Source of the DNA: Deltaproteobacteria bacterium
Lineage (GTDB): Bacteria; SAR324; NAC60-12
Reading direction: 5' to 3'
Assembly: GCA_038150265.1 (NCBI GenBank)
Contig: JAYOTF010000008.1
Location: forward strand, 28,595-92,594
Length of the DNA: 64,000 nucleotides
Shown: piece after piece, positions 1-64,000 of the stretch
Layout of the letters: each line of letters starts with the position of its first letter
How positions within the stretch are numbered: the first letter of the stretch is position 1
Translations under genes and position numbers: made by a program
The notes under the pieces: generated by a model
Database searches by the model: none
What the model saw: the letters and a program-made list of their open reading frames with translations, nothing else
What the model was told of the DNA's origin: nothing

Positions 1-1
1 C

Positions 2-82
2 CCGGTTCAGCCGGGAGATGTCCTGCAGGGCACAATTGACGGCCTGGACCCGCTGCAGTTCACGATCACGGATCCGGAGTAG
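2..82 (+). CDS. 3' end of a probable fumarylacetoacetate hydrolase family protein (partial, runs off window start)
   Basis: Frame 2 translates PVQPGDVLQGTIDGLDPLQFTITDPE*, resembling the FAA-hydrolase C-terminus. Not in the ORF track. Confidence 0.55.
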   Translation, partial: PVQPGDVLQGTIDGLDPLQFTITDPE

Positions 83-97
83 GCCCTGCGGCGGAGG

Positions 98-1141
98 TCA
101 CACGGAGGGACCCGCCTTGCCGGCTTCCACAAAGGCGAGGACGTTTTCGAAGGGAGAGCGTTCAAGCAGACCGTGGCTGAGGTTGAGGATGTGGTGGGTC
201 CCTCCGCCGGCTTTCAGGCAGGCCTGGACGGCTGCTCGGACCTGTTCGGGAGTGCCATCTGCCAGGATGGTGTTGTCCACATTGCCCTGAAAGACCATCT
301 CCGGCGCCTGCTGCTTCGCGGCCTCAAGGTCCACGCAGTGCCCCACGCTGAGCGCCTGGGCTCCGGATGCCAGCATCAGGTCGAGGTGTGGGCATTCCTT
401 GGCAAACAGCAGGGTCGGTCCCTGATCGGCAAGTGCCTGGAAGATGCGCTGGTGCGTCGGCAGGGCGAGGGCTTCATACAGCTCCCGAGGCAGCACATCG
501 GCAAATGACTCAAACAGCTGCACCGCCTGGGCTCCGGACTCCAGCTGATAGCGGAGGTAGTCGATGGTGAGGTCGGTGAGGGTGTCCAGGAGCGCCTGAG
601 TGACCTCCGGCTCCTCGACCAGGAAGCGCAACACGGCTCCGGGGTCGCGGTTGGGGCTTCCGCCGGCAATGAGGAAGAACGCCAGGGTAACGGGGGCACC
701 CGCAAATCCAAGCACCGGCAGGGCGCCGTCCAGCCGGTGGTGCAGGCCCTGAAGGATCGCGCCAACATGCGGGAGGTCCCGGGCCGAGTTCAGGGGCCGG
801 AGGGCTCGGACCTGCTCCAGCGTCCGGATGGGCGCCTCGAGCTGCGGACCCGGCCGGAAGTAAAAGGGCGCGCCGATGGGCGTCAGCGGGGTGAGGATGT
901 CCTGAAACATGATGATCGCATCAACCCCAAAACGCTGGGGCAGCAGCGAGATCTCAATGGAACGCTCGACATCGGCAAACAGCGCTTCAAGCGCCCGCCC
1001 ATCCTCTGCCCGCAGACGACGGTACTCCGGATCGGTGCGTCCGGCCTGACGCATCATCCAAACGGGCACCCGAGGAACCGGCTGGCGCTGGAGGACACGG
1101 AGGATCAGGTCATTTTTCAGAGGGGGCGGTTGAAAGGGCAT
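98..1141 (-). CDS. hemE: Uroporphyrinogen decarboxylase
   Basis: PVWMMRQAGR, DAIIMFQDIL, GFAGAP, QGNVD and ILNLSHG motifs. ATG at 1141 preferred to the ORF-track start at 1162. Confidence 0.9.
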   Translation of the reverse strand: MPFQPPPLKNDLILRVLQRQPVPRVPVWMMRQAGRTDPEYRRLRAEDGRALEALFADVERSIEISLLPQRFGVDAIIMFQDILTPLTPIGAPFYFRPGPQLEAPIRTLEQVRALRPLNSARDLPHVGAILQGLHHRLDGALPVLGFAGAPVTLAFFLIAGGSPNRDPGAVLRFLVEEPEVTQALLDTLTDLTIDYLRYQLESGAQAVQLFESFADVLPRELYEALALPTHQRIFQALADQGPTLLFAKECPHLDLMLASGAQALSVGHCVDLEAAKQQAPEMVFQGNVDNTILADGTPEQVRAAVQACLKAGGGTHHILNLSHGLLERSPFENVLAFVEAGKAGPSV

Positions 1142-1271
1142 GAGGGCTTCTTCTGGTTGCAAGGGGGCCGTGGCCAGTCCGGTAACTGGCAGCCGGCAGA
1201 GGGAATTTGACTGTTCACAGCGATTATCCTAAACCCATACGATCGACTTCAAAACCATTTTCTGAAGAGTT

Positions 1272-2171
1272 ATGCCGCCTGCCACCCCGAATTGCCTCCG
1301 CTGTCACGACTCCCACGTCTTTGTGCACACCGTCTCCGGCCAGCGTTACGCCCGGGCGCGTCTGTGTGACTGCACCCCCAAGCCGTGCCCCACCTGCGAG
1401 GGGTCCGGGTTTGTGCTGACGTACGATGAACAGGACCGGGAGACGGCGATGGCGTGTCCGGATTGCAGCCGCCTGAAGCGCCGCCTTGAGCTGTACAACG
1501 AGGCACGCATCCCGAAACGGTACCTGCACAGTCGCCTTGACCCGCAGGATCAGGATGGAGAAAACTCGGCGGCCTTCGGATTGCTGGAAGTGACGCTCCG
1601 GAACCTGCCCCACCACCTGCAGCAAACCGAATCGCAGCAGGTGGAGCGAGACCTCAAGGGGCTGGTGCTGATGGGGCCTCCCGGAACCGGAAAGACGCAC
1701 CTGATGGCCGGATTCACCTACCGCTGCACCGTGGAGCTGGGCATCTCCTGCGTGTTTCAGGGCTTCTCGGAACTGCTTCATGAACTCCGGCAGGGCTACA
1801 ACAACAACCAGTCCGACATGGAAATCATTGGCCCGCACCTGCAGGCGGATGTGCTGATCATTGACGACCTGGGGAAGGGCCGAAACAGCGACTGGGAGCT
1901 GAGCATCCTGGATACCCTCATCTCGGAGCGCTACAACCGGGACCGGATGATCATGATCACCACCAACTACACGGAGCATGAGGAAAGCACCCTGCACGAG
2001 CGCGTCCTCAAGCGCGAGCGCAACGAGCCGGCGGCTCAATTCATGGCCGATACGCTCCGGACGCGTGTGGGCGAGCGCATTTACTCACGTCTGCGGGAGA
2101 TGTGTTACTTCGAGGAGCTGCTGGGACGGGACCGCCGACAGGCTGCTGAAACCGAGTCGCTGAGCGTTTGA
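1272..2171 (+). CDS. DnaC/IstB-like AAA+ ATPase with Cys-rich N-terminal zinc-binding region
   Basis: Walker A GPPGTGKT, Walker B VLIIDDLG, ITTN, RIYSRLREMC. N-terminal CxxC/CxC/CxxC/CxxC. Confidence 0.8.
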   Translation: MPPATPNCLRCHDSHVFVHTVSGQRYARARLCDCTPKPCPTCEGSGFVLTYDEQDRETAMACPDCSRLKRRLELYNEARIPKRYLHSRLDPQDQDGENSAAFGLLEVTLRNLPHHLQQTESQQVERDLKGLVLMGPPGTGKTHLMAGFTYRCTVELGISCVFQGFSELLHELRQGYNNNQSDMEIIGPHLQADVLIIDDLGKGRNSDWELSILDTLISERYNRDRMIMITTNYTEHEESTLHERVLKRERNEPAAQFMADTLRTRVGERIYSRLREMCYFEELLGRDRRQAAETESLSV

Positions 2172-2172
2172 C

Positions 2173-2790
2173 ATGACCCTTGAAGCCTGGCTCACTTACC
2201 TGGCTGCCACCACGGTGCTGCTGGCGATCCCCGGACCCACCATTTTGCTGGTCATCAGCTACTCGCTCGTCCGGGGCCGGGCCGCCACGCTGCCGCTGAT
2301 CCTGGGCGTGACGCTGGGGGACCTGACCGCCATGACGGTCTCGTTTCTGGGGCTGGGGCTGCTGCTGCAAACGGCTGCAGTGCTGTTTCAGGGACTGAAG
2401 TGGATCGGGGCCGCTTACCTGGCCTACCTGGGCTTCCGGATGTGGCGGGAGCCGGTTGAGACGCTGGAAGACGCCGACGCCGAGGCCCTCCGGAAGTCTG
2501 GGCGAGAGATGCTCTGGCGCTCCTGGCTGACGACGGCGCTCAACCCCAAGGGCATCGTGTTCTTCCTGGCGTTTGTTCCGCAGTTCCTGGTTCCAGACCA
2601 GCCGTTTGTGCCTCAGGTCGTGGAACTGGGCGCCACCTTCCTCTTCCTCGCGGCTCTGAACGTGTTGGCCTACGCGCTCCTCGCCTCACGACTGAGCGGA
2701 TTCATCCGCCGTCCACAGACCCGGACCTGGCTGAACCGCGCCGGCGGAGGCCTGCTGCTCGGGGCAAGCGCCGCGACGGCCGCCACCTGA
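2173..2790 (+). CDS. LysE/RhtB family amino-acid exporter
   Basis: IPGP motif, LKWIGAAYLAYLG, LNPKGIVFF, hydrophobic 205 aa. Confidence 0.9.
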   Translation: MTLEAWLTYLAATTVLLAIPGPTILLVISYSLVRGRAATLPLILGVTLGDLTAMTVSFLGLGLLLQTAAVLFQGLKWIGAAYLAYLGFRMWREPVETLEDADAEALRKSGREMLWRSWLTTALNPKGIVFFLAFVPQFLVPDQPFVPQVVELGATFLFLAALNVLAYALLASRLSGFIRRPQTRTWLNRAGGGLLLGASAATAAT

Positions 2791-2805
2791 TTTCCCCAAA
2801 AAATT

Positions 2806-4347
2806 TTAACTGACGGGCCGGTCGAGGCTCCGGTACTGGATTGCTTCTGCAACATGGGTGGGGGTGACCCCGCCGCTGCCCTCGAGGTCGGCAATGGTCC
2901 GGGAGACCTTGAGGATGCGGTCATACGCCCGGGCGCTCAGGCCCATGCGAGAGATGGCATTTTCCAGCAGTCCCTGTGCCTGCGCATCAAGAGGCACGAG
3001 GTCCTCCAGCTCCCGCCGTGTCATGGCCGCATTGGAGCGGGTGGGCGAGTTCCGGAAGCGTTCCTGCTGGCGCTGGCGGGCGGCCACCACCCGCTCCCGG
3101 ATCTGTGCGCTGCTTTCACCGCGTCGCGTTTCAGCAAGGTGTGCGTACTCCACGGCTGGAACCGTTAGCTGCAGGTCAATGCGGTCCAGCAGAGGACCCG
3201 AAATGCGGGCCCGGTACTTCTGAACCTGTGGAAGCGGACACTGACAGTCGTGAGGACCGCTTCCGGGAGGGGTGCCGAAGTAGCCACAGGGGCATGGGTT
3301 CATTGAGGCCACCAGCATGAAGCTGCACGGAAATTCAAGCGTCATGGCGGCCCGGGCAATCGTGAGGCGCCGGTCTTCCAGAGGCTGCCGCAGCAACTCC
3401 AGAACCGTCCGAGGAAATTCCGGAAGCTCATCGAGAAAGAGGACCCCGTTGTGGGCCAGGGAGATCTCCCCCGGACCCGGAATGCTGCCTCCGCCCACCA
3501 GCCCTGCCTGCGAAATCGTGTGATGGGGACTCCGGAAGGGACGTTCGGCAAGGAGCGGCACCTCGGCCGGAAGCAATCCGGCAATGCTGTGAATCTTGGT
3601 GCACTCCAGTGCCTCGTCAAACTCCAGCGGAGGCAGGATGCTGCCCAGCCGTCGGGCGAGCATGGTCTTGCCAGAGCCCGGGGGGCCCAGCATCAACAGG
3701 TTGTGCCCTCCAGCGGCAGCGACTTCCATGGCCCGCTTGACGGCCTCCTGCCCCTTCACATCCTGAAGGTCCTCTGCTGAGGAGCGTTGATTCTGAAAGA
3801 GCGCCAGCGGGTCAATCGGTGACTCCGGAAAGTCGGCTTCTCCCCGGAAGAAGGCGAGCACATCAGCGAGCGACTGGACCGGAACCCGCCGCACTCCGGA
3901 AACCACGGCGGCTTCGGCTTCATTGGCCGCGGGCAGAATGAGCTGATGCAGCCCCGCTTTTTGAGCCGCCAGCGCAATGGGGAGGATGCCCCGGATGGGA
4001 CGCGTCTGGCCATCAAGCGCCAGCTCGCCGACCACCAGTGACTGCTGGAGCGCCTCTGGAGGAACCAACCCTGCTGCAGCCAGCAGCGCAACGGCAATGG
4101 GGAGGTCGAAGCCGGAGCCTATTTTTCGCAAATCTGCCGGAGCCAGGTTGACGACCATCTTCCGGACAGGAAGGGCGCAACCCGAGTTGCCGATTGCTGC
4201 AAGGATGCGGTCTCGGCTTTCCCGGATGGTGCCATCGGGCAGGCCGACGATGGTGAACTGACTGAGGCCAATCGAGAGGTCCGCCTCGACTTCAATGAGG
4301 TGGGCTTCAATGCCGAGCACCGTTGCCGAGTAGGCCTTGGCAATCAT
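2806..4347 (-). CDS. comM: YifB/ComM Mg-chelatase-like AAA+ ATPase
   Basis: IVGLPD, NLAPADLRK, GPPGSGKTM, PFRSPHHT, LAHNGVLFLDE, SGPLLDRID. Start at MIAKAYS (4347). Confidence 0.93.
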   Translation of the reverse strand: MIAKAYSATVLGIEAHLIEVEADLSIGLSQFTIVGLPDGTIRESRDRILAAIGNSGCALPVRKMVVNLAPADLRKIGSGFDLPIAVALLAAAGLVPPEALQQSLVVGELALDGQTRPIRGILPIALAAQKAGLHQLILPAANEAEAAVVSGVRRVPVQSLADVLAFFRGEADFPESPIDPLALFQNQRSSAEDLQDVKGQEAVKRAMEVAAAGGHNLLMLGPPGSGKTMLARRLGSILPPLEFDEALECTKIHSIAGLLPAEVPLLAERPFRSPHHTISQAGLVGGGSIPGPGEISLAHNGVLFLDELPEFPRTVLELLRQPLEDRRLTIARAAMTLEFPCSFMLVASMNPCPCGYFGTPPGSGPHDCQCPLPQVQKYRARISGPLLDRIDLQLTVPAVEYAHLAETRRGESSAQIRERVVAARQRQQERFRNSPTRSNAAMTRRELEDLVPLDAQAQGLLENAISRMGLSARAYDRILKVSRTIADLEGSGGVTPTHVAEAIQYRSLDRPVS

Positions 4348-4493
4348 GGAGACCGGAGGGGAGTGGGTTGAAAACAGTCCAGCGTGCAAACGCGGGTAAG
4401 TCGGCAACCCCCAGGCGGGAAGGGGTGGCAACCGGAAGAACCGGCTGCCGAAGCAATCAGGGGCTCAGAGACGGAAGGCTGAGCAGGAGCGGG

Positions 4494-7088
4494 TCAGCGA
4501 TACCGAATCGAAGGGTCCTCGTTGGAGTCCCTGGAGTCGTGGGTGTTGATGTTCTTGACCACCTGGTCGACAAATTCGGGAAGCACCTTGGCAATCGCCT
4601 TCTCCACGGAGCGGGCGATCATGTCTTCCACCAGGCGTTCAATCTGTCCGCGGGACATGGCCATGGCGCCCAGGGTTGCACTGGAGTCTTCAGGCTCCTG
4701 AGACACCGGTTCCGGCACCTCGGCAGCCACCGGCTCCGGAGCCTCGCCTTCTGTGTAGCGGGCGTGCTCCAGGAAGGCCTGCTCGGCTTCTTCCCAGCTG
4801 TCGAAGGTTTCCACGGGCGCAGACTCAAACTCGGGCGCAGGCTCTGCTTCCGGAAGCGCGTCAAGGGGCTCTTCATCCGAGTAGCGCTCGTATTCGAGGA
4901 AGGCCTGCTCCGCGTCTTCCCAGCTATCGAAGGTCTCCTCGGCAAGCAGCAGGTCCTCTTCTTCCCGAGGCTCGTCCCAGGATTCCGGACGCTGGTCAAG
5001 TTTCTCAAACTCCTCTTCGTCGAGGTAGCCATCGAGGGACTTGATCATGAACTCCCGGATGCCATCGCGAGCCTGATCCCACGATTCTGAAACCTCGTCC
5101 AGCTCGCTTTCGGGCTCAATGTCTTCGGCCAGTTCGCTCATGCCCCGGTCGAGGCGCTCAAGCTCCTGAAGGTCGGCATCGTCCAGCGGAAACTCCTCTT
5201 CCTCGAGGCCTTCCAGGTGAGCGGGTTCGAGCTCATCGAGCATCTCCTGCTCGTAGTTGCCAATGGACTCATGCAGGCCGGCTTCGATCTCTTCCATGGA
5301 CGAAATCTCCATGAGCTCTTCAGCCGAGGGGTGAGGTCCATCTGAAGGCAACTCGACTCCACCTTCAGCAAGGATGGTGTTGTCGAGGACGTTGTCTTCA
5401 ACAGTAGAGAGGGCAATCTCGACCAGCAGGGAGTCGCGCTCGTCCCCTTCTCCCACAGGCACTGGAGCAGGTGCGGCTGAACTCGCCGAAGCGACGGCGA
5501 CCGCAGGAGCCGCGTCTACAGAAGCCGGAGCGTCCAGGGCCGAGAGCTCCTCGGTTTCCCAATCGCCTCCGGATGTGTCGTAATTGGCCTCAGGCAACTC
5601 CTCTTCCGGGAAATCATCCAGGGACTCGCTGAGGGCGAAGTCATCTTCTGGCAGATCGTCGAGTCCGGATTCAGCGAGAGCAAAGTCATCTTCTGGCAGA
5701 TCGTCGAGTCCGGATTCAGCGAGAGCAAAGTCATCTTCTGGCAGATCGTCGAGTCCGGAGACCATTTCCTCATCGCTGGCGGTCAGCAGGATGCCGTCGC
5801 CGTGTTCCAGTTCGCTGGGAGACGCTTCCTTGAGTTCAAAGCCATCTTCAATGGTGAGAGCGTCTTCCTCGTCCAGCCGGATGTCGGTGACGTGGCGGCG
5901 TTCCTGATTGGGAACCGTGCCTCCGCTCCAGGGGTCTGGGGTGGCTTCCATGGGCTCGGATTCGAGGTCGATGTCGACCAGGCTTCCGGAAGAGTGCAGC
6001 GAGGCGGCCTGTCCGTTAATGGGTGCGGCGGCCGGTTCTGGTTCCAGCTCAATGGGTTCCTGTTCGGGAGAGTCCAACTCCATGGGCTCCAGCTCGAATT
6101 CGTCTTCGAACTCGTCATCAAAGCCCATGTGCTCCTGTGCGATCTGGTCTTCCATCTCGGCATTGAGGGTCCGGGAAGGTGCCGGAGCGCTGGGTTCTTC
6201 TTCCAGAGAGGCTGTTTCCAGAGGTTCCAGGGGCTCGTCTAGCGGCTCATCAAAGGGGTCTGGCAGGTCGTCCGGGAGGTCAGCAGCAGAGGACGTCTCC
6301 GATTCGGATTCGAGAATGAGGTCGTCGTCCAACTCCAGTTCGAGGTCAAACGCGTTCTCATCAAGGGCGAGCAACACATCATCATCTTCTACAAATCCAG
6401 AAGAGCCGCTGGTGTGTGTCTTGGCAGTCATGACGTCCTTCAATGCTTGTGAGTCCATGCGGGGAGGCCGCCTGTCGGGGGCAGGTTCTTGGCCAAAGAA
6501 ACTTTCTAGGGTGACCGCTGCCGATCGCAACGGGGGGAGTTCGGGCAGCGACGTGCTGCTTGCATCGTCGGTGATCTCGCTTGAAAAATCAACATCCGGC
6601 GTTTCGGTGACCTCCGGAGGGTCGTGCTGGATCAACTCGAGGAGTTCCGAGTCAAAGATCCGGGCCGAGTCCAGGAGCGCCGTCTGGGAAGGAGGCACCG
6701 CGGAGATGAGGGCCTGTGCGAGGGATTCCGAAAGGTGCTGACGGATCTGCTCATGAAGCAACCGGATCTCAAACGGCTTGCGGAGCTGACCAGCGATCCC
6801 CAGCTCATGGAGGGTCGCGTCATCAATGGTGTCGCGTCCGTTGAGCAGCAGCACCAGCGGCACCCGCTGCAACGAGTGGTCATGCCGCAGGGTCCGGCAG
6901 GTGCGGTAATTCCGGAGGCGGTCGCTGTTGCTCAGGAGGATCAGATCGGGATGAACCTGACGGGCCTGCTGAACAAATTTGTTGGGGTCCAGCTCCTGGT
7001 GGACCTTCAATAGTCCGTCGGGGAGGGTGGAGGCAATCATTCCCTGGATTGCCGCACTTTCTTCAAGGACAAGGATTGATTTCTGCAT
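4494..7088 (-). CDS. RomR-like protein: atypical receiver domain, very acidic disordered linker and C-terminal helix
   Basis: N-terminal REC fold (ILVLEES, PDLILLS, LRKPF), about 650 aa D/E/P-rich region, C-terminal SVEKAIAKVLPEFVDQVV. Confidence 0.6.
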   Translation of the reverse strand: MQKSILVLEESAAIQGMIASTLPDGLLKVHQELDPNKFVQQARQVHPDLILLSNSDRLRNYRTCRTLRHDHSLQRVPLVLLLNGRDTIDDATLHELGIAGQLRKPFEIRLLHEQIRQHLSESLAQALISAVPPSQTALLDSARIFDSELLELIQHDPPEVTETPDVDFSSEITDDASSTSLPELPPLRSAAVTLESFFGQEPAPDRRPPRMDSQALKDVMTAKTHTSGSSGFVEDDDVLLALDENAFDLELELDDDLILESESETSSAADLPDDLPDPFDEPLDEPLEPLETASLEEEPSAPAPSRTLNAEMEDQIAQEHMGFDDEFEDEFELEPMELDSPEQEPIELEPEPAAAPINGQAASLHSSGSLVDIDLESEPMEATPDPWSGGTVPNQERRHVTDIRLDEEDALTIEDGFELKEASPSELEHGDGILLTASDEEMVSGLDDLPEDDFALAESGLDDLPEDDFALAESGLDDLPEDDFALSESLDDFPEEELPEANYDTSGGDWETEELSALDAPASVDAAPAVAVASASSAAPAPVPVGEGDERDSLLVEIALSTVEDNVLDNTILAEGGVELPSDGPHPSAEELMEISSMEEIEAGLHESIGNYEQEMLDELEPAHLEGLEEEEFPLDDADLQELERLDRGMSELAEDIEPESELDEVSESWDQARDGIREFMIKSLDGYLDEEEFEKLDQRPESWDEPREEEDLLLAEETFDSWEDAEQAFLEYERYSDEEPLDALPEAEPAPEFESAPVETFDSWEEAEQAFLEHARYTEGEAPEPVAAEVPEPVSQEPEDSSATLGAMAMSRGQIERLVEDMIARSVEKAIAKVLPEFVDQVVKNINTHDSRDSNEDPSIRYR
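5638..5759. repeat. 45-bp tandem repeat, about 2.7 identical copies, inside the RomR-like gene
   Basis: Unit AAGTCATCTTCTGGCAGATCGTCGAGTCCGGATTCAGCGAGAGCA at 5638, 5683 and 5728 (partial). Encodes repeats of SGLDDLPEDDFALAE. Confidence 0.95.
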
Positions 7089-7263
7089 CCGTTCCTAACG
7101 TCTGAGCAAAGATTCGGCGTCTGCCTTACCCTCAGATGCAAGCGGGGGTCCACGCCTTGGCCTCCGTCTGGTTTCCGGCCCTCAAATCGCAATTGACTTT
7201 GAGTTTCTCAGAGGGTCGCTTACGCTGAGCTGTTTCCTGACTGGTCCCTGATTTTTGGTTGGC

Positions 7264-8316
7264 ATGCCCTGGTTGATCGCCCGTTACGTGGCCTCTGAAT
7301 TCCTTCGCTTCTTTCTGCTGCTGCTGGCGGCATTTGTGATGATGATTCTGGTGGGGAATGTCTTCAGCAACCTCTCTGACATCTTCACGAGCTGGGAGGC
7401 CTTTCTTCGCTTTTGGCAGGAGACGGCGTTGCAGCTGCCGCAGATTCTGGAGCTGGTGGTGCCAGTGACCGTGCTGCTGGCGACCATTGCGTGCTTTGGG
7501 GCCCTGAACAAGACCTCAGAAGTGGCCGCCATGAGCGCCTCCGGAATTGGAGGGTGGATCCTGGTTGGGCCGATTCTGCTGCTGACGCTGGTGATCGGAG
7601 GCATCAACTACAGCCTGCAGCACTACGCGACCCCGTGGATGATGCAGAACTGGACCCAGCAGGAAACCCAGAAGCGCCTGCCCTCGCTGTGGCGACTCGG
7701 AGGAGCCGACCAGCTCTACCACATTGGCGTCCGGACGCGCTCCAATGAGGTCCGGCGGGTGACGCTGTTTCGCTGGGAAACCGAACCCTACCGGCTGAAG
7801 GAACGGACGAACCTCGGGCGCGGGCGCCTGCAAGACCAGTACTGGCAGTTTTCGCGGGTGGAGCAGAGCTTCTTTGAAGGCGCCGGCATGCTGGTGCTGG
7901 AAAACAAGGAAACGGCATTGCCGCTGAATGAGTTCCCCTCAGTGAACCTGACGCAGTCCCGAGACCCCCACCACCTGCCGCTGGAGCAGGTTTATCAGGA
8001 AGCCATCCGGCTCAGCCGTGAGGGGCAAGACGTCTCGCGGTACTGGGTGGAGCTGCACCAGAAGTTTGCCTACATCGTGGCGTTGGTGGTGATGGTGCTC
8101 ATCGGCTTTGCCCTGTCGGCGTCTCACGACCGCCGTGGCACCACTGCAGAGTCCCTGGCCCTGAGCTGCTTGCTGGGGATTGTCTTCTGGATGCTCAACC
8201 AGATCTTCCTGGCGTTGGGCAGCACGGGCTACCTGGCCCCCTGGTTTGCAGCATGGGGCAGCAGCCTCATCTTCCTGACCCTGGCCACCGGGTTGCTGAT
8301 CAAGAACCGCCTATAG
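7264..8316 (+). CDS. lptG: LPS export ABC transporter permease LptG/LptF family
   Basis: LIARY start, SEVAAMSASGI motif, 3 TM + periplasmic domain + 3 TM, LAPWFAAW. Confidence 0.8.
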   Translation: MPWLIARYVASEFLRFFLLLLAAFVMMILVGNVFSNLSDIFTSWEAFLRFWQETALQLPQILELVVPVTVLLATIACFGALNKTSEVAAMSASGIGGWILVGPILLLTLVIGGINYSLQHYATPWMMQNWTQQETQKRLPSLWRLGGADQLYHIGVRTRSNEVRRVTLFRWETEPYRLKERTNLGRGRLQDQYWQFSRVEQSFFEGAGMLVLENKETALPLNEFPSVNLTQSRDPHHLPLEQVYQEAIRLSREGQDVSRYWVELHQKFAYIVALVVMVLIGFALSASHDRRGTTAESLALSCLLGIVFWMLNQIFLALGSTGYLAPWFAAWGSSLIFLTLATGLLIKNRL

Positions 8317-10524
8317 CAGCTGCCCCAGGTTTTGGGAAACGTCCTGCAGTTGGTCCGGAAGGTAGGTGTAGCGCACCAGCGTCTGTTCGGACTCCACGGC
8401 ATGCCGCACCGCCTGTTCCGTTCCCACCAAAATCACCAACTGCTTGCCTCGGGTCAGAGCGGTGTAGAGCAGGTTCCGCTGGAGCATGACGTAGTGATGC
8501 GTGGTCAGCGGAATCACCACCGCGGGGTACTCGCTTCCCTGAGACTTGTGAACCGAAATCGCATAGGCCAGCAGCAGCTGGTCGAGGTCCTTCGACTCAT
8601 AGGTCACCAGCCCCTGATCAAACTCCACCACCACCGTCCGGGTATCGGTATCAACGCTCAGGATCCGACCCGTGTCTCCATTGAAGACTTCCTTCTCATA
8701 GTCGTTCTGCTGCTGCATCACCTTGTCGCCGAGGCGCAGCAGGCGGTTCCGGTGCTCCACCGCTGGGCCTTCCGGGTTGAGGACCTGCTGCAGCTTTTCG
8801 TTCAGGGCAACCGAGCCCGTCACGCCTCGGTGCATGGGCGTGAGGACCTGAACCTCCTGAAACGGGTCGAGTCCGAAGCGTTTGGGAATGCGTTCTGCGA
8901 CCAGAGTGGCAATCTTGTCGGCCACCTGCTCCGGGTCGGGCTCTCGAATGAAGTAGAAGTCCCGCAGCTCGGCTCCGGAGGCCACCCGGTCCAGCTCGGG
9001 AAGGATGCCTCGCCGGATGCTGTGGGCATTGACGGTGATGCGGCTGTCCTGGGCCTGCCGGAAGATGCGATCCAGCCGGGCGACGGGGACGAGTCCGGAC
9101 TCAATGCAGTCCCGCAGCACCGAACCGGGGCCGACCGAGGGCAGCTGATCGACGTCTCCCACCAGCAGCAGCCGTGAAGAGGGGTGAATGGCCTGAAGCA
9201 GCGCATCCATGAGCAGGGTGTCGATCATGGACGACTCATCAATGACGATCATTTCCTGCTCCAGGGGCAGGTCTCGGTTTCGCTGAAATCCGAGGTTGTT
9301 GGCTTCCAGCAGGCGGTGGATGGTGGAAGCGGGGGTGCCGGTGGCTTCGTTCAGACGCTTGGCGGCTCGTCCCGTTGGAGCGGCAAGGGCCAGGTTGGGG
9401 ATCTGGGCCCGGATGAGCGCCAGGATGAAGCGGACAATGGTCGTCTTCCCGGTTCCGGGACCCCCTGTGATGATGAGGACCTTGTGCTGAAGCGCCGCTT
9501 CCACGGCTTCGCGCTGGGCGTCGTCCAGGCTCAGGCCCAACACCTGTTCCTGCTGCTGAATCTGGTCCCGTGGATCTGGAAGCGTGGTCAGCGCTTCACT
9601 GTGGAGGACGCGCATCAGGTTTTCAGCCACCCGGCGTTCAGCGTGGAAGAGCTTCAGCTGCGCAAAGCGGGGCGTGTCTCCTCCGGGAAGTTCAACGATC
9701 TGCTTGCTTTCCAGCAAAGGCGCAAAGGCGGGCTCGGTCACTTCCGGAGAAATGCGCAGCTCGCGCTGAGCCATCTCAACAAGGCTGCTGCGAGGGAAGC
9801 AGGTGTGTCCGTTGATGGCCTGTTGCTCCAGCAGGTAGATCAGCCCAGCCTGGGCGCGTTCGGGAGAGTTTTCGTCAAATCCCAACCGACGGGCAATGCC
9901 ATCGGCGGTGAGGAAGCCCACGCCAGGGAGGTGGGTGATCTGGTAGGGGTTGTGCTGCAGATTCGGGATGCTGTTGAGGCCGTACTCGGCAAAGATCTTC
10001 TGAGCGACCGAAGGCGCCACGCCCAGTCCGTGCAGGAAGCTGAGGACGTCTCGCATGCCCTTTTGGTCTTCCCAGCCGTCGATCAGGGTCCGGTACTGGG
10101 TTTTGTTGACGCCCTTGACCCGAAGGAGGGACTCTGGGGAGCGGTCGAGGATCTCGAAGGTGTCGGTGCCGAACTTGTCAACAATGCGCCGCGCAGTGGC
10201 CTCGCCGATGCCCTTGAAGACACCGGAGGCGAGAAAGCGCGTGATGCCCTCCAGCGTGGAAGGCTGGACGGGCATGAACTCCTCAATGACAAACTGGGGG
10301 CCGAAGGTCCGGTGCTCCTCCCAGTGCCCCTTGAGCCGGAGTGTTTCCTGCTCGCTGACCTGAAACAGCGTCCCCTTGACCGTGACGAGGGTGTCGCCGT
10401 CTTCCAGGAGGAACTTGGCAATCATGAACCCACGGTCTGGCTGGGAAAAGACGACCCGCTGCAGCGTGCCCGTGAGGACCTCGTCGAGTCCCTCAGCCTC
10501 CAGGGAGAAGGGCGCATCAGCCAA
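8311..10524 (-). CDS. recD2: ATP-dependent RecD2-like helicase
   Basis: N-terminal OB/HhH region (KGIGEATA), ITGGPGTGKTT, APTGRAAKR, VIDESSM, AYAISVHKSQGSE. Confidence 0.93.
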   Translation of the reverse strand: MADAPFSLEAEGLDEVLTGTLQRVVFSQPDRGFMIAKFLLEDGDTLVTVKGTLFQVSEQETLRLKGHWEEHRTFGPQFVIEEFMPVQPSTLEGITRFLASGVFKGIGEATARRIVDKFGTDTFEILDRSPESLLRVKGVNKTQYRTLIDGWEDQKGMRDVLSFLHGLGVAPSVAQKIFAEYGLNSIPNLQHNPYQITHLPGVGFLTADGIARRLGFDENSPERAQAGLIYLLEQQAINGHTCFPRSSLVEMAQRELRISPEVTEPAFAPLLESKQIVELPGGDTPRFAQLKLFHAERRVAENLMRVLHSEALTTLPDPRDQIQQQEQVLGLSLDDAQREAVEAALQHKVLIITGGPGTGKTTIVRFILALIRAQIPNLALAAPTGRAAKRLNEATGTPASTIHRLLEANNLGFQRNRDLPLEQEMIVIDESSMIDTLLMDALLQAIHPSSRLLLVGDVDQLPSVGPGSVLRDCIESGLVPVARLDRIFRQAQDSRITVNAHSIRRGILPELDRVASGAELRDFYFIREPDPEQVADKIATLVAERIPKRFGLDPFQEVQVLTPMHRGVTGSVALNEKLQQVLNPEGPAVEHRNRLLRLGDKVMQQQNDYEKEVFNGDTGRILSVDTDTRTVVVEFDQGLVTYESKDLDQLLLAYAISVHKSQGSEYPAVVIPLTTHHYVMLQRNLLYTALTRGKQLVILVGTEQAVRHAVESEQTLVRYTYLPDQLQDVSQNLGQLL

Positions 10525-10539
10525 AGCGGTTCCTGCCAG

Positions 10540-11031
10540 TCACGGGTTGGAGGCGGTCACAGGGACATAGAAGGGCGAGCGGATCATCTGCAGCAGGTCA
10601 AACCGCCACTCGCCGTCTTCCTGAAGCATGAGGAACGACTGGGTCCGTTCAAACTGCAAATCAGCGACACTTTTGTGCCGGAAGGTGATGGTCGCCTCCA
10701 CGTAAAGCAGGGTCCGGAAGCGGAACGAGACCACCGGTGGCGTCTGAGGTGCCAGTCCAACGGGCACCCAGTCCAGCTCCACCATGCGGGTGGCATACTC
10801 TTCGAGCCCAATCAGCTCCTTGGACTGGCGCCGTCCGTGCTCATACATCTCAAAGTACCGCTCTTCCTGCCAGAGTTTGAGGAACTCCTCAAAGGCGGTA
10901 CGGGTTTCAGTCTGAATGACCTCCAGCTCCATGGGGGTCGGTTGCCGGGCACTGACCGCTGAGGGGGCCAGGAAGCCGCCCAGCAGCACCATCAGGAGCG
11001 CGAGGCAGAGACGCGGTTGAGTTCGATCCAT
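10540..11031 (-). CDS. Exported hypothetical protein, possibly NTF2-like
   Basis: Signal peptide MDRTQPRLCLALLMVLLGG, ends with EDGEWRFD. Sits between holB and recD2. Confidence 0.6.
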   Translation of the reverse strand: MDRTQPRLCLALLMVLLGGFLAPSAVSARQPTPMELEVIQTETRTAFEEFLKLWQEERYFEMYEHGRRQSKELIGLEEYATRMVELDWVPVGLAPQTPPVVSFRFRTLLYVEATITFRHKSVADLQFERTQSFLMLQEDGEWRFDLLQMIRSPFYVPVTASNP

Positions 11032-12008
11032 AATCCTTCGAGGGCAAGGGCCTTGTTTGCATTGAGTTGGATGGCATGACGGACCTCCGTCAGCCGTTCC
11101 AGCAGGTGCTGAACCCGTTGGAGGGGAAAGCGGATGGCAGCACGCTGAGCCGTGTCCGCAAGCTCCGGATGCAGCAGGTGCTCTGGGTCCAGTCCGTGCT
11201 GGAGCCATGCCACGTCCCGGAACCAGCGCTCAAGAAAGTCCAACATCAGCCGCCATTCGTCACTTTTTGGCGTCGACCACCCGCCAACGGTGCTGAGGAC
11301 CGACTCCAGGGTAGCGGGTCCGGGACGTTCCAGCCACTGCAGCACCGTCTCCTGGACGGTCCGGATGGCTTCAACCCGGGCCACGAGGTCCACCGGGAGG
11401 CTCCCCATCGCCTGAGGCAGCAGGGCCGTGATCTGTTCGGGCGCCAGTTCGGCCTGCTGCTCCAGCAGGGTGCGGATGACGGCTTCCGAGAGAGGCAGCA
11501 GGCGCAGGGGCTGGCACCGCGAAACGATGGTCTCCAGCAGGTGTTCTGGAGAGGGGGCAATCAGGATGATCAGCGTTCCCTCCGGAGGCTCCTCCAGCGT
11601 CTTCAGGAAGGCGTTCGAGGACTCCCGGTTGAGGTGCTCGGCGCCATCCAGAATCAGCGTCCGCCAGCGGGCCCGGTCGGCATGCAGCTGCAGCCAGCGT
11701 TGGGCCTGATGGATCTGCTCCATGCGGATGTTCTTGCCATCGGGCTCAAGCACCAGAAAGTCCGGGTGGTTGCGTTCCGCAATCTGACGACACGCCCGGC
11801 ATTCGCCACAGGCATCGTCACTCCGTTCCTCCAGCAGCCCGCTGGCCTGCTCGCAGTTGAGCCACTGCGCGAGGGCTTCAGCCACACGGAAGCGTCCGGT
11901 GTGAGCCGGGCCTGTGAAGAGCCAGGCGTGTGGCATTCGTCCCAGCTGCTCCACCCTCCGGAGGGTGGCGATGGCCTGATCCTGTCCAAGGATTTCCGAA
12001 AAGGGCAT
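10992..12008 (-). CDS. holB: DNA polymerase III delta' subunit
   Basis: HAWLFTGP, zinc motif CGECRAC, HPDF, NAFLKTLEEPP, TIVSRCQ. Confidence 0.93.
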   Translation of the reverse strand: MPFSEILGQDQAIATLRRVEQLGRMPHAWLFTGPAHTGRFRVAEALAQWLNCEQASGLLEERSDDACGECRACRQIAERNHPDFLVLEPDGKNIRMEQIHQAQRWLQLHADRARWRTLILDGAEHLNRESSNAFLKTLEEPPEGTLIILIAPSPEHLLETIVSRCQPLRLLPLSEAVIRTLLEQQAELAPEQITALLPQAMGSLPVDLVARVEAIRTVQETVLQWLERPGPATLESVLSTVGGWSTPKSDEWRLMLDFLERWFRDVAWLQHGLDPEHLLHPELADTAQRAAIRFPLQRVQHLLERLTEVRHAIQLNANKALALEGLWIELNRVSASRS

Positions 12009-12009
12009 G

Positions 12010-13197
12010 CTAGATCAGTCCATAATGCTGAGCCAGCTGTTCAAAGGCAGGGCGCGAACGCTCAATCTCTTCCTCGGTGCAGCAGAAGGAGATCCGGAAG
12101 TAACCGGGGCGGCCGAAGCCGGTTCCGGGAACCAGCAGGAGGCGTTGCTCCTGAGCACGTTGCACAAAGGCGATGTCGTCTGGTTCCGGAGCCCGGGGGA
12201 AGAGGTAGAAGGCGCCCTGGGGCCGGACCACTTCAAAGTTGCAGGCCTCGAGCAATTCAAGGAAGCGGTTCCGGAGGCGCTCATAGACGGAGATGTCAAC
12301 GGTTGCGGTGCCAATCTCCGGGAGCACACGCTGCATGAGCCCGGGGGCATTGACGAAGCCCAGCACCCGGTTGGCCAGCACCAGCGCCCCCTGCACCAGC
12401 GCCCGCTCCTCAATCTGCGGGTTGACGGCGATGTAGCCAATGCGCTCTCCAGGGAGCCCCAGGTCCTTGGAGTGCGAGGTCACCAGCAGGCTGTTGGGAT
12501 GACTGAGCAGGGCGTTGCCACTGGTGACGCCATCGTAGGTGAGGCGGTGGTAGATGTCATCCGAGACCAGGTAGATCGGGTGGCCCACCTCCTGTTCCTT
12601 TTGCTGCAGCAACGCCCCCAGCGCATCCAGCGTCTCCTGCGTGTACACGACCCCAGTCGGGTTGTTGGGGGAGTTGACCAGCACCACCTTCGTCTGTGGA
12701 CCGATGGCCGCGTCCAACGCGTTCAGGTCGGGCTGAAAGTGCGCGTCGGTGGGAACCGGCTTGAGGACACCGCCATGATTTTGTGCATAAAACCCATACT
12801 CCACAAAATAGGGGGCAAGGGCGACCACCTCGTCTCCCGGATCCAGCAGGGCCTTGAGGACCACATTCAGCCCGCCTCCGGCTCCGCAGCACATCACGAC
12901 GTCCTCCGGTTCGAAGCCGAGCCCAGTTGCGGTTTTCAGAGTGGTGGCCTCGTAAGCCCGGACCTCCGGATAGCCTGCGTTGGGCATGTACCGGTGCAGT
13001 CCGGGAGCCGGCGCGTCGAGCAGCTTCCGGAGCGCCTCGTGAAACGCTTCCGGAGGCTCGAGGACGGGGTTGCCGATGGAGAAGTCGTAAACCTGCTCGG
13101 CGCCGTGGAGGGCCTTGAGGCGGGCGCCTTCTTCAAACATCTGGCGGATCCAGGAGGATCGCTGCATGGAGTCACGGACGCTCTGCGCAATGGGCAT
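12010..13197 (-). CDS. Class I PLP-dependent (aspartate-type) aminotransferase
   Basis: DFSIGNP, NSPNNPTG, SDDIY, SHSKDLGLPGERIGY. Confidence 0.9.
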   Translation of the reverse strand: MPIAQSVRDSMQRSSWIRQMFEEGARLKALHGAEQVYDFSIGNPVLEPPEAFHEALRKLLDAPAPGLHRYMPNAGYPEVRAYEATTLKTATGLGFEPEDVVMCCGAGGGLNVVLKALLDPGDEVVALAPYFVEYGFYAQNHGGVLKPVPTDAHFQPDLNALDAAIGPQTKVVLVNSPNNPTGVVYTQETLDALGALLQQKEQEVGHPIYLVSDDIYHRLTYDGVTSGNALLSHPNSLLVTSHSKDLGLPGERIGYIAVNPQIEERALVQGALVLANRVLGFVNAPGLMQRVLPEIGTATVDISVYERLRNRFLELLEACNFEVVRPQGAFYLFPRAPEPDDIAFVQRAQEQRLLLVPGTGFGRPGYFRISFCCTEEEIERSRPAFEQLAQHYGLI

Positions 13198-13261
13198 AAG
13201 GGGGTGATGGATTCAGTGTGGAAAAAGGCTCGGGCCAGCGGGAACAGAACAACCAGGGCGG

Positions 13262-14968
13262 TTAGGGGGCCCTCCAGACACCGTGTTCCTCCAGCAGGTC
13301 AATCAGGCGATCAACCGCCTGCTCCGAGGGGATGTTGCGGGCCACCTGCTCCTGCCCCTTGTAAAGGTGCACCTTGCCCGGCCCGGCTCCAACGTACCCG
13401 AAGTCGGCGTCGGCCATCTCTCCGGGGCCGTTCACCACGCAGCCCATGACGGCGATCTTGACCCCCTTGAGGTGCGCGGTGCGCTCCTTGATGCGGGCGG
13501 TGGTGGTCTGGAGGTCAAAGAAGGTCCGTCCGCAGGAAGGGCAGGAGATGAAGTCTGCCTTGTACAGCCGCACCCGAGTTGCCTGCAGGAGCATCTGGGC
13601 AAACTCGACCTCGGGCGCCTCCGGATTGGGGGTTGGACACACGAGGGCCTGCAGCAGGCCTTCGGCAATCAGCGTGCCCAGCTCCGCAGCAAGGCCAAGG
13701 GGGAGCTGTTCGGGTTCCAATGCCGGAAGCACCACTCCGAGTGGCCAGGGGGTGTGGGCCTGATCGAGCTGCTGGCGCCACTCCCGGATGACGGAAAGCG
13801 GGTGGTCGGTGGTCAGCAAAAGCAGCTCCGGACGGTCCGGGTCAACAGGAGCAGCGGGGCTGAGCAGGCGGAAGGGAAGGACCCCAGCCTGATCCTTTTG
13901 CAAAAGGCCATCAAAGACATCGCTGCCCAGTCCGGGGATGATGTAGTCGCTGAGCGCCAGCAGGCGGAAGGGCGCGGCGCCTCCGACTGTGAGGCCGTTC
14001 AGGTCCACAGCCGTGGTGACGGTGGCGTGGGGCCCTTCCGGGATCAGCTCGCCCTTCTGCAGGGTTCCGGTGAAGGAGGCTTCCTGGCGCGAGGCGGTGG
14101 GAGCCTGCCCCTGGATTTCTTCAAGAATTTGCCGAGCCGCCGGAATTTCGTTCTCTGCAGGTTCCGTCAAGGAGACCCGGATGGTATCGCCCAAGCCATC
14201 GGCAAGGAGCCCCCCGATGCCCACGGCGCTTTTGATGCGTCCGTCTGGACCAAAGCCGGCTTCGGTCACGCCCAGGTGCAGTGGGTAGTCCATGCCCTCT
14301 TCATCCATGCGCTTCACCAGGAGCCGATAGGCCTGCATCATCACCATCGGGTTGGACGACTTCATGGAGAGGACGATGTCGTGGTAGTCGTGCTTCCGGA
14401 AGAGGCGGAGGAACTCCAGCGCCGACTGCACCATGCCCTCGGGGGAGTCGCCGTAGCGGTTCATGATGCGGTCGGAGAGTGACCCGTGGTTGGTGCCGAT
14501 GCGCAAGGCCCGTCCGTAGCGCTTGAGGTTGGCAATCAGGGGCAGGAGCGACTCCTCAATGCGCTCCAGCTCTTCGGCATACTGGGCATCGGAGTACTCC
14601 CGGACTTCAAACTTCTTGCGGTCGGCGTAGTTGCCCGGATTGATCCGGACCTTTTCCACAAACTCGCAGGCGCCAACGGCCAGGAGGGGGTTGAAGTGGA
14701 TGTCGGCAATCAGGGGGCGGGTGATGCCCCGCTCGCGCATGCCCGCATGGATGCGACCCAGGGCTTCCACGGACTTCTGGTTGGGAGCCGTGACTCGAAT
14801 CATTTCACACCCGACGGCATCCAGGCGGACAATTTCGGCAAGGCAGGCGTCGACATCGGTGGTGTCTGAGGTCAGCATCGACTGGATGCGGATCGGTTCC
14901 TGCCCGCCAACCGCAAGGTCTCCAATGCGGACGGTACGGCACGATCGGCGAAAGGGCTGCAAGGACAT
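13262..14968 (-). CDS. ispG: HMBPP synthase, long (inserted-domain) form
   Basis: IQSM, ADIHF, RINPGN, RIGTNHGS, PLHLGVTEAG, GDTIRVSLT, ISCPSCGR, MGCVVNGPGE. Confidence 0.95.
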   Translation of the reverse strand: MSLQPFRRSCRTVRIGDLAVGGQEPIRIQSMLTSDTTDVDACLAEIVRLDAVGCEMIRVTAPNQKSVEALGRIHAGMRERGITRPLIADIHFNPLLAVGACEFVEKVRINPGNYADRKKFEVREYSDAQYAEELERIEESLLPLIANLKRYGRALRIGTNHGSLSDRIMNRYGDSPEGMVQSALEFLRLFRKHDYHDIVLSMKSSNPMVMMQAYRLLVKRMDEEGMDYPLHLGVTEAGFGPDGRIKSAVGIGGLLADGLGDTIRVSLTEPAENEIPAARQILEEIQGQAPTASRQEASFTGTLQKGELIPEGPHATVTTAVDLNGLTVGGAAPFRLLALSDYIIPGLGSDVFDGLLQKDQAGVLPFRLLSPAAPVDPDRPELLLLTTDHPLSVIREWRQQLDQAHTPWPLGVVLPALEPEQLPLGLAAELGTLIAEGLLQALVCPTPNPEAPEVEFAQMLLQATRVRLYKADFISCPSCGRTFFDLQTTTARIKERTAHLKGVKIAVMGCVVNGPGEMADADFGYVGAGPGKVHLYKGQEQVARNIPSEQAVDRLIDLLEEHGVWRAP

Positions 14969-15140
14969 GAAGGGACTCTCGAAACAAATCGTAAAATCAA
15001 AATCTTGAGCGGAGTCTCTTTCACTTTCAAGCGGAACTCCGGAGGAGGGGGTGCTTCCGGAAGCGGAAGCTTGTGCTTTGAGGCGCCTTCCCGCTATTTT
15101 GGAGGGCCTTTTTCTTCTCCATTTTTTCAGGAATTTTGTG

Positions 15141-15953
15141 ATGTCCCCTCCTGCTTCTCGACTCCCCAGCCTCTACCTGCCTCATGGCGGAGGCCCGTGC
15201 TTCTTCATGGACTGGACGATGGGGCCTCCCGACACGTGGAATCGCATGCAGACGTGGCTGGAAGGCTTGCTGGACACGCTTCCGGAACGTCCCACTCGGC
15301 TGCTGGTGATCTCGGCTCACTGGGAAACCCCCGTGGTGCAGGTGACCACGCATCCCGAGCCCGAGTTGATTTATGACTACTACGGCTTTCCTCAGCACAC
15401 CTACCAACTGCAGTGGCCTGCTCCCGGTGATCCCGCCTTGGCGCAGCAGGTGCTGACGCTGCTGGAAGAAGCCCGGATTCCTGCAGAAGCCAACCCGACC
15501 CGAGGCTGGGACCATGGGGTGTTCATCCCGTTCAAGGTCGCCCTTCCGGAGGCGGACCTGCCGACGGTGGCCGTGTCGTTGCGGGCAGATCTGGACCCGG
15601 CGTTTCACTACCAGGTGGGACAGGCGCTGCGGCCCCTCAAGGATCAGGGGGTGCTGATCGTGGGGTCAGGCATGAGCTACCACAACCTGAAGCGGATGTT
15701 CTCCGGATCGCTGCTGGAGGAATCGGTGGCCTTTGATGGCTGGCTGCAGGAGTGGTCGCAGCTTCCGGAACCGGAGCGTCAGCAGAAGTTGGTGAACTGG
15801 TTGCAGGCGCCTCAGGCTCGGCAGTGCCATCCACGTGAAGAGCACCTGGCCCCCCTGTTTGTGGCGGCAGGGGCCAGCTCCGGAGGCCAGGCGTGGTGCC
15901 CCTTCACCGATCAGGTCATGGGCGCTCAGGTGTCAGCGTTTGCGTTTGACTGA
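15141..15953 (+). CDS. DODA/YgiD-type class III extradiol dioxygenase
   Basis: LPHGGGP, VISAHWE, YDYYGFP, RGWDHG, GSGMSYHN, HPREEHL. Confidence 0.9.
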   Translation: MSPPASRLPSLYLPHGGGPCFFMDWTMGPPDTWNRMQTWLEGLLDTLPERPTRLLVISAHWETPVVQVTTHPEPELIYDYYGFPQHTYQLQWPAPGDPALAQQVLTLLEEARIPAEANPTRGWDHGVFIPFKVALPEADLPTVAVSLRADLDPAFHYQVGQALRPLKDQGVLIVGSGMSYHNLKRMFSGSLLEESVAFDGWLQEWSQLPEPERQQKLVNWLQAPQARQCHPREEHLAPLFVAAGASSGGQAWCPFTDQVMGAQVSAFAFD

Positions 15954-17092
15954 GTGCGTGCCAATTCCTGAAACAGCCAGACAAACGCAAAAACGGTGGC
16001 AACACAGCCTCCGAAGACCACAAAGAAGGGAAGCCCCGGGTGCTGCTCCACGGCGTACCCGCCCCACAGGTTTCCTGTCACCATGGCCAGGCTCCAGGCG
16101 AGGTGCGACCAGCCCACCACCTGAGCCTTTTCATCAGGACCTGCCACCGCGTTCATGAGACGCGGGAGCAGGGTTGAGACGCCCCACGCACACACGGCTC
16201 CCCCGGTTCCCAAGAGAAACAGCCCTGCCAGAGAGTCGGTGTAGAAGCCGATGCCTCCGGAACAGAGGGCGACGCCAATGCTCGAGAGCAGGGTGGGGCG
16301 CTGGGGGCCACTTTGATCGGCCCACTTGCCAATGAACACCTGTCCGGATGCAGCCAGCACCAGGCTGACGGAGACGTAACTGGTGGACCAGAACACCGAC
16401 TCGGTGGCCCGGAAGATCAGCAACGGCAGCAGCAAGGTCGCGGTGCCCCAGTAGCAGGTGGGAAGGAAGCGGACTGCGAGGATCAGCTGCACCGCCCGCC
16501 GCTTCAGCAAAAAAGGCGCGGGTCCGGAGGTGGGGGCTGGCGCCGGTGTGCCCCGTTCCGGCTCCGACAGAAAGCGCGCAATGCCCAGCAGCAGCACGGC
16601 CACTCCCCCCAGCAGCCCCACTCCCAACCCCACAAAACCAAGGTGCTCCACCACGGGACCGGCGACCAGGTTCCCCAGTGACGTCCCCAGCGTCATGCCC
16701 AGAAAGTAGTAGGCGGAGCGGCTGCTGAGCTGAGCCTCGGGGACACTGTGAAGCAGGTAGGCGTGTCCGGAGGTGACGAGGAAGCCGGTTCCGAGGCCAA
16801 ACCCGATGCTGAGCGGAAGGAGGAAGGCGCTTTCGCTCTGGAGGAAGATGAGCGCGCCCAGCAGGCTTCCGGAAGCACCGAAGAGGAACATCGGCTTGAG
16901 GCCCCAGCGGTCGCAGAGGCGCCCAGCAGGCACGGCAGACAGCCCTCCGAGGATCAGAAAGACGGAGTTGATGCCCGCGGAAAACAGCGGAGGCGCCTGC
17001 AGTTCAGACTCGACATAAATCGGCAGCAGCGCGTTGATGGGGCCGGTGAAGAGGCTGACGCAGAAGTTGAGGAAGAGAAAGCGCGCGAGGAT
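15926..17092 (-). CDS. MFS transporter (5' end uncertain, probably non-canonical ATC start at 17092)
   Basis: Motif A GRLCDRWG and GKWADQSG. The frame stays open upstream of GTG 16933 through TM1/TM2 (ILARFLFLNFCVSLFTGPINALLPIY). Confidence 0.75.
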   Translation of the reverse strand: MLARFLFLNFCVSLFTGPINALLPIYVESELQAPPLFSAGINSVFLILGGLSAVPAGRLCDRWGLKPMFLFGASGSLLGALIFLQSESAFLLPLSIGFGLGTGFLVTSGHAYLLHSVPEAQLSSRSAYYFLGMTLGTSLGNLVAGPVVEHLGFVGLGVGLLGGVAVLLLGIARFLSEPERGTPAPAPTSGPAPFLLKRRAVQLILAVRFLPTCYWGTATLLLPLLIFRATESVFWSTSYVSVSLVLAASGQVFIGKWADQSGPQRPTLLSSIGVALCSGGIGFYTDSLAGLFLLGTGGAVCAWGVSTLLPRLMNAVAGPDEKAQVVGWSHLAWSLAMVTGNLWGGYAVEQHPGLPFFVVFGGCVATVFAFVWLFQELARTQSNANADT

Positions 17093-17146
17093 GAAGCCTC
17101 CTGAAGCAGCAAAAGGAAACGGGCGAGGGGGAGACGTCTGCGGAGG

Positions 17147-17620
17147 CTAGCCTTCGTTTGCGGTCAGGGCCTGGTGGGCGCGATCAATGGCGTCATTGAG
17201 GTAGTATCCGAAAAAATCCTCTGGACCGAGTCCCACGAAGCGATCCACCAGCTCCTCGCCGTTGGGACCGAGGAAGACCATGGTGGGGACCAGGGAGATG
17301 CGGTAGCGTTCGGTGAGGGTTTCGAGGGTCTGCGCGGTACCGTCAAAGTCCCGGAAGGGCCGGGAGGGGTGATCACGAGGAACCTCGCGGATGAGGAGGC
17401 GGTGGGCCTGTTCGCCGTTTCGTTGCATGGGCAGCAGGTAGCCCTGCTTGAGGCGGTGGCAGTAAGGACAGTACTCTTCGGTAAAGACGAGGAGCAGCGC
17501 AACCTGATTCTGCCGCATGGTGGCCGCGTCGGCGGCCAGGTCTTGAACCGGCGGGAGCGACTCCGCCCAGGCAAACCCGGGCGGGAGCAGGAGAGCAAGG
17601 AGGATGAAAACGCGAATCAT
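17147..17620 (-). CDS. soxW: Periplasmic thioredoxin, SoxW/SoxS-like
   Basis: Signal peptide, CPYC, VPTMVF. Lies at the end of the sox cluster. Confidence 0.75.
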   Translation of the reverse strand: MIRVFILLALLLPPGFAWAESLPPVQDLAADAATMRQNQVALLLVFTEEYCPYCHRLKQGYLLPMQRNGEQAHRLLIREVPRDHPSRPFRDFDGTAQTLETLTERYRISLVPTMVFLGPNGEELVDRFVGLGPEDFFGYYLNDAIDRAHQALTANEG

Positions 17621-17638
17621 TTTTCCCCCTTGGGGTGG

Positions 17639-18280
17639 TTAGAGCTTGCGCTCAAAGGTGGCCACGTATGCGGCAATGCTGTTGATCACCTGCTCATCGG
17701 GAAGGGTGAGCGAGATGCCACGCATCATGGCTCCGTACTTGTCATCGGGGTGAGCCCCTCGGATGCCGGTGTAGAAGTTCTTGAGCTGCCGGACCACGTA
17801 CCAGTCCTGCTGACCGGCAATGCGTGGGGCCTGCAGTCCGACGTTGCCTTCGCCTTCGGAGCCATGGCAGGACGCGCAGCTGGCGTCATAAGCCTGCTTG
17901 CCCACGTCGAGGTCTCCCTCAATGGTCTTGGGAGGGTTGTAGGCTTCGAGGGAAGTCAGGTAGGCGACAACGTCATCGACCACCTGCTCGTCGATGAGCA
18001 TGTTGGCCATGGGGCGCATCCACTGTCCCAACTCATCGTCCGGATGGGCGCCACGGATGCCCTGCTTGAAGTTGAGAATCTGACGCTTGAGGTACCAGTC
18101 CTCCTGTCCGGCGAGGGAGGGGGTCTGGAGTTTGGGCATCCCGTTGCCATTGGACGCATGGCAACCGCCACAGGTTGCATAGTGCCACTGACCCCGCTCC
18201 GGGTCTCCTTTGGCCCAGACCGTTGTGGTCAGCGCAAGGCTGGTCAGCAGCAGTACTCCCCAATGCCTCAATGTCTGCAT
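17639..18280 (-). CDS. Diheme cytochrome c (c4/c553-like)
   Basis: Signal peptide, CGGCH and CASCH, duplicated P-x-LAGQ halves. Confidence 0.9.
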   Translation of the reverse strand: MQTLRHWGVLLLTSLALTTTVWAKGDPERGQWHYATCGGCHASNGNGMPKLQTPSLAGQEDWYLKRQILNFKQGIRGAHPDDELGQWMRPMANMLIDEQVVDDVVAYLTSLEAYNPPKTIEGDLDVGKQAYDASCASCHGSEGEGNVGLQAPRIAGQQDWYVVRQLKNFYTGIRGAHPDDKYGAMMRGISLTLPDEQVINSIAAYVATFERKL

Positions 18281-18347
18281 CGTCTCTCCTTGGTTGTCTC
18301 AATCAATTGGAATCAAGCGGGGCCGGAGGTTCCGACCCCAGGTCTGC

Positions 18348-19631
18348 TCAGGCAAACATGTCCTGAGTGATGCTGTCGTACCAGCCCTGAGCGTAGACCG
18401 CTTCCTGGGCGCGTGCGGCAGCATCTGCGTTTTTGGGGCTCACTCCCCCGGCTCCGGAAACGCCAGCGATCTTGCCTTCGTTGAACCGATAGACGGCTGC
18501 GACGGAGATGCTGTAGTTCGGAGTCACCAGGCTGTAGCAGGTGTTGGCAAACGAGGGCGCCACCGGATCCTCTCCCCGCAGAAGGGAGACAATGGCTGCG
18601 GCACACACCTTGGCCTGGCTGTTGGCCGAGAAGCCAGACTTGGGCATGGCACCGGCGATGCTGGCATCTCCAATGACGTGCACCTTGGGCATCTTCTCCG
18701 ATTCAAAGGTGATCTGGTTCACCGGGCACCAACCCGCGTCGTTGGTGAGTCCGGAATCTCGGGCGATCTTGCCGGCCCACTGAGCCGGGATGAAGTTGAT
18801 CACATCTCCCTTTTCCCAGCCAAACTCGGTCTCCACCTGCATGTTCGCGGCATCAATCTGCAGCACCTTTCCCCCGGCGCTGCCCTGCCGCCACTCAATG
18901 AGGTCGCGGTAGTGGAGGTTCCAGCCGTCGGTGAAGAGCGGCTGCTTGGAGAACTTCTCCTTCATGTCCAGAATCAGGACCTTGGACCTGGGTTTGTTCT
19001 GAGACAGGTAGTGCGCCATCATGCTGGCCCGCTCATAGGGTCCGGGCGGGCAGCGGAACGGGTTTTCGGGCGGGCAGATCACCACGGTTCCGCCATCGGG
19101 CATGGCCTCAAGTTGCTTGCGGAGCTGAACCGTTTGTGGGCCGGCCTTCCAGGCATGGGGCATCTTGTCTTCCACATCCGGACTGTGGCCCGGCATCTTG
19201 TCGTACCGGACATCGACTCCGGGGGAAACGACGGCGCGGTCAAACGGAATGCGTGAGCCATCTGCCAGGACCACCGCGTTGGCTTCGACCCTGGATGCCC
19301 GAGCATGCACCACCTTGACGCCATAGAGGCTTTCCAGCTTGGTGTAGCTGTGGGCAATGTCGTCCATCTGCTTGAGGCCACCGAGGACCAGGTTGCTGAA
19401 CGGACAGGTGTAAAAGGTCTTGTTGGGCTCCACCAGCGTCACATCCAGGGAGTTGTCCATCATCTTGAGGTACTTGGCTGCCGTCGCGCCTCCAAAGCCA
19501 CCGCCCACCACCACGATCCGGGCGCTGGATGGGCTGACACGAGCGCTCTGAGAGGCAGTGTTGCAGCCGGCGAGGGTGGTGGCCCCTGCTGCGAGAAAGA
19601 GCTTGCTGAACTGTCTTCGGGTTACCTGCAT
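18348..19631 (-). CDS. fccB: Flavocytochrome c sulfide dehydrogenase flavoprotein (FccB/SoxF)
   Basis: Tat signal TRRQF, GGGFGG, TCPFSN, RCPPGPYER, MPKSGFSAN, NTCYS. Confidence 0.93.
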   Translation of the reverse strand: MQVTRRQFSKLFLAAGATTLAGCNTASQSARVSPSSARIVVVGGGFGGATAAKYLKMMDNSLDVTLVEPNKTFYTCPFSNLVLGGLKQMDDIAHSYTKLESLYGVKVVHARASRVEANAVVLADGSRIPFDRAVVSPGVDVRYDKMPGHSPDVEDKMPHAWKAGPQTVQLRKQLEAMPDGGTVVICPPENPFRCPPGPYERASMMAHYLSQNKPRSKVLILDMKEKFSKQPLFTDGWNLHYRDLIEWRQGSAGGKVLQIDAANMQVETEFGWEKGDVINFIPAQWAGKIARDSGLTNDAGWCPVNQITFESEKMPKVHVIGDASIAGAMPKSGFSANSQAKVCAAAIVSLLRGEDPVAPSFANTCYSLVTPNYSISVAAVYRFNEGKIAGVSGAGGVSPKNADAAARAQEAVYAQGWYDSITQDMFA

Positions 19632-19640
19632 CGCGTCTCC

Positions 19641-19961
19641 TTAGTTTTTTTGGTTACCAAGGTGGGCGGCAAGGAGCTTGATCTCCTCGTCCGTGTACCC
19701 TTTGGCGATTCGGTTCATCACAGTGGCGTAGCGCTCTTCGCTGCGGAATTGCTTCATGGCGCTTTCAATGTAGCTGGCTGATTTGCCGGCAATCGCAGGA
19801 ATCGAGCCGGGGCTGTTTCCGTTGGTTCCGTGACACGAGGCGCAGGAAAGCGCGAGCACCATGCCGCGTTTTTCATCTGCGTGTGCGCTGGTGGCGAAAC
19901 TCAAGCTGGCGCCCAGCAGCAGGGCGCTCAGCAGGGGTTTCTGCAACAGTTGCTTCATCAT
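19641..19961 (-). CDS. fccA: Monoheme cytochrome c subunit of sulfide dehydrogenase
   Basis: CASCHG and [10 protein letters not shown], directly upstream of fccB. GGAGG precedes ATG 19961. Confidence 0.85.
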
Positions 19962-20046
19962 GACCTCCCAATGGCGGGTTTGAGGAGGAGGGCCTGGAGC
20001 CCTCAAGGAATCAGGCGGAGCCTGAAAACTGATTCAGCGAGTCAAC

Positions 20047-20661
20047 TTATCGGATGACCGGAAGCGGTTTCATTTCCGGGCAGTCGCTCATGCAGGCGAC
20101 ATTCTGGGTGTCCGGGCGGTTATCCGGGATGAAGTTGTCCCGATTGGGCATTTCCATGGAAATGAGCTTTTCCCGGGTCAACTCCTCATCGTACTCCAGC
20201 AGGTAGTTCAGGTAGAGCACATACGCCGTAATGGCGTAGGTCTCTTCGGCGCTCAGGGACTGAGGCTCATAGAACGGCATGGCGCGTCGGATGTAGCTGA
20301 ACAGCGTGGTGGCGTAAGGCCAGTAGCTGCCCACGGTCTTGGTCGGCTCGAGGGTGTTGAGGGTGTCCTCGGCTCCGGGAGCCGCAAGAACCGGCCAACG
20401 CCCCACGGCTTCTCCAAACTCACCGTGGCACTGGGCGCACTTCATGATGTAGAGCGACTCGCCGGCTTCCGGGGTGGTCACCCCTTCCGGAAGTTCGTCT
20501 CCGACCTCATTGATGCTGATGTCCCAGCCGGACAGCTCTTGTGGAGAGATGGCTGTCCCGAACCCATAAACCAGACCGTCTCCAGCGGAGGCGGTGCTCG
20601 CCATTCCCAAGCATGCCCCGGCGAGGAGGGACTTTTTGAAACAATCAGCCCATCTGAACAT
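20047..20661 (-). CDS. soxD: Sulfane-sulfur dehydrogenase cytochrome subunit SoxD (monoheme)
   Basis: YGFG, WDI, CAQCHG, KTVGSYWPYATTLFSYIRRAMP, MPNRDNF. Overlaps the end of soxC. Confidence 0.92.
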   Translation of the reverse strand: MFRWADCFKKSLLAGACLGMASTASAGDGLVYGFGTAISPQELSGWDISINEVGDELPEGVTTPEAGESLYIMKCAQCHGEFGEAVGRWPVLAAPGAEDTLNTLEPTKTVGSYWPYATTLFSYIRRAMPFYEPQSLSAEETYAITAYVLYLNYLLEYDEELTREKLISMEMPNRDNFIPDNRPDTQNVACMSDCPEMKPLPVIR

Positions 20662-22051
20662 TGTACAGGTCTCCTTTTCCGTCGAGTTTCCAGGTGTAGA
20701 TCGCGTTTTTATGATAGATGGAGTTGACCCCACGGGCGTCCCGGAGCTGGGCAAGGGTCGGCTGGACGAATCCGGTGCTGTCCATGGCTCGGCTTTGCAG
20801 CATCATTTCCTGCCCGGGCTTCCAGTCGAAGGGCATCCGGAAGCGGGTGAGGCACTTCGAAAGCACCGGCTCCTGCAGGGTGGCTTCGGTCCAGTTGCGT
20901 CCGCCATCCAGGGAGATGTCCACACGCTTGATGAAGCCACGTCCCGTCCAGGCGAGTCCGGAAAGCTCGTAGCGTCCGGGGCGGTCGAGGTGCTGACCGA
21001 CGGAGGGGAAGGTGATCACGGAGTTGGTGTCTTGCACCCAGGTGAACTCGCGGGCCTGGCCTTCTCCCAGCAGGTCGGTGTACTTGGAGGTCTCCTCTCG
21101 GGTCCGCCACGGGTGAATGCCGAGCTTGAGGCGCCGGATCCACTTGATGTTCATGTTCCCCTCAAAGCCGGGGACGAGCAGGCGAATGGGGTACCCCTGT
21201 TCCGGACGGAGCGCCTCGCCGTTTTGGGCATAGACGATCATGGCGTCATCCAGCAGCTTCCAGAGCGGGATGCTGCGGTCCATGGCTCCAGCGTCCGCTC
21301 CTTCTGCAAGGCACCAGGCGCCGTTGGCAGCATCGAGCCCCTCAGCGGCCAACTCCGGCGCTGTCTTGGACTGGGCGTAGAGGGCCCGTTTGACGAATTC
21401 CGGATTGATGCCGACTTCTTCCAGCAGCGTTGACACCTTGACACCGGTCCACTCGCAGCAGCTGATCATGCCGTGGGTGAACTGAACGGAGTCCATCTGC
21501 ACCCCCTTCCACTCCATGCCGCTGTTGGCGGGGCATTCAATGAAGCGGATGTGGCTTTCGCTCGGGAAGCGCTTGAGGTCGTCCATGGTGAAGGACAGCG
21601 GACGCTCCAGCAGCGGGGTGCCGTCGGCATCGGTGCCGCCATGGATCACCAGCCGGTGCTCATCGGGGTGAATGGTGGGCATGCCTCCGTGGTGCCGCTC
21701 GAAGTGAAGGCCATTGGGGGTGATGATGCCCTGGAGGTGCTGCAGCGGGGTGAAGCTGATGGAGGAGTTCGGAGACGCGGTCAGCCAGCTGACGTTGCCC
21801 CGCTGGACGTGAGCCTCAAACTCGGAGGGCGAGCCATAACCACGGGAGGTCACCCCCGGACCCAGGTGCTGGGACCATTCCGGAATGTTGGGCGGAAGGT
21901 TGCGGGTCTGGGCTTCTGCCATCACCGAGGATGCCCCAGCGGCAAGGGCTCCTCCGGTGGCCAGGGCCTGTTTGAAGAACTTGCGCCGGTTGAGCATCTC
22001 GGCGTACTCCTGATTGATCTGCTGTTCCTCTTCCGGACGGATCTCCTTCAT
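20645..22051 (-). CDS. soxC: Sulfane-sulfur dehydrogenase molybdoprotein SoxC
   Basis: Tat NRRKFF, GIITPNGLHFERHHGG, FIECPAN, EQGYPIRL, NIKWIRR, GFVQPT. Confidence 0.95.
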   Translation of the reverse strand: MKEIRPEEEQQINQEYAEMLNRRKFFKQALATGGALAAGASSVMAEAQTRNLPPNIPEWSQHLGPGVTSRGYGSPSEFEAHVQRGNVSWLTASPNSSISFTPLQHLQGIITPNGLHFERHHGGMPTIHPDEHRLVIHGGTDADGTPLLERPLSFTMDDLKRFPSESHIRFIECPANSGMEWKGVQMDSVQFTHGMISCCEWTGVKVSTLLEEVGINPEFVKRALYAQSKTAPELAAEGLDAANGAWCLAEGADAGAMDRSIPLWKLLDDAMIVYAQNGEALRPEQGYPIRLLVPGFEGNMNIKWIRRLKLGIHPWRTREETSKYTDLLGEGQAREFTWVQDTNSVITFPSVGQHLDRPGRYELSGLAWTGRGFIKRVDISLDGGRNWTEATLQEPVLSKCLTRFRMPFDWKPGQEMMLQSRAMDSTGFVQPTLAQLRDARGVNSIYHKNAIYTWKLDGKGDLYNVQMG

Positions 22052-22073
22052 GAGCTCTCCTAAGGTTGAGTGG

Positions 22074-22092
22074 GGCGGGAGGGCTTCCCGCC
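22074..22092 (-). terminator. GC-rich hairpin between soxB and soxC (terminator or mRNA-stability element)
   Basis: GGCGGGA-N5-TCCCGCC. No clear U-tract. Confidence 0.35.
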
Positions 22093-22109
22093 AGTTGCAT
22101 TAAGGCGAA

Positions 22110-23819
22110 TCAAAGCTGGGCGAGGCCCGGATTGTTGGGGACTCCCTTGATGGTGGGGACGTTGGTCTGGAGGTTGGTGATGACCTTCTTGGCTCGCAGG
22201 TTCCGGGCCACAAGGTCCCACACGGGTTCGCCCTCCAGGGGCTGAGCGACACTGGCCCAGCCGCCCACCGGGTAGTCCCTGGACGGGTCAATGGGCTTGC
22301 CGTCCAGTTCCATGGCATCAATGCGTTGCCCCATTGGAGCCGTCGGGTTGATGCTGTACTGCAGGCCACCGACCCGGACCATGTCTCCTCCCTGCTGGTA
22401 GTAGGGGTCCTCATTGAAGAGGTTGTCGGCGACGTCCTCGAGAATGACCTTGAGCTGCGCTCCGGAGATGAGGTTCCGCGTCACCGTCGGATACGTCATG
22501 GAGGTTTGGGTCATGAGGTGATCAAACGTGATGGGCTGTCCGGGAAGCACACTCACTCCCCAGCGGAACCCTGGAGAGAAGGAGATCGGCGCATCAAGTT
22601 CCTCCATCAGGGCATCACAGATGAGCTGGTCGAAGGTGCCGTTGAAGTTCCCTCGGCGGTAGAGGAGGGCTTCGGTGACAGCAAGCTCCTCGTTGAGCTT
22701 GTCGAGGTAGGGAGCCCGGACTTCGTCAATGAAGGTCTGCATGCCGGCATCCGCTGGAAGCAGGTCGGAGAAAACGGGAAGGAGCTTGTACTGGTACCCG
22801 CGGACCTGACCGTCTCGGACATCCAGGTCGAGGACGGAGAGGTACTTGCTGTTGGATCCGGAGTTGATGACGAGGGTCTTGCCTCCGGCGTTCTCCACTT
22901 CAATGGCACGGGGAACGGCGTCGTGGGTGTGTCCGCCCATGATCGCATCGACACCGGAAACGCGGCTGGCCATCTTGAGGTCCACATCCATGCCGTTGTG
23001 GGAGAGGACGATGACCACCTCAGCCCCTTCGTCCCGAGCCTGATCGACCATCTCCTGCATGCGGTCGTCGCGGATCCCAAAGGACCACTCCGGAACCATG
23101 TACCGGGGGTTCGCAATGGGGGTGTAGGGGAAGGCCTGCCCCACAATGGCCACCGCAGTGCCGTTGATCTCCCGGATCACATAGGGGCTGAAGACCGGGT
23201 CTTCAAAAGCGGTGTCGACCACGTTTTGGGCCACAAAGTCAATGCCCGCTTCGGCAAAGTCGTTCTCAATGACCTCGGTCACACGCTCGGCGCCAAAGGT
23301 GAACTCCCAGTGCCCGGTCATGACATTGACGCCCAGGCGCTTCTGGGCATCAACCATGTCCTGGGCATTGGTCCACAACGAGGTGGCTGAGCCCTGCCAC
23401 GTGTCTCCGCCGTCGAGCAGGAGTGCTCCCGGACGGTCGGCCCGGACGCGATCAACGAGGGTCTTGAGGTGGGCAAAGCCTCCCACCTTTCCAAACTGTT
23501 CAGCGGCCCGGGCAAAGTCGAGGTAGGTAAAGGCGTGGGCCTCAAGGGAGCCCTTGGGGATGCCGTAGTGCTTGAGGAAGTGCTCGCCCACCAGGTGCGG
23601 AGGGTTGCCCTGCATGCCGGCAACACCGAGGTTGATGTTGGGCTCTCGGAAGTAAATGGGCAGCAGCTGCGCATGGCAGTCGGTGTAGTGGAGGAGGGAG
23701 ACGTTGCCGAATGGCTTGACGTCATAGGGGCTTTCTTGAGCCTGAAGCCTCCAGGGAGTGATCCCGGCAACGGCTGCAGCGCTCAGGAGGCCCATGAACT
23801 CCCTTCGCGACAAATGCAT
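22110..23819 (-). CDS. soxB: Thiosulfohydrolase SoxB
   Basis: Tat SRREF, HYTDCHAQL, DGGDTWQG, HWEFT, LSHNGMDVD, GGHTHD, PGFRWG. Confidence 0.97.
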   Translation of the reverse strand: MHLSRREFMGLLSAAAVAGITPWRLQAQESPYDVKPFGNVSLLHYTDCHAQLLPIYFREPNINLGVAGMQGNPPHLVGEHFLKHYGIPKGSLEAHAFTYLDFARAAEQFGKVGGFAHLKTLVDRVRADRPGALLLDGGDTWQGSATSLWTNAQDMVDAQKRLGVNVMTGHWEFTFGAERVTEVIENDFAEAGIDFVAQNVVDTAFEDPVFSPYVIREINGTAVAIVGQAFPYTPIANPRYMVPEWSFGIRDDRMQEMVDQARDEGAEVVIVLSHNGMDVDLKMASRVSGVDAIMGGHTHDAVPRAIEVENAGGKTLVINSGSNSKYLSVLDLDVRDGQVRGYQYKLLPVFSDLLPADAGMQTFIDEVRAPYLDKLNEELAVTEALLYRRGNFNGTFDQLICDALMEELDAPISFSPGFRWGVSVLPGQPITFDHLMTQTSMTYPTVTRNLISGAQLKVILEDVADNLFNEDPYYQQGGDMVRVGGLQYSINPTAPMGQRIDAMELDGKPIDPSRDYPVGGWASVAQPLEGEPVWDLVARNLRAKKVITNLQTNVPTIKGVPNNPGLAQL

Positions 23820-23857
23820 AGACGAAAAACAGTATGGAAGTTGAAAAGTGACGAGGC

Positions 23858-23885
23858 GAGGCCCTTTGCCGGAGCAAGGGGCCTC
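23858..23885 (-). terminator. Hairpin downstream of soxK
   Basis: GAGGCCCTTTGC-CGGA-GCAAGGGGCCTC, 11 of 12 pairs. A pyrimidine-rich tract follows on the minus strand. Confidence 0.45.
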
Positions 23886-23893
23886 CGGAGGGA

Positions 23894-24196
23894 TCAGAAG
23901 CGGGGGCCCGCGTCTTTCTGGCTCATGGCTTGAGCGTATCCCAGCTCTCCCCAGTCCCGAACCATGATCACCAGCTTGCAGGCTTCTTCATAGTTGCCTG
24001 CCTTGGCTGCGGCTTCCGCATCCTTCATGGGGTTGGGCAGGGTGGCCATCCACCATTCGCCTCCCACCGAGGCGGCCTTCTTGCGAGACGCCTCTGCTTC
24101 CGCGTGGTACTGCTTGTAGGTGTCCTGGTTGCACTGAGCCAGGGCGACTCCTGAGGTCAGGAGGGCGGCTCCAAGCAATAGGGTGAGTTTTTTCAT
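23894..24196 (-). CDS. soxK: SoxAX-binding protein SoxK (SAXB)
   Basis: 100-aa exported protein between soxA and soxB with RKKAASVGGEW and GELGYAQA motifs. Confidence 0.8.
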   Translation of the reverse strand: MKKLTLLLGAALLTSGVALAQCNQDTYKQYHAEAEASRKKAASVGGEWWMATLPNPMKDAEAAAKAGNYEEACKLVIMVRDWGELGYAQAMSQKDAGPRF

Positions 24197-24206
24197 CAGA
24201 ACCTCC

Positions 24207-25064
24207 TTATTTACGGGCGCCCGGCGAGTTGATCGCCAAGCCGTTACTCATGTAAGCAAGGAAGTACTCCAGGTTCCGGTACTCTGGGCCTTGCGCTTTG
24301 AAGGATTTGGCTCGGACCTGCTCGTTGCAGCCTCCGAAGCGGCGGTGCAGGGTTCCCATGGCGCCCCACTTGGAGCGGTACACCGGAAAGTGCGTGGTGT
24401 GGCCAAGGGACGGGCTGAGGGTTTCCGAGCGGACCCGCATGCCGGAGTTGTACACATGGCAGTCGGCACAGGACATGTTGAGCTGTCCGCGCTTGGCGTA
24501 GTAGTGGTGCTTCCCGGCCTCATAGGCGGCCAGGGCTCCAGAGGTGCTGGGCGCTTCCAGGTTCTGCACCTTGCCGCGGGACATGAATCCGACGTAGGCG
24601 CTCAGCGAGGCGATCTTGCCCTTCTTCCACCCGAACGGCTTCTCTCCGTTGGCTTCCCGGCACTCGTTCAGAGCGAGCTCGAGGGTGACGACCATTTGGC
24701 GCTCCTCGTTCCAATGCGGGTAGTGCTGCTTGATGCCGTCTTCCAGCTGGTAGGGGAAGCAGTCCTGGTACGTCTTGCCATTGGCAAAGGGCGTGTTCCA
24801 CAGCTCCTCCCCCTCACCAAGGGCGAGTTCATACGGAGGGAACTCCTCAATGGTCAGCCACTCCTCACGACCTGCTGCATTGACCGGCAGGGCGTAGGCG
24901 CCATCGACGTAGTCTTCCATCGCAATTTCCGGGAACCGCTGCTGGAAGTACTGGACAAAGTGCTGGCGGTCTTCCTCTGGGTTGGCTTCGGCCCAGACGC
25001 TTGAGACCACTCCTCCGCTCACCAGAAGGAGGCTGAGGGCACTGATCATAAATTTCTTCATCAT
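24207..25064 (-). CDS. soxA: Monoheme SoxA
   Basis: RGQLNMSCADCH, HFPVYRSKW, RRFGGCNEQVRA. No N-terminal CxxCH. Confidence 0.95.
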   Translation of the reverse strand: MMKKFMISALSLLLVSGGVVSSVWAEANPEEDRQHFVQYFQQRFPEIAMEDYVDGAYALPVNAAGREEWLTIEEFPPYELALGEGEELWNTPFANGKTYQDCFPYQLEDGIKQHYPHWNEERQMVVTLELALNECREANGEKPFGWKKGKIASLSAYVGFMSRGKVQNLEAPSTSGALAAYEAGKHHYYAKRGQLNMSCADCHVYNSGMRVRSETLSPSLGHTTHFPVYRSKWGAMGTLHRRFGGCNEQVRAKSFKAQGPEYRNLEYFLAYMSNGLAINSPGARK

Positions 25065-25110
25065 TATCTCCTAACGGGATGAGGAGGGTGCCGCCTCATC
25101 CGGGTTAACG

Positions 25111-25419
25111 TTAGCGAACGCTGGTTTTACCGGTGAAGGTCTCTCCCTTGTTGTCAACACAGGTCAGCTCAACCTTGTCTCCCTTCTGGCCCGTGTACTG
25201 GAAGGCGAGGTAGGGATTCTTGGAAACGGCCACGCTCCACTGGGCATTGAGCATGGTGGTGCCGTTGACCTTGGCTTCCACGGTCTGAATGAAGTACTCG
25301 GGGATGAGGTTCCCGTTCTTGTCCTTGGCCTGCCCGGTGTCCATGGGGTGCTGAACGAGGGCTTTGACCTCCACCACGTTTCCGGTTGCCTTTGCGCGCA
25401 TGCGAACACTGTTTGCCAT
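25111..25419 (-). CDS. soxZ: Sulfur carrier SoxZ
   Basis: HPMDTG, SKNPY, DNKG. Confidence 0.95.
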   Translation of the reverse strand: MANSVRMRAKATGNVVEVKALVQHPMDTGQAKDKNGNLIPEYFIQTVEAKVNGTTMLNAQWSVAVSKNPYLAFQYTGQKGDKVELTCVDNKGETFTGKTSVR

Positions 25420-25465
25420 AATGGTCTCCTGGAGTGCCTAAAGTGAGGGGGAATGTTGTCCGAAA

Positions 25466-25930
25466 TTAACCGCCGCAGCCACCAATGGTGACCTTCACTT
25501 CCTTGGTCGCCTGGTACAGCTTGCCATCGGCCTTGACCACTGCGTGAACGTTGGAAGTCTTTCCCATCTTCAAGCGTGTGGAGGCGTAACCCCGCATGCC
25601 TGCGCCAAAGTTGAACTCGGCAGCCAGCGGAGACGGGTTGGCTTCCACCAAAATGGAGATGGACTCAATGTTCGGCAGCTCACTCTCCACCGTCACCGGG
25701 ACCACAGCGCCGTTTTCGGCGATGTCCGGAGCCTTGAGGATGATGTTGTCGGATTCTTCCATGCTGCTGGAGCCATACAGCTCGCTGATCGCATCGGTGT
25801 ACTGCTTGGACTTGAAGGCCTTCTGGTTCCAGGCGGCAAGCAGCTGCTTCGGCAGGGCCAGGCCGGCGACTGCCAGAGAAGCCAGGGTGCCCGTCCGAAA
25901 TACGTTGTGCAAGAATGATCTTCGGTTCAT
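25466..25930 (-). CDS. soxY: Sulfur carrier SoxY
   Basis: Tat NRRSF, APDIAENG, C-terminal VKVTIGGCGG. Confidence 0.97.
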   Translation of the reverse strand: MNRRSFLHNVFRTGTLASLAVAGLALPKQLLAAWNQKAFKSKQYTDAISELYGSSSMEESDNIILKAPDIAENGAVVPVTVESELPNIESISILVEANPSPLAAEFNFGAGMRGYASTRLKMGKTSNVHAVVKADGKLYQATKEVKVTIGGCGG

Positions 25931-25969
25931 GAGATCTCTCCTCGTGTGCGTTGATGGTGAAAGGTGGGA

Positions 25970-26311
25970 TTAGAGCGAATAGATGTAGTCTGCAACCAGA
26001 TCCACTTCTTCTTCCGTCAGGATCTTATGCTTCCCAAAGGGAGGCATGAAGGTGTTGGGGTTGTTCACCGTTGGGTCCCAGATCTGGGAACGGAGGGCGG
26101 CCTTGGAAGGAAAGCGGCTCTTCATCATCATCAAAGGCGGAGCCGTGTTTCCCGGCAGGTCTCCGTCGTCCATCATGTGACAGGCCAAGCAATTGCCCTT
26201 GGTACGGTCCCAGGCAATCGCCTTCCCTTGGGCAATGCGCTCAGCATCGCTTGCTCCCCAGGCGGCGCCTGCCAGCAGCAGGGCGAATCCGGTGATTAGC
26301 GTTTTTCTCAT
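25970..26311 (-). CDS. soxX: Cytochrome SoxX
   Basis: KGNCLACH and MPPFG. Shine-Dalgarno GAGGGG before ATG 26311. Confidence 0.93.
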   Translation of the reverse strand: MRKTLITGFALLLAGAAWGASDAERIAQGKAIAWDRTKGNCLACHMMDDGDLPGNTAPPLMMMKSRFPSKAALRSQIWDPTVNNPNTFMPPFGKHKILTEEEVDLVADYIYSL

Positions 26312-26376
26312 GATCCCCTCATGAATTTGGATTGGTACCGACTGACCTTGGGGTAACACACCAATCAGCTCGGTAG

Positions 26377-26394
26377 TATTTGAGTATTCAAATA
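26377..26394. promoter_or_regulatory. 18-bp AT-rich palindrome upstream of soxX, candidate operator
   Basis: TATTTGAGTATTCAAATA (8 of 9 pairs), followed by AATCGC-TTG-GCGATT at 26400-26414. Confidence 0.55.
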
Positions 26395-26612
26395 AAAGAA
26401 ATCGCTTGGCGATTTAGGGTAGAATCAAAGCACATCCCATGGGGAAGTGCAAGACCCTCCCTCCGTAAAGTTACGGACTCCTCCGCCTCCTTGCGCTTCG
26501 TGGCATCCCCATCCCGAGATGCATCGTGCTACTTGAATGTTAGGGCCATTTGGGCAAGATTAAGACACGCCCCACACTCAGGCGCCTTTCGATTCATCAG
26601 CAGTGGAACTCA

Positions 26613-27074
26613 ATGTTTGGATTATTTGGTAGCAAGAAGCCCCTCAAGCCCAGCGGGCACGACGTGGAGCGGGCTGACTGGGAAACCTTTTTGGATCAGG
26701 TGTACGTCAAGACGATCCAGGGGAAAGCCGGGGGCATCGCGGTGATCTCGAATACCGTCCGGAACAACTCCAAGGATGTGGAAGGGCATGTGGCCGAAGA
26801 GTTGACCTATCGGCTCAAGCGGAACATCGACCAGAAGCAGGGGCTGCAGGTCCGGAAGTTTGACTATGGCAAGTTCCAGCAGGTCTTCGAGGGCTTTTCC
26901 CGGAATTCCGACCAGACGTTCTTCCGGACGCGGCAAGTTCTGCCAGCGGAGGTCCTGGTCTTTCCGCTGTTTCAAGGAGAGAAGCGGGCGCTGGTCATTC
27001 TGGAAGCCACGCTTCCGGAGCCCAACCTGAAGCGGGCCCTGGCCAACATTGAGTCTGAGATGCGCAAGGCCTGA
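26613..27074 (+). CDS. Hypothetical protein, divergent from the sox operon
   Basis: 153-aa ORF from MFGLFGSKK with genome-typical codon usage. Confidence 0.7.
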   Translation: MFGLFGSKKPLKPSGHDVERADWETFLDQVYVKTIQGKAGGIAVISNTVRNNSKDVEGHVAEELTYRLKRNIDQKQGLQVRKFDYGKFQQVFEGFSRNSDQTFFRTRQVLPAEVLVFPLFQGEKRALVILEATLPEPNLKRALANIESEMRKA

Positions 27075-27077
27075 CGC

Positions 27078-27644
27078 TCAGAAGAAGAGTCCGAATCCGA
27101 TCAGGACCTGTCGGGTCGCCGCAGTGATGACGGTGCCGATGGGGTTCGGGCTAGCCGAGGAACGGTAGCCTCGGTATTCCACCTCATCACCCCGCATGCC
27201 CACCAGCAGCTCTCCTCCCAGAAACGGGAGCCCCAGCAGCCCCAACGCCGTTTTTCCCTCAACGTTGCCCGTCGCATAAACCGCACCGTTTTGCCAGAGC
27301 ATCGACTCACCGGCGGTGATGGTCCCCACGCCAAGGGTGAGGCTCCAGCGTTCGCCAAGCGTGTAGGACACATCAAAGCTGTCAGCGCTCACCGAAACCG
27401 GATTTCCCGCGACGGAACCATCGGTTTGCATGTTGGAGATGCCAAAGCCGAATCCATTGCCAAAGAGCAGGGAAAACCCCTTCCCGCTGGACTGGGACGC
27501 GTCTTCCGGATCCTGCTGATCCAGCTGCAGGGTTCCGGTTTCACTCCGGGGCGCGACGAAGCGCAGACGCCACGGGGGACCAGCGGCCTCAAGGGTGGTG
27601 GTGAGGAGGAAAAAACCGAGAAAGAAGAGGCCAAAAAGTCGCAT
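27078..27644 (-). CDS. Putative small outer-membrane beta-barrel protein
   Basis: Signal peptide, Gly/aromatic alternating strands, C-terminal QVLIGFGLFF ending in Phe. Confidence 0.55.
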   Translation of the reverse strand: MRLFGLFFLGFFLLTTTLEAAGPPWRLRFVAPRSETGTLQLDQQDPEDASQSSGKGFSLLFGNGFGFGISNMQTDGSVAGNPVSVSADSFDVSYTLGERWSLTLGVGTITAGESMLWQNGAVYATGNVEGKTALGLLGLPFLGGELLVGMRGDEVEYRGYRSSASPNPIGTVITAATRQVLIGFGLFF

Positions 27645-27722
27645 GAAGAGTCGCCGAGTTGAAGGTCTTGCGTTGTTCGAGCAAGGCCATGCAAATTCAA
27701 GGCAACAGCGACGCAGTTGGCA

Positions 27723-27941
27723 TCATCGGCAGGAAACGAGCACCTGGGCGTCTCCTTCCTGAAGGGAAAGCCCAAGCACGTTGAGGCGAGAACCACAGAG
27801 GAAGTCGGCACGCCGAAAGCAGTAGTGGGGCGTGTCCTGACACGAAATCAGGTACTTGGAGTCCGGAACCGTCCGGTACTGCAACGACGAGCCTGAAGAG
27901 CAGGCGGTCAGCAACACTGCACTCAGCCAGAGGTACTTCAT
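27723..27941 (-). CDS. Small Cys-containing lipoprotein
   Basis: Lipobox LLTAC plus four further Cys. ATGA overlap with the upstream EEP gene. Confidence 0.6.
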   Translation of the reverse strand: MKYLWLSAVLLTACSSGSSLQYRTVPDSKYLISCQDTPHYCFRRADFLCGSRLNVLGLSLQEGDAQVLVSCR

Positions 27942-28768
27942 GGTTCCAGCTCCAGCCAGATGGGTTGATGATCAGAGGCCGTGGTATCGGTGTCTACCCA
28001 CAGCCGCCGGACTTGCTTGCGGACGGGTCCGGAGGCGAAGAAGTAGTCTCGGCAGTGAGGACCGCCGGGCCACTGAGGGTCCGGATGCACGCCACAGGTG
28101 GCCGGGTGCGGCTGCTTCGGATCCAGCAGCCTCCAGGCGTCTTCCCACACCGGAGCCCCGTCTGTTGAGGTGAGGTGGGCGTAGGACTGGCTTTCGGGCG
28201 TGAAGTTGAAGTCTCCGCAGATGAGCGCTCCCGGAGGCACGGGTGGGCCCTCAAACGGCGTCCCGGGCTTCTGGGGGCCGGGCAGGGCCGCCTGGTCCTG
28301 GGCTTCCAGTTCATGCTCCCGGAGGGCTTCGACCTGAGCCAGCTGCTGGAACTCCGAGAAAAACTCCAGGTGTGTGGTCAGCAACCGGAAGCCTGCCTCA
28401 AGCGAAAGCTCAATGGCCTGCCGGGGCATGGACAAAAACTTGGGGTCTGCCGGTTGCGGAAGCCGGTGATGCAGCACCTGGGTCCACGGTAGCCGGGAGA
28501 GGATCAGGTTTCCGAAGCCAAAGCGCTCGCTCAGTCGGGCTCCCGGACGCTCCAAAGCCGGGCCCCAGAAGGCCTCGTAGCCTGGAAACGCCTGCTGAAT
28601 GTCGCGGAGCTGATCGGCGCCTCCCAGGTGCGGATCATGACGCGAGACCTCCTGAAAACAGATCAGGTCCGGGTCTCCGGCCTTCACCACTGCACAGGCT
28701 CGGGACAAATGGACCTGCCCGTCGATTCCCTTCCCATACTGAATGTTCCAGCTGACGATCCGGACCAT
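27938..28768 (-). CDS. Endonuclease/exonuclease/phosphatase family protein
   Basis: SWNI, CFQEV, GNLILSR, THL, CGDFN, RDYFF, SDHQP. Confidence 0.92.
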   Translation of the reverse strand: MVRIVSWNIQYGKGIDGQVHLSRACAVVKAGDPDLICFQEVSRHDPHLGGADQLRDIQQAFPGYEAFWGPALERPGARLSERFGFGNLILSRLPWTQVLHHRLPQPADPKFLSMPRQAIELSLEAGFRLLTTHLEFFSEFQQLAQVEALREHELEAQDQAALPGPQKPGTPFEGPPVPPGALICGDFNFTPESQSYAHLTSTDGAPVWEDAWRLLDPKQPHPATCGVHPDPQWPGGPHCRDYFFASGPVRKQVRRLWVDTDTTASDHQPIWLELEP

Positions 28769-28771
28769 GGC

Positions 28772-30394
28772 CTACATCCGGAAGGGTTTTTCGGACCGCT
28801 GCATGCGTTCCAGAATCGCTTCAAAGCGCAACTCCGTGACCACTGTTTCCTTGAACAGGTTGGCCGAGAAGGAATAGAGCCAGTTTCGGGAGATCAGGTA
28901 CACGGGACCCTTCCAGACCATGTTGAGGTTCTTGAGGGTGGGCTTGATCCAGTCCTTGCGCAGCCGGCGACCGTCGTCGCGGTGGTAGAGCAGCAGTCCG
29001 CCGTCCTGGAAGTCGGTGTCAATGAGGTAGATGCGGGGGCGGTGGAAGTGCGTGAAGAACTGGAGCATTTCCTCCTTCACCGGCTCCGGGTCGAGCCAAA
29101 CGTACGTCCGGTCCTCCTGAACGATGCTGTCTGGCGGCAAGCGCAGGCGCTGAGCCTCGGCTCGGTGGAAGCGGTTGAGGTGGAACTCATGGACCAGCGC
29201 AGGTGTCAGGAAGCGCCGGAGGAATTCGTAATCCGTCACCGTCCGGATGAGGTTTTCCATGTACGAAACCGGTGGCTGGTGGGGCTCTCGGTGCCACTGA
29301 TCCTTGACCGACTGGTCGGTTTCCTCAGTGTACTCCAGCGACACCTTGCCGTCCTGGTAAAGCTCCTCAATGTGGTTCCAGAGGTGGAAGCCCAGGTGGT
29401 AGGGGTTTCGAGCGTAGTAGGGGCGTGGGTAGCAGACCCCCGAAAAGACCCGGGCGTAGTCGATGATCCCGGTAACGGCCTTCTCCTTGAACAGCTCCAG
29501 CATGATCTTCTTCTCCCAGTACATCGCCCAGCCTTCGTTCATGACTTGGGTCCGGATGATGAAATCGTGGGTGAAGTGCGTGGTGTAAAGGTAGTTCAGC
29601 AGCGTCTTTTCCGAGCGGCTCGTGGGGGCATGGTTCCGGAGAAAGCCAAAGATGTCCTGACAGGGCGCCCGGAGCTTGTACCCCTTGCGGCTGAGGGTTT
29701 CCTGCCGGAGCTTCGACTGCATCTCCTTGTACCAGGCCTGATCCGGATCCTGCTGATGCAGCAGCGCATCCAGGGTTGAGGAGACCGGCGCAAAGAGCGG
29801 GTCTGGCTGGGGCTCCGGAACATGGGTGTCCGTTTCTTGCTGACGTGCCGGGGTGTCGGTTTCAACCGACCGAGCCAGGTTGTACTGGGAGTGGGGGGCA
29901 ATGAGCGAGATGAGGGACTCGCAGGCGTTCCAGTACTGAGAGTAATGCACCTCTCCCATCTGCTGTCGGGCGCGGTCCACCTTGCGGACCAGGTGCATCA
30001 CGTATTCGGTGCGGTCCTGTGTGGAGTCCCGGAGGACGTTCAGCTCGGAGAACTCGCAGTGCCCCACGACGTGGGCCATCACCGACGCCTGCATCATCGG
30101 CGAGTTGGTGTGGTTGAGGTAGGCGTAGGACGGGTTTCCGGTCTGGACCACCTCATAATAGATGGCCGACTCCTGTCCGGTCTCAACCCGGTGCTTGCGT
30201 CCGACCATGCGTTTGCCCTCCCAGATGTTGACGGGGGAGGTGGGGTAGACGCCCTTCTCCAGGAGCGACATGAACTCCAGGCTGTCCAGCACAAAGAAGC
30301 GCATCTCCGGAAGGGTCCGGCCAAAGCTCCGGGCATGGTGCAGGACCCGTTGTTCCAGCAGGTGCAGTTCAGGATCGTTTTGAATGCTGTGCAT
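28772..30394 (-). CDS. SpoVR/YcgB family protein (divergent)
   Basis: YEVV, PSYAYL, VMAHVVGH, TQVMNEGWAMYW, NPYHLGF, DYEFLRRFLT. Confidence 0.85.
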   Translation of the reverse strand: MHSIQNDPELHLLEQRVLHHARSFGRTLPEMRFFVLDSLEFMSLLEKGVYPTSPVNIWEGKRMVGRKHRVETGQESAIYYEVVQTGNPSYAYLNHTNSPMMQASVMAHVVGHCEFSELNVLRDSTQDRTEYVMHLVRKVDRARQQMGEVHYSQYWNACESLISLIAPHSQYNLARSVETDTPARQQETDTHVPEPQPDPLFAPVSSTLDALLHQQDPDQAWYKEMQSKLRQETLSRKGYKLRAPCQDIFGFLRNHAPTSRSEKTLLNYLYTTHFTHDFIIRTQVMNEGWAMYWEKKIMLELFKEKAVTGIIDYARVFSGVCYPRPYYARNPYHLGFHLWNHIEELYQDGKVSLEYTEETDQSVKDQWHREPHQPPVSYMENLIRTVTDYEFLRRFLTPALVHEFHLNRFHRAEAQRLRLPPDSIVQEDRTYVWLDPEPVKEEMLQFFTHFHRPRIYLIDTDFQDGGLLLYHRDDGRRLRKDWIKPTLKNLNMVWKGPVYLISRNWLYSFSANLFKETVVTELRFEAILERMQRSEKPFRM

Positions 30395-31455
30395 CAGCGT
30401 TCCGCGAACAGGGTTTTGATCACTTCAATGGTTTCCAGACGGTCATTGATCTCGCCGAGGCGGATCACCTGGTCCCGGTGAAACTGAGTGGCCACCTGGC
30501 GGTTGAGCAGGCTGAGCCGCCCCGGCTGAACCTCAACGATGCCAATGCGGTTGAAGATGGGCCGCATCTGGTCTTCAAGAACCGTGACGATCTCCTTGGC
30601 GTCTTCATCAAAGAGCTCGCCGTCTCCAAAGTAGAATCCGTAAAAATTGGTTGAGGCCGGGTCATATTCATTGGTGGCCACCTGATGCACCAATTGATAC
30701 ACCGGCGCGGCCAGGGTGCCTCCGGAGTTTCCGACCTGGTAGAAGTCTTCCTCCTGCACCTCATGGGCTTCGGCATCATGGACAAAGAAGCGGTGCTCCA
30801 CATTCTTGGCGCCATAGTTGAAGTCGATCCAGTGCTGGATGAACCCAACCAGTCGCTTCTCAAGCTTGAGGCGCTCGCCGTAGGTGGAGAACGAGATGTC
30901 GCCCATGTAGAAGACGACCGCCTTGAACTTCGGCTTCTCCACGCGTTCCGGAACCTTGTAGCGCCGGTCGCGTCGGTGGAACTCAATGGTGTGCTTGCCA
31001 ACCTCCGGGCGGTACACCTCCATGCCGATGCTGGTCTTCAGCGCCCGCTTGAAGGTCCGCTTCTTGTCCAGCACCGCCCCAACGGGTCCGAAGGTCTTGA
31101 ACTCGTGGGTCACCTCCTTGATGCGGCCCTTGCCTTCCTTCTTCAGGTTGGGCAGGCGCAGGGAGCGGGAAACACGCTCCATGAGGAAGTCGAAGGGGAC
31201 ACTGAAGCGAATCTTGCCTCCGCCTCGTCCGGGTCCTGCTCCTCCACTTCCGCCGCCCCCACCTTCGTCTCCATAGGTGAAGGTCGGCGCGATGATGTCG
31301 TCGATTTCTACAATGACGTCACTCCCGCGATCGCCCACCGACGTCAGGTCACCTTCCGTCAAAATGGAGTCCACCAGGTTTTCGAGCTGGTCCTCGATGA
31401 ACTCGTTGAAGGCGCCTTCCGACTCGCTGGAGGAGATGCTGTCGGTTTCAAGCAT
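30394..31455 (-). CDS. DUF444 (YeaH/YhbH) family vWA-like protein
   Basis: Gly-rich GGGSGGAGPG, LRLPNLK, KRTFKRAL, AVVFYMGDISFS, HDAEAHEV, SGGT, GDGE. Confidence 0.82.
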   Translation of the reverse strand: MLETDSISSSESEGAFNEFIEDQLENLVDSILTEGDLTSVGDRGSDVIVEIDDIIAPTFTYGDEGGGGGSGGAGPGRGGGKIRFSVPFDFLMERVSRSLRLPNLKKEGKGRIKEVTHEFKTFGPVGAVLDKKRTFKRALKTSIGMEVYRPEVGKHTIEFHRRDRRYKVPERVEKPKFKAVVFYMGDISFSTYGERLKLEKRLVGFIQHWIDFNYGAKNVEHRFFVHDAEAHEVQEEDFYQVGNSGGTLAAPVYQLVHQVATNEYDPASTNFYGFYFGDGELFDEDAKEIVTVLEDQMRPIFNRIGIVEVQPGRLSLLNRQVATQFHRDQVIRLGEINDRLETIEVIKTLFAER

Positions 31456-31503
31456 GGTCGTCCCGTTGGAGAAGAAGCGGAGCCTGGCCCTGGAGGTCAG
31501 GGG

Positions 31504-32220
31504 TTACTGATCCAGCAGCTCAATGGACTCGATGTAGGCCTTGGCATGCCGGCCGTTCTTTTCGTTGGTCTTCTGCACATCAATCTCAATGGTCAGGCCA
31601 CTGATTGGGGGCATGGCCTTGCCGAATTCCTGCTGGAAGAGCTGAGGCAGTTCGACCTCGGTGACAAAGGTGGTGTTGAGGCTGCCGTCACAGGGGATGC
31701 AGAAGTACCGCCCGCCCTTTTGCCAGTAATTGGCGACATAGGCCTGGTCGGGCCGTTCCTTTTCGCCAAGGAAGAAGCTCATGAAGTAGGGCAGGTCCGG
31801 AACAAAGCTGTTGCCGCTGTCGACCTTCTCATCGCCAAAGAACACCATCAGGGAGATGGGCTCGCGGGTGTTGCGGGTTTGGTCCCTGGGGCCACTCCAG
31901 TCGGCACCGTCCGGATACTGCTCCACGCCCCAGCGGATGCGCAGGCGCTGAACCCCTTCAAGGTAGGCGCCTTCGTCAAACTGCCGGATCACCAGGCCCA
32001 GGTCGTCATCAGTGGGCTCCACCACGAAGCGTCCGTTTTCGAAGCGAGGGTTCATGCTGTCGATGTCTTCCTTGAACTCCCACCCTTGCTTCTGGAACCA
32101 GTCTTCCGGGTCTCCGGAGGCTTTGGAAAAATCGAGTGTCAGGCGGGAGTCCGCAAGGGCTCCGGAAGCGCCCAGAAGCAGCAAGGCAGTGAAGGCCAGG
32201 AGGGATTTTCGTCGTTTCAT
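31504..32220 (-). CDS. Exported hypothetical protein, possibly DUF3047-like
   Basis: Signal peptide, then LRIRWGVEQYP, ISLMVFFG and ISGLTIEID in a beta-sandwich-like pattern. Confidence 0.55.
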   Translation of the reverse strand: MKRRKSLLAFTALLLLGASGALADSRLTLDFSKASGDPEDWFQKQGWEFKEDIDSMNPRFENGRFVVEPTDDDLGLVIRQFDEGAYLEGVQRLRIRWGVEQYPDGADWSGPRDQTRNTREPISLMVFFGDEKVDSGNSFVPDLPYFMSFFLGEKERPDQAYVANYWQKGGRYFCIPCDGSLNTTFVTEVELPQLFQQEFGKAMPPISGLTIEIDVQKTNEKNGRHAKAYIESIELLDQ

Positions 32221-32358
32221 ATCAGGTCGTCTGGAGGTCGGTGATGGGAGATGTGCCCTATTGGCGAACAACGTAACGCATTTCCTCTGGCACGCAAGCA
32301 AAAATCAAGGCCCTGGCCTGTGCCGGGAAAGGGGGGCTCCGTGGGCTGACAATCGGAA

Positions 32359-32387
32359 TTGCCCGTTGGGGCTGAGTAGGCTATGTT
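32359..32387 (+). promoter_or_regulatory. Candidate sigma70 promoter of ribBA
   Basis: TTGCCC-N17-TATGTT. Confidence 0.35.
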
Positions 32388-32432
32388 GACTCGATTGACA
32401 TTTTGTTCCTGCCTCCATCCGAGATAACGGCG

Positions 32433-33641
32433 ATGACGGAAACCCGCTTTGAGACAATTGAAGAAGCCATAGAGGCCATCCGGAATGGTGAGATGGTCCT
32501 GATGGTGGACGACGCTGACCGGGAAAATGAGGGAGACCTCATCTGTGCAGCAGAGAAGGTGACCCCGGAAGTGATCAACTTCATGGCAAAGTACGCCCGT
32601 GGCCTCATCTGCATGCCCATCGATGAGGCGCGTTGCAAGCAGCTGGATCTGCCGCTGATGGTCTCGGAAAACACGTCCGGACACGGAACCAACTTTACGG
32701 TGACCATTGAGGCCGCGACGGGGGTCTCGACCGGCATCTCTGCCGCAGACCGGGCCCGAACGGTTCAGGTCGCCATGTCTGCAGAAGCGGGCCCCAGTGA
32801 CCTGCGGCGGCCGGGGCACATCTTTCCGCTCCTTGCTCAAGAAGGGGGGGTGCTCAAGCGCGCCGGGCACACCGAAGCCGCAGTGGATCTGGCCCGCATG
32901 GCCGGCTTCAAGCCCGGAGGCGTCATCTGCGAGGTCATGAATGACGATGGCTCCATGGCCCGGGTTCCGGAGCTGCGCCAGTTTGCCGACGACCACAACA
33001 TCAAGCTGGTGACCATTGCGGACCTGATTCAGTACCGCAAGCGCCATGAGACGCTTGTGGACATCAAGGCGGAAGCCGTCTTGCCAACGCAGTGGGGCAC
33101 CTTCCGCGTCATCGGCTTCCGGAGCCGCCTGGATGACAGCGACTACGTGGCCCTGGTCAAGGGAAGCTGGGAGCCCGAGGAGCCGGTGCTGGTTCGGGTC
33201 CACTCGGAGTGCCTGACCGGAGACGTGTTCGGCTCCTTCCGCTGCGACTGTGGTCCCCAGCTGCACGCGGCCATGGAGCTGGTGGAGCAAGAGGGCCGGG
33301 GGGTCATCCTCTACCTGCCTCAGGAGGGCCGAGGCATTGGCCTGATGAACAAGATCCGGGCCTACCGGTTGCAGGAAGAAGGGGCAGACACCGTGGAGGC
33401 GAACAAGGAGCTGGGCTTTCAGCCCGACCTCCGGGATTACGGCCTGGGGGCTCAGATGCTCTTCATGCTTGGGGTGCGTCGCATGCGTCTGATGACGAAC
33501 AACCCGCGGAAAATTGTCGGCATTCAGGGCCATGGCCTTGAGGTCGTGGAACGGGTGCCGCTTCAGACCCCGACCAACCCCAGCAACGAGGCCTACCTCC
33601 GTGCCAAGCAGAGCAAACTGGGGCACCTCCTGACCTTTTGA
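32433..33641 (+). CDS. ribBA: Bifunctional DHBP synthase / GTP cyclohydrolase II
   Basis: [43 protein letters not shown]. Confidence 0.97.
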
Positions 33642-33809
33642 AATGGCTTGATTGCTCAGGGATGCTGTGACAGGTTATGCACTTTGACTTTTTAGCGCCT
33701 TTGCACCGAAACCTGTCCTTCAGTGTAGAGCGGTTGTTAAGGGACCGGCCTCTGGTGGGGTCGTCTCATGCGCTGCGCGATTCTTCGTTAATGTCCTAGG
33801 AGTTCCCGA

Positions 33810-35264
33810 ATGGAATTCATCACCGCCAAAGACCTCATCCCAATCATTCCGGAGATCATCCTCACTGTGGTGGCCCTGGCGGTCATGATGGCCGATCTGT
33901 TTGCTCCCAAGGAGCATCGAACCGATACCTTGGCGGTGGCAACGCTCGGCGGCTTCCTGCTCGCACTTTACGCGGAGTTTCAGCTTTACGGAACCAACGC
34001 CTCCGGTTTTTACGGAACCGTGGTGGCCGATGGGTACTCCATCCTCTTCGAAAGCATCTACCTGTTTGTGGGCATCCTGACGGTCCTCCTCTCGCGGCAG
34101 TACCTGGCCGACCACAACATGAATTACGGTGAGTACTACGTGCTGCTCATCAGCTCGGTCATTGGCATGATGTTCATGACCTCCAGCCTCGACCTGTTGG
34201 TCATCTTCATTGGCCTGGAGATCATGTCCATTTCCAGCTACATCCTGGTGGGCATGCGCCGCGGGGTGCCCCGCTCTGGCGAGGCGGCCCTGAAGTACCT
34301 CCTCCTGGGGGCCTTCTCCACCGGCTTCCTGCTCTACGGCTTCTCGCTGCTCTACGGAGCCACCGGCAGCACCTTGATTCCGGAAATCATTTACTCCCTT
34401 GGTCAGGAAGGCGCCGCGACCAATCCGCTGGCAATCGTCGGCGGCTCCATGATCATCATTGCCGTGGGCTTCAAGGTCGCGGTGGTGCCGTTTCACATGT
34501 GGACTCCAGACGTCTATTCGGGGGCTCCGACCCCGGTCACGGGCTTCATGTCTGCTGCCGCGAAGGCGGCAGGATTTGCCATGCTGGTGCGCATCCTGTT
34601 GACGGGCATGCCCATGGGTTCCGAAAACTGGAGCAACCTGCTCTGGCTGATTGCGGTCCTGACGATGACCATCGGCAACCTCATGGCCCTGCAGCAGAGT
34701 GACGTCAAGCGCATGCTGGCCTACTCGTCCATCGCCCACGCCGGCTACGTCATGGTCGCCGTGACGGTGGGGACGGATTCAGCCCTGAGCGGCATCCTCT
34801 TCTACTCCTGCGCCTATGCCATCATGGGAACCGGAGCCTTCGGCATCCTGACGATCACCCGGCACGGCAAGGCACCGGAAACCTTTGACGACCTCGCCGG
34901 CTACGCCAAGCAGCGGCCCTTCCTGGCCTTCCTGATGGCGCTGTTCATGCTGTCGCTCATCGGACTGCCCCTGACCGGTGGCTTCACGGGCAAGCTGCAG
35001 ATCTTCGGTTCTGCGCTGGAAGAAGGCTGGGTCTGGCTGACGGTCATTGGGCTGCTCAACAGCGGCCTCTCGGTCTACTACTACCTCCGGGTGATTGTGT
35101 ACATGTACATGCGGGACGGTCATGCTCCTGCCACTGAAGACCTGCGGCAGCCTTCCGGGTTTGCCATTGCTGGCCTGATCGGCTCCGCGGTTGCGGTCCT
35201 CTACCTCGGGATCTTCCCGGAAACCTTCATGGAGTTGGCCGCCCTTTCGGTCCGAGGCCTCTAA
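33810..35264 (+). CDS. nuoN: NADH-quinone oxidoreductase subunit N
   Basis: EAALKY, FKVAVVPFHMWTPDVY, KRMLAYSSIAHAGY, LPLTGGFTGK, YYYLR. Confidence 0.93.
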   Translation: MEFITAKDLIPIIPEIILTVVALAVMMADLFAPKEHRTDTLAVATLGGFLLALYAEFQLYGTNASGFYGTVVADGYSILFESIYLFVGILTVLLSRQYLADHNMNYGEYYVLLISSVIGMMFMTSSLDLLVIFIGLEIMSISSYILVGMRRGVPRSGEAALKYLLLGAFSTGFLLYGFSLLYGATGSTLIPEIIYSLGQEGAATNPLAIVGGSMIIIAVGFKVAVVPFHMWTPDVYSGAPTPVTGFMSAAAKAAGFAMLVRILLTGMPMGSENWSNLLWLIAVLTMTIGNLMALQQSDVKRMLAYSSIAHAGYVMVAVTVGTDSALSGILFYSCAYAIMGTGAFGILTITRHGKAPETFDDLAGYAKQRPFLAFLMALFMLSLIGLPLTGGFTGKLQIFGSALEEGWVWLTVIGLLNSGLSVYYYLRVIVYMYMRDGHAPATEDLRQPSGFAIAGLIGSAVAVLYLGIFPETFMELAALSVRGL

Positions 35265-35278
35265 GCCTCTCCCCCTTC

Positions 35279-35294
35279 GGAGGCGCAAGCCTCC
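35279..35294 (+). terminator. GNRA-tetraloop hairpin after nuoN
   Basis: GGAGGC-GCAA-GCCTCC. Weak U-tract. Confidence 0.4.
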
Positions 35295-35330
35295 TCCCGC
35301 CGCACGTCACACTTATTGCATGGAGCGCCA

Positions 35331-35717
35331 ATGCCTGCAGTGCGTCGAGGATTCAGTCTGATGGAAGTCATGATCGTTGTGGTCATCATCGGAATCCTGG
35401 CAACCCTGGCCTATCCCAGTTTGGAGGGCTACTTGCTCCGCACACGGCAATCGGAAGCTCAGGCAACCCTCAGTGCCATACACACGGCCCAGAAGATTCA
35501 TCATGCGATGAATCAGACATACGCCTCCGCCCTCTCTGAACTCGATGTGGAAATCGACAGTGGGGCGACTTACACGTATACGTTGCCGACAGCAACCGGA
35601 TCGACCTTTACGGCTCAGGCGACCGCAAACCTGGATGATGATGCGGCCATTGATACCTGGACCATTGACCAGAACAAAACGCTTCAAAACACGATTAATG
35701 ACATTACCACAGATTGA
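35331..35717 (+). CDS. Type IV pilin (PilA/PilE-like)
   Basis: Class III signal RRG|FSLMEVMIVVVIIGIL. C-terminal DDDAAIDTWTID. Confidence 0.9.
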   Translation: MPAVRRGFSLMEVMIVVVIIGILATLAYPSLEGYLLRTRQSEAQATLSAIHTAQKIHHAMNQTYASALSELDVEIDSGATYTYTLPTATGSTFTAQATANLDDDAAIDTWTIDQNKTLQNTINDITTD

Positions 35718-37134
35718 GCGCCGCCTCTCAGGGCTGCTGGTACTGGTCGCACTTTGGGTCCTCGGAGGGTGCTCCCCGACTCGAATCTACTACAGCGCTC
35801 CTCCGGAGTCCTCGGCCCTGGTGGGCATCAGCGGCATTCACGTCGACCGCTTCACCGGACAGAACGCCGCCCTGTTCCGGGAGGTCCTCCGGCAGGAAGT
35901 TCGCGAAGATCCTTACTTTGAGCCGGTTCCCGACTTTCCGGAAGCAGGCACCTCTGGCGTGGCCGTCCTCGATGGCACCGTCAAGCTCCACTCGATTCGC
36001 GATGAAGAGGAGCGGCGCAACGAGACTCAGCTGACACTGGCGGAAAGCCGGATCAAGCAGCAACAAAGCTCCGGAGATGCGATCACCAAGCAGGCCTTCG
36101 AGTTTGTGGAGATTCCGAAGCAGGAGCGCATCATTCACCGGACGCTTGACCTGGAGCTGGAGCTGACCCTGCGGCGTCCGGATGGTGCGGTGCTGGATGT
36201 GCAGCTGGAGAAGGTGAGCTTTCAGCAAAGTTACAGTGGTGCCGAGAGCATCCTCCTCATTCCGGCGGCTGAAGACGAAATGACCCGGCTGGGCAAGCTG
36301 GCGTTCCGGCGGGTGCTGCAACGGCTGCGTCCGGTTGCGCGAAACCGCATCGTTGAGCTGGAAACAGGACGGCATCAGCGCGCCTGGAGCTTGGGCCTGG
36401 TTGATGGAGAGCACCCCCAGATTGCTGCCGGAGTGGAGTATGCTGCCAACGGAGACTACGATCAGGCGATCAAGCGCTGGAACTACTTCCTCTTTGAGCC
36501 GCAAGCCTACGAGCTGGATACCCTGTTCCGCTTCAGCGATGAGGCGTATGTGCAGATGAAGGCCGCCAAGCTGCCGCGAGACGTCCTCAAGAACCTCCTC
36601 CGCCTGCACAAGCAGACCTTTTCTCAGGAGCAGATCGACACCGCCTTGCTCCGGCAGCTCTCCCGCAGAGACTTCATGCTCTACGGTGGCATCGTCAAGG
36701 CCCACACCCGGGTCTCCAGCTCCTGGGAGCCGCTCAACCTCGCAGCCGCCCACTACGACCTCGGTGTGGTGTATGAGATGCGGGGCGAACCGGAACTCGC
36801 GGCCTACCACTTTGCTCAAGCCAACGCGTACCGTCCGAATGAGAAGTACGCCCAGGCCTGGACCGACATGCAGCACGCCATGGGCGACTACAACCCGCTT
36901 GACACAATGATGGAGCGGACGATTGAAGCCGCCGGCAAGGCCCCTCCTCCGGACAAGGCCATGGTGCAGGCGGTGCGCCTTGAAGACCGCAAGATGCGCC
37001 TTGAAGAAGTGGAGCAGGTGCAGCAGGCGGAAGAAGAGCAGGTGCTGGAGCCCGTCGAGTTGCCCCTTCTTGATGAAGCAACGGAACGTGTGGACCTACA
37101 ACCGGCAGACATGCCCCCCTTGCAACTGGACTGA
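35698..37134 (+). CDS. Lipoprotein with TPR-like C-terminal helices
   Basis: ATG 35698 gives lipobox VLGGC. TPR-like AAAHYDLGVVYEMRG. Overlaps the pilin stop. Confidence 0.65.
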   Translation: MTLPQIERRLSGLLVLVALWVLGGCSPTRIYYSAPPESSALVGISGIHVDRFTGQNAALFREVLRQEVREDPYFEPVPDFPEAGTSGVAVLDGTVKLHSIRDEEERRNETQLTLAESRIKQQQSSGDAITKQAFEFVEIPKQERIIHRTLDLELELTLRRPDGAVLDVQLEKVSFQQSYSGAESILLIPAAEDEMTRLGKLAFRRVLQRLRPVARNRIVELETGRHQRAWSLGLVDGEHPQIAAGVEYAANGDYDQAIKRWNYFLFEPQAYELDTLFRFSDEAYVQMKAAKLPRDVLKNLLRLHKQTFSQEQIDTALLRQLSRRDFMLYGGIVKAHTRVSSSWEPLNLAAAHYDLGVVYEMRGEPELAAYHFAQANAYRPNEKYAQAWTDMQHAMGDYNPLDTMMERTIEAAGKAPPPDKAMVQAVRLEDRKMRLEEVEQVQQAEEEQVLEPVELPLLDEATERVDLQPADMPPLQLD

Positions 37135-37143
37135 AGCCGTCTC

Positions 37144-38307
37144 ATGAAAGTTTTTCTCCTGAGCCTCTGCTGGCTGATGCTGGCAGGACTGAATCCCGCC
37201 CTGCAGGCCGCTGAAGTGGAAGCCTCCGGGGCCGCCACCATTTACGGAAGCAACACCGCGAGCGCGCGTGACCAGGCCCTCAAGAATGCGCTGCGTCAGG
37301 CGGTGGAACAGGGCGTCGGGACCCTGATCGACTCCAACACCCTGGCGGTCAACTACGAGGTCATCCGAGACGAGATCTACAGCAGCAGCCAGGGGTACGT
37401 CACCGAGTACGAGATCCTTCAGGAAGGAGTCAGCAGCGACGGCACCTCGTTTGAGGTCCGCATCCGGGCCCAGGTCTCTGAAGGGAAGATCGAGGACAAG
37501 CTGACCGCCCTCCGCATCCTCCACCAGAAAATGGGAAGCAAGCGCCTGATGGTCCTCTACCAGGGCCGTGACCCGCATGCGCTTCCGGAAGACAACAGCG
37601 CGGTCTCCCAGACCCTCGGAACCATCCGCAACGAGATGAACCAAGCGGGCTTCCGGATCTTCAATGAGCAGCAGACCCAGCAGGTGAGCCGCGCCATTGA
37701 ACAGGCTGCGGGCGTGAACCGCTCCACGGAGTTGCTGATTGCGGCGGCACTCGACCAGCAAGCCGAGATTGTCCTCCGGGTGGAAGTCATCGGAGGCAAG
37801 AAGGACGAAAAAGGCGGACTCTTCTGGGTGACTCGGGCGCTGGTTCGCCTTGAGGCCTTCGATACCTCGACCGGCCGGCAGATCGCGGACGCCGCAGTGG
37901 AAGGAAAAGAGCTGGCTGCCAACCCTCCCGGTCCCTACGACTGGCTCCGGATGCTTTCCAAAGCTGGCGAACGGGCCGGGCAGGACGTCTCCCGACAGGC
38001 CATTGATCAGATTGCCCGCTACTACCAGCGGCTTGATGACCAGGGATTTGCCTACCAGCTGATCTTTCGGGACTTCAGCTTTGAGCAGGAGGACCAGATC
38101 ATTGATTACCTCGAAGGCACTCCGGGCTTCAAGCAGCTCAAGGAACTTCAGAACACCAGCAAGTACCTCGAACTGGAGCTCTTCTCTACTGAGGAAAAAA
38201 GCCGGCTGCGTCGCCAGATTCGCCGGGACCTGCTGGAGCAGGAAATTGAAGTTGCCGTCCAGTCGGTTTCTGGAAACCGGATGGTGTTCCTGAACCCGAA
38301 CCCCTGA
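37144..38307 (+). CDS. Exported protein with FlgT N-terminal/LPP20-like domain
   Basis: Signal peptide, then VEASGAA...ARDQALKNALRQAVEQGVG...SQGYV. Confidence 0.65.
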   Translation: MKVFLLSLCWLMLAGLNPALQAAEVEASGAATIYGSNTASARDQALKNALRQAVEQGVGTLIDSNTLAVNYEVIRDEIYSSSQGYVTEYEILQEGVSSDGTSFEVRIRAQVSEGKIEDKLTALRILHQKMGSKRLMVLYQGRDPHALPEDNSAVSQTLGTIRNEMNQAGFRIFNEQQTQQVSRAIEQAAGVNRSTELLIAAALDQQAEIVLRVEVIGGKKDEKGGLFWVTRALVRLEAFDTSTGRQIADAAVEGKELAANPPGPYDWLRMLSKAGERAGQDVSRQAIDQIARYYQRLDDQGFAYQLIFRDFSFEQEDQIIDYLEGTPGFKQLKELQNTSKYLELELFSTEEKSRLRRQIRRDLLEQEIEVAVQSVSGNRMVFLNPNP

Positions 38308-38327
38308 CCTGGAGCTGTGGCTCCGGA

Positions 38328-39725
38328 ATGCTCACTGCCCCCCGGGTTTCCCCTGAGGGGCTTCCCTCCTCGTCCTTGACCGTGAAGCGCGTCTCCTTTC
38401 AAACCCTGGGGTGCCGACTGAACCAGTCGGAGACCGAAGTCCTTGCTCGGAGCCTGGTGCAGCAGGGCTGGCAGGTGGTTCCTGAAGCGGAACCTGCGGA
38501 CCTCTGTGTGGTCAACACCTGCACCGTGACCGAACACAGCGACGCCAAGAACCGGCAGGCGATCCGGGCCCTGAAGCGTCGGAATCCCGGAGCCGCGGTG
38601 GCCGTGGTGGGGTGCTATGCGCAGATGGCTCCAGACGAAGTGGCCGCAATTGACGGAGTCCAGCTCGTGATTGGAAATGCCGACAAGCTTCGGCTCAGCG
38701 AGTTCCTGCCGCAGGCCCTGGCGCAGGAGGCCCCCCTGGTGGTGAAGGAGAAGATCGCCCGCCACACCTTTGAGGCGCCCGTGGTGCCGCTCCTTGCGGA
38801 GGGACCGGAGCCGTCGCGTTCCGGAGGGGCTGGGGTGTTCCGAACCCGTGCCTCGCTCAAGGTGCAGGACGGATGTGACTTCATGTGCAGCTTCTGCATC
38901 ATTCCCTTTGCCCGTGGGCGGTCTCGGTCTCGCGATTTTGGGAACCTGCAGGAGGAAGCGCGCCTGCTGGTGGAGCAGGAGCAGGTGCGGGAGCTGATCC
39001 TGACGGGGGTCAACGTGGGCACCTACGCGACCTCTGAAAAGACGCTGCTGGAGGTCATTGACTTCCTCCAGGGCCTGCCAGAGCTGGCCCGGATCCGCAT
39101 CAGCTCGATTGAGCCGACCACGGTTCCGGAGGTGCTGCTCGAATACATGGCCGACCCGCAGCACAAGCTGGTGCCCTTCCTTCACCTTCCGTTGCAGTCA
39201 GGCTCCACCAAGGTACTGGCTGAGATGAAGCGCCGCTACACCGCCACCGAGTATGCCGATGAGGTCCTCCGGGCGTTTGAGCGGGTTCCGGACCTGTGCA
39301 TTGGGACCGATGTGATGGTGGGCTTTCCGGGGGAATCGGAGGCGGAGTTTGAGGAAACCCGGACCCTGCTCACCGAGCTGCCCATCCACTACTTCCACGT
39401 CTTTCCCTTCTCTGAACGCGCTGGAACCCCGGCGTTTCGGCGGACCGACCTGGTGCCTCCGGAACAGAAGCAGCGCCGCAGCGAACTCCTTAGGGACCTG
39501 AGCCGCCGCAAGCGTCGCTTGTTTCAGGAGCGCTTCCTGGGCACCACCCGAGAGGTGCTGCTCGAAGCCCCGCGCCCAGACGGCCGCATCAGCGGTTTGA
39601 CCGACAACTACCTCCGCGTGCACCTGCATCCGGACGCAGGCCCCCTGCCGCCTGCCAATCAGTTGGTGCCGGTCTGCCTGCAAGCGGTCGAAAAATCCGG
39701 AATTTCCGGAACGCTGTCCGCCTGA
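38328..39725 (+). CDS. mtaB: tRNA t6A methylthiotransferase (alternative start GTG 38382)
   Basis: TLGCRLNQSE, NTCTVT, KVQDGCDFMCSFCIIPFARG, FPFSERAGT. Confidence 0.92.
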   Translation: MLTAPRVSPEGLPSSSLTVKRVSFQTLGCRLNQSETEVLARSLVQQGWQVVPEAEPADLCVVNTCTVTEHSDAKNRQAIRALKRRNPGAAVAVVGCYAQMAPDEVAAIDGVQLVIGNADKLRLSEFLPQALAQEAPLVVKEKIARHTFEAPVVPLLAEGPEPSRSGGAGVFRTRASLKVQDGCDFMCSFCIIPFARGRSRSRDFGNLQEEARLLVEQEQVRELILTGVNVGTYATSEKTLLEVIDFLQGLPELARIRISSIEPTTVPEVLLEYMADPQHKLVPFLHLPLQSGSTKVLAEMKRRYTATEYADEVLRAFERVPDLCIGTDVMVGFPGESEAEFEETRTLLTELPIHYFHVFPFSERAGTPAFRRTDLVPPEQKQRRSELLRDLSRRKRRLFQERFLGTTREVLLEAPRPDGRISGLTDNYLRVHLHPDAGPLPPANQLVPVCLQAVEKSGISGTLSA

Positions 39726-39768
39726 CCTCCCGCCCCTCGCCGCAGTTCGCGCTTCTCCGGAAAACTCT

Positions 39769-39797
39769 TTGAGCTTTCCCGGGGAACCTAATAGAAT
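39769..39797 (+). promoter_or_regulatory. Sigma70 promoter of adk
   Basis: TTGAGC-N17-TAGAAT about 50 bp upstream of the ATG. AGGAG Shine-Dalgarno present. Confidence 0.6.
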
Positions 39798-39836
39798 GCG
39801 AACGTTTCGGCGGCAAACCTTATATTTTTGAGATAG

Positions 39837-40493
<657 letters not shown>

Positions 40494-40514
40494 GCCGCTC
40501 CTTTTGCTCTCAGG

Positions 40515-40533
40515 CGTCCGGAGCCTCCGGACG
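40515..40533. repeat. Inverted repeat built from two TCCGGA sites, downstream of adk
   Basis: CGTCCGGAG-C-CTCCGGACG. Confidence 0.6.
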
Positions 40534-40553
40534 TCTCCGCCAGAGCCTGCCTG

Positions 40554-41786
40554 ATGCCGCACGACGACATCCGGATGCGGGGCTTTCTGCGGCGGACTTC
40601 CCTTTCAGATGCGCTCCTCCTGCTGGAGCCGCATAGCCTTCCCCTTGAAGCAGAAGCGGTTCCGGTCGAACAGGCGTGGGGACGCGTGCTTGCCGAACCG
40701 CTGACGGCTCCGATCAACGTTCCTCATTTTCACCGTGCTGCCATGGACGGGTATGCCGTCCACGGAGAAGATACCTTTGGCGCCGGTCGTTACCAGCCCC
40801 TGCCGCTTCAGGTGCGGGGGCAATCGCTCCCGGGTCGTCCGTTTGTGGGAACCGTCCAGAGGGGCGAGGCGGTGCAGATCATGACGGGTGCCCCGCTTCC
40901 GGAAGGCACCAATGCCGTCTTGCCAGCCGAGTGTACCGAGCAAATCGGCGACCTGGTCAACGCGCTGGAAGCCGTCCCGCCCTGGCGACACGTCAGCCGC
41001 ATTGGAGAGGACCTGAAAGCAGGAGGCCCGTTGCTTCCGGAAGCACGACGGCTGAGGCCTCAGGACCTGGCGTTGCTGGCGTCGGTAGGCCAGACCTCGG
41101 TCCTGGTACGGCGCCGTCCGACGGTGGACCTACTGACAACGGGCTCCGAACTGCTTCCGCCGGGAAGGGCTCCGGACGGTCCTCAAATTGTGGACAGCAA
41201 CTCGGTGATGCTCCCGCCACTGGTGGAGCGCGACGGCGGGGTCTTGCTCCGAAGGGTTCGTCTTCCAGATGATCGAGCGTCTCTCCGAGCGGCGTTGCAG
41301 GAGTCGGAGGCGGATGTTGTGCTGGTCACCGGCGGCACCTCGGTTGGCGTGGAAGATCAGGCGCCTGCGCTGGTTGCCGAGTTGGGAACGCTGCTCATGC
41401 ATGGCCTCTCGCTGAAACCGGCCGCCCCGACGGGCTTTGGCCGCATGGGAACGCGTCGGGTGTTTCTGCTTCCAGGCAATCCGGTGTCTTGCTTCTGTGC
41501 GTACGACTGCCTCGTGGCCCAGACCCTCCGAAAACTGGGCGGCCGGTCGCCAGAAGGTCCGTATCGGGCGCAGAGCGTGCGGTTGCAGACAAAGGTGGCC
41601 TCGCAAATTGGCCGTGCCGAGTACGTTCGCCTTCGGGTGGAGGGAACGGACGCGTTTGTGGTGGCGTCCGGAGGCGCGTCGATTCTTTCCTCAACCACCC
41701 GCGCGGATGCCTTCTTTCTGACAGAAGAACAGTCGGAGGGGCACGCCGTGGGAGAGTGGATCACGGTGTGGAGGTACGACGCGTGA
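40554..41786 (+). CDS. moeA: Molybdopterin molybdenum/tungsten transferase MoeA
   Basis: AAMDGYAV, IMTGAPLP, TGSEL, TGGTSVG, LPGNPVS. Confidence 0.92.
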   Translation: MPHDDIRMRGFLRRTSLSDALLLLEPHSLPLEAEAVPVEQAWGRVLAEPLTAPINVPHFHRAAMDGYAVHGEDTFGAGRYQPLPLQVRGQSLPGRPFVGTVQRGEAVQIMTGAPLPEGTNAVLPAECTEQIGDLVNALEAVPPWRHVSRIGEDLKAGGPLLPEARRLRPQDLALLASVGQTSVLVRRRPTVDLLTTGSELLPPGRAPDGPQIVDSNSVMLPPLVERDGGVLLRRVRLPDDRASLRAALQESEADVVLVTGGTSVGVEDQAPALVAELGTLLMHGLSLKPAAPTGFGRMGTRRVFLLPGNPVSCFCAYDCLVAQTLRKLGGRSPEGPYRAQSVRLQTKVASQIGRAEYVRLRVEGTDAFVVASGGASILSSTTRADAFFLTEEQSEGHAVGEWITVWRYDA

Positions 41787-43723
41787 AGCAGGAACAGTTT
41801 TTGTCTTTGGTCTCGGCGGAGGAAGCTGAGCAGATTTTTCAAAACGCCGTCCAGCCGCAGCCCCTGGGGGAAGAGCGCGTGCCTCTGCTCCTGGCCAACC
41901 GGCGGGTGCTGTCACGAGATGTGCTAGCGGTCCACAATGTGCCATTTTTTGACCGCTCCAATTTTGACGGGTTTGCGGTCTGTGCCGCTGATACGTTTGG
42001 AGCGGAAGAGGGGCAGCCGGTGGTGCTGCGCCTGAATGCCGAATCTCTGGCCTGTGGACGGGTTCCTCAGGAAAGCGTTGCTTCCGGAACAGCGACTGCG
42101 ATTGCAACAGGAGGGATGCTGCCTCGGGGGGCCGATGGGGTGGTGATGCTGGAACACACGCACCCGGTTCCCGGAGGAATCGAGGTGGTCAGGCCCATTG
42201 CCCCAGGTTCCGGAATTTCGGCTGCCGGTTCCGACTTGGGGGCTGGGGAACTGGTGCTGCCGAAAGGAACTGCGCTGGGGCACCGAGAAACCGGCACCCT
42301 CGCCGCGTTGGGAGAAGCCGAAGTCTGGGTCTGGCGAAAGCCCCGGGTGGGCATTCTCTCCACCGGAGATGAGTTGCTTCCTCCCGGAGTGCCCATTGCG
42401 CCCGGGAAGGTGCATGACTGCAACAGCACCCTTTTGGCCCATGCGGTTGAGGAGCAAGGGGGGGAGCCCCGGCTGCTGGGAGTGCTTCCGGATGAGGACG
42501 CCCAGATTGAAGCCGCCGTCCGAGAGGCGCTGGGGCAGGTGGACCTGCTGCTGCTGTCTGCGGGCACCTCGAAGGGAGAAGGCGACCAGAATCACCGCAT
42601 CTTCCAACGCTTTGGCAATCCCGGAGTGCTGGTGCATGGGGTTTCTCTGAAGCCGGGAAAGCCCCTGTGCCTTGCCGTGCTGGAGGGCACGCCGGCTGCG
42701 ATTTTGCCCGGGTTTCCCACGTCAGCGATCTTTACCTTCACACGCTTCATTGCTCCCGTGATCCGCACGCTGGCGGGACACCCTCCGTTGGCGTGGAGTC
42801 AGGTGGAAGCGACCTTGCCGTTTTCGCTGCAGGCAGACAAGGGACGGACGGACTTCCAGCTGGTCCACCTGGTTCGGAGGCCGCTGGCGGAAGTGACCTC
42901 TGGAGCGCCTCGCTTCAGTGCCTACCCCACTGGGAAGGGGTCGGGTTCCATTTCCGGATTTGCGCGGGCAGATGGTTTTGTGGAGGTGCCCCGAGAGGTC
43001 GAACAGGTGGAGGCAGGGAGTCCGGTGCGGGTCCGGCTGCTGGGAGAGTCGGTGGTGCCTCCGGATCTGATGGTCATTGGCAGCCACTGTGTGGGCATGG
43101 ACCGGCTGCTCAGCCTCTTGCGGGAGCAGGGCTGGCAAAGCCGGAGCCTCGCGGTGGGAAGCATGGGCGGAGTGCTGGCAGCCCGGCGGGGCGAGTGTGA
43201 CCTCGCAGGGACGCACCTGATGGAGGCAGCCTCCGGTGTTTACAATCAGCACCTGGTGACGCCCGGTGTGCAGCTGGTGAAGGGCTACCGCCGTCGGCAA
43301 GGGGTGGTGGTTCGGCCAGGCACCCTTGATGAGTCCGGAGGCCTGGCTGGCGTGACCGAACAGCTGCAGGATCCGAAGTGGCGCCTGATCAATCGCAACC
43401 GCGGAAGCGGCACCCGTGTGCTCCTCGATCAGCTACTTGGAACGGCCCGCCCGCCCGGGTTCTGGATGGAGGCTTCCTCGCACCACGCCGTTGCCGCTGC
43501 TGTTGCCCAGGGACGTGCCGACTGGGGAGTCACTCTGGATTCGGTGGCAGAAGCCGCTGGGCTGGCATTTTTCTTTCTCCAGGATGAGGAGTACGATTTT
43601 CTGATCCCGGAAGCTCGCCTGGAACAACCGGCGGTGCAAGCCTTCCTGCAGCTGCTCGCCTCGCCTCAAGCACAGAACGCCCTGCGTACTCTGGGGCTGG
43701 AACCTGCTCCTGAATCGGATTGA
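41783..43723 (+). CDS. moeA: MoeA fused to a C-terminal PBP (LysR-type substrate-binding) domain
   Basis: GTG 41783 overlaps the upstream stop. DGFAV, KPGKP, LPGFPTS, then GSHC, GSMGG, NRNRGSGTR, EEYDF. Confidence 0.9.
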   Translation: MKQEQFLSLVSAEEAEQIFQNAVQPQPLGEERVPLLLANRRVLSRDVLAVHNVPFFDRSNFDGFAVCAADTFGAEEGQPVVLRLNAESLACGRVPQESVASGTATAIATGGMLPRGADGVVMLEHTHPVPGGIEVVRPIAPGSGISAAGSDLGAGELVLPKGTALGHRETGTLAALGEAEVWVWRKPRVGILSTGDELLPPGVPIAPGKVHDCNSTLLAHAVEEQGGEPRLLGVLPDEDAQIEAAVREALGQVDLLLLSAGTSKGEGDQNHRIFQRFGNPGVLVHGVSLKPGKPLCLAVLEGTPAAILPGFPTSAIFTFTRFIAPVIRTLAGHPPLAWSQVEATLPFSLQADKGRTDFQLVHLVRRPLAEVTSGAPRFSAYPTGKGSGSISGFARADGFVEVPREVEQVEAGSPVRVRLLGESVVPPDLMVIGSHCVGMDRLLSLLREQGWQSRSLAVGSMGGVLAARRGECDLAGTHLMEAASGVYNQHLVTPGVQLVKGYRRRQGVVVRPGTLDESGGLAGVTEQLQDPKWRLINRNRGSGTRVLLDQLLGTARPPGFWMEASSHHAVAAAVAQGRADWGVTLDSVAEAAGLAFFFLQDEEYDFLIPEARLEQPAVQAFLQLLASPQAQNALRTLGLEPAPESD

Positions 43724-43726
43724 ATC

Positions 43727-44566
43727 ATGAAAAACCGTATGATGCCCCACCACCCCTCTCGGCTTTCTGCCTGGCTGCTCGTTGGGCTGCTGTGTTTCCT
43801 CTTCAGCGGAGGCCGCACTTCAGCCGCTCCGCTCCGGCTGGCCACCACCACCAGCACGGACAATTCCGGGTTGTTGGCGGCGCTGCTTCCGGCCTATGAG
43901 TCCCAGACGGGAGACACGGTCAAGGTCATTGCCGTGGGCACTGGCAAGGCGCTCAAGCTGGGCGAAGATGGCAACGTGGACGTGGTCCTTGTTCATGCGC
44001 CCATGGCGGAGGAAGCCTTTGTGGCTGCCGGGTTTGGAGTGAACCGGCGCTCGGTGATGTACAACGATTTTGTCCTGGTCGGTCCTGCCGAGGATCCGGC
44101 TCGGGTGCGTGGGCTGACACAGGCTCCGCAGGCGTTGCAGCAGTTGAAGGAAGCCGGCGCCCTGTTTGTGTCCCGTGGTGATGACTCCGGAACCCACAAG
44201 AAGGAGCGGGCGCTCTGGAAGCTTGCCGGGGGGCAACCGACAACGGCCAACTACCGGGAAGCTGGGCAGGGAATGGGGGCGGTCCTGATCATGAGTTCCG
44301 AGTTGGGCGCCTACACGCTGACGGACCGCGGCACGTGGCTGGCGTTCCGGGACAAGCTGGCGTTGCAGGTGCTGGTGGCAGGAGACGAACGGTTGTTTAA
44401 CCCCTATGGCATCATTGCCGTGAACCCTGCCCGTTACCCGGAGGTCAACTACCAGGGGGCAATGCGTCTCATCGCCTGGCTGACCTCAGTGGAAGGCCAG
44501 CACCGGATCCGGGACTTCACCGTGCAGGGGGAGCCGCTGTTCATTCCCACTGCGGTTCAGGACTGA
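43727..44566 (+). CDS. tupA: Tungstate ABC transporter substrate-binding protein
   Basis: LATTTSTDNSGLL, GTGKAL, YNDF, SRGDDSGTH, LTDRGT. Confidence 0.92.
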   Translation: MKNRMMPHHPSRLSAWLLVGLLCFLFSGGRTSAAPLRLATTTSTDNSGLLAALLPAYESQTGDTVKVIAVGTGKALKLGEDGNVDVVLVHAPMAEEAFVAAGFGVNRRSVMYNDFVLVGPAEDPARVRGLTQAPQALQQLKEAGALFVSRGDDSGTHKKERALWKLAGGQPTTANYREAGQGMGAVLIMSSELGAYTLTDRGTWLAFRDKLALQVLVAGDERLFNPYGIIAVNPARYPEVNYQGAMRLIAWLTSVEGQHRIRDFTVQGEPLFIPTAVQD

Positions 44567-44571
44567 CAGCA

Positions 44572-45273
44572 ATGGAAACCTTGTGGGGGGCCTTTCAGCA
44601 AGCACTGGGGTTGCTGCTGCGCGGAGATCCGGGGCTTTGGGAAATCGTTGGGGTCTCCTTTTCCGTTTCGGTACGGGCGCTGCTGCTGACGGTTCCTCTG
44701 GCGCTGGGGCTTGCGCTGGCGTTGGCGCTGGGACGCGTCTGGGGAGGACGCTGGGTGCTGTCGATCTGCCACGCGCTGATGGCCTTGCCGACCGTCCTGG
44801 TGGGGCTGCTGCTTTATCTGTTGCTGACGCGTCAGGGGGCATTGGGAAGCCTCCGCCTGCTGTTCACACAAGAGGCCATGATGCTGGCGCAGATGGTGCT
44901 GGCGTTTCCCCTGCTGGTGGCCCTCATGCACGGCGCCCTGAAGGCGTCCACTCGGCAGACCTGGGAGGCTGCCCGGATGCTGGGGGCCTCTCCGCTTCAG
45001 GCGTCCTGGACGCTGATCCAGGAGGTGCGCTTCAGCCTGTTGACAGCACTGGTGGCCGCCTTTGGTCGCCTCATTTCAGAGGTGGGGGCTTCCATGATGC
45101 TCGGAGGGAACATCTTGCACCACACCCGAACCATGACCACGGCGATTGCGCTGGAAACCAGCAAGGGAGAGTTTGCTCAGGGGATTGCGCTGGGTTTGCT
45201 GCTGCTGGGCCTGTCTGCCGGCATCAACCTGCTGCTGGGGCAGCTTCAGGGCTCGGAACGCGCATGGCCATGA
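44572..45273 (+). CDS. tupB: Tungstate ABC transporter permease
   Basis: MALPTVLVGL, FGRLISEVG, GGNI, TRTMTTAIALETSKG. Confidence 0.92.
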   Translation: METLWGAFQQALGLLLRGDPGLWEIVGVSFSVSVRALLLTVPLALGLALALALGRVWGGRWVLSICHALMALPTVLVGLLLYLLLTRQGALGSLRLLFTQEAMMLAQMVLAFPLLVALMHGALKASTRQTWEAARMLGASPLQASWTLIQEVRFSLLTALVAAFGRLISEVGASMMLGGNILHHTRTMTTAIALETSKGEFAQGIALGLLLLGLSAGINLLLGQLQGSERAWP

Positions 45274-45824
45274 TTCCCCCCCACGTTTTTGGCATCTGTG
45301 CCTTCAGTGGCACCGGGAAGACGACGTTGCTGCAGCAGGTGATCCCCCTGCTCCGGAACGCTGGGCTCCGGGTGGGGTTGGTCAAGCATGCGCACCACCA
45401 CTTTGAGGTGGATCAGCCCGGAAAGGACAGCTACGAGCTGCGAAAAGCCGGAGCTGAGGCCGTGCTGGTGGCCTCTCAGCAGCGCTGGGCCCTCATGCGT
45501 GAGACCCCTGAATTGCAACAGGCTCCGGACCTGGCTCTCTTGCTGCAGGCGTTTCCGACGGATGAGCTGGATCTGATTCTCGTGGAAGGATTCAAGGCGG
45601 TGGATTTTCCGAAGCTGGAGCTGCACCGCCCGTCTTTGGGGCACCCCCTGCTTCAGGAGCAGGTTCCGGGAGTGATTGCCATTGCGACCGATGCCCCCCT
45701 TGAGAAGGCGGTTCCGGTGCCGGTACTGAACCTCAACGATCCGGAACAAATCGCCCGGTTCCTTCAGGAGCAGAGCCAAAAAGAGGGAGCCAAAAAGGGA
45801 GGGGCCCCAAGCCGGGGCCGGTGA
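45270..45824 (+). CDS. mobB: Molybdopterin-guanine dinucleotide biosynthesis protein B
   Basis: SGTGKTTL, KHAHH, PGKDS, LVEGFK. ATGA overlap with tupB. Confidence 0.92.
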   Translation: MIPPHVFGICAFSGTGKTTLLQQVIPLLRNAGLRVGLVKHAHHHFEVDQPGKDSYELRKAGAEAVLVASQQRWALMRETPELQQAPDLALLLQAFPTDELDLILVEGFKAVDFPKLELHRPSLGHPLLQEQVPGVIAIATDAPLEKAVPVPVLNLNDPEQIARFLQEQSQKEGAKKGGAPSRGR

Positions 45825-45838
45825 GGCAGGAGGAGCGG

Positions 45839-46195
45839 TTAACCGCGGCGTTCTTCAGCTTCTTGTTTTTCCTTGCAGGCAATGCAGTAGGTGGTCACCG
45901 GACGGATCTTCAGACGCTCCACCCCAATGTCTTCTCCGCACTCCTCACAAATTCCGAAAGTTCCTTCTTCCAAACGCTCCAACGCTTCTTCTACTTTGGC
46001 CAGCAACTTTCGCTCCCGGTCCCGGATCCGGAGGAGGTTGATGTTGTCACTTTCCAGGGAAGCACGGTCGTTCGGATCCGGAAATAAGGTGTTTTCTTCC
46101 CGCATTTCATGAACGGTTTCTTCTGATTCTCCCTGAAGCTCTTGCTTCATTTCTGTCAGCCGAGTCCGGAAGTAAGCTTGATCTGCTTCCTGCAT
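45839..46195 (-). CDS. dksA: RNA polymerase-binding factor DksA
   Basis: DPNDRAS coiled-coil tip, RDRERKL, CEEC...CIAC zinc finger. Confidence 0.93.
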   Translation of the reverse strand: MQEADQAYFRTRLTEMKQELQGESEETVHEMREENTLFPDPNDRASLESDNINLLRIRDRERKLLAKVEEALERLEEGTFGICEECGEDIGVERLKIRPVTTYCIACKEKQEAEERRG

Positions 46196-46321
46196 GGCCA
46201 CTCCTGATAATTGTTGGGGGAACTACAGCCTTGAGTAGCGGATGAAACGAGAGCTGTAGTGCAGATAGGAAAAACCGTTAGTCTAAGGAGGTTTCTGGAA
46301 AGAAGAAAGAAGAAATGTTCC

Positions 46322-46834
46322 TTAAAAATCCAAAAATATGCGGTCATAGACCTTGCGGCAGAGGTCCAGGAGAAGGTCCTGTCGGATTCGAGTGGTTTGA
46401 ATGCCAGAGACGAGTTCGAGGGAGTCATTGACCGCCGACTCGCTCACGGAAGCCTGAACCCCCACCTCCTGCCACAGGTACTCGCCGGAGCGACGATCCT
46501 GAAGGCTGGCCTGACCACTGAGGCTGACGGTGACGCCGGCTGGAGCATCTGTGGTGGCTTCGGTCTTGGATTCAACGACACGGGTGAGGGTGAATTCGAG
46601 GACCTGATCCGCTTGTTCCGGAACCGTCAGGATGACAGACGTGTTGGAGCGGAGCAGCTCCTGCATCTGCGCCGCAGCCTCGGTCTCGAGTCCGGGCTCA
46701 TAGGTTTCGTTGCGGACCGGCAGCAGAGCAAGGGTCCGGGCTTCTCCGGGAAGAGGCGGGTTGCCGCGCTCCAGTGTGTAGCCGCAGCCACTCAGGAGCA
46801 GGCTCAGACCAAGCAGGAGGCCAAGGCGCTTCAT
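46322..46834 (-). CDS. lptE: LPS-assembly lipoprotein LptE family
   Basis: Lipobox LSGCGY, NETYEPGLE, C-terminal DRIFLDF. Confidence 0.75.
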   Translation of the reverse strand: MKRLGLLLGLSLLLSGCGYTLERGNPPLPGEARTLALLPVRNETYEPGLETEAAAQMQELLRSNTSVILTVPEQADQVLEFTLTRVVESKTEATTDAPAGVTVSLSGQASLQDRRSGEYLWQEVGVQASVSESAVNDSLELVSGIQTTRIRQDLLLDLCRKVYDRIFLDF

Positions 46835-48012
46835 TCGGCATCCAGGTAGGCAAGGAGGAGGACGCCGGTGGTGGTGTAGAGCTGGAGCCCCTGGGTGACG
46901 GTGCCCAGCTCATAGCCTCCGAAGCAGCCGATCAGCGGGAAATCCCCGAGCACCTCGCGGATGGCTTCCGTGTCAACATTCGGGCGACCATAGAGGGCTG
47001 TGCCACGGGCCGAGCAGTTGAGGAAGACGCCAAAGCTGGGGCGTCGCTCATCCTGGGCCTTGAGGCGCTGGAGCATCTCCCGGAAGTCCTGCTCAGCCGT
47101 CACGGCGCTGCGGTAGGCAAAGGAAACCACCATGCCCTCCTGGACCAACTCCGCCAACTCCAGTCCCTGAGACACCACATCCACGCCGGTGAGTCCCCGA
47201 ACCAAGGCGGTCTCGCCGCCGAAGCTGGGCTGCTGTCGGTCCAGTGGCAGGCTGAAGAGCAGGTGCTGGGCGGCTGTTTCCAGCTCCCGGATGCCCAGTT
47301 CGGACGCGACGGTGACAAAGACCTCCAATGCGGGAAAGTCGTCGAGCTTGAGGATCTGGTTGTCCTGAACCTCGGTGATGAACATCGGCTCGCCCATGGT
47401 CACACACGACTGCGTCACCCCCGCCTGAAAGTGCGGAATGCCCGAGAAGGTGATGCCAGAGACGCCACTGAGGGTGGCTCCGCGGGGGCCAATCTGGACC
47501 GCCTGCTGGTAGGTGCCATCGTTGCAGGTACCGGCACCAAAACAAACGGGGTGGGACTTGGCAAAGTTGAGGGTGTTGATGAGGTTGTGGGGCTGGTGCT
47601 CGTAGGTGTCCGGGAAGGTCAGCAAAAGAGGCTGGGCGCTCTGCTGCTCAAGCGTTTCCTTCACCTGCTGCATGACACTCATGCTGTGCTCCAGTTCCTG
47701 AAAGTGCACAAATCCGGATGCTTCCACCCCTGGAGTGGTTCCCACCATCATCGCGATTGCGGGCTCGTCCAGCACCTCTCCGGCGCCGGTCAGGACCCCC
47801 GAGAAGCTGCCCCCCACCACACAGGGGCAAATTTCAGCGAGGAGGTCGTGAATGTGTTCCGATTGCTCCATGTGGGGCGTATTGAAGAACAGGAGAATCC
47901 ACTCGGGAGGATAGTCGGCCCCGGCTTCGCGACAGGCCTGCTGGTAGGCCTCTCGGGTTGCCTGAAGCGAGTCGGGATTCCGGGAGAGCCCCGTGCCGAT
48001 TTGAATCGTCAC
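46831..48012 (-). CDS. FIST N/C domain protein
   Basis: GTGLS start, VTQSC, FLNCSARG, PLIGCFGGYE, LYTTTGV. Confidence 0.85.
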   Translation of the reverse strand: MTIQIGTGLSRNPDSLQATREAYQQACREAGADYPPEWILLFFNTPHMEQSEHIHDLLAEICPCVVGGSFSGVLTGAGEVLDEPAIAMMVGTTPGVEASGFVHFQELEHSMSVMQQVKETLEQQSAQPLLLTFPDTYEHQPHNLINTLNFAKSHPVCFGAGTCNDGTYQQAVQIGPRGATLSGVSGITFSGIPHFQAGVTQSCVTMGEPMFITEVQDNQILKLDDFPALEVFVTVASELGIRELETAAQHLLFSLPLDRQQPSFGGETALVRGLTGVDVVSQGLELAELVQEGMVVSFAYRSAVTAEQDFREMLQRLKAQDERRPSFGVFLNCSARGTALYGRPNVDTEAIREVLGDFPLIGCFGGYELGTVTQGLQLYTTTGVLLLAYLDAE

Positions 48013-48192
48013 AAATATACGTTAGCTGCGGATGATTGAGTGAGTAGAGGACCAGCGCTTCATCTTGATCTTACGGGAAAAAAACCTATGCTTCTGAAAG
48101 CAACCCGATAGCGGACGTGGTCCCTGATCGTGTCCACAAGCGCTGCTTCCTCAAAGGGGAAGCTCTTGCAAAAACAATGCTGAGGCTTCGCA

Positions 48193-48429
48193 GTGACCCC
48201 GAAATTCTTGATAGTCCGTCTGCAACTTGCTTGCCTGATGAGCCTGAGCGTGTTGCTGGCGGGGTGTTCCACCACCTGGGTGAACCGGGGCGACAGCTGT
48301 GTTTACGAGTCTGAGGGCCCCCCCTTGCGCCGCGTGGTCAACTACACGGACAACGCGCTCTGTGAGCGTCCACGCGAGCCCCGCACCCCCCCCAATCCCC
48401 GGATCCGGGAAAGTCCCTCAATGGACTGA
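48193..48429 (+). CDS. Small lipoprotein (start may be ATG 48238)
   Basis: Lipobox LLAGC. Candidate promoter TTGATC-N16-TATGCT at 48065-48092. Confidence 0.5.
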   Translation: MTPKFLIVRLQLACLMSLSVLLAGCSTTWVNRGDSCVYESEGPPLRRVVNYTDNALCERPREPRTPPNPRIRESPSMD

Positions 48430-48452
48430 CGCCCCGATTTTTCACACTCCTC

Positions 48453-49355
48453 ATGCACTCTCAACTTCGGGCAGATGGCATTCTGCTGAGCGTCGCCTTT
48501 GTCTGGGGGACGACCTTTGTGATTGTCCAGAACGCCGTGGCATTTTTGGAGCCGCTGTCGTTCAACGCCGTCCGCTTCGCCTTGGCCTCCAGCCTCCTGG
48601 CTGTGGTCTGGTGGCAACGCTCCGGAGCCCTTCCAAGTCGACGCTTGCTCTGGCATGGGGGCCTGTTGGGGTTTTGGCTCTGCCTGGCCTTTGGCCTCCA
48701 GACCGTTGCGCTCACCCTCACCACGTCGTCCAAGACCGCCTTTCTGACGGGGCTGTATGCGGTCTTTGTTCCGGTCTTTACCTTCCTGATCCTCAAGCGC
48801 CGTCCGGCGTTGAGCGCTCTGCTGGGGGTCACGGCAGCGGTGGGGGGACTGTTTCTGTTAACAGGAGGGGGGCTGGGAGACTGGAATCCGGGAGACGTCC
48901 TGGCCGCATTATGTGGAGCCGCCTTTGCGCTGCACATCGTCTTTACCGCCCGCTACACCGTGGAGCATCCGGCGTTGCCCCTGACCGTGATACAGACGGC
49001 AGTGGTGGCTGTGCTGAGCGCAGGCTTTGCGGGAGTGACTGAAGACTGGCAGCAGGTCTTCAATCCGGAGGTTCTCTTTCGGCTGGATGTGCTGGGCGCC
49101 TTGGTGGTGACCGGGGTCTTTGCAACAGCAATCGCGTTTTTTGCCCAGACCCATTTTCAGAAACACACCACCCCCACCCGCGTTGCGCTGATCTTCATCA
49201 TGGAACCCGTCTTTGCGGCCTTTACCGGGGTTTTCTGGGCCGGAGAGGTGCTGACTGCTGCAGAAATCGGAGGGTGTGCGCTGATTTTGGCAGGGATGGT
49301 TCTGGCAGAGCTTCCGTGGGACCGGATCCTGCGCTCTTCCAAACCGGTGGGCTGA
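48453..49355 (+). CDS. DMT/EamA family transporter
   Basis: WGTTF, 10 TM segments, GD, EPVFAA. Confidence 0.9.
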   Translation: MHSQLRADGILLSVAFVWGTTFVIVQNAVAFLEPLSFNAVRFALASSLLAVVWWQRSGALPSRRLLWHGGLLGFWLCLAFGLQTVALTLTTSSKTAFLTGLYAVFVPVFTFLILKRRPALSALLGVTAAVGGLFLLTGGGLGDWNPGDVLAALCGAAFALHIVFTARYTVEHPALPLTVIQTAVVAVLSAGFAGVTEDWQQVFNPEVLFRLDVLGALVVTGVFATAIAFFAQTHFQKHTTPTRVALIFIMEPVFAAFTGVFWAGEVLTAAEIGGCALILAGMVLAELPWDRILRSSKPVG

Positions 49356-49358
49356 GGC

Positions 49359-50393
49359 CTACAGCAGGTTCTTCATCATCTCTTCCGCCCAAATGGAGCG
49401 GTCGCTCCGAGAAGTCGGGCTGCTGCCGTCATCTTCCTCTGAGTCCAGTCCGGACATAAAGGCCCCAATCTCCATCGCATCATCGGGAATCAGCTGGTAC
49501 AGGACCGGGTCGTTTTCATCGGGAAGCGGCTGCAGCGGCCCCGCCAGGTGCTCGGCCATCTCATCGACGTAGTCCGGAACCTCGGTGCAATCGTCTGGAA
49601 CCACCGGTGCTTCAGGTGCTGCTTCCCGAGGCTCTGGGGCAACCGCTTCCGGAGGAAGGGCTTCCTCAAGCGGAACGAGCCCCACAGACTCTGGTGCTGG
49701 CGGTTCCGGAGGCCTTGTGGCGGGGGGAGCAGGAGTGGGCTTCGGGCGAGGACGGGACGCTGCTTCTGGAGAAACCTCCGGAGGCTTCGGTGCCGTGGCC
49801 CTGGCCGTCGCCGGCGATTTCGATTGGGCCGTTCGTTGGGGCTGAGGGCCCTTGGCTCGGGTTTTTTGAGGAAGGGCTGGAGGCGGTTCCGGAGTGTGAC
49901 GGCTTCCGGCGTCCGGAGCCTCTTCCTGAAACAGGGAACCCTGATTGCCCCGGCTTCGTTTGGATGAGCCACGCTTCAGGGTCTTGAGGATGGTCCGGAC
50001 CTGACGGGATCGACTGAGCTGGGCCAGGATGAGGCGCTGGTACTGTTCCAGCAGTTGCGGCCCCTCCCGGTGGTAGAGCGAGATCCAACGCACCGGGCGG
50101 TTGCTGTGAATCAGGGCTTCGCCTGTGAACAGCGGGAGGTGTCCGGAAGGAGGATGCTCATCATGCTCCACCAGCACACAGCCCTCAAAGCAGGTCTCCG
50201 GATTGGGAAACCGTTCGCGTAGAGGCGCGCGCATCGGGAAGGCGTTGGGGTGCTCCTTGAGCAGGCGACCAAGGTGGTCAGGGCGCCGGCCTTCCTGCCA
50301 TGACTCGACCAGGTGGCGGTCACACTCCCCCGGCTTCCGGCAAACCGGACACTGCAGTTCTTTGGGGTGGTGAATGACCTTGGGGGCCAGCAT
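49359..50393 (-). CDS. Hypothetical protein: Cys/His N-terminal domain and Pro-rich linker
   Basis: CPVC-x5-C-x2-H, long P/A/E-rich tract, acidic tail. Fills the gap between the DMT gene and miaB. Confidence 0.55.
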   Translation of the reverse strand: MLAPKVIHHPKELQCPVCRKPGECDRHLVESWQEGRRPDHLGRLLKEHPNAFPMRAPLRERFPNPETCFEGCVLVEHDEHPPSGHLPLFTGEALIHSNRPVRWISLYHREGPQLLEQYQRLILAQLSRSRQVRTILKTLKRGSSKRSRGNQGSLFQEEAPDAGSRHTPEPPPALPQKTRAKGPQPQRTAQSKSPATARATAPKPPEVSPEAASRPRPKPTPAPPATRPPEPPAPESVGLVPLEEALPPEAVAPEPREAAPEAPVVPDDCTEVPDYVDEMAEHLAGPLQPLPDENDPVLYQLIPDDAMEIGAFMSGLDSEEDDGSSPTSRSDRSIWAEEMMKNLL

Positions 50394-50489
50394 CCGAGCC
50401 AGGAGAGAGAAGATGAACGGAGGACAGCCCTCCGCAAGCTGGTGTCATGACAAACAGGCCTTTGCTCACACGCAACCGGCCCACAGGCC

Positions 50490-51833
50490 TCAGGAAAGCG
50501 CTTCGGCTTCCAACGCATAGGTCCGGGCCGCGGTAATGCGCACCTGAAGGAGGTCGCCAACGGAGGCATTGCTGTGCGCCACAGAGACGGCGTGGTTTCC
50601 TCGCGTGCGTCCGGTGAGGCTGTGCGGATGGCGAGGGTGTGGGCCTTCAATGAGCAGCTCCTGTGTGGAGCCGATCAGGGCCTCGTTGCGCTCTCGGGAA
50701 ATGCGGTCCTGCTCTTCCAGCAGAATCCGGAGCCGCTCGCGCTTGACGGCATCGGGAAGCTGCCCATCGTAGTCGGCAGCTGGGGTGCCCGGACGAGGCG
50801 AGTACTTGAAGGCATAGATGAGGTCAAAGCGGAACTCCCGGACCGCCGCCAGCGTGGCTTCAAAGTCTTCCTCGGTTTCTCCCGGAAATCCGACGATCAG
50901 GTCGGTGGAGAGGGTGCCTTCCGGAACTTTGGACCGAAACCGTTCGACCTTCTCCCGGTACTTTTCCAGCGTGTACCAGCGGCGCATGCGGCGCAGCAGC
51001 GAGCTGGAGCCCGACTGCAGCGGCAGGTGCAGCTGCTCGCACAGCGAAGGCAGGGTCACAAAGGCGTCGGCCAGCTCGTCCTGGAAGTCCTTGGGGTGCG
51101 GCGAGGTGAAGCGGATCCGCTCCAGGCCGTCGATCCGGTCCAGTTCGGTGAGGAGGTCCACAAACGAGACCCCGTTGGCCTTGTAGGAGTTGACGTTTTG
51201 CCCAAGCAGGCAGATTTCCTTTGTCCCGGAGGCCACCAAACGCCGGGCTTCCTGAACAATGTCCTCCGGCTCGCGGCTCACCTCGAGTCCTCGGGTGATG
51301 GGGACGATGCAGAAGGAGCAGAAGTTGTTGCAGCCCTTGGTGATCGCGAGGTGGGCCTTCAGTCCGGGCTGGCTGGGTTCAAACGCATATCCGGGGACAA
51401 AGTTCCGGACCTTTTGGCGGGCGGCGACCCGCTCGGTCTGAACGAGGCGCTGACCTCCCTCCACCTCGGCCAGCAGGTCTGGGAGGTCGTAGAGGTTGTC
51501 GGTGCCAAAAACGAGGTCAACGGTATCGGCGCGGCGCAGGATCTCTTTTCCTTCCTGCTGAGCAACGCATCCGCCGACTCCCACCTTGAGGTGGGGGCGC
51601 TGCTGCTTCAACTCCCGCAGGCTACCCAGAAAGCTGTACACCTTCTGCTCGGCCTTCTCCCGGACGGAGCAGGTGTTGAGCAGAATCAGGTCGGCGTCTG
51701 AGAGCTCTTCCGTGACCTCATAGTTTTCACGCCGCAGCACCTCCAGCATCTTGTCGCTGTCATACTCGTTCATCTGACAGCCCCACGTTTGGATGTGGAC
51801 CTTGCGGGGAGACTTCGGGAGGGGGTGGTTCAT
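50490..51833 (-). CDS. miaB: tRNA i6A37 methylthiotransferase
   Basis: TWGCQMNEYDS, NTCSVREKAE, GCNNFCSFCIVP, YSPRPGT, TRAM domain. Confidence 0.95.
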   Translation of the reverse strand: MNHPLPKSPRKVHIQTWGCQMNEYDSDKMLEVLRRENYEVTEELSDADLILLNTCSVREKAEQKVYSFLGSLRELKQQRPHLKVGVGGCVAQQEGKEILRRADTVDLVFGTDNLYDLPDLLAEVEGGQRLVQTERVAARQKVRNFVPGYAFEPSQPGLKAHLAITKGCNNFCSFCIVPITRGLEVSREPEDIVQEARRLVASGTKEICLLGQNVNSYKANGVSFVDLLTELDRIDGLERIRFTSPHPKDFQDELADAFVTLPSLCEQLHLPLQSGSSSLLRRMRRWYTLEKYREKVERFRSKVPEGTLSTDLIVGFPGETEEDFEATLAAVREFRFDLIYAFKYSPRPGTPAADYDGQLPDAVKRERLRILLEEQDRISRERNEALIGSTQELLIEGPHPRHPHSLTGRTRGNHAVSVAHSNASVGDLLQVRITAARTYALEAEALS

Positions 51834-52222
51834 GACGCCGTGGCGTGGTGCAGCGAGGTCAGGCCCAGTTCTGCGGCTGCCATTTCGCAGGCGAGGCCGA
51901 GGAGGTTCTGGGGGATCTCCATGTAGTGCGCCTGGTCCCCGTTTTGCCACTTCGTTTCTTCCAGCTGGAGGCCGTGGGCGGTGGGCTTGACGTAGTCGAA
52001 CCACTCATTGTGGTGCTTGAGCTGGAAGGATTCGACAATGAAGAACTGCCCGTTGCGCTGGAAGCTCTTCTTCGGCGCCGCCTCAGCGGTTTCGGCATCG
52101 GTGGGAACGAGGATGAGCCGGAAGTCGAACTTCCCCCAGAAGAAGTAGAGGAAGGGACGCTCGGCTTCAGCGTCGCTCTTGAAGATGTTGTAGTTCTGTC
52201 GGTTGAAGGTGTAGCGCTTCAC
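51830..52222 (-). CDS. Hypothetical protein translationally coupled to miaB
   Basis: 130-aa ORF with host-like codon usage and ATGA overlap with miaB. Confidence 0.65.
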   Translation of the reverse strand: MKRYTFNRQNYNIFKSDAEAERPFLYFFWGKFDFRLILVPTDAETAEAAPKKSFQRNGQFFIVESFQLKHHNEWFDYVKPTAHGLQLEETKWQNGDQAHYMEIPQNLLGLACEMAAAELGLTSLHHATAS

Positions 52223-52310
52223 AGGATTCCTTACGAGAAAAAGGGATGATCCGAAAGGACCTATTTTGCCCCGGATGCCCCTGCTTTTTCAAGGGCTTTC
52301 CGGGACGGAA

Positions 52311-54131
52311 TCAGGCACTTTTTTTGCGTTTGCCATACCGCTCGCGCTCATTGAGCGTCAGCCACAGCTTCCGGAGGCGGATGTTCTTGGGCGTGACCTC
52401 AAGGCACTCATCTTCGGCGAGCCACTCAATGCAGCTCTCCAGCGTGAGGGGCGTCACCGGGGTGAGCTGAATGTTGTCGTCCTTCCCGGAGGCCCGGACG
52501 TTGGTGAGCTTCTTCTCCTTGCAGGGGTTGACGTTGAGGTCGTTGTTGCGGTTGTGCTCCCCAATGATCATGCCTTCATAAACCCGGGCTCCGGGGGTGA
52601 CAAAGAGGCGCCCGCGTGGCTCCAGGTTGAAGAGCGCATACCCAACGGCTTCTCCGGAGCGGTCGGAGACCAGCGAGCCGGTGAGGCGTGTGGGGAAGTC
52701 TCCTCGGTGCGGCTCGTAGCCGAGCAGGTAGGAGTTGAGGATACCGGTTCCGCGCGTGTCCGTCAAAAACTCGGAGCGGTAGCCAATCAGGCCCCGGGTG
52801 GGCACATGAAACTGCGCCCGGACGCGTCCGGTGCCGTGGTTGACCAGGTTGACCATCCGTCCCTTCCGGAGCGACAGCTTTTCGGAAACGATTCCGAGGA
52901 ACTGCTCCTCGCAGTCCACAAACACGTCTTCAATCGGCTCCTCGCGCTGGCTGCCTTCTCCTCGGTAGATGACTTCCGGGCGCCCAACGGTCAGCTCAAA
53001 TCCCTCGCGCCGCATCGTCTCAATGAGAACGGCCATCTGCAACTCGCCCCGGCCCTTCACCAGAAACGACTCGCCCTGGGCTTCTTCAAACTGGAGGGAA
53101 ACGTTCCGGAGCGTCTCCAGCTTGAGGCGGTCCCGGATCTTGGTGGACTGCACGAGCTTGCCTTCCTGTCCGGAGAACGGCGACGTGTTGGGCCCAAAGA
53201 GCATGGTCACGGTGGGCTCATCGACGGTGATCCGCCGGAGCGCCTTGGGCGCCTCTCGCTTACAGATGGTGTCGCCGATGTGGACATTCTCAATGCCGGC
53301 CAGAACCAGGATCTCTCCGGGGTCAACCTGTTCGCGGTCTTCGGTGCCAACGCCCGAGTACACCTGAAGCTTGGAGGCCCGCAGCGAGATCAACTCGCCG
53401 TTTTCATTGATGCAGACCAGGGACTCGTTTCGTGAGACCTCGCCGTTGACAATGCGGCCAATGGCAAGGCGTCCGAGGTAGTCGGAGTAACCGAGGTCGC
53501 TGACCAGCATCTGGAAGGGCTGCTCCGGGTCATGGCTTGGCCCCGGCAGGTGCTCAACAATCAGGTCAAGCAGTGGGGCCAGGTCGGTGCCGCGTTCCTC
53601 AAGGCTGGTCTGAGCAATGCCGTCACGTCCGATCGCGTAGAGGACGGGGAATTCGATTTGCTCATCGCTGGCGTCCAGATCGATGAAGAGGCTGTACACC
53701 TCATCCAGCACCTCTTCGGCTCGGGCATCCTGACGGTCGATCTTGTTGATGACGACAATGATCTTCAGGCCGGCTTCCAGGGCCTTGCGGAGCACAAAGC
53801 GCGTTTGCGGCAGTGGGCCTTCCGAGGCGTCCACCAGGATGATGGCACCGTCCACCATCATCAGGGCGCGCTCCACCTCACCACCGAAGTCGGCGTGTCC
53901 CGGGGTGTCGAGGATGTTGATCTTGGTGCCCTTCCAGTCAATGGCGCAGTTCTTGGCAGCAATGGTGATCCCCCGCTCCCGCTCCAGGTCCATGTTGTCC
54001 ATCAGGCGGTCCGCAATGTCCTGGTTTTCGCGGAAGAGCCCACTTTGGCGGAACATTTGGTCAACCAGGGTGGTCTTGCCATGGTCGACGTGGGCAATGA
54101 TGGCAATATTACGAAGGGCCTTGTTTTCCAT
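52311..54131 (-). CDS. typA: Translational GTPase TypA/BipA
   Basis: [42 protein letters not shown]. Confidence 0.97.
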
Positions 54132-54217
54132 GTAGGGGATCGTTGAGGCAATCAAACCGACCAGGAACGAAGTGCCGGGCACACAGGTCGGGAAAAATCA
54201 TCCGGAGTGAATCAGCC

Positions 54218-54247
54218 AGTATACGGAAGCCCACCCGGCACCTGCAA
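54218..54247 (-). promoter_or_regulatory. Sigma70 promoter of typA
   Basis: Minus strand TTGCAG-N18-TATACT. Confidence 0.55.
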
Positions 54248-54379
54248 GGCAGGTTTGGCGGAGGGGGTGATTTTCAGGGGGAGCCGAGAGGAGGGGAAGA
54301 AGGGCGCCAGGCCCGATGGGTTCCGGGGAAGCAGGCGGTACCGCCGGGGAGCCTCAGCGGCTCCCTGAAGGGGAACTGC

Positions 54380-55390
54380 TCACCCTGCCAGCTCTTCCGG
54401 GAACTGCTCGGTGTCGATCTCCAACTGTGTGGCTGCAGGGTAGCGAGGACCGTGGACGGTGCGGATGTTGACGAGGTCGTCAAGTGCCGCAAGGAGGTCC
54501 GGACTCAGCGAAAGTGAGGCGGCTTTGACGTTTTCCTCCAGGTGCTCGAGCCGAGTGGTTCCGGGAATGGGAAGGAGGTGGTCTCCCTGAGCAAGCAGCC
54601 ACGCCAGCAGGAGCTGGGCCGGTGTGCCGTTTGCGGCCTCTGCCAGCTCCTGAAACCGGGGAAGGAGCTCCTGCCGGTTCCGGGAAAACTGGGGCTCCTG
54701 GAAGCGAGGCATGCTCCGGCGGATGTCTTTTTCGTGGAAGCGGCTGGGATCGAGGTGGGGACCACAAAAGAAGCCCCGGGTCATCGGAGAGAAGGCGACC
54801 AGTGTCACGCCCAACTCGGCACAGGTGTCCTTGAGGGCGATTTCCGGATTCCGGGTCCAGAGTGAGTATTCGTTTTGGACCGCGGTGATGGGGTGAACGG
54901 CGTGGGCGCGGCGGAGGGTGGCAGCAGACACCTCCGAGAGGCCGATGCCGCCGATTTTCCCAGACTCCACCATCCGGGCCAACTCGCCGACGCTGTCTTC
55001 CACCGGAACCTTCGTCTTGTCCCAGCGGTGCAGGTAGTAGAGGTCAATGAAGTCGGTGTTGAGGCGACGGAGGGAGTCTTCCAGCGTGGCCCGGAGGGTT
55101 GCTGGACGTCCATCAATGACGCGGACGCCGTTGACCCCCTGCATGCCACACTTGCTGGCCAGGTGGATTTCCCGGCGGTGGGGCGCCATCCACTCTCCGA
55201 CCAGCTCTTCGTTACGGCCAAAACCGTAGAGGGCGGCGGTGTCAAAGTGCCGGATGCCGAGGTCAAAGGCCCGGTTGAGGAGGGCCCATCCCGCTTCCTT
55301 GCTGGGCGGCTCTCCATAGGCGTGGCTCAGGTTCATGCAGCCCAGTCCAATTTCCGGGACAGCGGAGGTTCCAAGGGTTCTCAGTTTCAT
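54380..55390 (-). CDS. Aldo/keto reductase
   Basis: IGLGCM, FDTAALYG, IDLYYLHR, IGLSE, PIPGT. Confidence 0.93.
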   Translation of the reverse strand: MKLRTLGTSAVPEIGLGCMNLSHAYGEPPSKEAGWALLNRAFDLGIRHFDTAALYGFGRNEELVGEWMAPHRREIHLASKCGMQGVNGVRVIDGRPATLRATLEDSLRRLNTDFIDLYYLHRWDKTKVPVEDSVGELARMVESGKIGGIGLSEVSAATLRRAHAVHPITAVQNEYSLWTRNPEIALKDTCAELGVTLVAFSPMTRGFFCGPHLDPSRFHEKDIRRSMPRFQEPQFSRNRQELLPRFQELAEAANGTPAQLLLAWLLAQGDHLLPIPGTTRLEHLEENVKAASLSLSPDLLAALDDLVNIRTVHGPRYPAATQLEIDTEQFPEELAG

Positions 55391-55393
55391 GGC

Positions 55394-56338
55394 TCAGGTG
55401 TTCAGTTGAAGTTCCAGGTCTCGCATCACTTCGTAGGCGGGCAGCACCCTGGCGACGCTGGCATTGGGCTCCCGGCCTTCCCGGATGGCGGCAAAGAACT
55501 CCCGGTCCTGCAGCTCAATGCCGTTCATGGACACATCCACCTGGGAGACGTCGATGACTTCATCGCGCCCGGTAACGAGGTCATCGTACCGTGCCAGGTA
55601 GGTTCCGTTGTCACAGATGTAGCGGAAGAAGGTGCCGAGGGGGCCGTCGTTATTGAAGCTCAGGGAGAGGGTGCAGAGGGCTCCGGACTCAGTCAGGAGC
55701 TGAATGGACATATCCATGGCAATGCCCAGCTCCGGATGCATGGGGCCCTGGAGGGCGTTGGCCTTGACGACCCGCTCGCCGGTTTGGTACTGAAAGAGGT
55801 CGATGGTGTGGGCAGCATGATGCCAAAGCAGGTGGTCGGTCCAGGTCCGAGGCTCTCCGGCGGCGTTGAGGTTCTGACGCCGGAAGAAGTAGGTCTGGAC
55901 CTCCAGTTGCTGAATGGTCAGCTCCCCGGCCTGGATTTTCTGATGCACCCACTGGTGGGAGGGGTTGAAGCGCCGGGTGTGCCCCACCATGCAGACGAGT
56001 CCGGTTTCCTGCTGCAGCTTGAGCACGGCCTCTGCATCGGCCCAGCAGTCGGCGAGGGGAATTTCCACCTCCACATGAACTCCCGCCCGGAGGCACTGCA
56101 TCGCCTGAGCCGCATGAACCGGGGTCGGGGTTGCCAAAATGGCCGCCTGCACATCCGGAAGTGCCAGGGCTTCGGCGAGGTCGGTGGTGACAAAGGGAAT
56201 GCCGTATTGCTGCGCGACCGCCTGAGTGGGCTCGAGGGGTTGCCCAACCAGCCCAACGACCTCGACGCCGTCAATCTGTTTCAGGCCATCGAGGTGTTTT
56301 TTCCCAAAGGCTCCGGGGCCGGCAAGAATCACTTTCAT
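55394..56338 (-). CDS. ligC: 4-carboxy-2-hydroxymuconate semialdehyde dehydrogenase (LigC/PmdC)
   Basis: GAFGKKH, VEIPLAD, GHTRRFNPSHQ, WTDHLLWHHAAHTID. Confidence 0.92.
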   Translation of the reverse strand: MKVILAGPGAFGKKHLDGLKQIDGVEVVGLVGQPLEPTQAVAQQYGIPFVTTDLAEALALPDVQAAILATPTPVHAAQAMQCLRAGVHVEVEIPLADCWADAEAVLKLQQETGLVCMVGHTRRFNPSHQWVHQKIQAGELTIQQLEVQTYFFRRQNLNAAGEPRTWTDHLLWHHAAHTIDLFQYQTGERVVKANALQGPMHPELGIAMDMSIQLLTESGALCTLSLSFNNDGPLGTFFRYICDNGTYLARYDDLVTGRDEVIDVSQVDVSMNGIELQDREFFAAIREGREPNASVARVLPAYEVMRDLELQLNT

Positions 56339-56383
56339 CGTACAAGTCTCCTTATCAAAAAGAGGGAAGAGGCGAGGGAACCG

Positions 56384-57679
<1,296 letters not shown>

Positions 57680-57690
<11 letters not shown>

Positions 57691-58588
57691 GGGGTTCCTC
57701 GTCTGCCCAGTAGAGGCGCATTGGGTTGTCGATCAGGAGCTTGCGTTGCAGTTCCGGAGTGGGGGCAATGTGTGGGAGGACGTCCACCAGGTGCCCGTCG
57801 TCTGGCATGTGTGACTTCATGTTCGGGTGGGGCCAGTCGGTTCCCCACAGCACACGATCCGGAAAACGCTCCACCACCCTGTAGGCGAAGGGAAAGACAT
57901 CAGCATAATGCGGAGGGCCTTCCAGCGAAAGCCGCTCGGGGCAGCTGACCTTTGACCAGAAGTTGGGGTGCTCTTCGAGCAGCATCAGGAAGCGCTCAAA
58001 CTCCGGACCATCCACCGGTTGCCGAACGTCCGGACGCCCCATGTGGTCAACAACCACGGTTGTGGGCAAAGAGGTAAAGAAGGAGGAAAGCTCCGGAAGC
58101 TCGGCGGCCTCAAAGTAGATGACGATGTGCCACCCAAGCGGCTGGATCTTGGCCGCAATGGTTTCCAGCGTGTCAAACGGAAGGGCGTCCACGAGGCGTT
58201 TGACAAAGTTGAAGCGCACCCCGCGGACGCCTGCCAGGTGCAGCGCCTGCAGTTCTTCCGCACTGATGGTCGGTGGAACCGAGGCCACTCCCCGGGCCCG
58301 GCCACCCGAATGCTGGAGGGCATCCACGAGCGCCCGGTTGTCTGTGCCATGACACGTGGCCTGGACGATGACGTTCCGGGAGAATCCCAAAAAATCCCGC
58401 AGCGCCCAGAGGTCGGCTTTGGAGGCATCACAGGGCGTGTACTTGCGTTCCGGAGCAAAGGGGAATTGAGTTCCCGGACCAAAGACGTGGCAGTGGGCGT
58501 CCACGGCGCCTTCCGGAACCTGAAAGCGGGGCTTTGATGGCGATGGGTGCCAGGGAAGCCAGTCGGCATCGACCACAAATTCACTCAT
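57680..58588 (-). CDS. ligI: 2-pyrone-4,6-dicarboxylate lactonase (LigI/PmdD)
   Basis: DAHCHVFGP, VQATCHGTDN, RFNFVKRL, WGTDWPHPN. Confidence 0.93.
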
Positions 58589-59610
58589 TTTCCCATCTCC
58601 TTCAAGCGGGCGTCCAGCCGTGGATAAACGCGCCGGGCATTGCCCTCATAGACCTGATACTGCTCTTCCGGAGTCAGGTTGAGCGCGTCAATGTAACGCT
58701 TGGTGTCATCAAAGTAGTGGCCGGTCTCCGGGTCAATCCCCCGGACGGCGCCCACCATTTCGGAGCCGAAGAGGATGTTGTCGAGGTCAATCACCTGAAA
58801 GAGCAGGTCAATGCCCGGCTGGTGGTAGACACAGGTGTCAAAGAAGACGTTCTTCATCACATGCTCTGCCAGAGGGGGCTGCTTCAGCATGTCAGCGAGC
58901 CCCCGGTAGCGTCCCCAGTGGTAGGGCACAGCGCCGCCGCCGTGCGGAATGATGAACCGCAGGGTGGGGAAGTCCTTGAAGAGGTTCCCCTGCAGAAACT
59001 GCATGAAGGCGGTGGTGTCGGCATTGAGGTAGTGGGCACCGGTGGCGTGGAAGTTGGCATTGCAGGATCCGGAAACGTGAATCATCGCCGGAACGTCCAA
59101 CTCGACCATCTTTTCATAGAAGGGATACCAGCTGGGGTCGGTGAGCGGCTGAGAGGTCCAGTGTCCGCCGGAGGGGTCCGGGTTGAGGTTGCAGCCCACG
59201 AATCCAAGCTCCTGGACGCAGCGCTCCAGTTCTGCAATGGAGTGGGCAATGGAAACGCCAGGAGACTGGGGAAGCTGACAGACGCCGACAAAGACCTCCG
59301 GATAGAGGTCCACGACCCGTTTGATGAGGTTGTTGCAGGCCTGGGTCCAGCGTTGCGAAACGCCTTCATCGCCGAGGTGGTGCGCCATGGCCGAGGCCCG
59401 AGGCGAGAACAGCGTCAGGTCGGCCCCACGTTCCCGGAGCAGGCGGAGCTGGTTCTGCTCCACACTTTCCCGAATCTGATCATCTGAAATCGACGCCTCC
59501 TGAGGGTCTGGAAGAGCCGGGTCCTGAAACGCGGCCAGCTGGGCTTCCCGGAAGTGCTGGTGGGGCTCGGGCGCGGTGGTGTAGTGCCCATGGCAGTCAA
59601 TGATCAACAT
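58585..59610 (-). CDS. ligJ: 4-oxalomesaconate hydratase (LigJ/PmdE)
   Basis: IIDCHGHYTTAP, SPRASAMAHH, PHGGGAVPYHWGR, FDDTKRY. Confidence 0.93.
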   Translation of the reverse strand: MLIIDCHGHYTTAPEPHQHFREAQLAAFQDPALPDPQEASISDDQIRESVEQNQLRLLRERGADLTLFSPRASAMAHHLGDEGVSQRWTQACNNLIKRVVDLYPEVFVGVCQLPQSPGVSIAHSIAELERCVQELGFVGCNLNPDPSGGHWTSQPLTDPSWYPFYEKMVELDVPAMIHVSGSCNANFHATGAHYLNADTTAFMQFLQGNLFKDFPTLRFIIPHGGGAVPYHWGRYRGLADMLKQPPLAEHVMKNVFFDTCVYHQPGIDLLFQVIDLDNILFGSEMVGAVRGIDPETGHYFDDTKRYIDALNLTPEEQYQVYEGNARRVYPRLDARLKEMGK

Positions 59611-59701
59611 GAAGGCTCCTTCAGGAGAGAGGCGTGTTGCGGGAGCGCCGCCGGCTCAGGAGCCAGCGAGGGAGAACGGGTTGCGAGGCCTTGAGCCGGG
59701 T

Positions 59702-60793
59702 TCATGAACGCCTCCAGAGGCTGGAAGGCACCAGCACCTCGCCCCGCATGAGCAGGCGGGCGGTCCGGAGCAGTCCGGCTCGAGTGACCTGAAGCGTCCC
59801 CCCTTGCTGCTGAAGCTCCAGCCCGACGGTGAAGAAGCCGGTGGGGTGTTCCACATCAAGGGTGTGGCGTCCGGAAGAGAACGTTCGGTTGACCAGAGGC
59901 GCAGCAACTGAATCCGGAAGCACACAGGCGGTGGCAACACTGACGGCGCCGAGCACGCCAATGGCTTCATGCACCCGGTGCGGAATGAAGGTCCGGGTTG
60001 CCACCACGCCTCCTTGCTGGGCGGGAGCAATCAGGGACAGCTTTGGAACGGTCTTGCTGGAGACGTCCCCGAGGTTCATGGCGTGGCCAGCCTGGAGCCG
60101 GATGGACTCCAAGCGGGCCTTCAGGTCGGCATCGGCTTCCAGCGCTTCCGGAGTCTCAGAGCCCGTCTTGCCGAAGGCCTCTGCTTGGAGCAAAACGACG
60201 GGCATGCCGTTGTCGATGCAGGTGACCTCGACGCCATCGAAGGCATCGCGCTCCTTCCCGGTGGGCAGCAGGGCCCCGCAGCTTGAGCCAGCGGTATCGA
60301 GGAAATCCAGCAGCACGGGGGCCGCGGTTCCGGGAACGCCATCGATGCGAGCCGCTCCGGTGTACTGAACCTGGCCCTGAGGGGTCTGGACCTGTGCAAC
60401 AGCAAAGGTGTTGGTGTTGACCATGCGGATGCGGATTTCGGTCACCTCTGCCTGAGCCGGCACCAGCTTCTGCTCCACGGCAAAGGGCCCAACCGCCGCC
60501 AGGATGTTGCCGCAGTTCTGGCTCTCGCTGACCTCTGCCCGGTCCACGGCAACCTGAAGGAAGAGGTAGTCCACATCGGCATCCGGATGCGATGAGGCCG
60601 AGACCACCCCCACCTTGCTGGTAAGCGGGTGGGCCCCGCCAACGCCGTCAATCTGGCGCTCATCCGGAGACCCCATGGCCGCGAGCAGCACCTGGTTGCG
60701 CCGCTCCGGATCTTCCGGAAGATCTTCTCTTCGAAAGAGGAGGCCCTTGGAGGTGCCGCCTCGCATCAGGTAGGCGGGAATGGCGGTCTGCAT
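59702..60793 (-). CDS. ligU: 4-oxalomesaconate tautomerase (LigU/GalD, PrpF family)
   Basis: MRGGTSKG, QIDGVGGAHPLTSK, NCGN, EHPTG, RTARLLMRG. Confidence 0.9.
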   Translation of the reverse strand: MQTAIPAYLMRGGTSKGLLFRREDLPEDPERRNQVLLAAMGSPDERQIDGVGGAHPLTSKVGVVSASSHPDADVDYLFLQVAVDRAEVSESQNCGNILAAVGPFAVEQKLVPAQAEVTEIRIRMVNTNTFAVAQVQTPQGQVQYTGAARIDGVPGTAAPVLLDFLDTAGSSCGALLPTGKERDAFDGVEVTCIDNGMPVVLLQAEAFGKTGSETPEALEADADLKARLESIRLQAGHAMNLGDVSSKTVPKLSLIAPAQQGGVVATRTFIPHRVHEAIGVLGAVSVATACVLPDSVAAPLVNRTFSSGRHTLDVEHPTGFFTVGLELQQQGGTLQVTRAGLLRTARLLMRGEVLVPSSLWRRS

Positions 60794-61482
60794 CAGCGCC
60801 TTCCCTGGTACTTGAGGTACTTCAGCCCCTTGTTCCGGAGGCGTTCACGCATCTTGTAGAGGTCGAGACCAAGGACTCCGGAGGCGAGCGTTTCGCGTTT
60901 TCCGGCCTCATTGGCCAGCCGCTCCTTGGCCCGCTCCAGGGTCGACGCCACTTCATCCCGCTGCACGACCACGACGCCGTCATCATCGGCGACCACCAGG
61001 TCTCCGGGATGAATCAGGGCGCCTGCGCACACCAGGGGCACGTTCACCTGCCCAAGGGTTTCCTTGACGGTGCCCTGGGCTGAGATGGCTCGGGACCAGA
61101 CCGGGAAGCCCATTTCGGTCAGGGTGGCAACGTCTCGGACGCCGGCATCAATGACGAGGCCCCGGACGCCCCGGGCCATTAAGGAGGTGGCCAGCAGGTC
61201 GCCGAAGTAGCCATCTTCACACGGGCTGGTCGGGGCCACCACGAGGATGTCTCCGGGTTGGCACTGCTCCACGGCAACATGAATCATCCAGTTGTCTCCG
61301 GGAGGCACTTCGCAGGTGACGGCGGTTCCGGAGATCTGGGCCGGCCGATAAATCGGGCGCATGTAAGAAGCGAGGAGGCCCTTGCGTCCCTGGGCTTCAT
61401 GGACGGTTGCCACATCCAGCGTTTCAAACTCGGCAGCAAGCGCTGCATCCAGTCGGGGAATGTCTGTGTATACCACCGCCAT
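60793..61482 (-). CDS. ligK: 4-carboxy-4-hydroxy-2-oxoadipate aldolase (LigK/PmdF)
   Basis: [35 protein letters not shown]. Confidence 0.93.
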
Positions 61483-61628
61483 GGGGCCTCCTTATTGAGT
61501 AGAAGCAGGAAGAAACGGATCGGCCTGTTGGGTTCCAGAAGGCGATTTGCGGGTGGAAGGGCTTCTGGAAGAGGCGCGAGCGGTTTTTGTCAGGGAGTAA
61601 ATAACCTCTTGTTTCCGGTGCGTCAACC

Positions 61629-62546
61629 TCAATCTTCAGCAGGCGTCCGGATGCGTGCTACCGACATGCGCTTGCCCGTGGCAACGACGGCGACGACGAA
61701 GCCGGCAAACAACCAGGTCTCGAGGCTGACTTCCTCTCCGAGTAAAGCAGAAGAGAAGAAGAGCGTAAAGAAGGGCATGAGCAGCTGAACCTGGCTCACA
61801 CGAGCGACGCCTCCGAGATTGAGACCCTTGTACCAGGCAAAGAAACCAAACAGCTGGCTGAACAGCGCCACATAAAGGAAGCCCGTCCAACTGGTCCACG
61901 GCACCGGCTCAATCAGCAGGCTCTGAGTCCAGAGCGTCAGGGGCAGCAGCAGGGGGATCCAGGCAACGAGTGTCCAGCAGATGGTTTGCCAGCCGCCCAG
62001 CTGGCCGCTCAGCTGAGCGCCCTTGACGTAGCCGTATGAGGCAGACAGGACCGCGCCGAGGAGCAACCAGTCGGCTCCCTGGAGCGTGCCGCCTCCTTCT
62101 CGGAGGGAGAAGAACACGACGGCCCCACTGCCGAGCAGTCCACACATCCAGAATCCAGGGGACGGACGCTCCCCAAGCATCAGGGCGCCGAGGATGGCGG
62201 TGCTCAGGGGCAGGATGCCCAGTACCACGCTGCCATGAACCGCTGGAACGAGCTGCATGGAGACGGTCATGAAGAAGGGGAACCCGATGATGACGCCCAG
62301 GCCCGTCTGCCACACGCCCCACCACTGTTGACGTGTGGGCCAGGGCTGCCGCGTGGTTCGGAGGATCACCAACCCGACACTGGCCGCCAGCAAGGCCCGT
62401 CCGGATGCCACGAAGTAGGGCGAAAGGTGAGCGACCGCCAGCCGGGTCATCGGAAGCGTCAGGCTGAACATCAGCATGCCGAAGATGCCAAACATCCAGC
62501 CACGCCATTCATCAGTTTGTGGGACCACGAGGAGCAAGCGCTTCAT
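61629..62546 (-). CDS. DMT/EamA family transporter
   Basis: FSLTLPMTR, GERPS, WYKGL, VSQVQL, 10 TM segments. Confidence 0.9.
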   Translation of the reverse strand: MKRLLLVVPQTDEWRGWMFGIFGMLMFSLTLPMTRLAVAHLSPYFVASGRALLAASVGLVILRTTRQPWPTRQQWWGVWQTGLGVIIGFPFFMTVSMQLVPAVHGSVVLGILPLSTAILGALMLGERPSPGFWMCGLLGSGAVVFFSLREGGGTLQGADWLLLGAVLSASYGYVKGAQLSGQLGGWQTICWTLVAWIPLLLPLTLWTQSLLIEPVPWTSWTGFLYVALFSQLFGFFAWYKGLNLGGVARVSQVQLLMPFFTLFFSSALLGEEVSLETWLFAGFVVAVVATGKRMSVARIRTPAED

Positions 62547-62831
62547 GAAGGGTTCAGAGGCTCAGGGAAGGGGGGTGAAGAACCGGGATTCCGGCCCGTC
62601 CGGTTTTGGATCTGCGGGAAGACGTTAGCAACTTGCCGGGGGAGTACAATGCAAAACTGGAAGGCGTGGCAGCGGGCAATCGACGCTTGACGCCGGCGGC
62701 ACGCCTGTGAAATGCTCATGCCCTTCGCTCTGGCAAGGCTGGAGCGTCCCCAGTAACTGAGTGAAATCCAGTCGTGTTTGCCCCTGCAGGAGTCACCCTG
62801 GGTTTGCTCTTCTCAAGAAGGAACCGAAACC

Positions 62832-64000
62832 ATGAACGATGCTTATCTCTGTGATGCGATCCGGACCCCGATCGGGCGATACGGCGGAGCCCTTTCAGGC
62901 GTCCGGGCGGATGACCTGGGAGCCATTCCGCTCAAGGCACTTCAGGAGCGCAACCCTCAGGTGGATTGGGGCGCGGTGGATGAGGTGATTTACGGGTGTG
63001 CGAATCAGGCTGGCGAAGACAACCGGAACGTCGCCCGCATGGTCACCTTGCTGGCGGGGCTCCCGACGTCGGTTCCCGGGACCACGGTGAACCGGTTATG
63101 TGGCTCCGGAATGGATGCCATCGGTCTGGCCGCCCGGACGATCAGGTCGGGTGAGGGAGAGCTTCTGGTTGCGGGAGGAGTGGAGAGCATGAGCCGGGCT
63201 CCCTTTGTGACGGCAAAGGCGACCCAGGCGTTCTCGCGTCAGGTGGAGACCCATGACACCACCATTGGTTGGCGTTTTGTGAATGCCCTTTTAAAGGAAC
63301 AGTACGGGATTGATTCCATGCCGGAGACGGGAGAGAACGTGGCGGAGCAATTTGGCATCTCCCGGGACGATCAGGACGCGTTTGCCTTCCGGTCGCAGCA
63401 GAAGGCGGCACGGGCCCAGGCGGCCGGGATCTTTGAGCAGGAGCTGACTCCTGTCGTGATTCCGCAACGCAGGGGGGAGCCAGTGATGGTTCGGCAGGAT
63501 GAACACCCCCGTCCGGAGACAACGCTGGAAGCGCTGGCTCGTTTGCCGACTCCTTTCCGTCAGGGAGGAACCGTCACTGCCGGGAATGCGTCGGGTGTGA
63601 ATGATGGGGCGTGTGCCGTCCTGATTGCTTCGGAGGCCGCAATGAAGCGTTACCAGCTCACGCCCCTGGCGCGGATTGTTGGGATGGCGACCGCCGGAGT
63701 GGAGCCCCGGATCATGGGGTGGGGGCCAGCACCGGCGTCCCGGAAGCTCCTTCAGCGCGTGGGGCTGACCATTGAACAGATGGATGTCATTGAGCTGAAC
63801 GAAGCCTTTGCGAGTCAGAGCCTGGCCGTGCTGCGGGACCTGGGAGTGCCGGAAGATGCGGAGCAGGTGAACCCGAACGGCGGCGCAATTGCCCTGGGAC
63901 ACCCGCTGGGGATGTCAGGAGCCCGTTTGGTGACGACGGCTGCGTATGAGCTGCGGCGATGCGGGGGGCGTTATGCTCTTTGCACGATGTGCATAGGGGT
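62832..64000 (+). CDS. pcaF: 3-oxoadipyl-CoA thiolase (PcaF/PaaJ), partial, runs off window end
   Basis: Hand-translated from ATG 62832: [59 protein letters not shown]. Absent from the ORF track because there is no stop in the window. Confidence 0.9.

Follow-up and report, generated by a model that had tools for sequence, protein, structure and literature searches.

TCCGGA as a highly iterated palindrome in one SAR324 family, with helical spacing between copies and a lineage-specific phase

One SAR324 family has TCCGGA as its highly iterated palindrome (HIP), and in several genomes the distances between the copies follow the helical repeat of DNA, with a phase that differs among lineages. The pressure on this word is weak per site, genome-wide, and dependent on the rotational setting of neighboring copies. 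Helical spacing with opposite rules per lineage suggests that a putative protein contacts two TCCGGA copies together.

The genome studied here (G000), which comes from an uncultured marine bacterium of the SAR324 type, was compared with relatives, including its congener G001, its own genus (g1, 3 genomes), and a sister genus (g19, 3 genomes). All genomes are metagenome bins, and genes were called with a home-made method based on open reading frames (ORFs) and a codon score. Our literature search found nothing joining SAR324 with TCCGGA, in line with an earlier reading of the sequence alone, which knew of no description for this lineage; among the matches listed for SAR324 and "palindrom", the titles and the first parts of the abstracts concern other topics.

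Overabundance of TCCGGA

The window, i.e., the whole stretch of 64,000 bp that was analyzed (61.6% G+C), contains 199 TCCGGA copies versus 21.1 expected from base composition (9.4-fold), spread evenly at 11 to 19 copies per 5-kb bin. The hand counts of the sequence-only reading were all exact (32 copies in 1 to 10 kb, 31 in 10 to 20 kb, 29 in 54.4 to 61.5 kb, and 7 in 49,560 to 50,010), and the copies that it placed in all reading frames and between ORFs (15038, 23884, 40517, and 40526) are indeed found there. By our own crude gene calls, 49 copies are read as TCC-GGA, 46 as xTC-CGG-Axx, and 87 as xxT-CCG-GAx, and 17 are intergenic. The copies and individual sites discussed are as follows.

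1..64000, no strand: TCCGGA copies of the whole stretch, 182 in genes (all three frames) and 17 intergenic
15038..15043, no strand: intergenic TCCGGA flanked by ORFs 13262-14968 (-) and 15051-15953 (+)
23884..23889, no strand: intergenic TCCGGA within the gap 23820-24182
40517..40531, no strand: pair of intergenic TCCGGA copies at 40517 and 40526 (spacing, 9 bp), shortly upstream of the ORF starting at 40554
49573..49999, no strand: local cluster of 7 TCCGGA copies in 427 bp, inside ORF 49359-50393 (-)

The copy at 15038..15043 overlaps a GGAGG-like stretch (CTCCGGAGGAGG), and the clustered copies lie at 49573, 49648, 49705, 49777, 49888, 49912, and 49994. A proposed Y-TCCGGA-R flank preference is real but weak, with Y at -1 in 126 of 199 copies and R at +1 in 132 of 199; flank information is low (at -1, T 0.32 and C 0.30), with positions farther out near background.

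The whole genome carries 9,711 copies in 3,393,712 bp (2.86/kb), at densities of 2.94/kb in coding and 2.34/kb in intergenic DNA, with frame counts of 2,032, 2,377, and 4,239. TCCGGA is the most over-represented hexamer in G000, followed by its own overlaps (5.0 and 4.75) and then by the first unrelated word (4.18), and it is the top palindrome in all four genomes sampled (7.6- to 9.3-fold; runner-up, at most 4.1-fold). The remaining NCCGGN palindromes are under-represented (ACCGGT, 0.67; GCCGGC, 0.68; CCCGGG, 0.67), so there is no general NCCGGN enrichment. TCCGGA thus shows several of the features by which HIPs have been recognized (Elhai 2015; Xu 2018), being an outlier palindrome of comparable density that occurs in all frames and in noncoding DNA.

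Such an excess might simply follow from codon, dipeptide, or base composition, or the copies might belong to a repeat element. TCC and GGA are among the common codons, and the observed/expected ratio (O/E) falls with Markov order, from 8.69 (order 0) through 7.57, 3.95, and 2.39 to just 1.22 (order 4). The low order-4 value arises because the pentamers mostly belong to the hexamer itself, as 9,711 of 18,191 TCCGG occurrences have A next. When synonymous codons were shuffled within genes (20 replicates), which preserves the amino acid sequence, 8,648 coding copies were observed versus 2,079 ± 36 expected (4.16-fold; 3.9, 3.3, and 5.1 in the three frames), and intergenic DNA holds 1,016 copies versus 134 expected (7.6-fold). 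The genome-wide excess seen at order 0 therefore persists under an amino acid-preserving null, as the HIP proposal demanded. Enrichment is also maintained between 41% and 61% G+C, with O/E values of 9.3 in a 43% G+C relative, 7.6 in a 57% relative, and 6 to 11 at loci of 41 to 42%. Since flanks beyond ±1 are near background and the spacers between paired copies are unrelated, TCCGGA copies are not REP or MITE elements; moreover, 89% of the copies in G000 lie inside genes. The by-product reading, refuted by the codon shuffle, by site occupancy (see below), and by the enrichment at 41 to 42% G+C loci, retains a close-to-negligible probability.

Site occupancy and uniformity

Among permissible coding sites, 8,648 of 20,991 (41%) are occupied by TCCGGA, with a rise to 76 to 82% in cheap contexts, e.g., V-R-T, F-R-T, and I-R-T. 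Occupancy per gene is exactly binomial (z standard deviation, 1.00; 1,834 genes) and has no tie to codon bias (rho = 0.045). Copy numbers in 632 windows of 5 kb have a dispersion index of 1.14, and just one of these windows holds four or fewer copies. Relative to the shuffle expectation, the odds that a site is occupied are raised ~6.4-fold, from which we infer a scaled per-site advantage of ~1.9 (as 4Nes or the equivalent for conversion).

Conservation and distribution among relatives

The whole window is syntenic with positions 25 to 64232 of contig C14 in the closest relative, G002 (G002:C14:25-64232; 82.7% identity). Of the aligned window copies, 82 of 191 are kept in G002, whereas the figure across all hexamers is 34%; this modest position conservation places TCCGGA 55th among 228 frequent hexamers. 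At permissible sites of the window with identical amino acids, TCCGGA is kept in G002 in 66 of 125 cases (53%), versus 44 of 178 (25%) for other synonymous hexamers, while four-fold sites are 52.7% identical between the two genomes across the window. G002 has TCCGGA with a probability of 0.51 where the G000 site is occupied and of 0.20 where it is empty. The expected conservation of sites in orthologs was thus recovered as a roughly twofold better retention, and together with the rank of the word, its presence in all frames and intergenic DNA, and its enrichment in relatives at 41% to 61% G+C, it bears out a HIP-like lineage signature. Drive would explain the modest position conservation as well as selection does. 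Within the same phylum, the density of TCCGGA ranges from 0.02 to 2.9 per kb, and several genera purge the word, to 0.01 to 0.25 of a mirror control.

In another reading, TCCGGA is a self-recognition word for DNA uptake or recombination, of the USS/DUS or Chi type, kept by biased uptake and recombination (molecular drive). A density of 2.9/kb, weak per-site pressure, fast turnover with ~2-fold retention, sharing among related species, and uniformity are all uptake-like. Known uptake sequences and Chi, however, are longer, oriented, and nonpalindromic, and a 6-mer gives little discrimination per copy. For the cyanobacterial HIP1, a preprint (Kamoku and Nielsen 2024) describes a methylation-dependent increase in natural transformation, and a further study (Rodriguez-Cruz et al. 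2026, PMC13756078) finds HIP1 to be correlated in abundance with type IV secretion system proteins and proposes a DNA uptake recognition sequence. On balance, and with the spacing results given below, we regard the uptake reading as quite unlikely for TCCGGA.

Candidate methylation and repair genes

The sequence-only reading had favored methylation-coupled or very-short-patch repair. In this scheme (Elhai's ratchet), an orphan methyltransferase places its mark on TCCGGA or its CCGG core, and near-cognates are then converted to the word through methyl-directed mismatch or very-short-patch repair, leaving abundance as a by-product. Several observations agree with this: according to Elhai (2015, PMC4390886), the cyanobacterial HIPs each have a cognate methylase and HIP1 shows the same concentration of one-letter differences in the two outer letters, which here account for 25 of 50 and 19 of 39 such differences between G000 and G002 copies; and the pressure on TCCGGA is uniform and does not depend on expression, which is what a repair drive would give.

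The gene content of these genomes speaks mostly against it. PF00145 and Vsr (PF03852) have no match in G000 (97.8% complete), and the same searches were positive in control genomes; nor were MutH, PF02384, or a true D12 methylase found in G000. Full-length PF00145 occurs in none of the three g1 and none of the three g19 genomes, and in genus g11 only fragments were seen, in 3 of 18 genomes searched. G000 does retain one conserved orphan gene that resembles N6_N4-family methylases and carries an SPPY motif. Its nearest solved chains, by motif match only, are DNA cytosine-N4 methyltransferases, and the charged N-terminal extension of its product is longer with rising TCCGGA density across genera. 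However, this gene also occurs in g2 (7 of 9 genomes), g9, and g5, which are not enriched, and in G017, whose TCCGGA is strongly depleted. None of the 17 f7 genomes carries it, including some with a 3- to 8-fold enrichment, and the flanks of its homologues in other phyla show no TCCGGA enrichment. A second G000 methylase is retron-linked and has an ortholog in G001 only. Hence, no methyltransferase gene that tracks TCCGGA enrichment across relatives was found.

The predicted depletion of one-transition neighbors is likewise absent, with O/E values of 1.34 for TTCGGA/TCCGAA and 2.57 for TCTGGA/TCCAGA, against an all-hexamer median of 0.87. With no C5-methylase or Vsr found in G000 and no deficit of deamination products, the Dcm/Vsr-type very-short-patch signature is lacking, and m5C deamination followed by Vsr-type repair is not what drives TCCGGA abundance. 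TCCGGA also lacks the G-C step required by Elhai's GmeC rule, and the ratchet alone does not predict the helical phasing described next. We therefore consider methyltransferase-linked biased repair unlikely.

Helical phasing of TCCGGA copies

Pair distances in G000 were tested against 300 permutations in which copies were redistributed over the permissible sites that share their gene and frame. Their spectrum peaks at 10.4 bp with a power of 699 versus a null maximum of 151, and a context-weighted null gives nearly the same result (10.5 bp; 721 versus 155). Distance peaks fall at 19, 31, 41.5, 51.5, 62, and 72 bp, and the 10.46-bp period stays in phase to about 300 to 320 bp, or ~30 helical turns. 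The amplitude is small (1.18-fold in phase and 0.89-fold out of phase). None of 10 control word sets has a 10.5-bp spacing, and these sets include CCCGGA/TCCGGG and CAGCAG/CTGCTG, whose pair numbers are similar.

Other lineages show the same period, with a phase that depends on the lineage. G051 (g19, 793 kb) peaks at 10.5 bp with an offset of -5 bp (power, 26.8 versus a null maximum of 21.6 in 300 permutations) and has an integer/half-turn ratio of 0.57 versus a null range of 0.71 to 1.30. G021 (g11, 400 kb) peaks in phase at 10.6 bp (power, 31.4 versus a noise level of 1.4), and at d = 21 it has 13 pairs versus 1.05 expected, with unrelated spacers. Genome-wide pair counts at d = 29 to 33, 35 to 39, and 40 to 44 bp, for which the null share in other genomes was taken over from G000, are as follows.

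G000: 152, 106, and 165 pairs
G001 (congener): 50, 105, and 55 pairs
G021 (g11): 190, 22, and 101 pairs
g19 genomes: 14, 76, and 18; 17, 101, and 23; and 2, 33, and 2 pairs

Same-face spacings are over-used in 11 of 14 g11 genomes (significantly in phase), weakly in G000, and in G005 of g4, and they are avoided in all three g19 genomes and in G001, where genome-wide counts, unlike a 400-kb permutation test, show a significant anti-phase. In the same counts, the closest relative, G002, has no significant phase (84, 82, and 95; P = 0.9), and neither do G012, G030, G024, G048, and G049. We know of no precedent for a phase inversion between lineages and, in particular, of no report of helical phasing between copies of uptake sequences or Chi or of its reversal between sister lineages.

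A period this coherent could stem from intrinsic DNA mechanics without a specific protein, if TCCGGA were bendable or kinked and selection tuned net curvature or supercoil geometry through its phase; the coherence of the 10.46-bp period over about 300 bp fits, and both phase signs would be expected if curvature is sometimes wanted and sometimes unwanted. Mechanics does not explain why one word is enriched and phased, unlike its one-letter neighbors or other G+C-rich palindromes, nor why several genera of the same phylum purge it, and flanking A+T or AA/TT shows no periodicity with TCCGGA beyond that of control words. We view this reading as very unlikely. Selection as a protein-binding signal, which the sequence-only reading had listed as an alternative, fits the helical spacing better than its methylation and very-short-patch repair scheme does.

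A putative two-site protein

The explanation that we favor, with roughly even chances of being right, is a putative protein with specificity for TCCGGA that responds to two copies together and maintains the abundance of the word, through either weak selection or drive. A uniform, DNA-level, sequence-specific pressure holds TCCGGA at ~40% of possible places, and the agent, a protein or complex and probably a dimer on the palindrome, would sense two copies simultaneously when they lie on the same helix face. Same-face arrays would be favored in g11, in G005 of g4, and weakly in G000 and selected against in g19 and G001. The putative protein may only read TCCGGA, under weak selection, as a chromosome architecture or self-recognition tag, or it may also write it, through a two-site-stimulated conversion or repair drive that produces TCCGGA.

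More tentatively, and with considerable doubt, we speculate that a sequence-directed bacterial chromatin system uses TCCGGA as its word: an abundant putative dimer would polymerize or bridge along one helix face, and thousands of weakly selected copies would script where arrays are allowed (g11, g4, and G000) or forbidden (g19 and G001). If so, the phase inversion would be the trace of a recently switched protein geometry or cost, and the methylase-like gene with the growing charged tail may belong to the same system.

Comparison with known systems and significance

HIPs have been a puzzle in cyanobacteria for three decades, and TCCGGA adds a structural clue, namely, rotational awareness between copies. 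The same word follows opposite spacing rules in related lineages and is purged in others of the phylum. The density range of 0.02 to 2.9/kb and the two phase classes in one family, even in one genus, are comparative handles that HIP1 lacks, and therefore phylogenetic profiling could name the responsible protein. TCCGGA is also a strong binning and host assignment signature for SAR324 DNA. Enzymes of the BspEI/Kpn2I type, whose specificity is TCCGGA, would cut unmodified SAR324-type DNA at intervals of ~350 bp.

Cyanobacterial HIPs comprise HIP1 (GCGATCGC) and the alternates GGCGCC, rCCGGy, and GCsGC (Elhai 2015; Xu, Lawrence, and Durand 2018, PMC5861425), and 5- and 6-mers are thus found among Elhai's alternates as well. 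In both systems, a G+C-rich palindrome is by far the most over-represented word, lies in genes in all frames as well as between them, is clade-wide with exceptions, and is conserved above the neutral rate, with one-letter variants biased to the outer letters; densities are about 0.5 to 2.5/kb in cyanobacteria and 2.9/kb here. In contrast to HIP1, TCCGGA belongs to the SAR324 phylum, is a different word and a hexamer rather than an octamer, has no detected cognate C5-methylase in its most enriched genomes and no G-C step for the GmeC model, and is nearly purged in several genera of the same phylum. Its spacing is periodic at the 10.5-bp helical repeat with a lineage-specific phase, whereas Xu et al. 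report periods of 10 to 90 kb in a text in which "helical" and "helix" do not occur (PMC5861425). TCCGGA is an independent HIP case in another phylum, with another word and, as far as we found, without the C5-methylase that anchors current models.

Three further systems offer partial parallels. Dcm/Vsr very-short-patch repair in Escherichia coli produces an excess of CCWGG and a deficit of CTWGG; as in the present case, the word is short, palindromic, and of methylation type, and its frequency is set by DNA-level effects, but here no C5-methylase or Vsr was found, T-containing neighbors are undepleted, and the excess is far larger. USS/DUS and Chi are similar in having thousands of copies per genome, including in genes, weak per-copy pressure, and specificity to species groups, but USS/DUS are oriented words of 9 to 12 letters read by a competence receptor, whereas TCCGGA is a 6-bp palindrome with nearly uninformative flanks. 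Cooperative same-face binding is known from repressors and from SeqA-type readers of paired GATC sites. Those systems involve few operators or hemimethylated GATC pairs, whereas the TCCGGA pattern is genome-wide, occupies 40% of permissible positions, and occurs with no MutH found; what they have in common with it is that integer helical turns matter between two short palindromic sites.

Abundance of TCCGGA

The hexamer TCCGGA occurs 199 times in the 64,000 bp of the window (61.6% G+C), against 21.1 expected (9.4x), and each 5-kb bin holds 11 to 19 copies. The hand counts of the sequence-only reading proved exact (32 at 1 to 10 kb, 31 at 10 to 20 kb, 29 at 54.4 to 61.5 kb, and 7 near 49.56 to 50.0 kb), and the four copies it had placed in intergenic DNA (15038, 23884, 40517, and 40526) all lie between open reading frames (ORFs). 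The interval 40517-40531 holds two copies 9 bp apart within a 17-nt near-palindrome, intergenic and directly upstream of an ORF that begins at 40554; it may represent an operator- or hairpin-like element.

In the genome carrying the window (G000; 3.39 Mb in 87 contigs, 97.8% complete), there are 9,711 copies (2.86/kb), with an observed/expected ratio (O/E) of 8.69 from base composition and of 7.57, 3.95, 2.39, and 1.22 under Markov models of orders 1 to 4; this last ratio is depressed because TCCGG is itself followed by A in more than half of its occurrences. TCCGGA ranks first among hexamers, its own overlaps rank second and third, and the best unrelated word has an O/E of 4.18. The related palindromes ACCGGT, GCCGGC, and CCCGGG are underrepresented, at 0.67 to 0.68. 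The flank preference noted earlier (Y-TCCGGA-R) is also present in G000, a pyrimidine (T or C) being favored at -1 and a purine (A or G) at +1, but the flanks contribute little; the top octamer is TTCCGGAA (27x). In a 400-kb sample of the congener G001, unlike in the other genomes analyzed, C is favored over T at -1 (C, 0.41 versus a background of 0.30; T, only 0.23). Another palindrome, TGATCA, ranks second or third in overrepresentation among the 6-bp palindromes of whole genomes (3.1x in G000, 4.1x in G001, and 2.6x in G051 of the sister genus g19); Elhai 2015 (PMC4390886) names it as the top hexamer of marine picocyanobacteria.

Independence from codon usage and protein composition

Genes were called with our own procedure of iterated ORFs and a codon score, giving 2,725 genes that cover 87% of G000. 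When synonymous codons were shuffled within each gene, preserving the amino acids, 2,079 ± 36 copies were obtained, versus 8,648 observed (4.16x), and the excess was present in all three frames (TCC|GGA, 3.9x; xTC|CGG|Axx, 3.3x; xxT|CCG|GAx, 5.1x). The enrichment thus withstood the amino-acid-preserving null proposed in the sequence-only reading. Of 20,991 coding places where the protein permits TCCGGA, 8,648 (41%) are occupied, ranging from 76 to 82% in V-R-T, F-R-T, and I-R-T contexts to only 3 to 6% where a rare AGR arginine codon is required. Outside the gene calls there are 1,016 copies versus 134 expected. The occupancy odds, about 6.4 times the shuffle expectation, would imply a scaled advantage of about 1.9 at each site.

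The pressure for TCCGGA is uniform. Across 632 5-kb windows of G000, the mean is 14.45 copies with a dispersion index of 1.14, and a single window has 4 or fewer; per-gene occupancy is exactly binomial across 1,834 genes and is unrelated to codon bias (rho = 0.045) or GC3. Occupancy of permissible sites is 0.23 to 0.31 in the first 120 nt of ORF calls, compared with 0.41 to 0.43 beyond that point and 0.38 over the final tenth of genes; the dip at gene starts may be real avoidance or an artifact of overlong ORF starts.

Turnover between orthologous regions

The whole window is syntenic with contig C14 of the congener G002, with identities of 82.7% for nucleotides, 89% for amino acids, and 52.7% for four-fold sites. 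Among aligned copies, 82 of 191 (43%) are conserved in G002, compared with 33.7% for all hexamers, which puts TCCGGA in 55th place among 228 frequent hexamers. Where the amino acids at a permissible site are identical, TCCGGA was kept at 66 of 125 (53%), whereas other synonymous hexamers were kept at 44 of 178 (25%), near the value of 0.28 that two four-fold sites would give. The probability that a site is occupied in G002 is 0.51 if it is occupied in G000 and 0.20 if it is not. Within this comparison of one 64-kb window with a single relative, copies are thus protected about twofold yet gained and lost quickly, a pattern that fits weak selection as well as it fits a conversion-type drive.

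Distribution among relatives

We surveyed 45 genomes of the family and 79 of the phylum SAR324, all of them metagenome bins, using the mirror word AGGCCT as a control. TCCGGA density is 2.2 to 2.9/kb in the genus of the window, 1.4 to 2.3/kb in g19 (14 to 30 times AGGCCT), 0.7 to 1.1/kb in g4, about 0.5/kb in g6, g3, and g10, and 0.12 to 2.1/kb in g11 at about 41 to 43% G+C, where the three lowest bins are 51 to 57% complete. No excess was seen in g2 (nine genomes), g5, g7, g8, or g9. The enrichment persists over a 20-point shift in G+C. In a 793-kb sample of G051, 6-bp palindromes are generally avoided (median O/E, 0.27; AGGCCT, 68 copies; CTGCAG, 58; CAGCTG, 41), and TCCGGA (1,820 copies) is the lone strong exception.

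In the phylum survey, some genera of another family, f7, are 3- to 8-fold enriched and others are nearly purged (e.g., 31 copies versus 1,584 of the control, and 15 versus 1,435 in a 3.1-Mb genome); g14, g16, g31, and g32 likewise nearly purge the word. Since the phylum holds both kinds of genera, TCCGGA swings between hyperabundance and avoidance within one phylum. The near-purge genomes (G080 to G084, G078, G066, G067, G015, G017, and G020) have TCCGGA at 0.01 to 0.25 of AGGCCT, which suggests TCCGGA-specific restriction there. Searches for the CCGG-family restriction folds PF07832 and PF09015 gave no match and, being without a positive control anywhere, say little.

Search for a cognate methylase

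A driver acting through methylation-coupled or very-short-patch repair had been proposed for the iteration. Family searches of the 97.8%-complete G000 found no C5-methylase (PF00145), Vsr, MutH, type I/IIG N6 methylase (PF02384), or genuine D12 methylase, the sole D12 match being a weak one to the C51 gene described below. Full-length PF00145 occurs in no genome of g1, the genus of the window, or of g19, and g11 has fragments only. The neighbors expected from deamination are not depleted in G000 (TTCGGA/TCCGAA, 1.34; TCTGGA/TCCAGA, 2.57), which also speaks against the proposal. Two N6_N4-type genes with SPPY motifs are present in G000:

G000:C45, locus L001:35-3159: retron-type reverse transcriptase (NF038233, E 3.9e-59), its stop codon overlapping the start of a 258-aa SPPY beta-class DNA methylase, with a 311-aa ORF of no family next
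G000:C51:248-1387 (locus L002): C51 gene, N6_N4-type methylase-like
L007:3368-5560 (G002): C51 gene, full length

The retron-linked methylase was rejected as the driver, having an ortholog in G001 only and none in G002, g19, or g11. The C51 gene, an orphan conserved across the order, has a DPFMGGGT motif followed by SPPY, SPPF, or NPPY; it resembles solved DNA cytosine-N4 methyltransferases through these motifs only, and Protein Atlas places it in the N6_N4/UPF0020 family. Of the 45 family genomes, 34 carry it, among them genomes of the nonenriched g2, g9, and g5; 17 of 18 f2 genomes have it as well, one of them the TCCGGA-depleted G017, and none of the 17 f7 genomes does. Among 79 loci flanking its homologues in many phyla, an excess of TCCGGA appeared solely in SAR324 relatives and, weakly (3.1x), in a haloarchaeal case. 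Because it occurs in nonenriched and depleted genomes, its presence or absence was rejected as a sufficient determinant. Its charged, low-complexity N-terminal extension is longer in genera with higher TCCGGA density: at least 300 aa (R/D/E repeats) in g1, 160 to 225 aa in g19, 110 to 205 aa (K-rich) in g11, 100 to 140 aa in g4, and about 8 to 95 aa in genera with weak or no enrichment. As the genera are not independent, this trend may serve only as a lead. Given the absence of C5-methylase and Vsr, the undepleted neighbors, and the distributions of the two genes, no cognate methylase was found; TCCGGA may be N4 or N6 methylated.

Helical spacing of copies

For distances between copies within genes, the null consisted of 300 permutations in which occupied positions were redistributed among the permissible sites of their own gene and frame. 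The pair-distance spectrum of G000 has a single peak at 10.4 bp with phase zero and a power of 699, whereas no permutation exceeded 151 at any period; with the null weighted by amino acid context, the peak lies at 10.5 bp (power, 721 versus 155), with pairs at 1.18 times expectation at integer turns and 0.89 times at half turns. The raw genome-wide distances peak at 19, 31, 41.5, 51.5, 62, 72, 84.5, and 94 bp and drop to deep minima at 12 to 16 bp, and the best period over 20 to 400 bp is 10.46 bp. Phase is maintained to about 320 bp while the amplitude drops from 0.32 to about 0.09. The oscillation, faded by 320 to 380 bp, returns at 440 to 500 bp with a relative amplitude of 0.14 and a power/noise of 8.3 before fading once more.

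Most simply, a protein would recognize the TCCGGA palindrome and sense a second copy on the same face of the helix. Intrinsic DNA curvature, which would produce the spacing instead of a protein, is the weaker rival: this behavior is confined to TCCGGA and not shared by its neighbors, with none of 10 control word sets phased, including the one-letter neighbor CCCGGA/TCCGGG and the equally pair-rich CAGCAG/CTGCTG, and phased A+T does not accompany the copies, around which A+T and AA/TT periodicity is no stronger than around eight control palindromes. A search for histone-fold proteins (PF00808) found none.

Phase differences between lineages

In 793 kb of G051 (2.30/kb; O/E, 7.6), the same 10.5-bp period is present with the peaks shifted to 27, 37.5, 47.5, 58.5, and 68 bp, and spacings of 19 to 23, 30 to 34, and 41 to 42 bp are nearly empty (0.08 to 0.3 of the mean). 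Against the permissible-site null (300 permutations), the power is 26.8 versus a maximum of 21.6, the offset is -5.2 bp, and the integer/half-turn ratio is 0.57 (null range, 0.71 to 1.30). In 400 kb of the g11 genome G021 (43% G+C; O/E, 9.3), copies are in phase with a 10.6-bp period (power, 31.4 versus noise of 1.4); 13 pairs lie at 21 bp, versus 1.05 expected, and 10 at 33 bp, and their spacers are unrelated.

Table. Whole-genome counts of TCCGGA pairs by distance, from counts made in 79 genomes
Genome	29-33 bp	35-39 bp	40-44 bp
G000 (g1)	152	106	165
G002 (g1)	84	82	95
G001 (g1)	50	105	55
G050 (g19)	14	76	18
G051 (g19)	17	101	23
G052 (g19)	2	33	2
G021 (g11)	190	22	101
G026 (g11)	181	46	86
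G028 (g11)	170	42	88
G036 (g11)	71	6	30

By a pair-count test in which the null share for all other genomes was borrowed from G000, copies are in phase in G000 (P = 0.0085), 11 of 14 g11 genomes, and G005, and in anti-phase in G001, all three g19 genomes, and, weakly, G011; the test was not significant for G002, G012, G030, G024, G048, G049, or any f7 genome. For G001, the whole-genome counts were significant and the 400-kb permutation test was not. Relative to random placement, as calculated from densities and pair counts, the half-turn window is near 1 in both phase classes, and the integer-turn windows are at 2 to 7 times in g11 and 0.05 to 0.5 times in g19 and G001. Therefore, it is the same-face arrangement that is special, and it is under pressure of opposite sign in the two classes. 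We know of no precedent for such a reversal.

Possible nature of the force and relation to known iterated palindromes

Overall, the force on TCCGGA is sequence specific, uniform, weak per site, phase sensitive over tens of turns, and independent of translation and expression. The candidate protein recognizing the palindrome might either only read the word, in architecture or self-recognition, or also write it, through two-site-stimulated conversion. A methylation-dependent uptake or recombination signal, as recently proposed for HIP1, the cyanobacterial highly iterated palindrome (HIP), in PMC13756078 and the Kamoku and Nielsen 2024 preprint, is a live analogy, but it does not predict phasing.

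In a literature search that covered few subscription journals, we found no paper pairing SAR324 with TCCGGA, in agreement with the sequence-only reading, and nothing that treats TCCGGA as an iterated palindrome or HIP copies as helically spaced. TCCGGA is absent from the text of Elhai 2015 (PMC4390886), and Xu et al. 2018 (PMC5861425) describe HIP periodicity at 10 to 90 kb in a text without the words “helical” or “helix.” The present analysis adds the inversion of phase between lineages, tests for methylases and for C5/Vsr across the clade, a measurement of retention in orthologs, and the observation that the phylum ranges from excess of the word to its near-purge. The HIP-like signature originally claimed stands in its descriptive part. 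Among known systems, the cyanobacterial HIP comes closest: TCCGGA shares its descriptive features, and the tests made for a methylase association gave no support for one.
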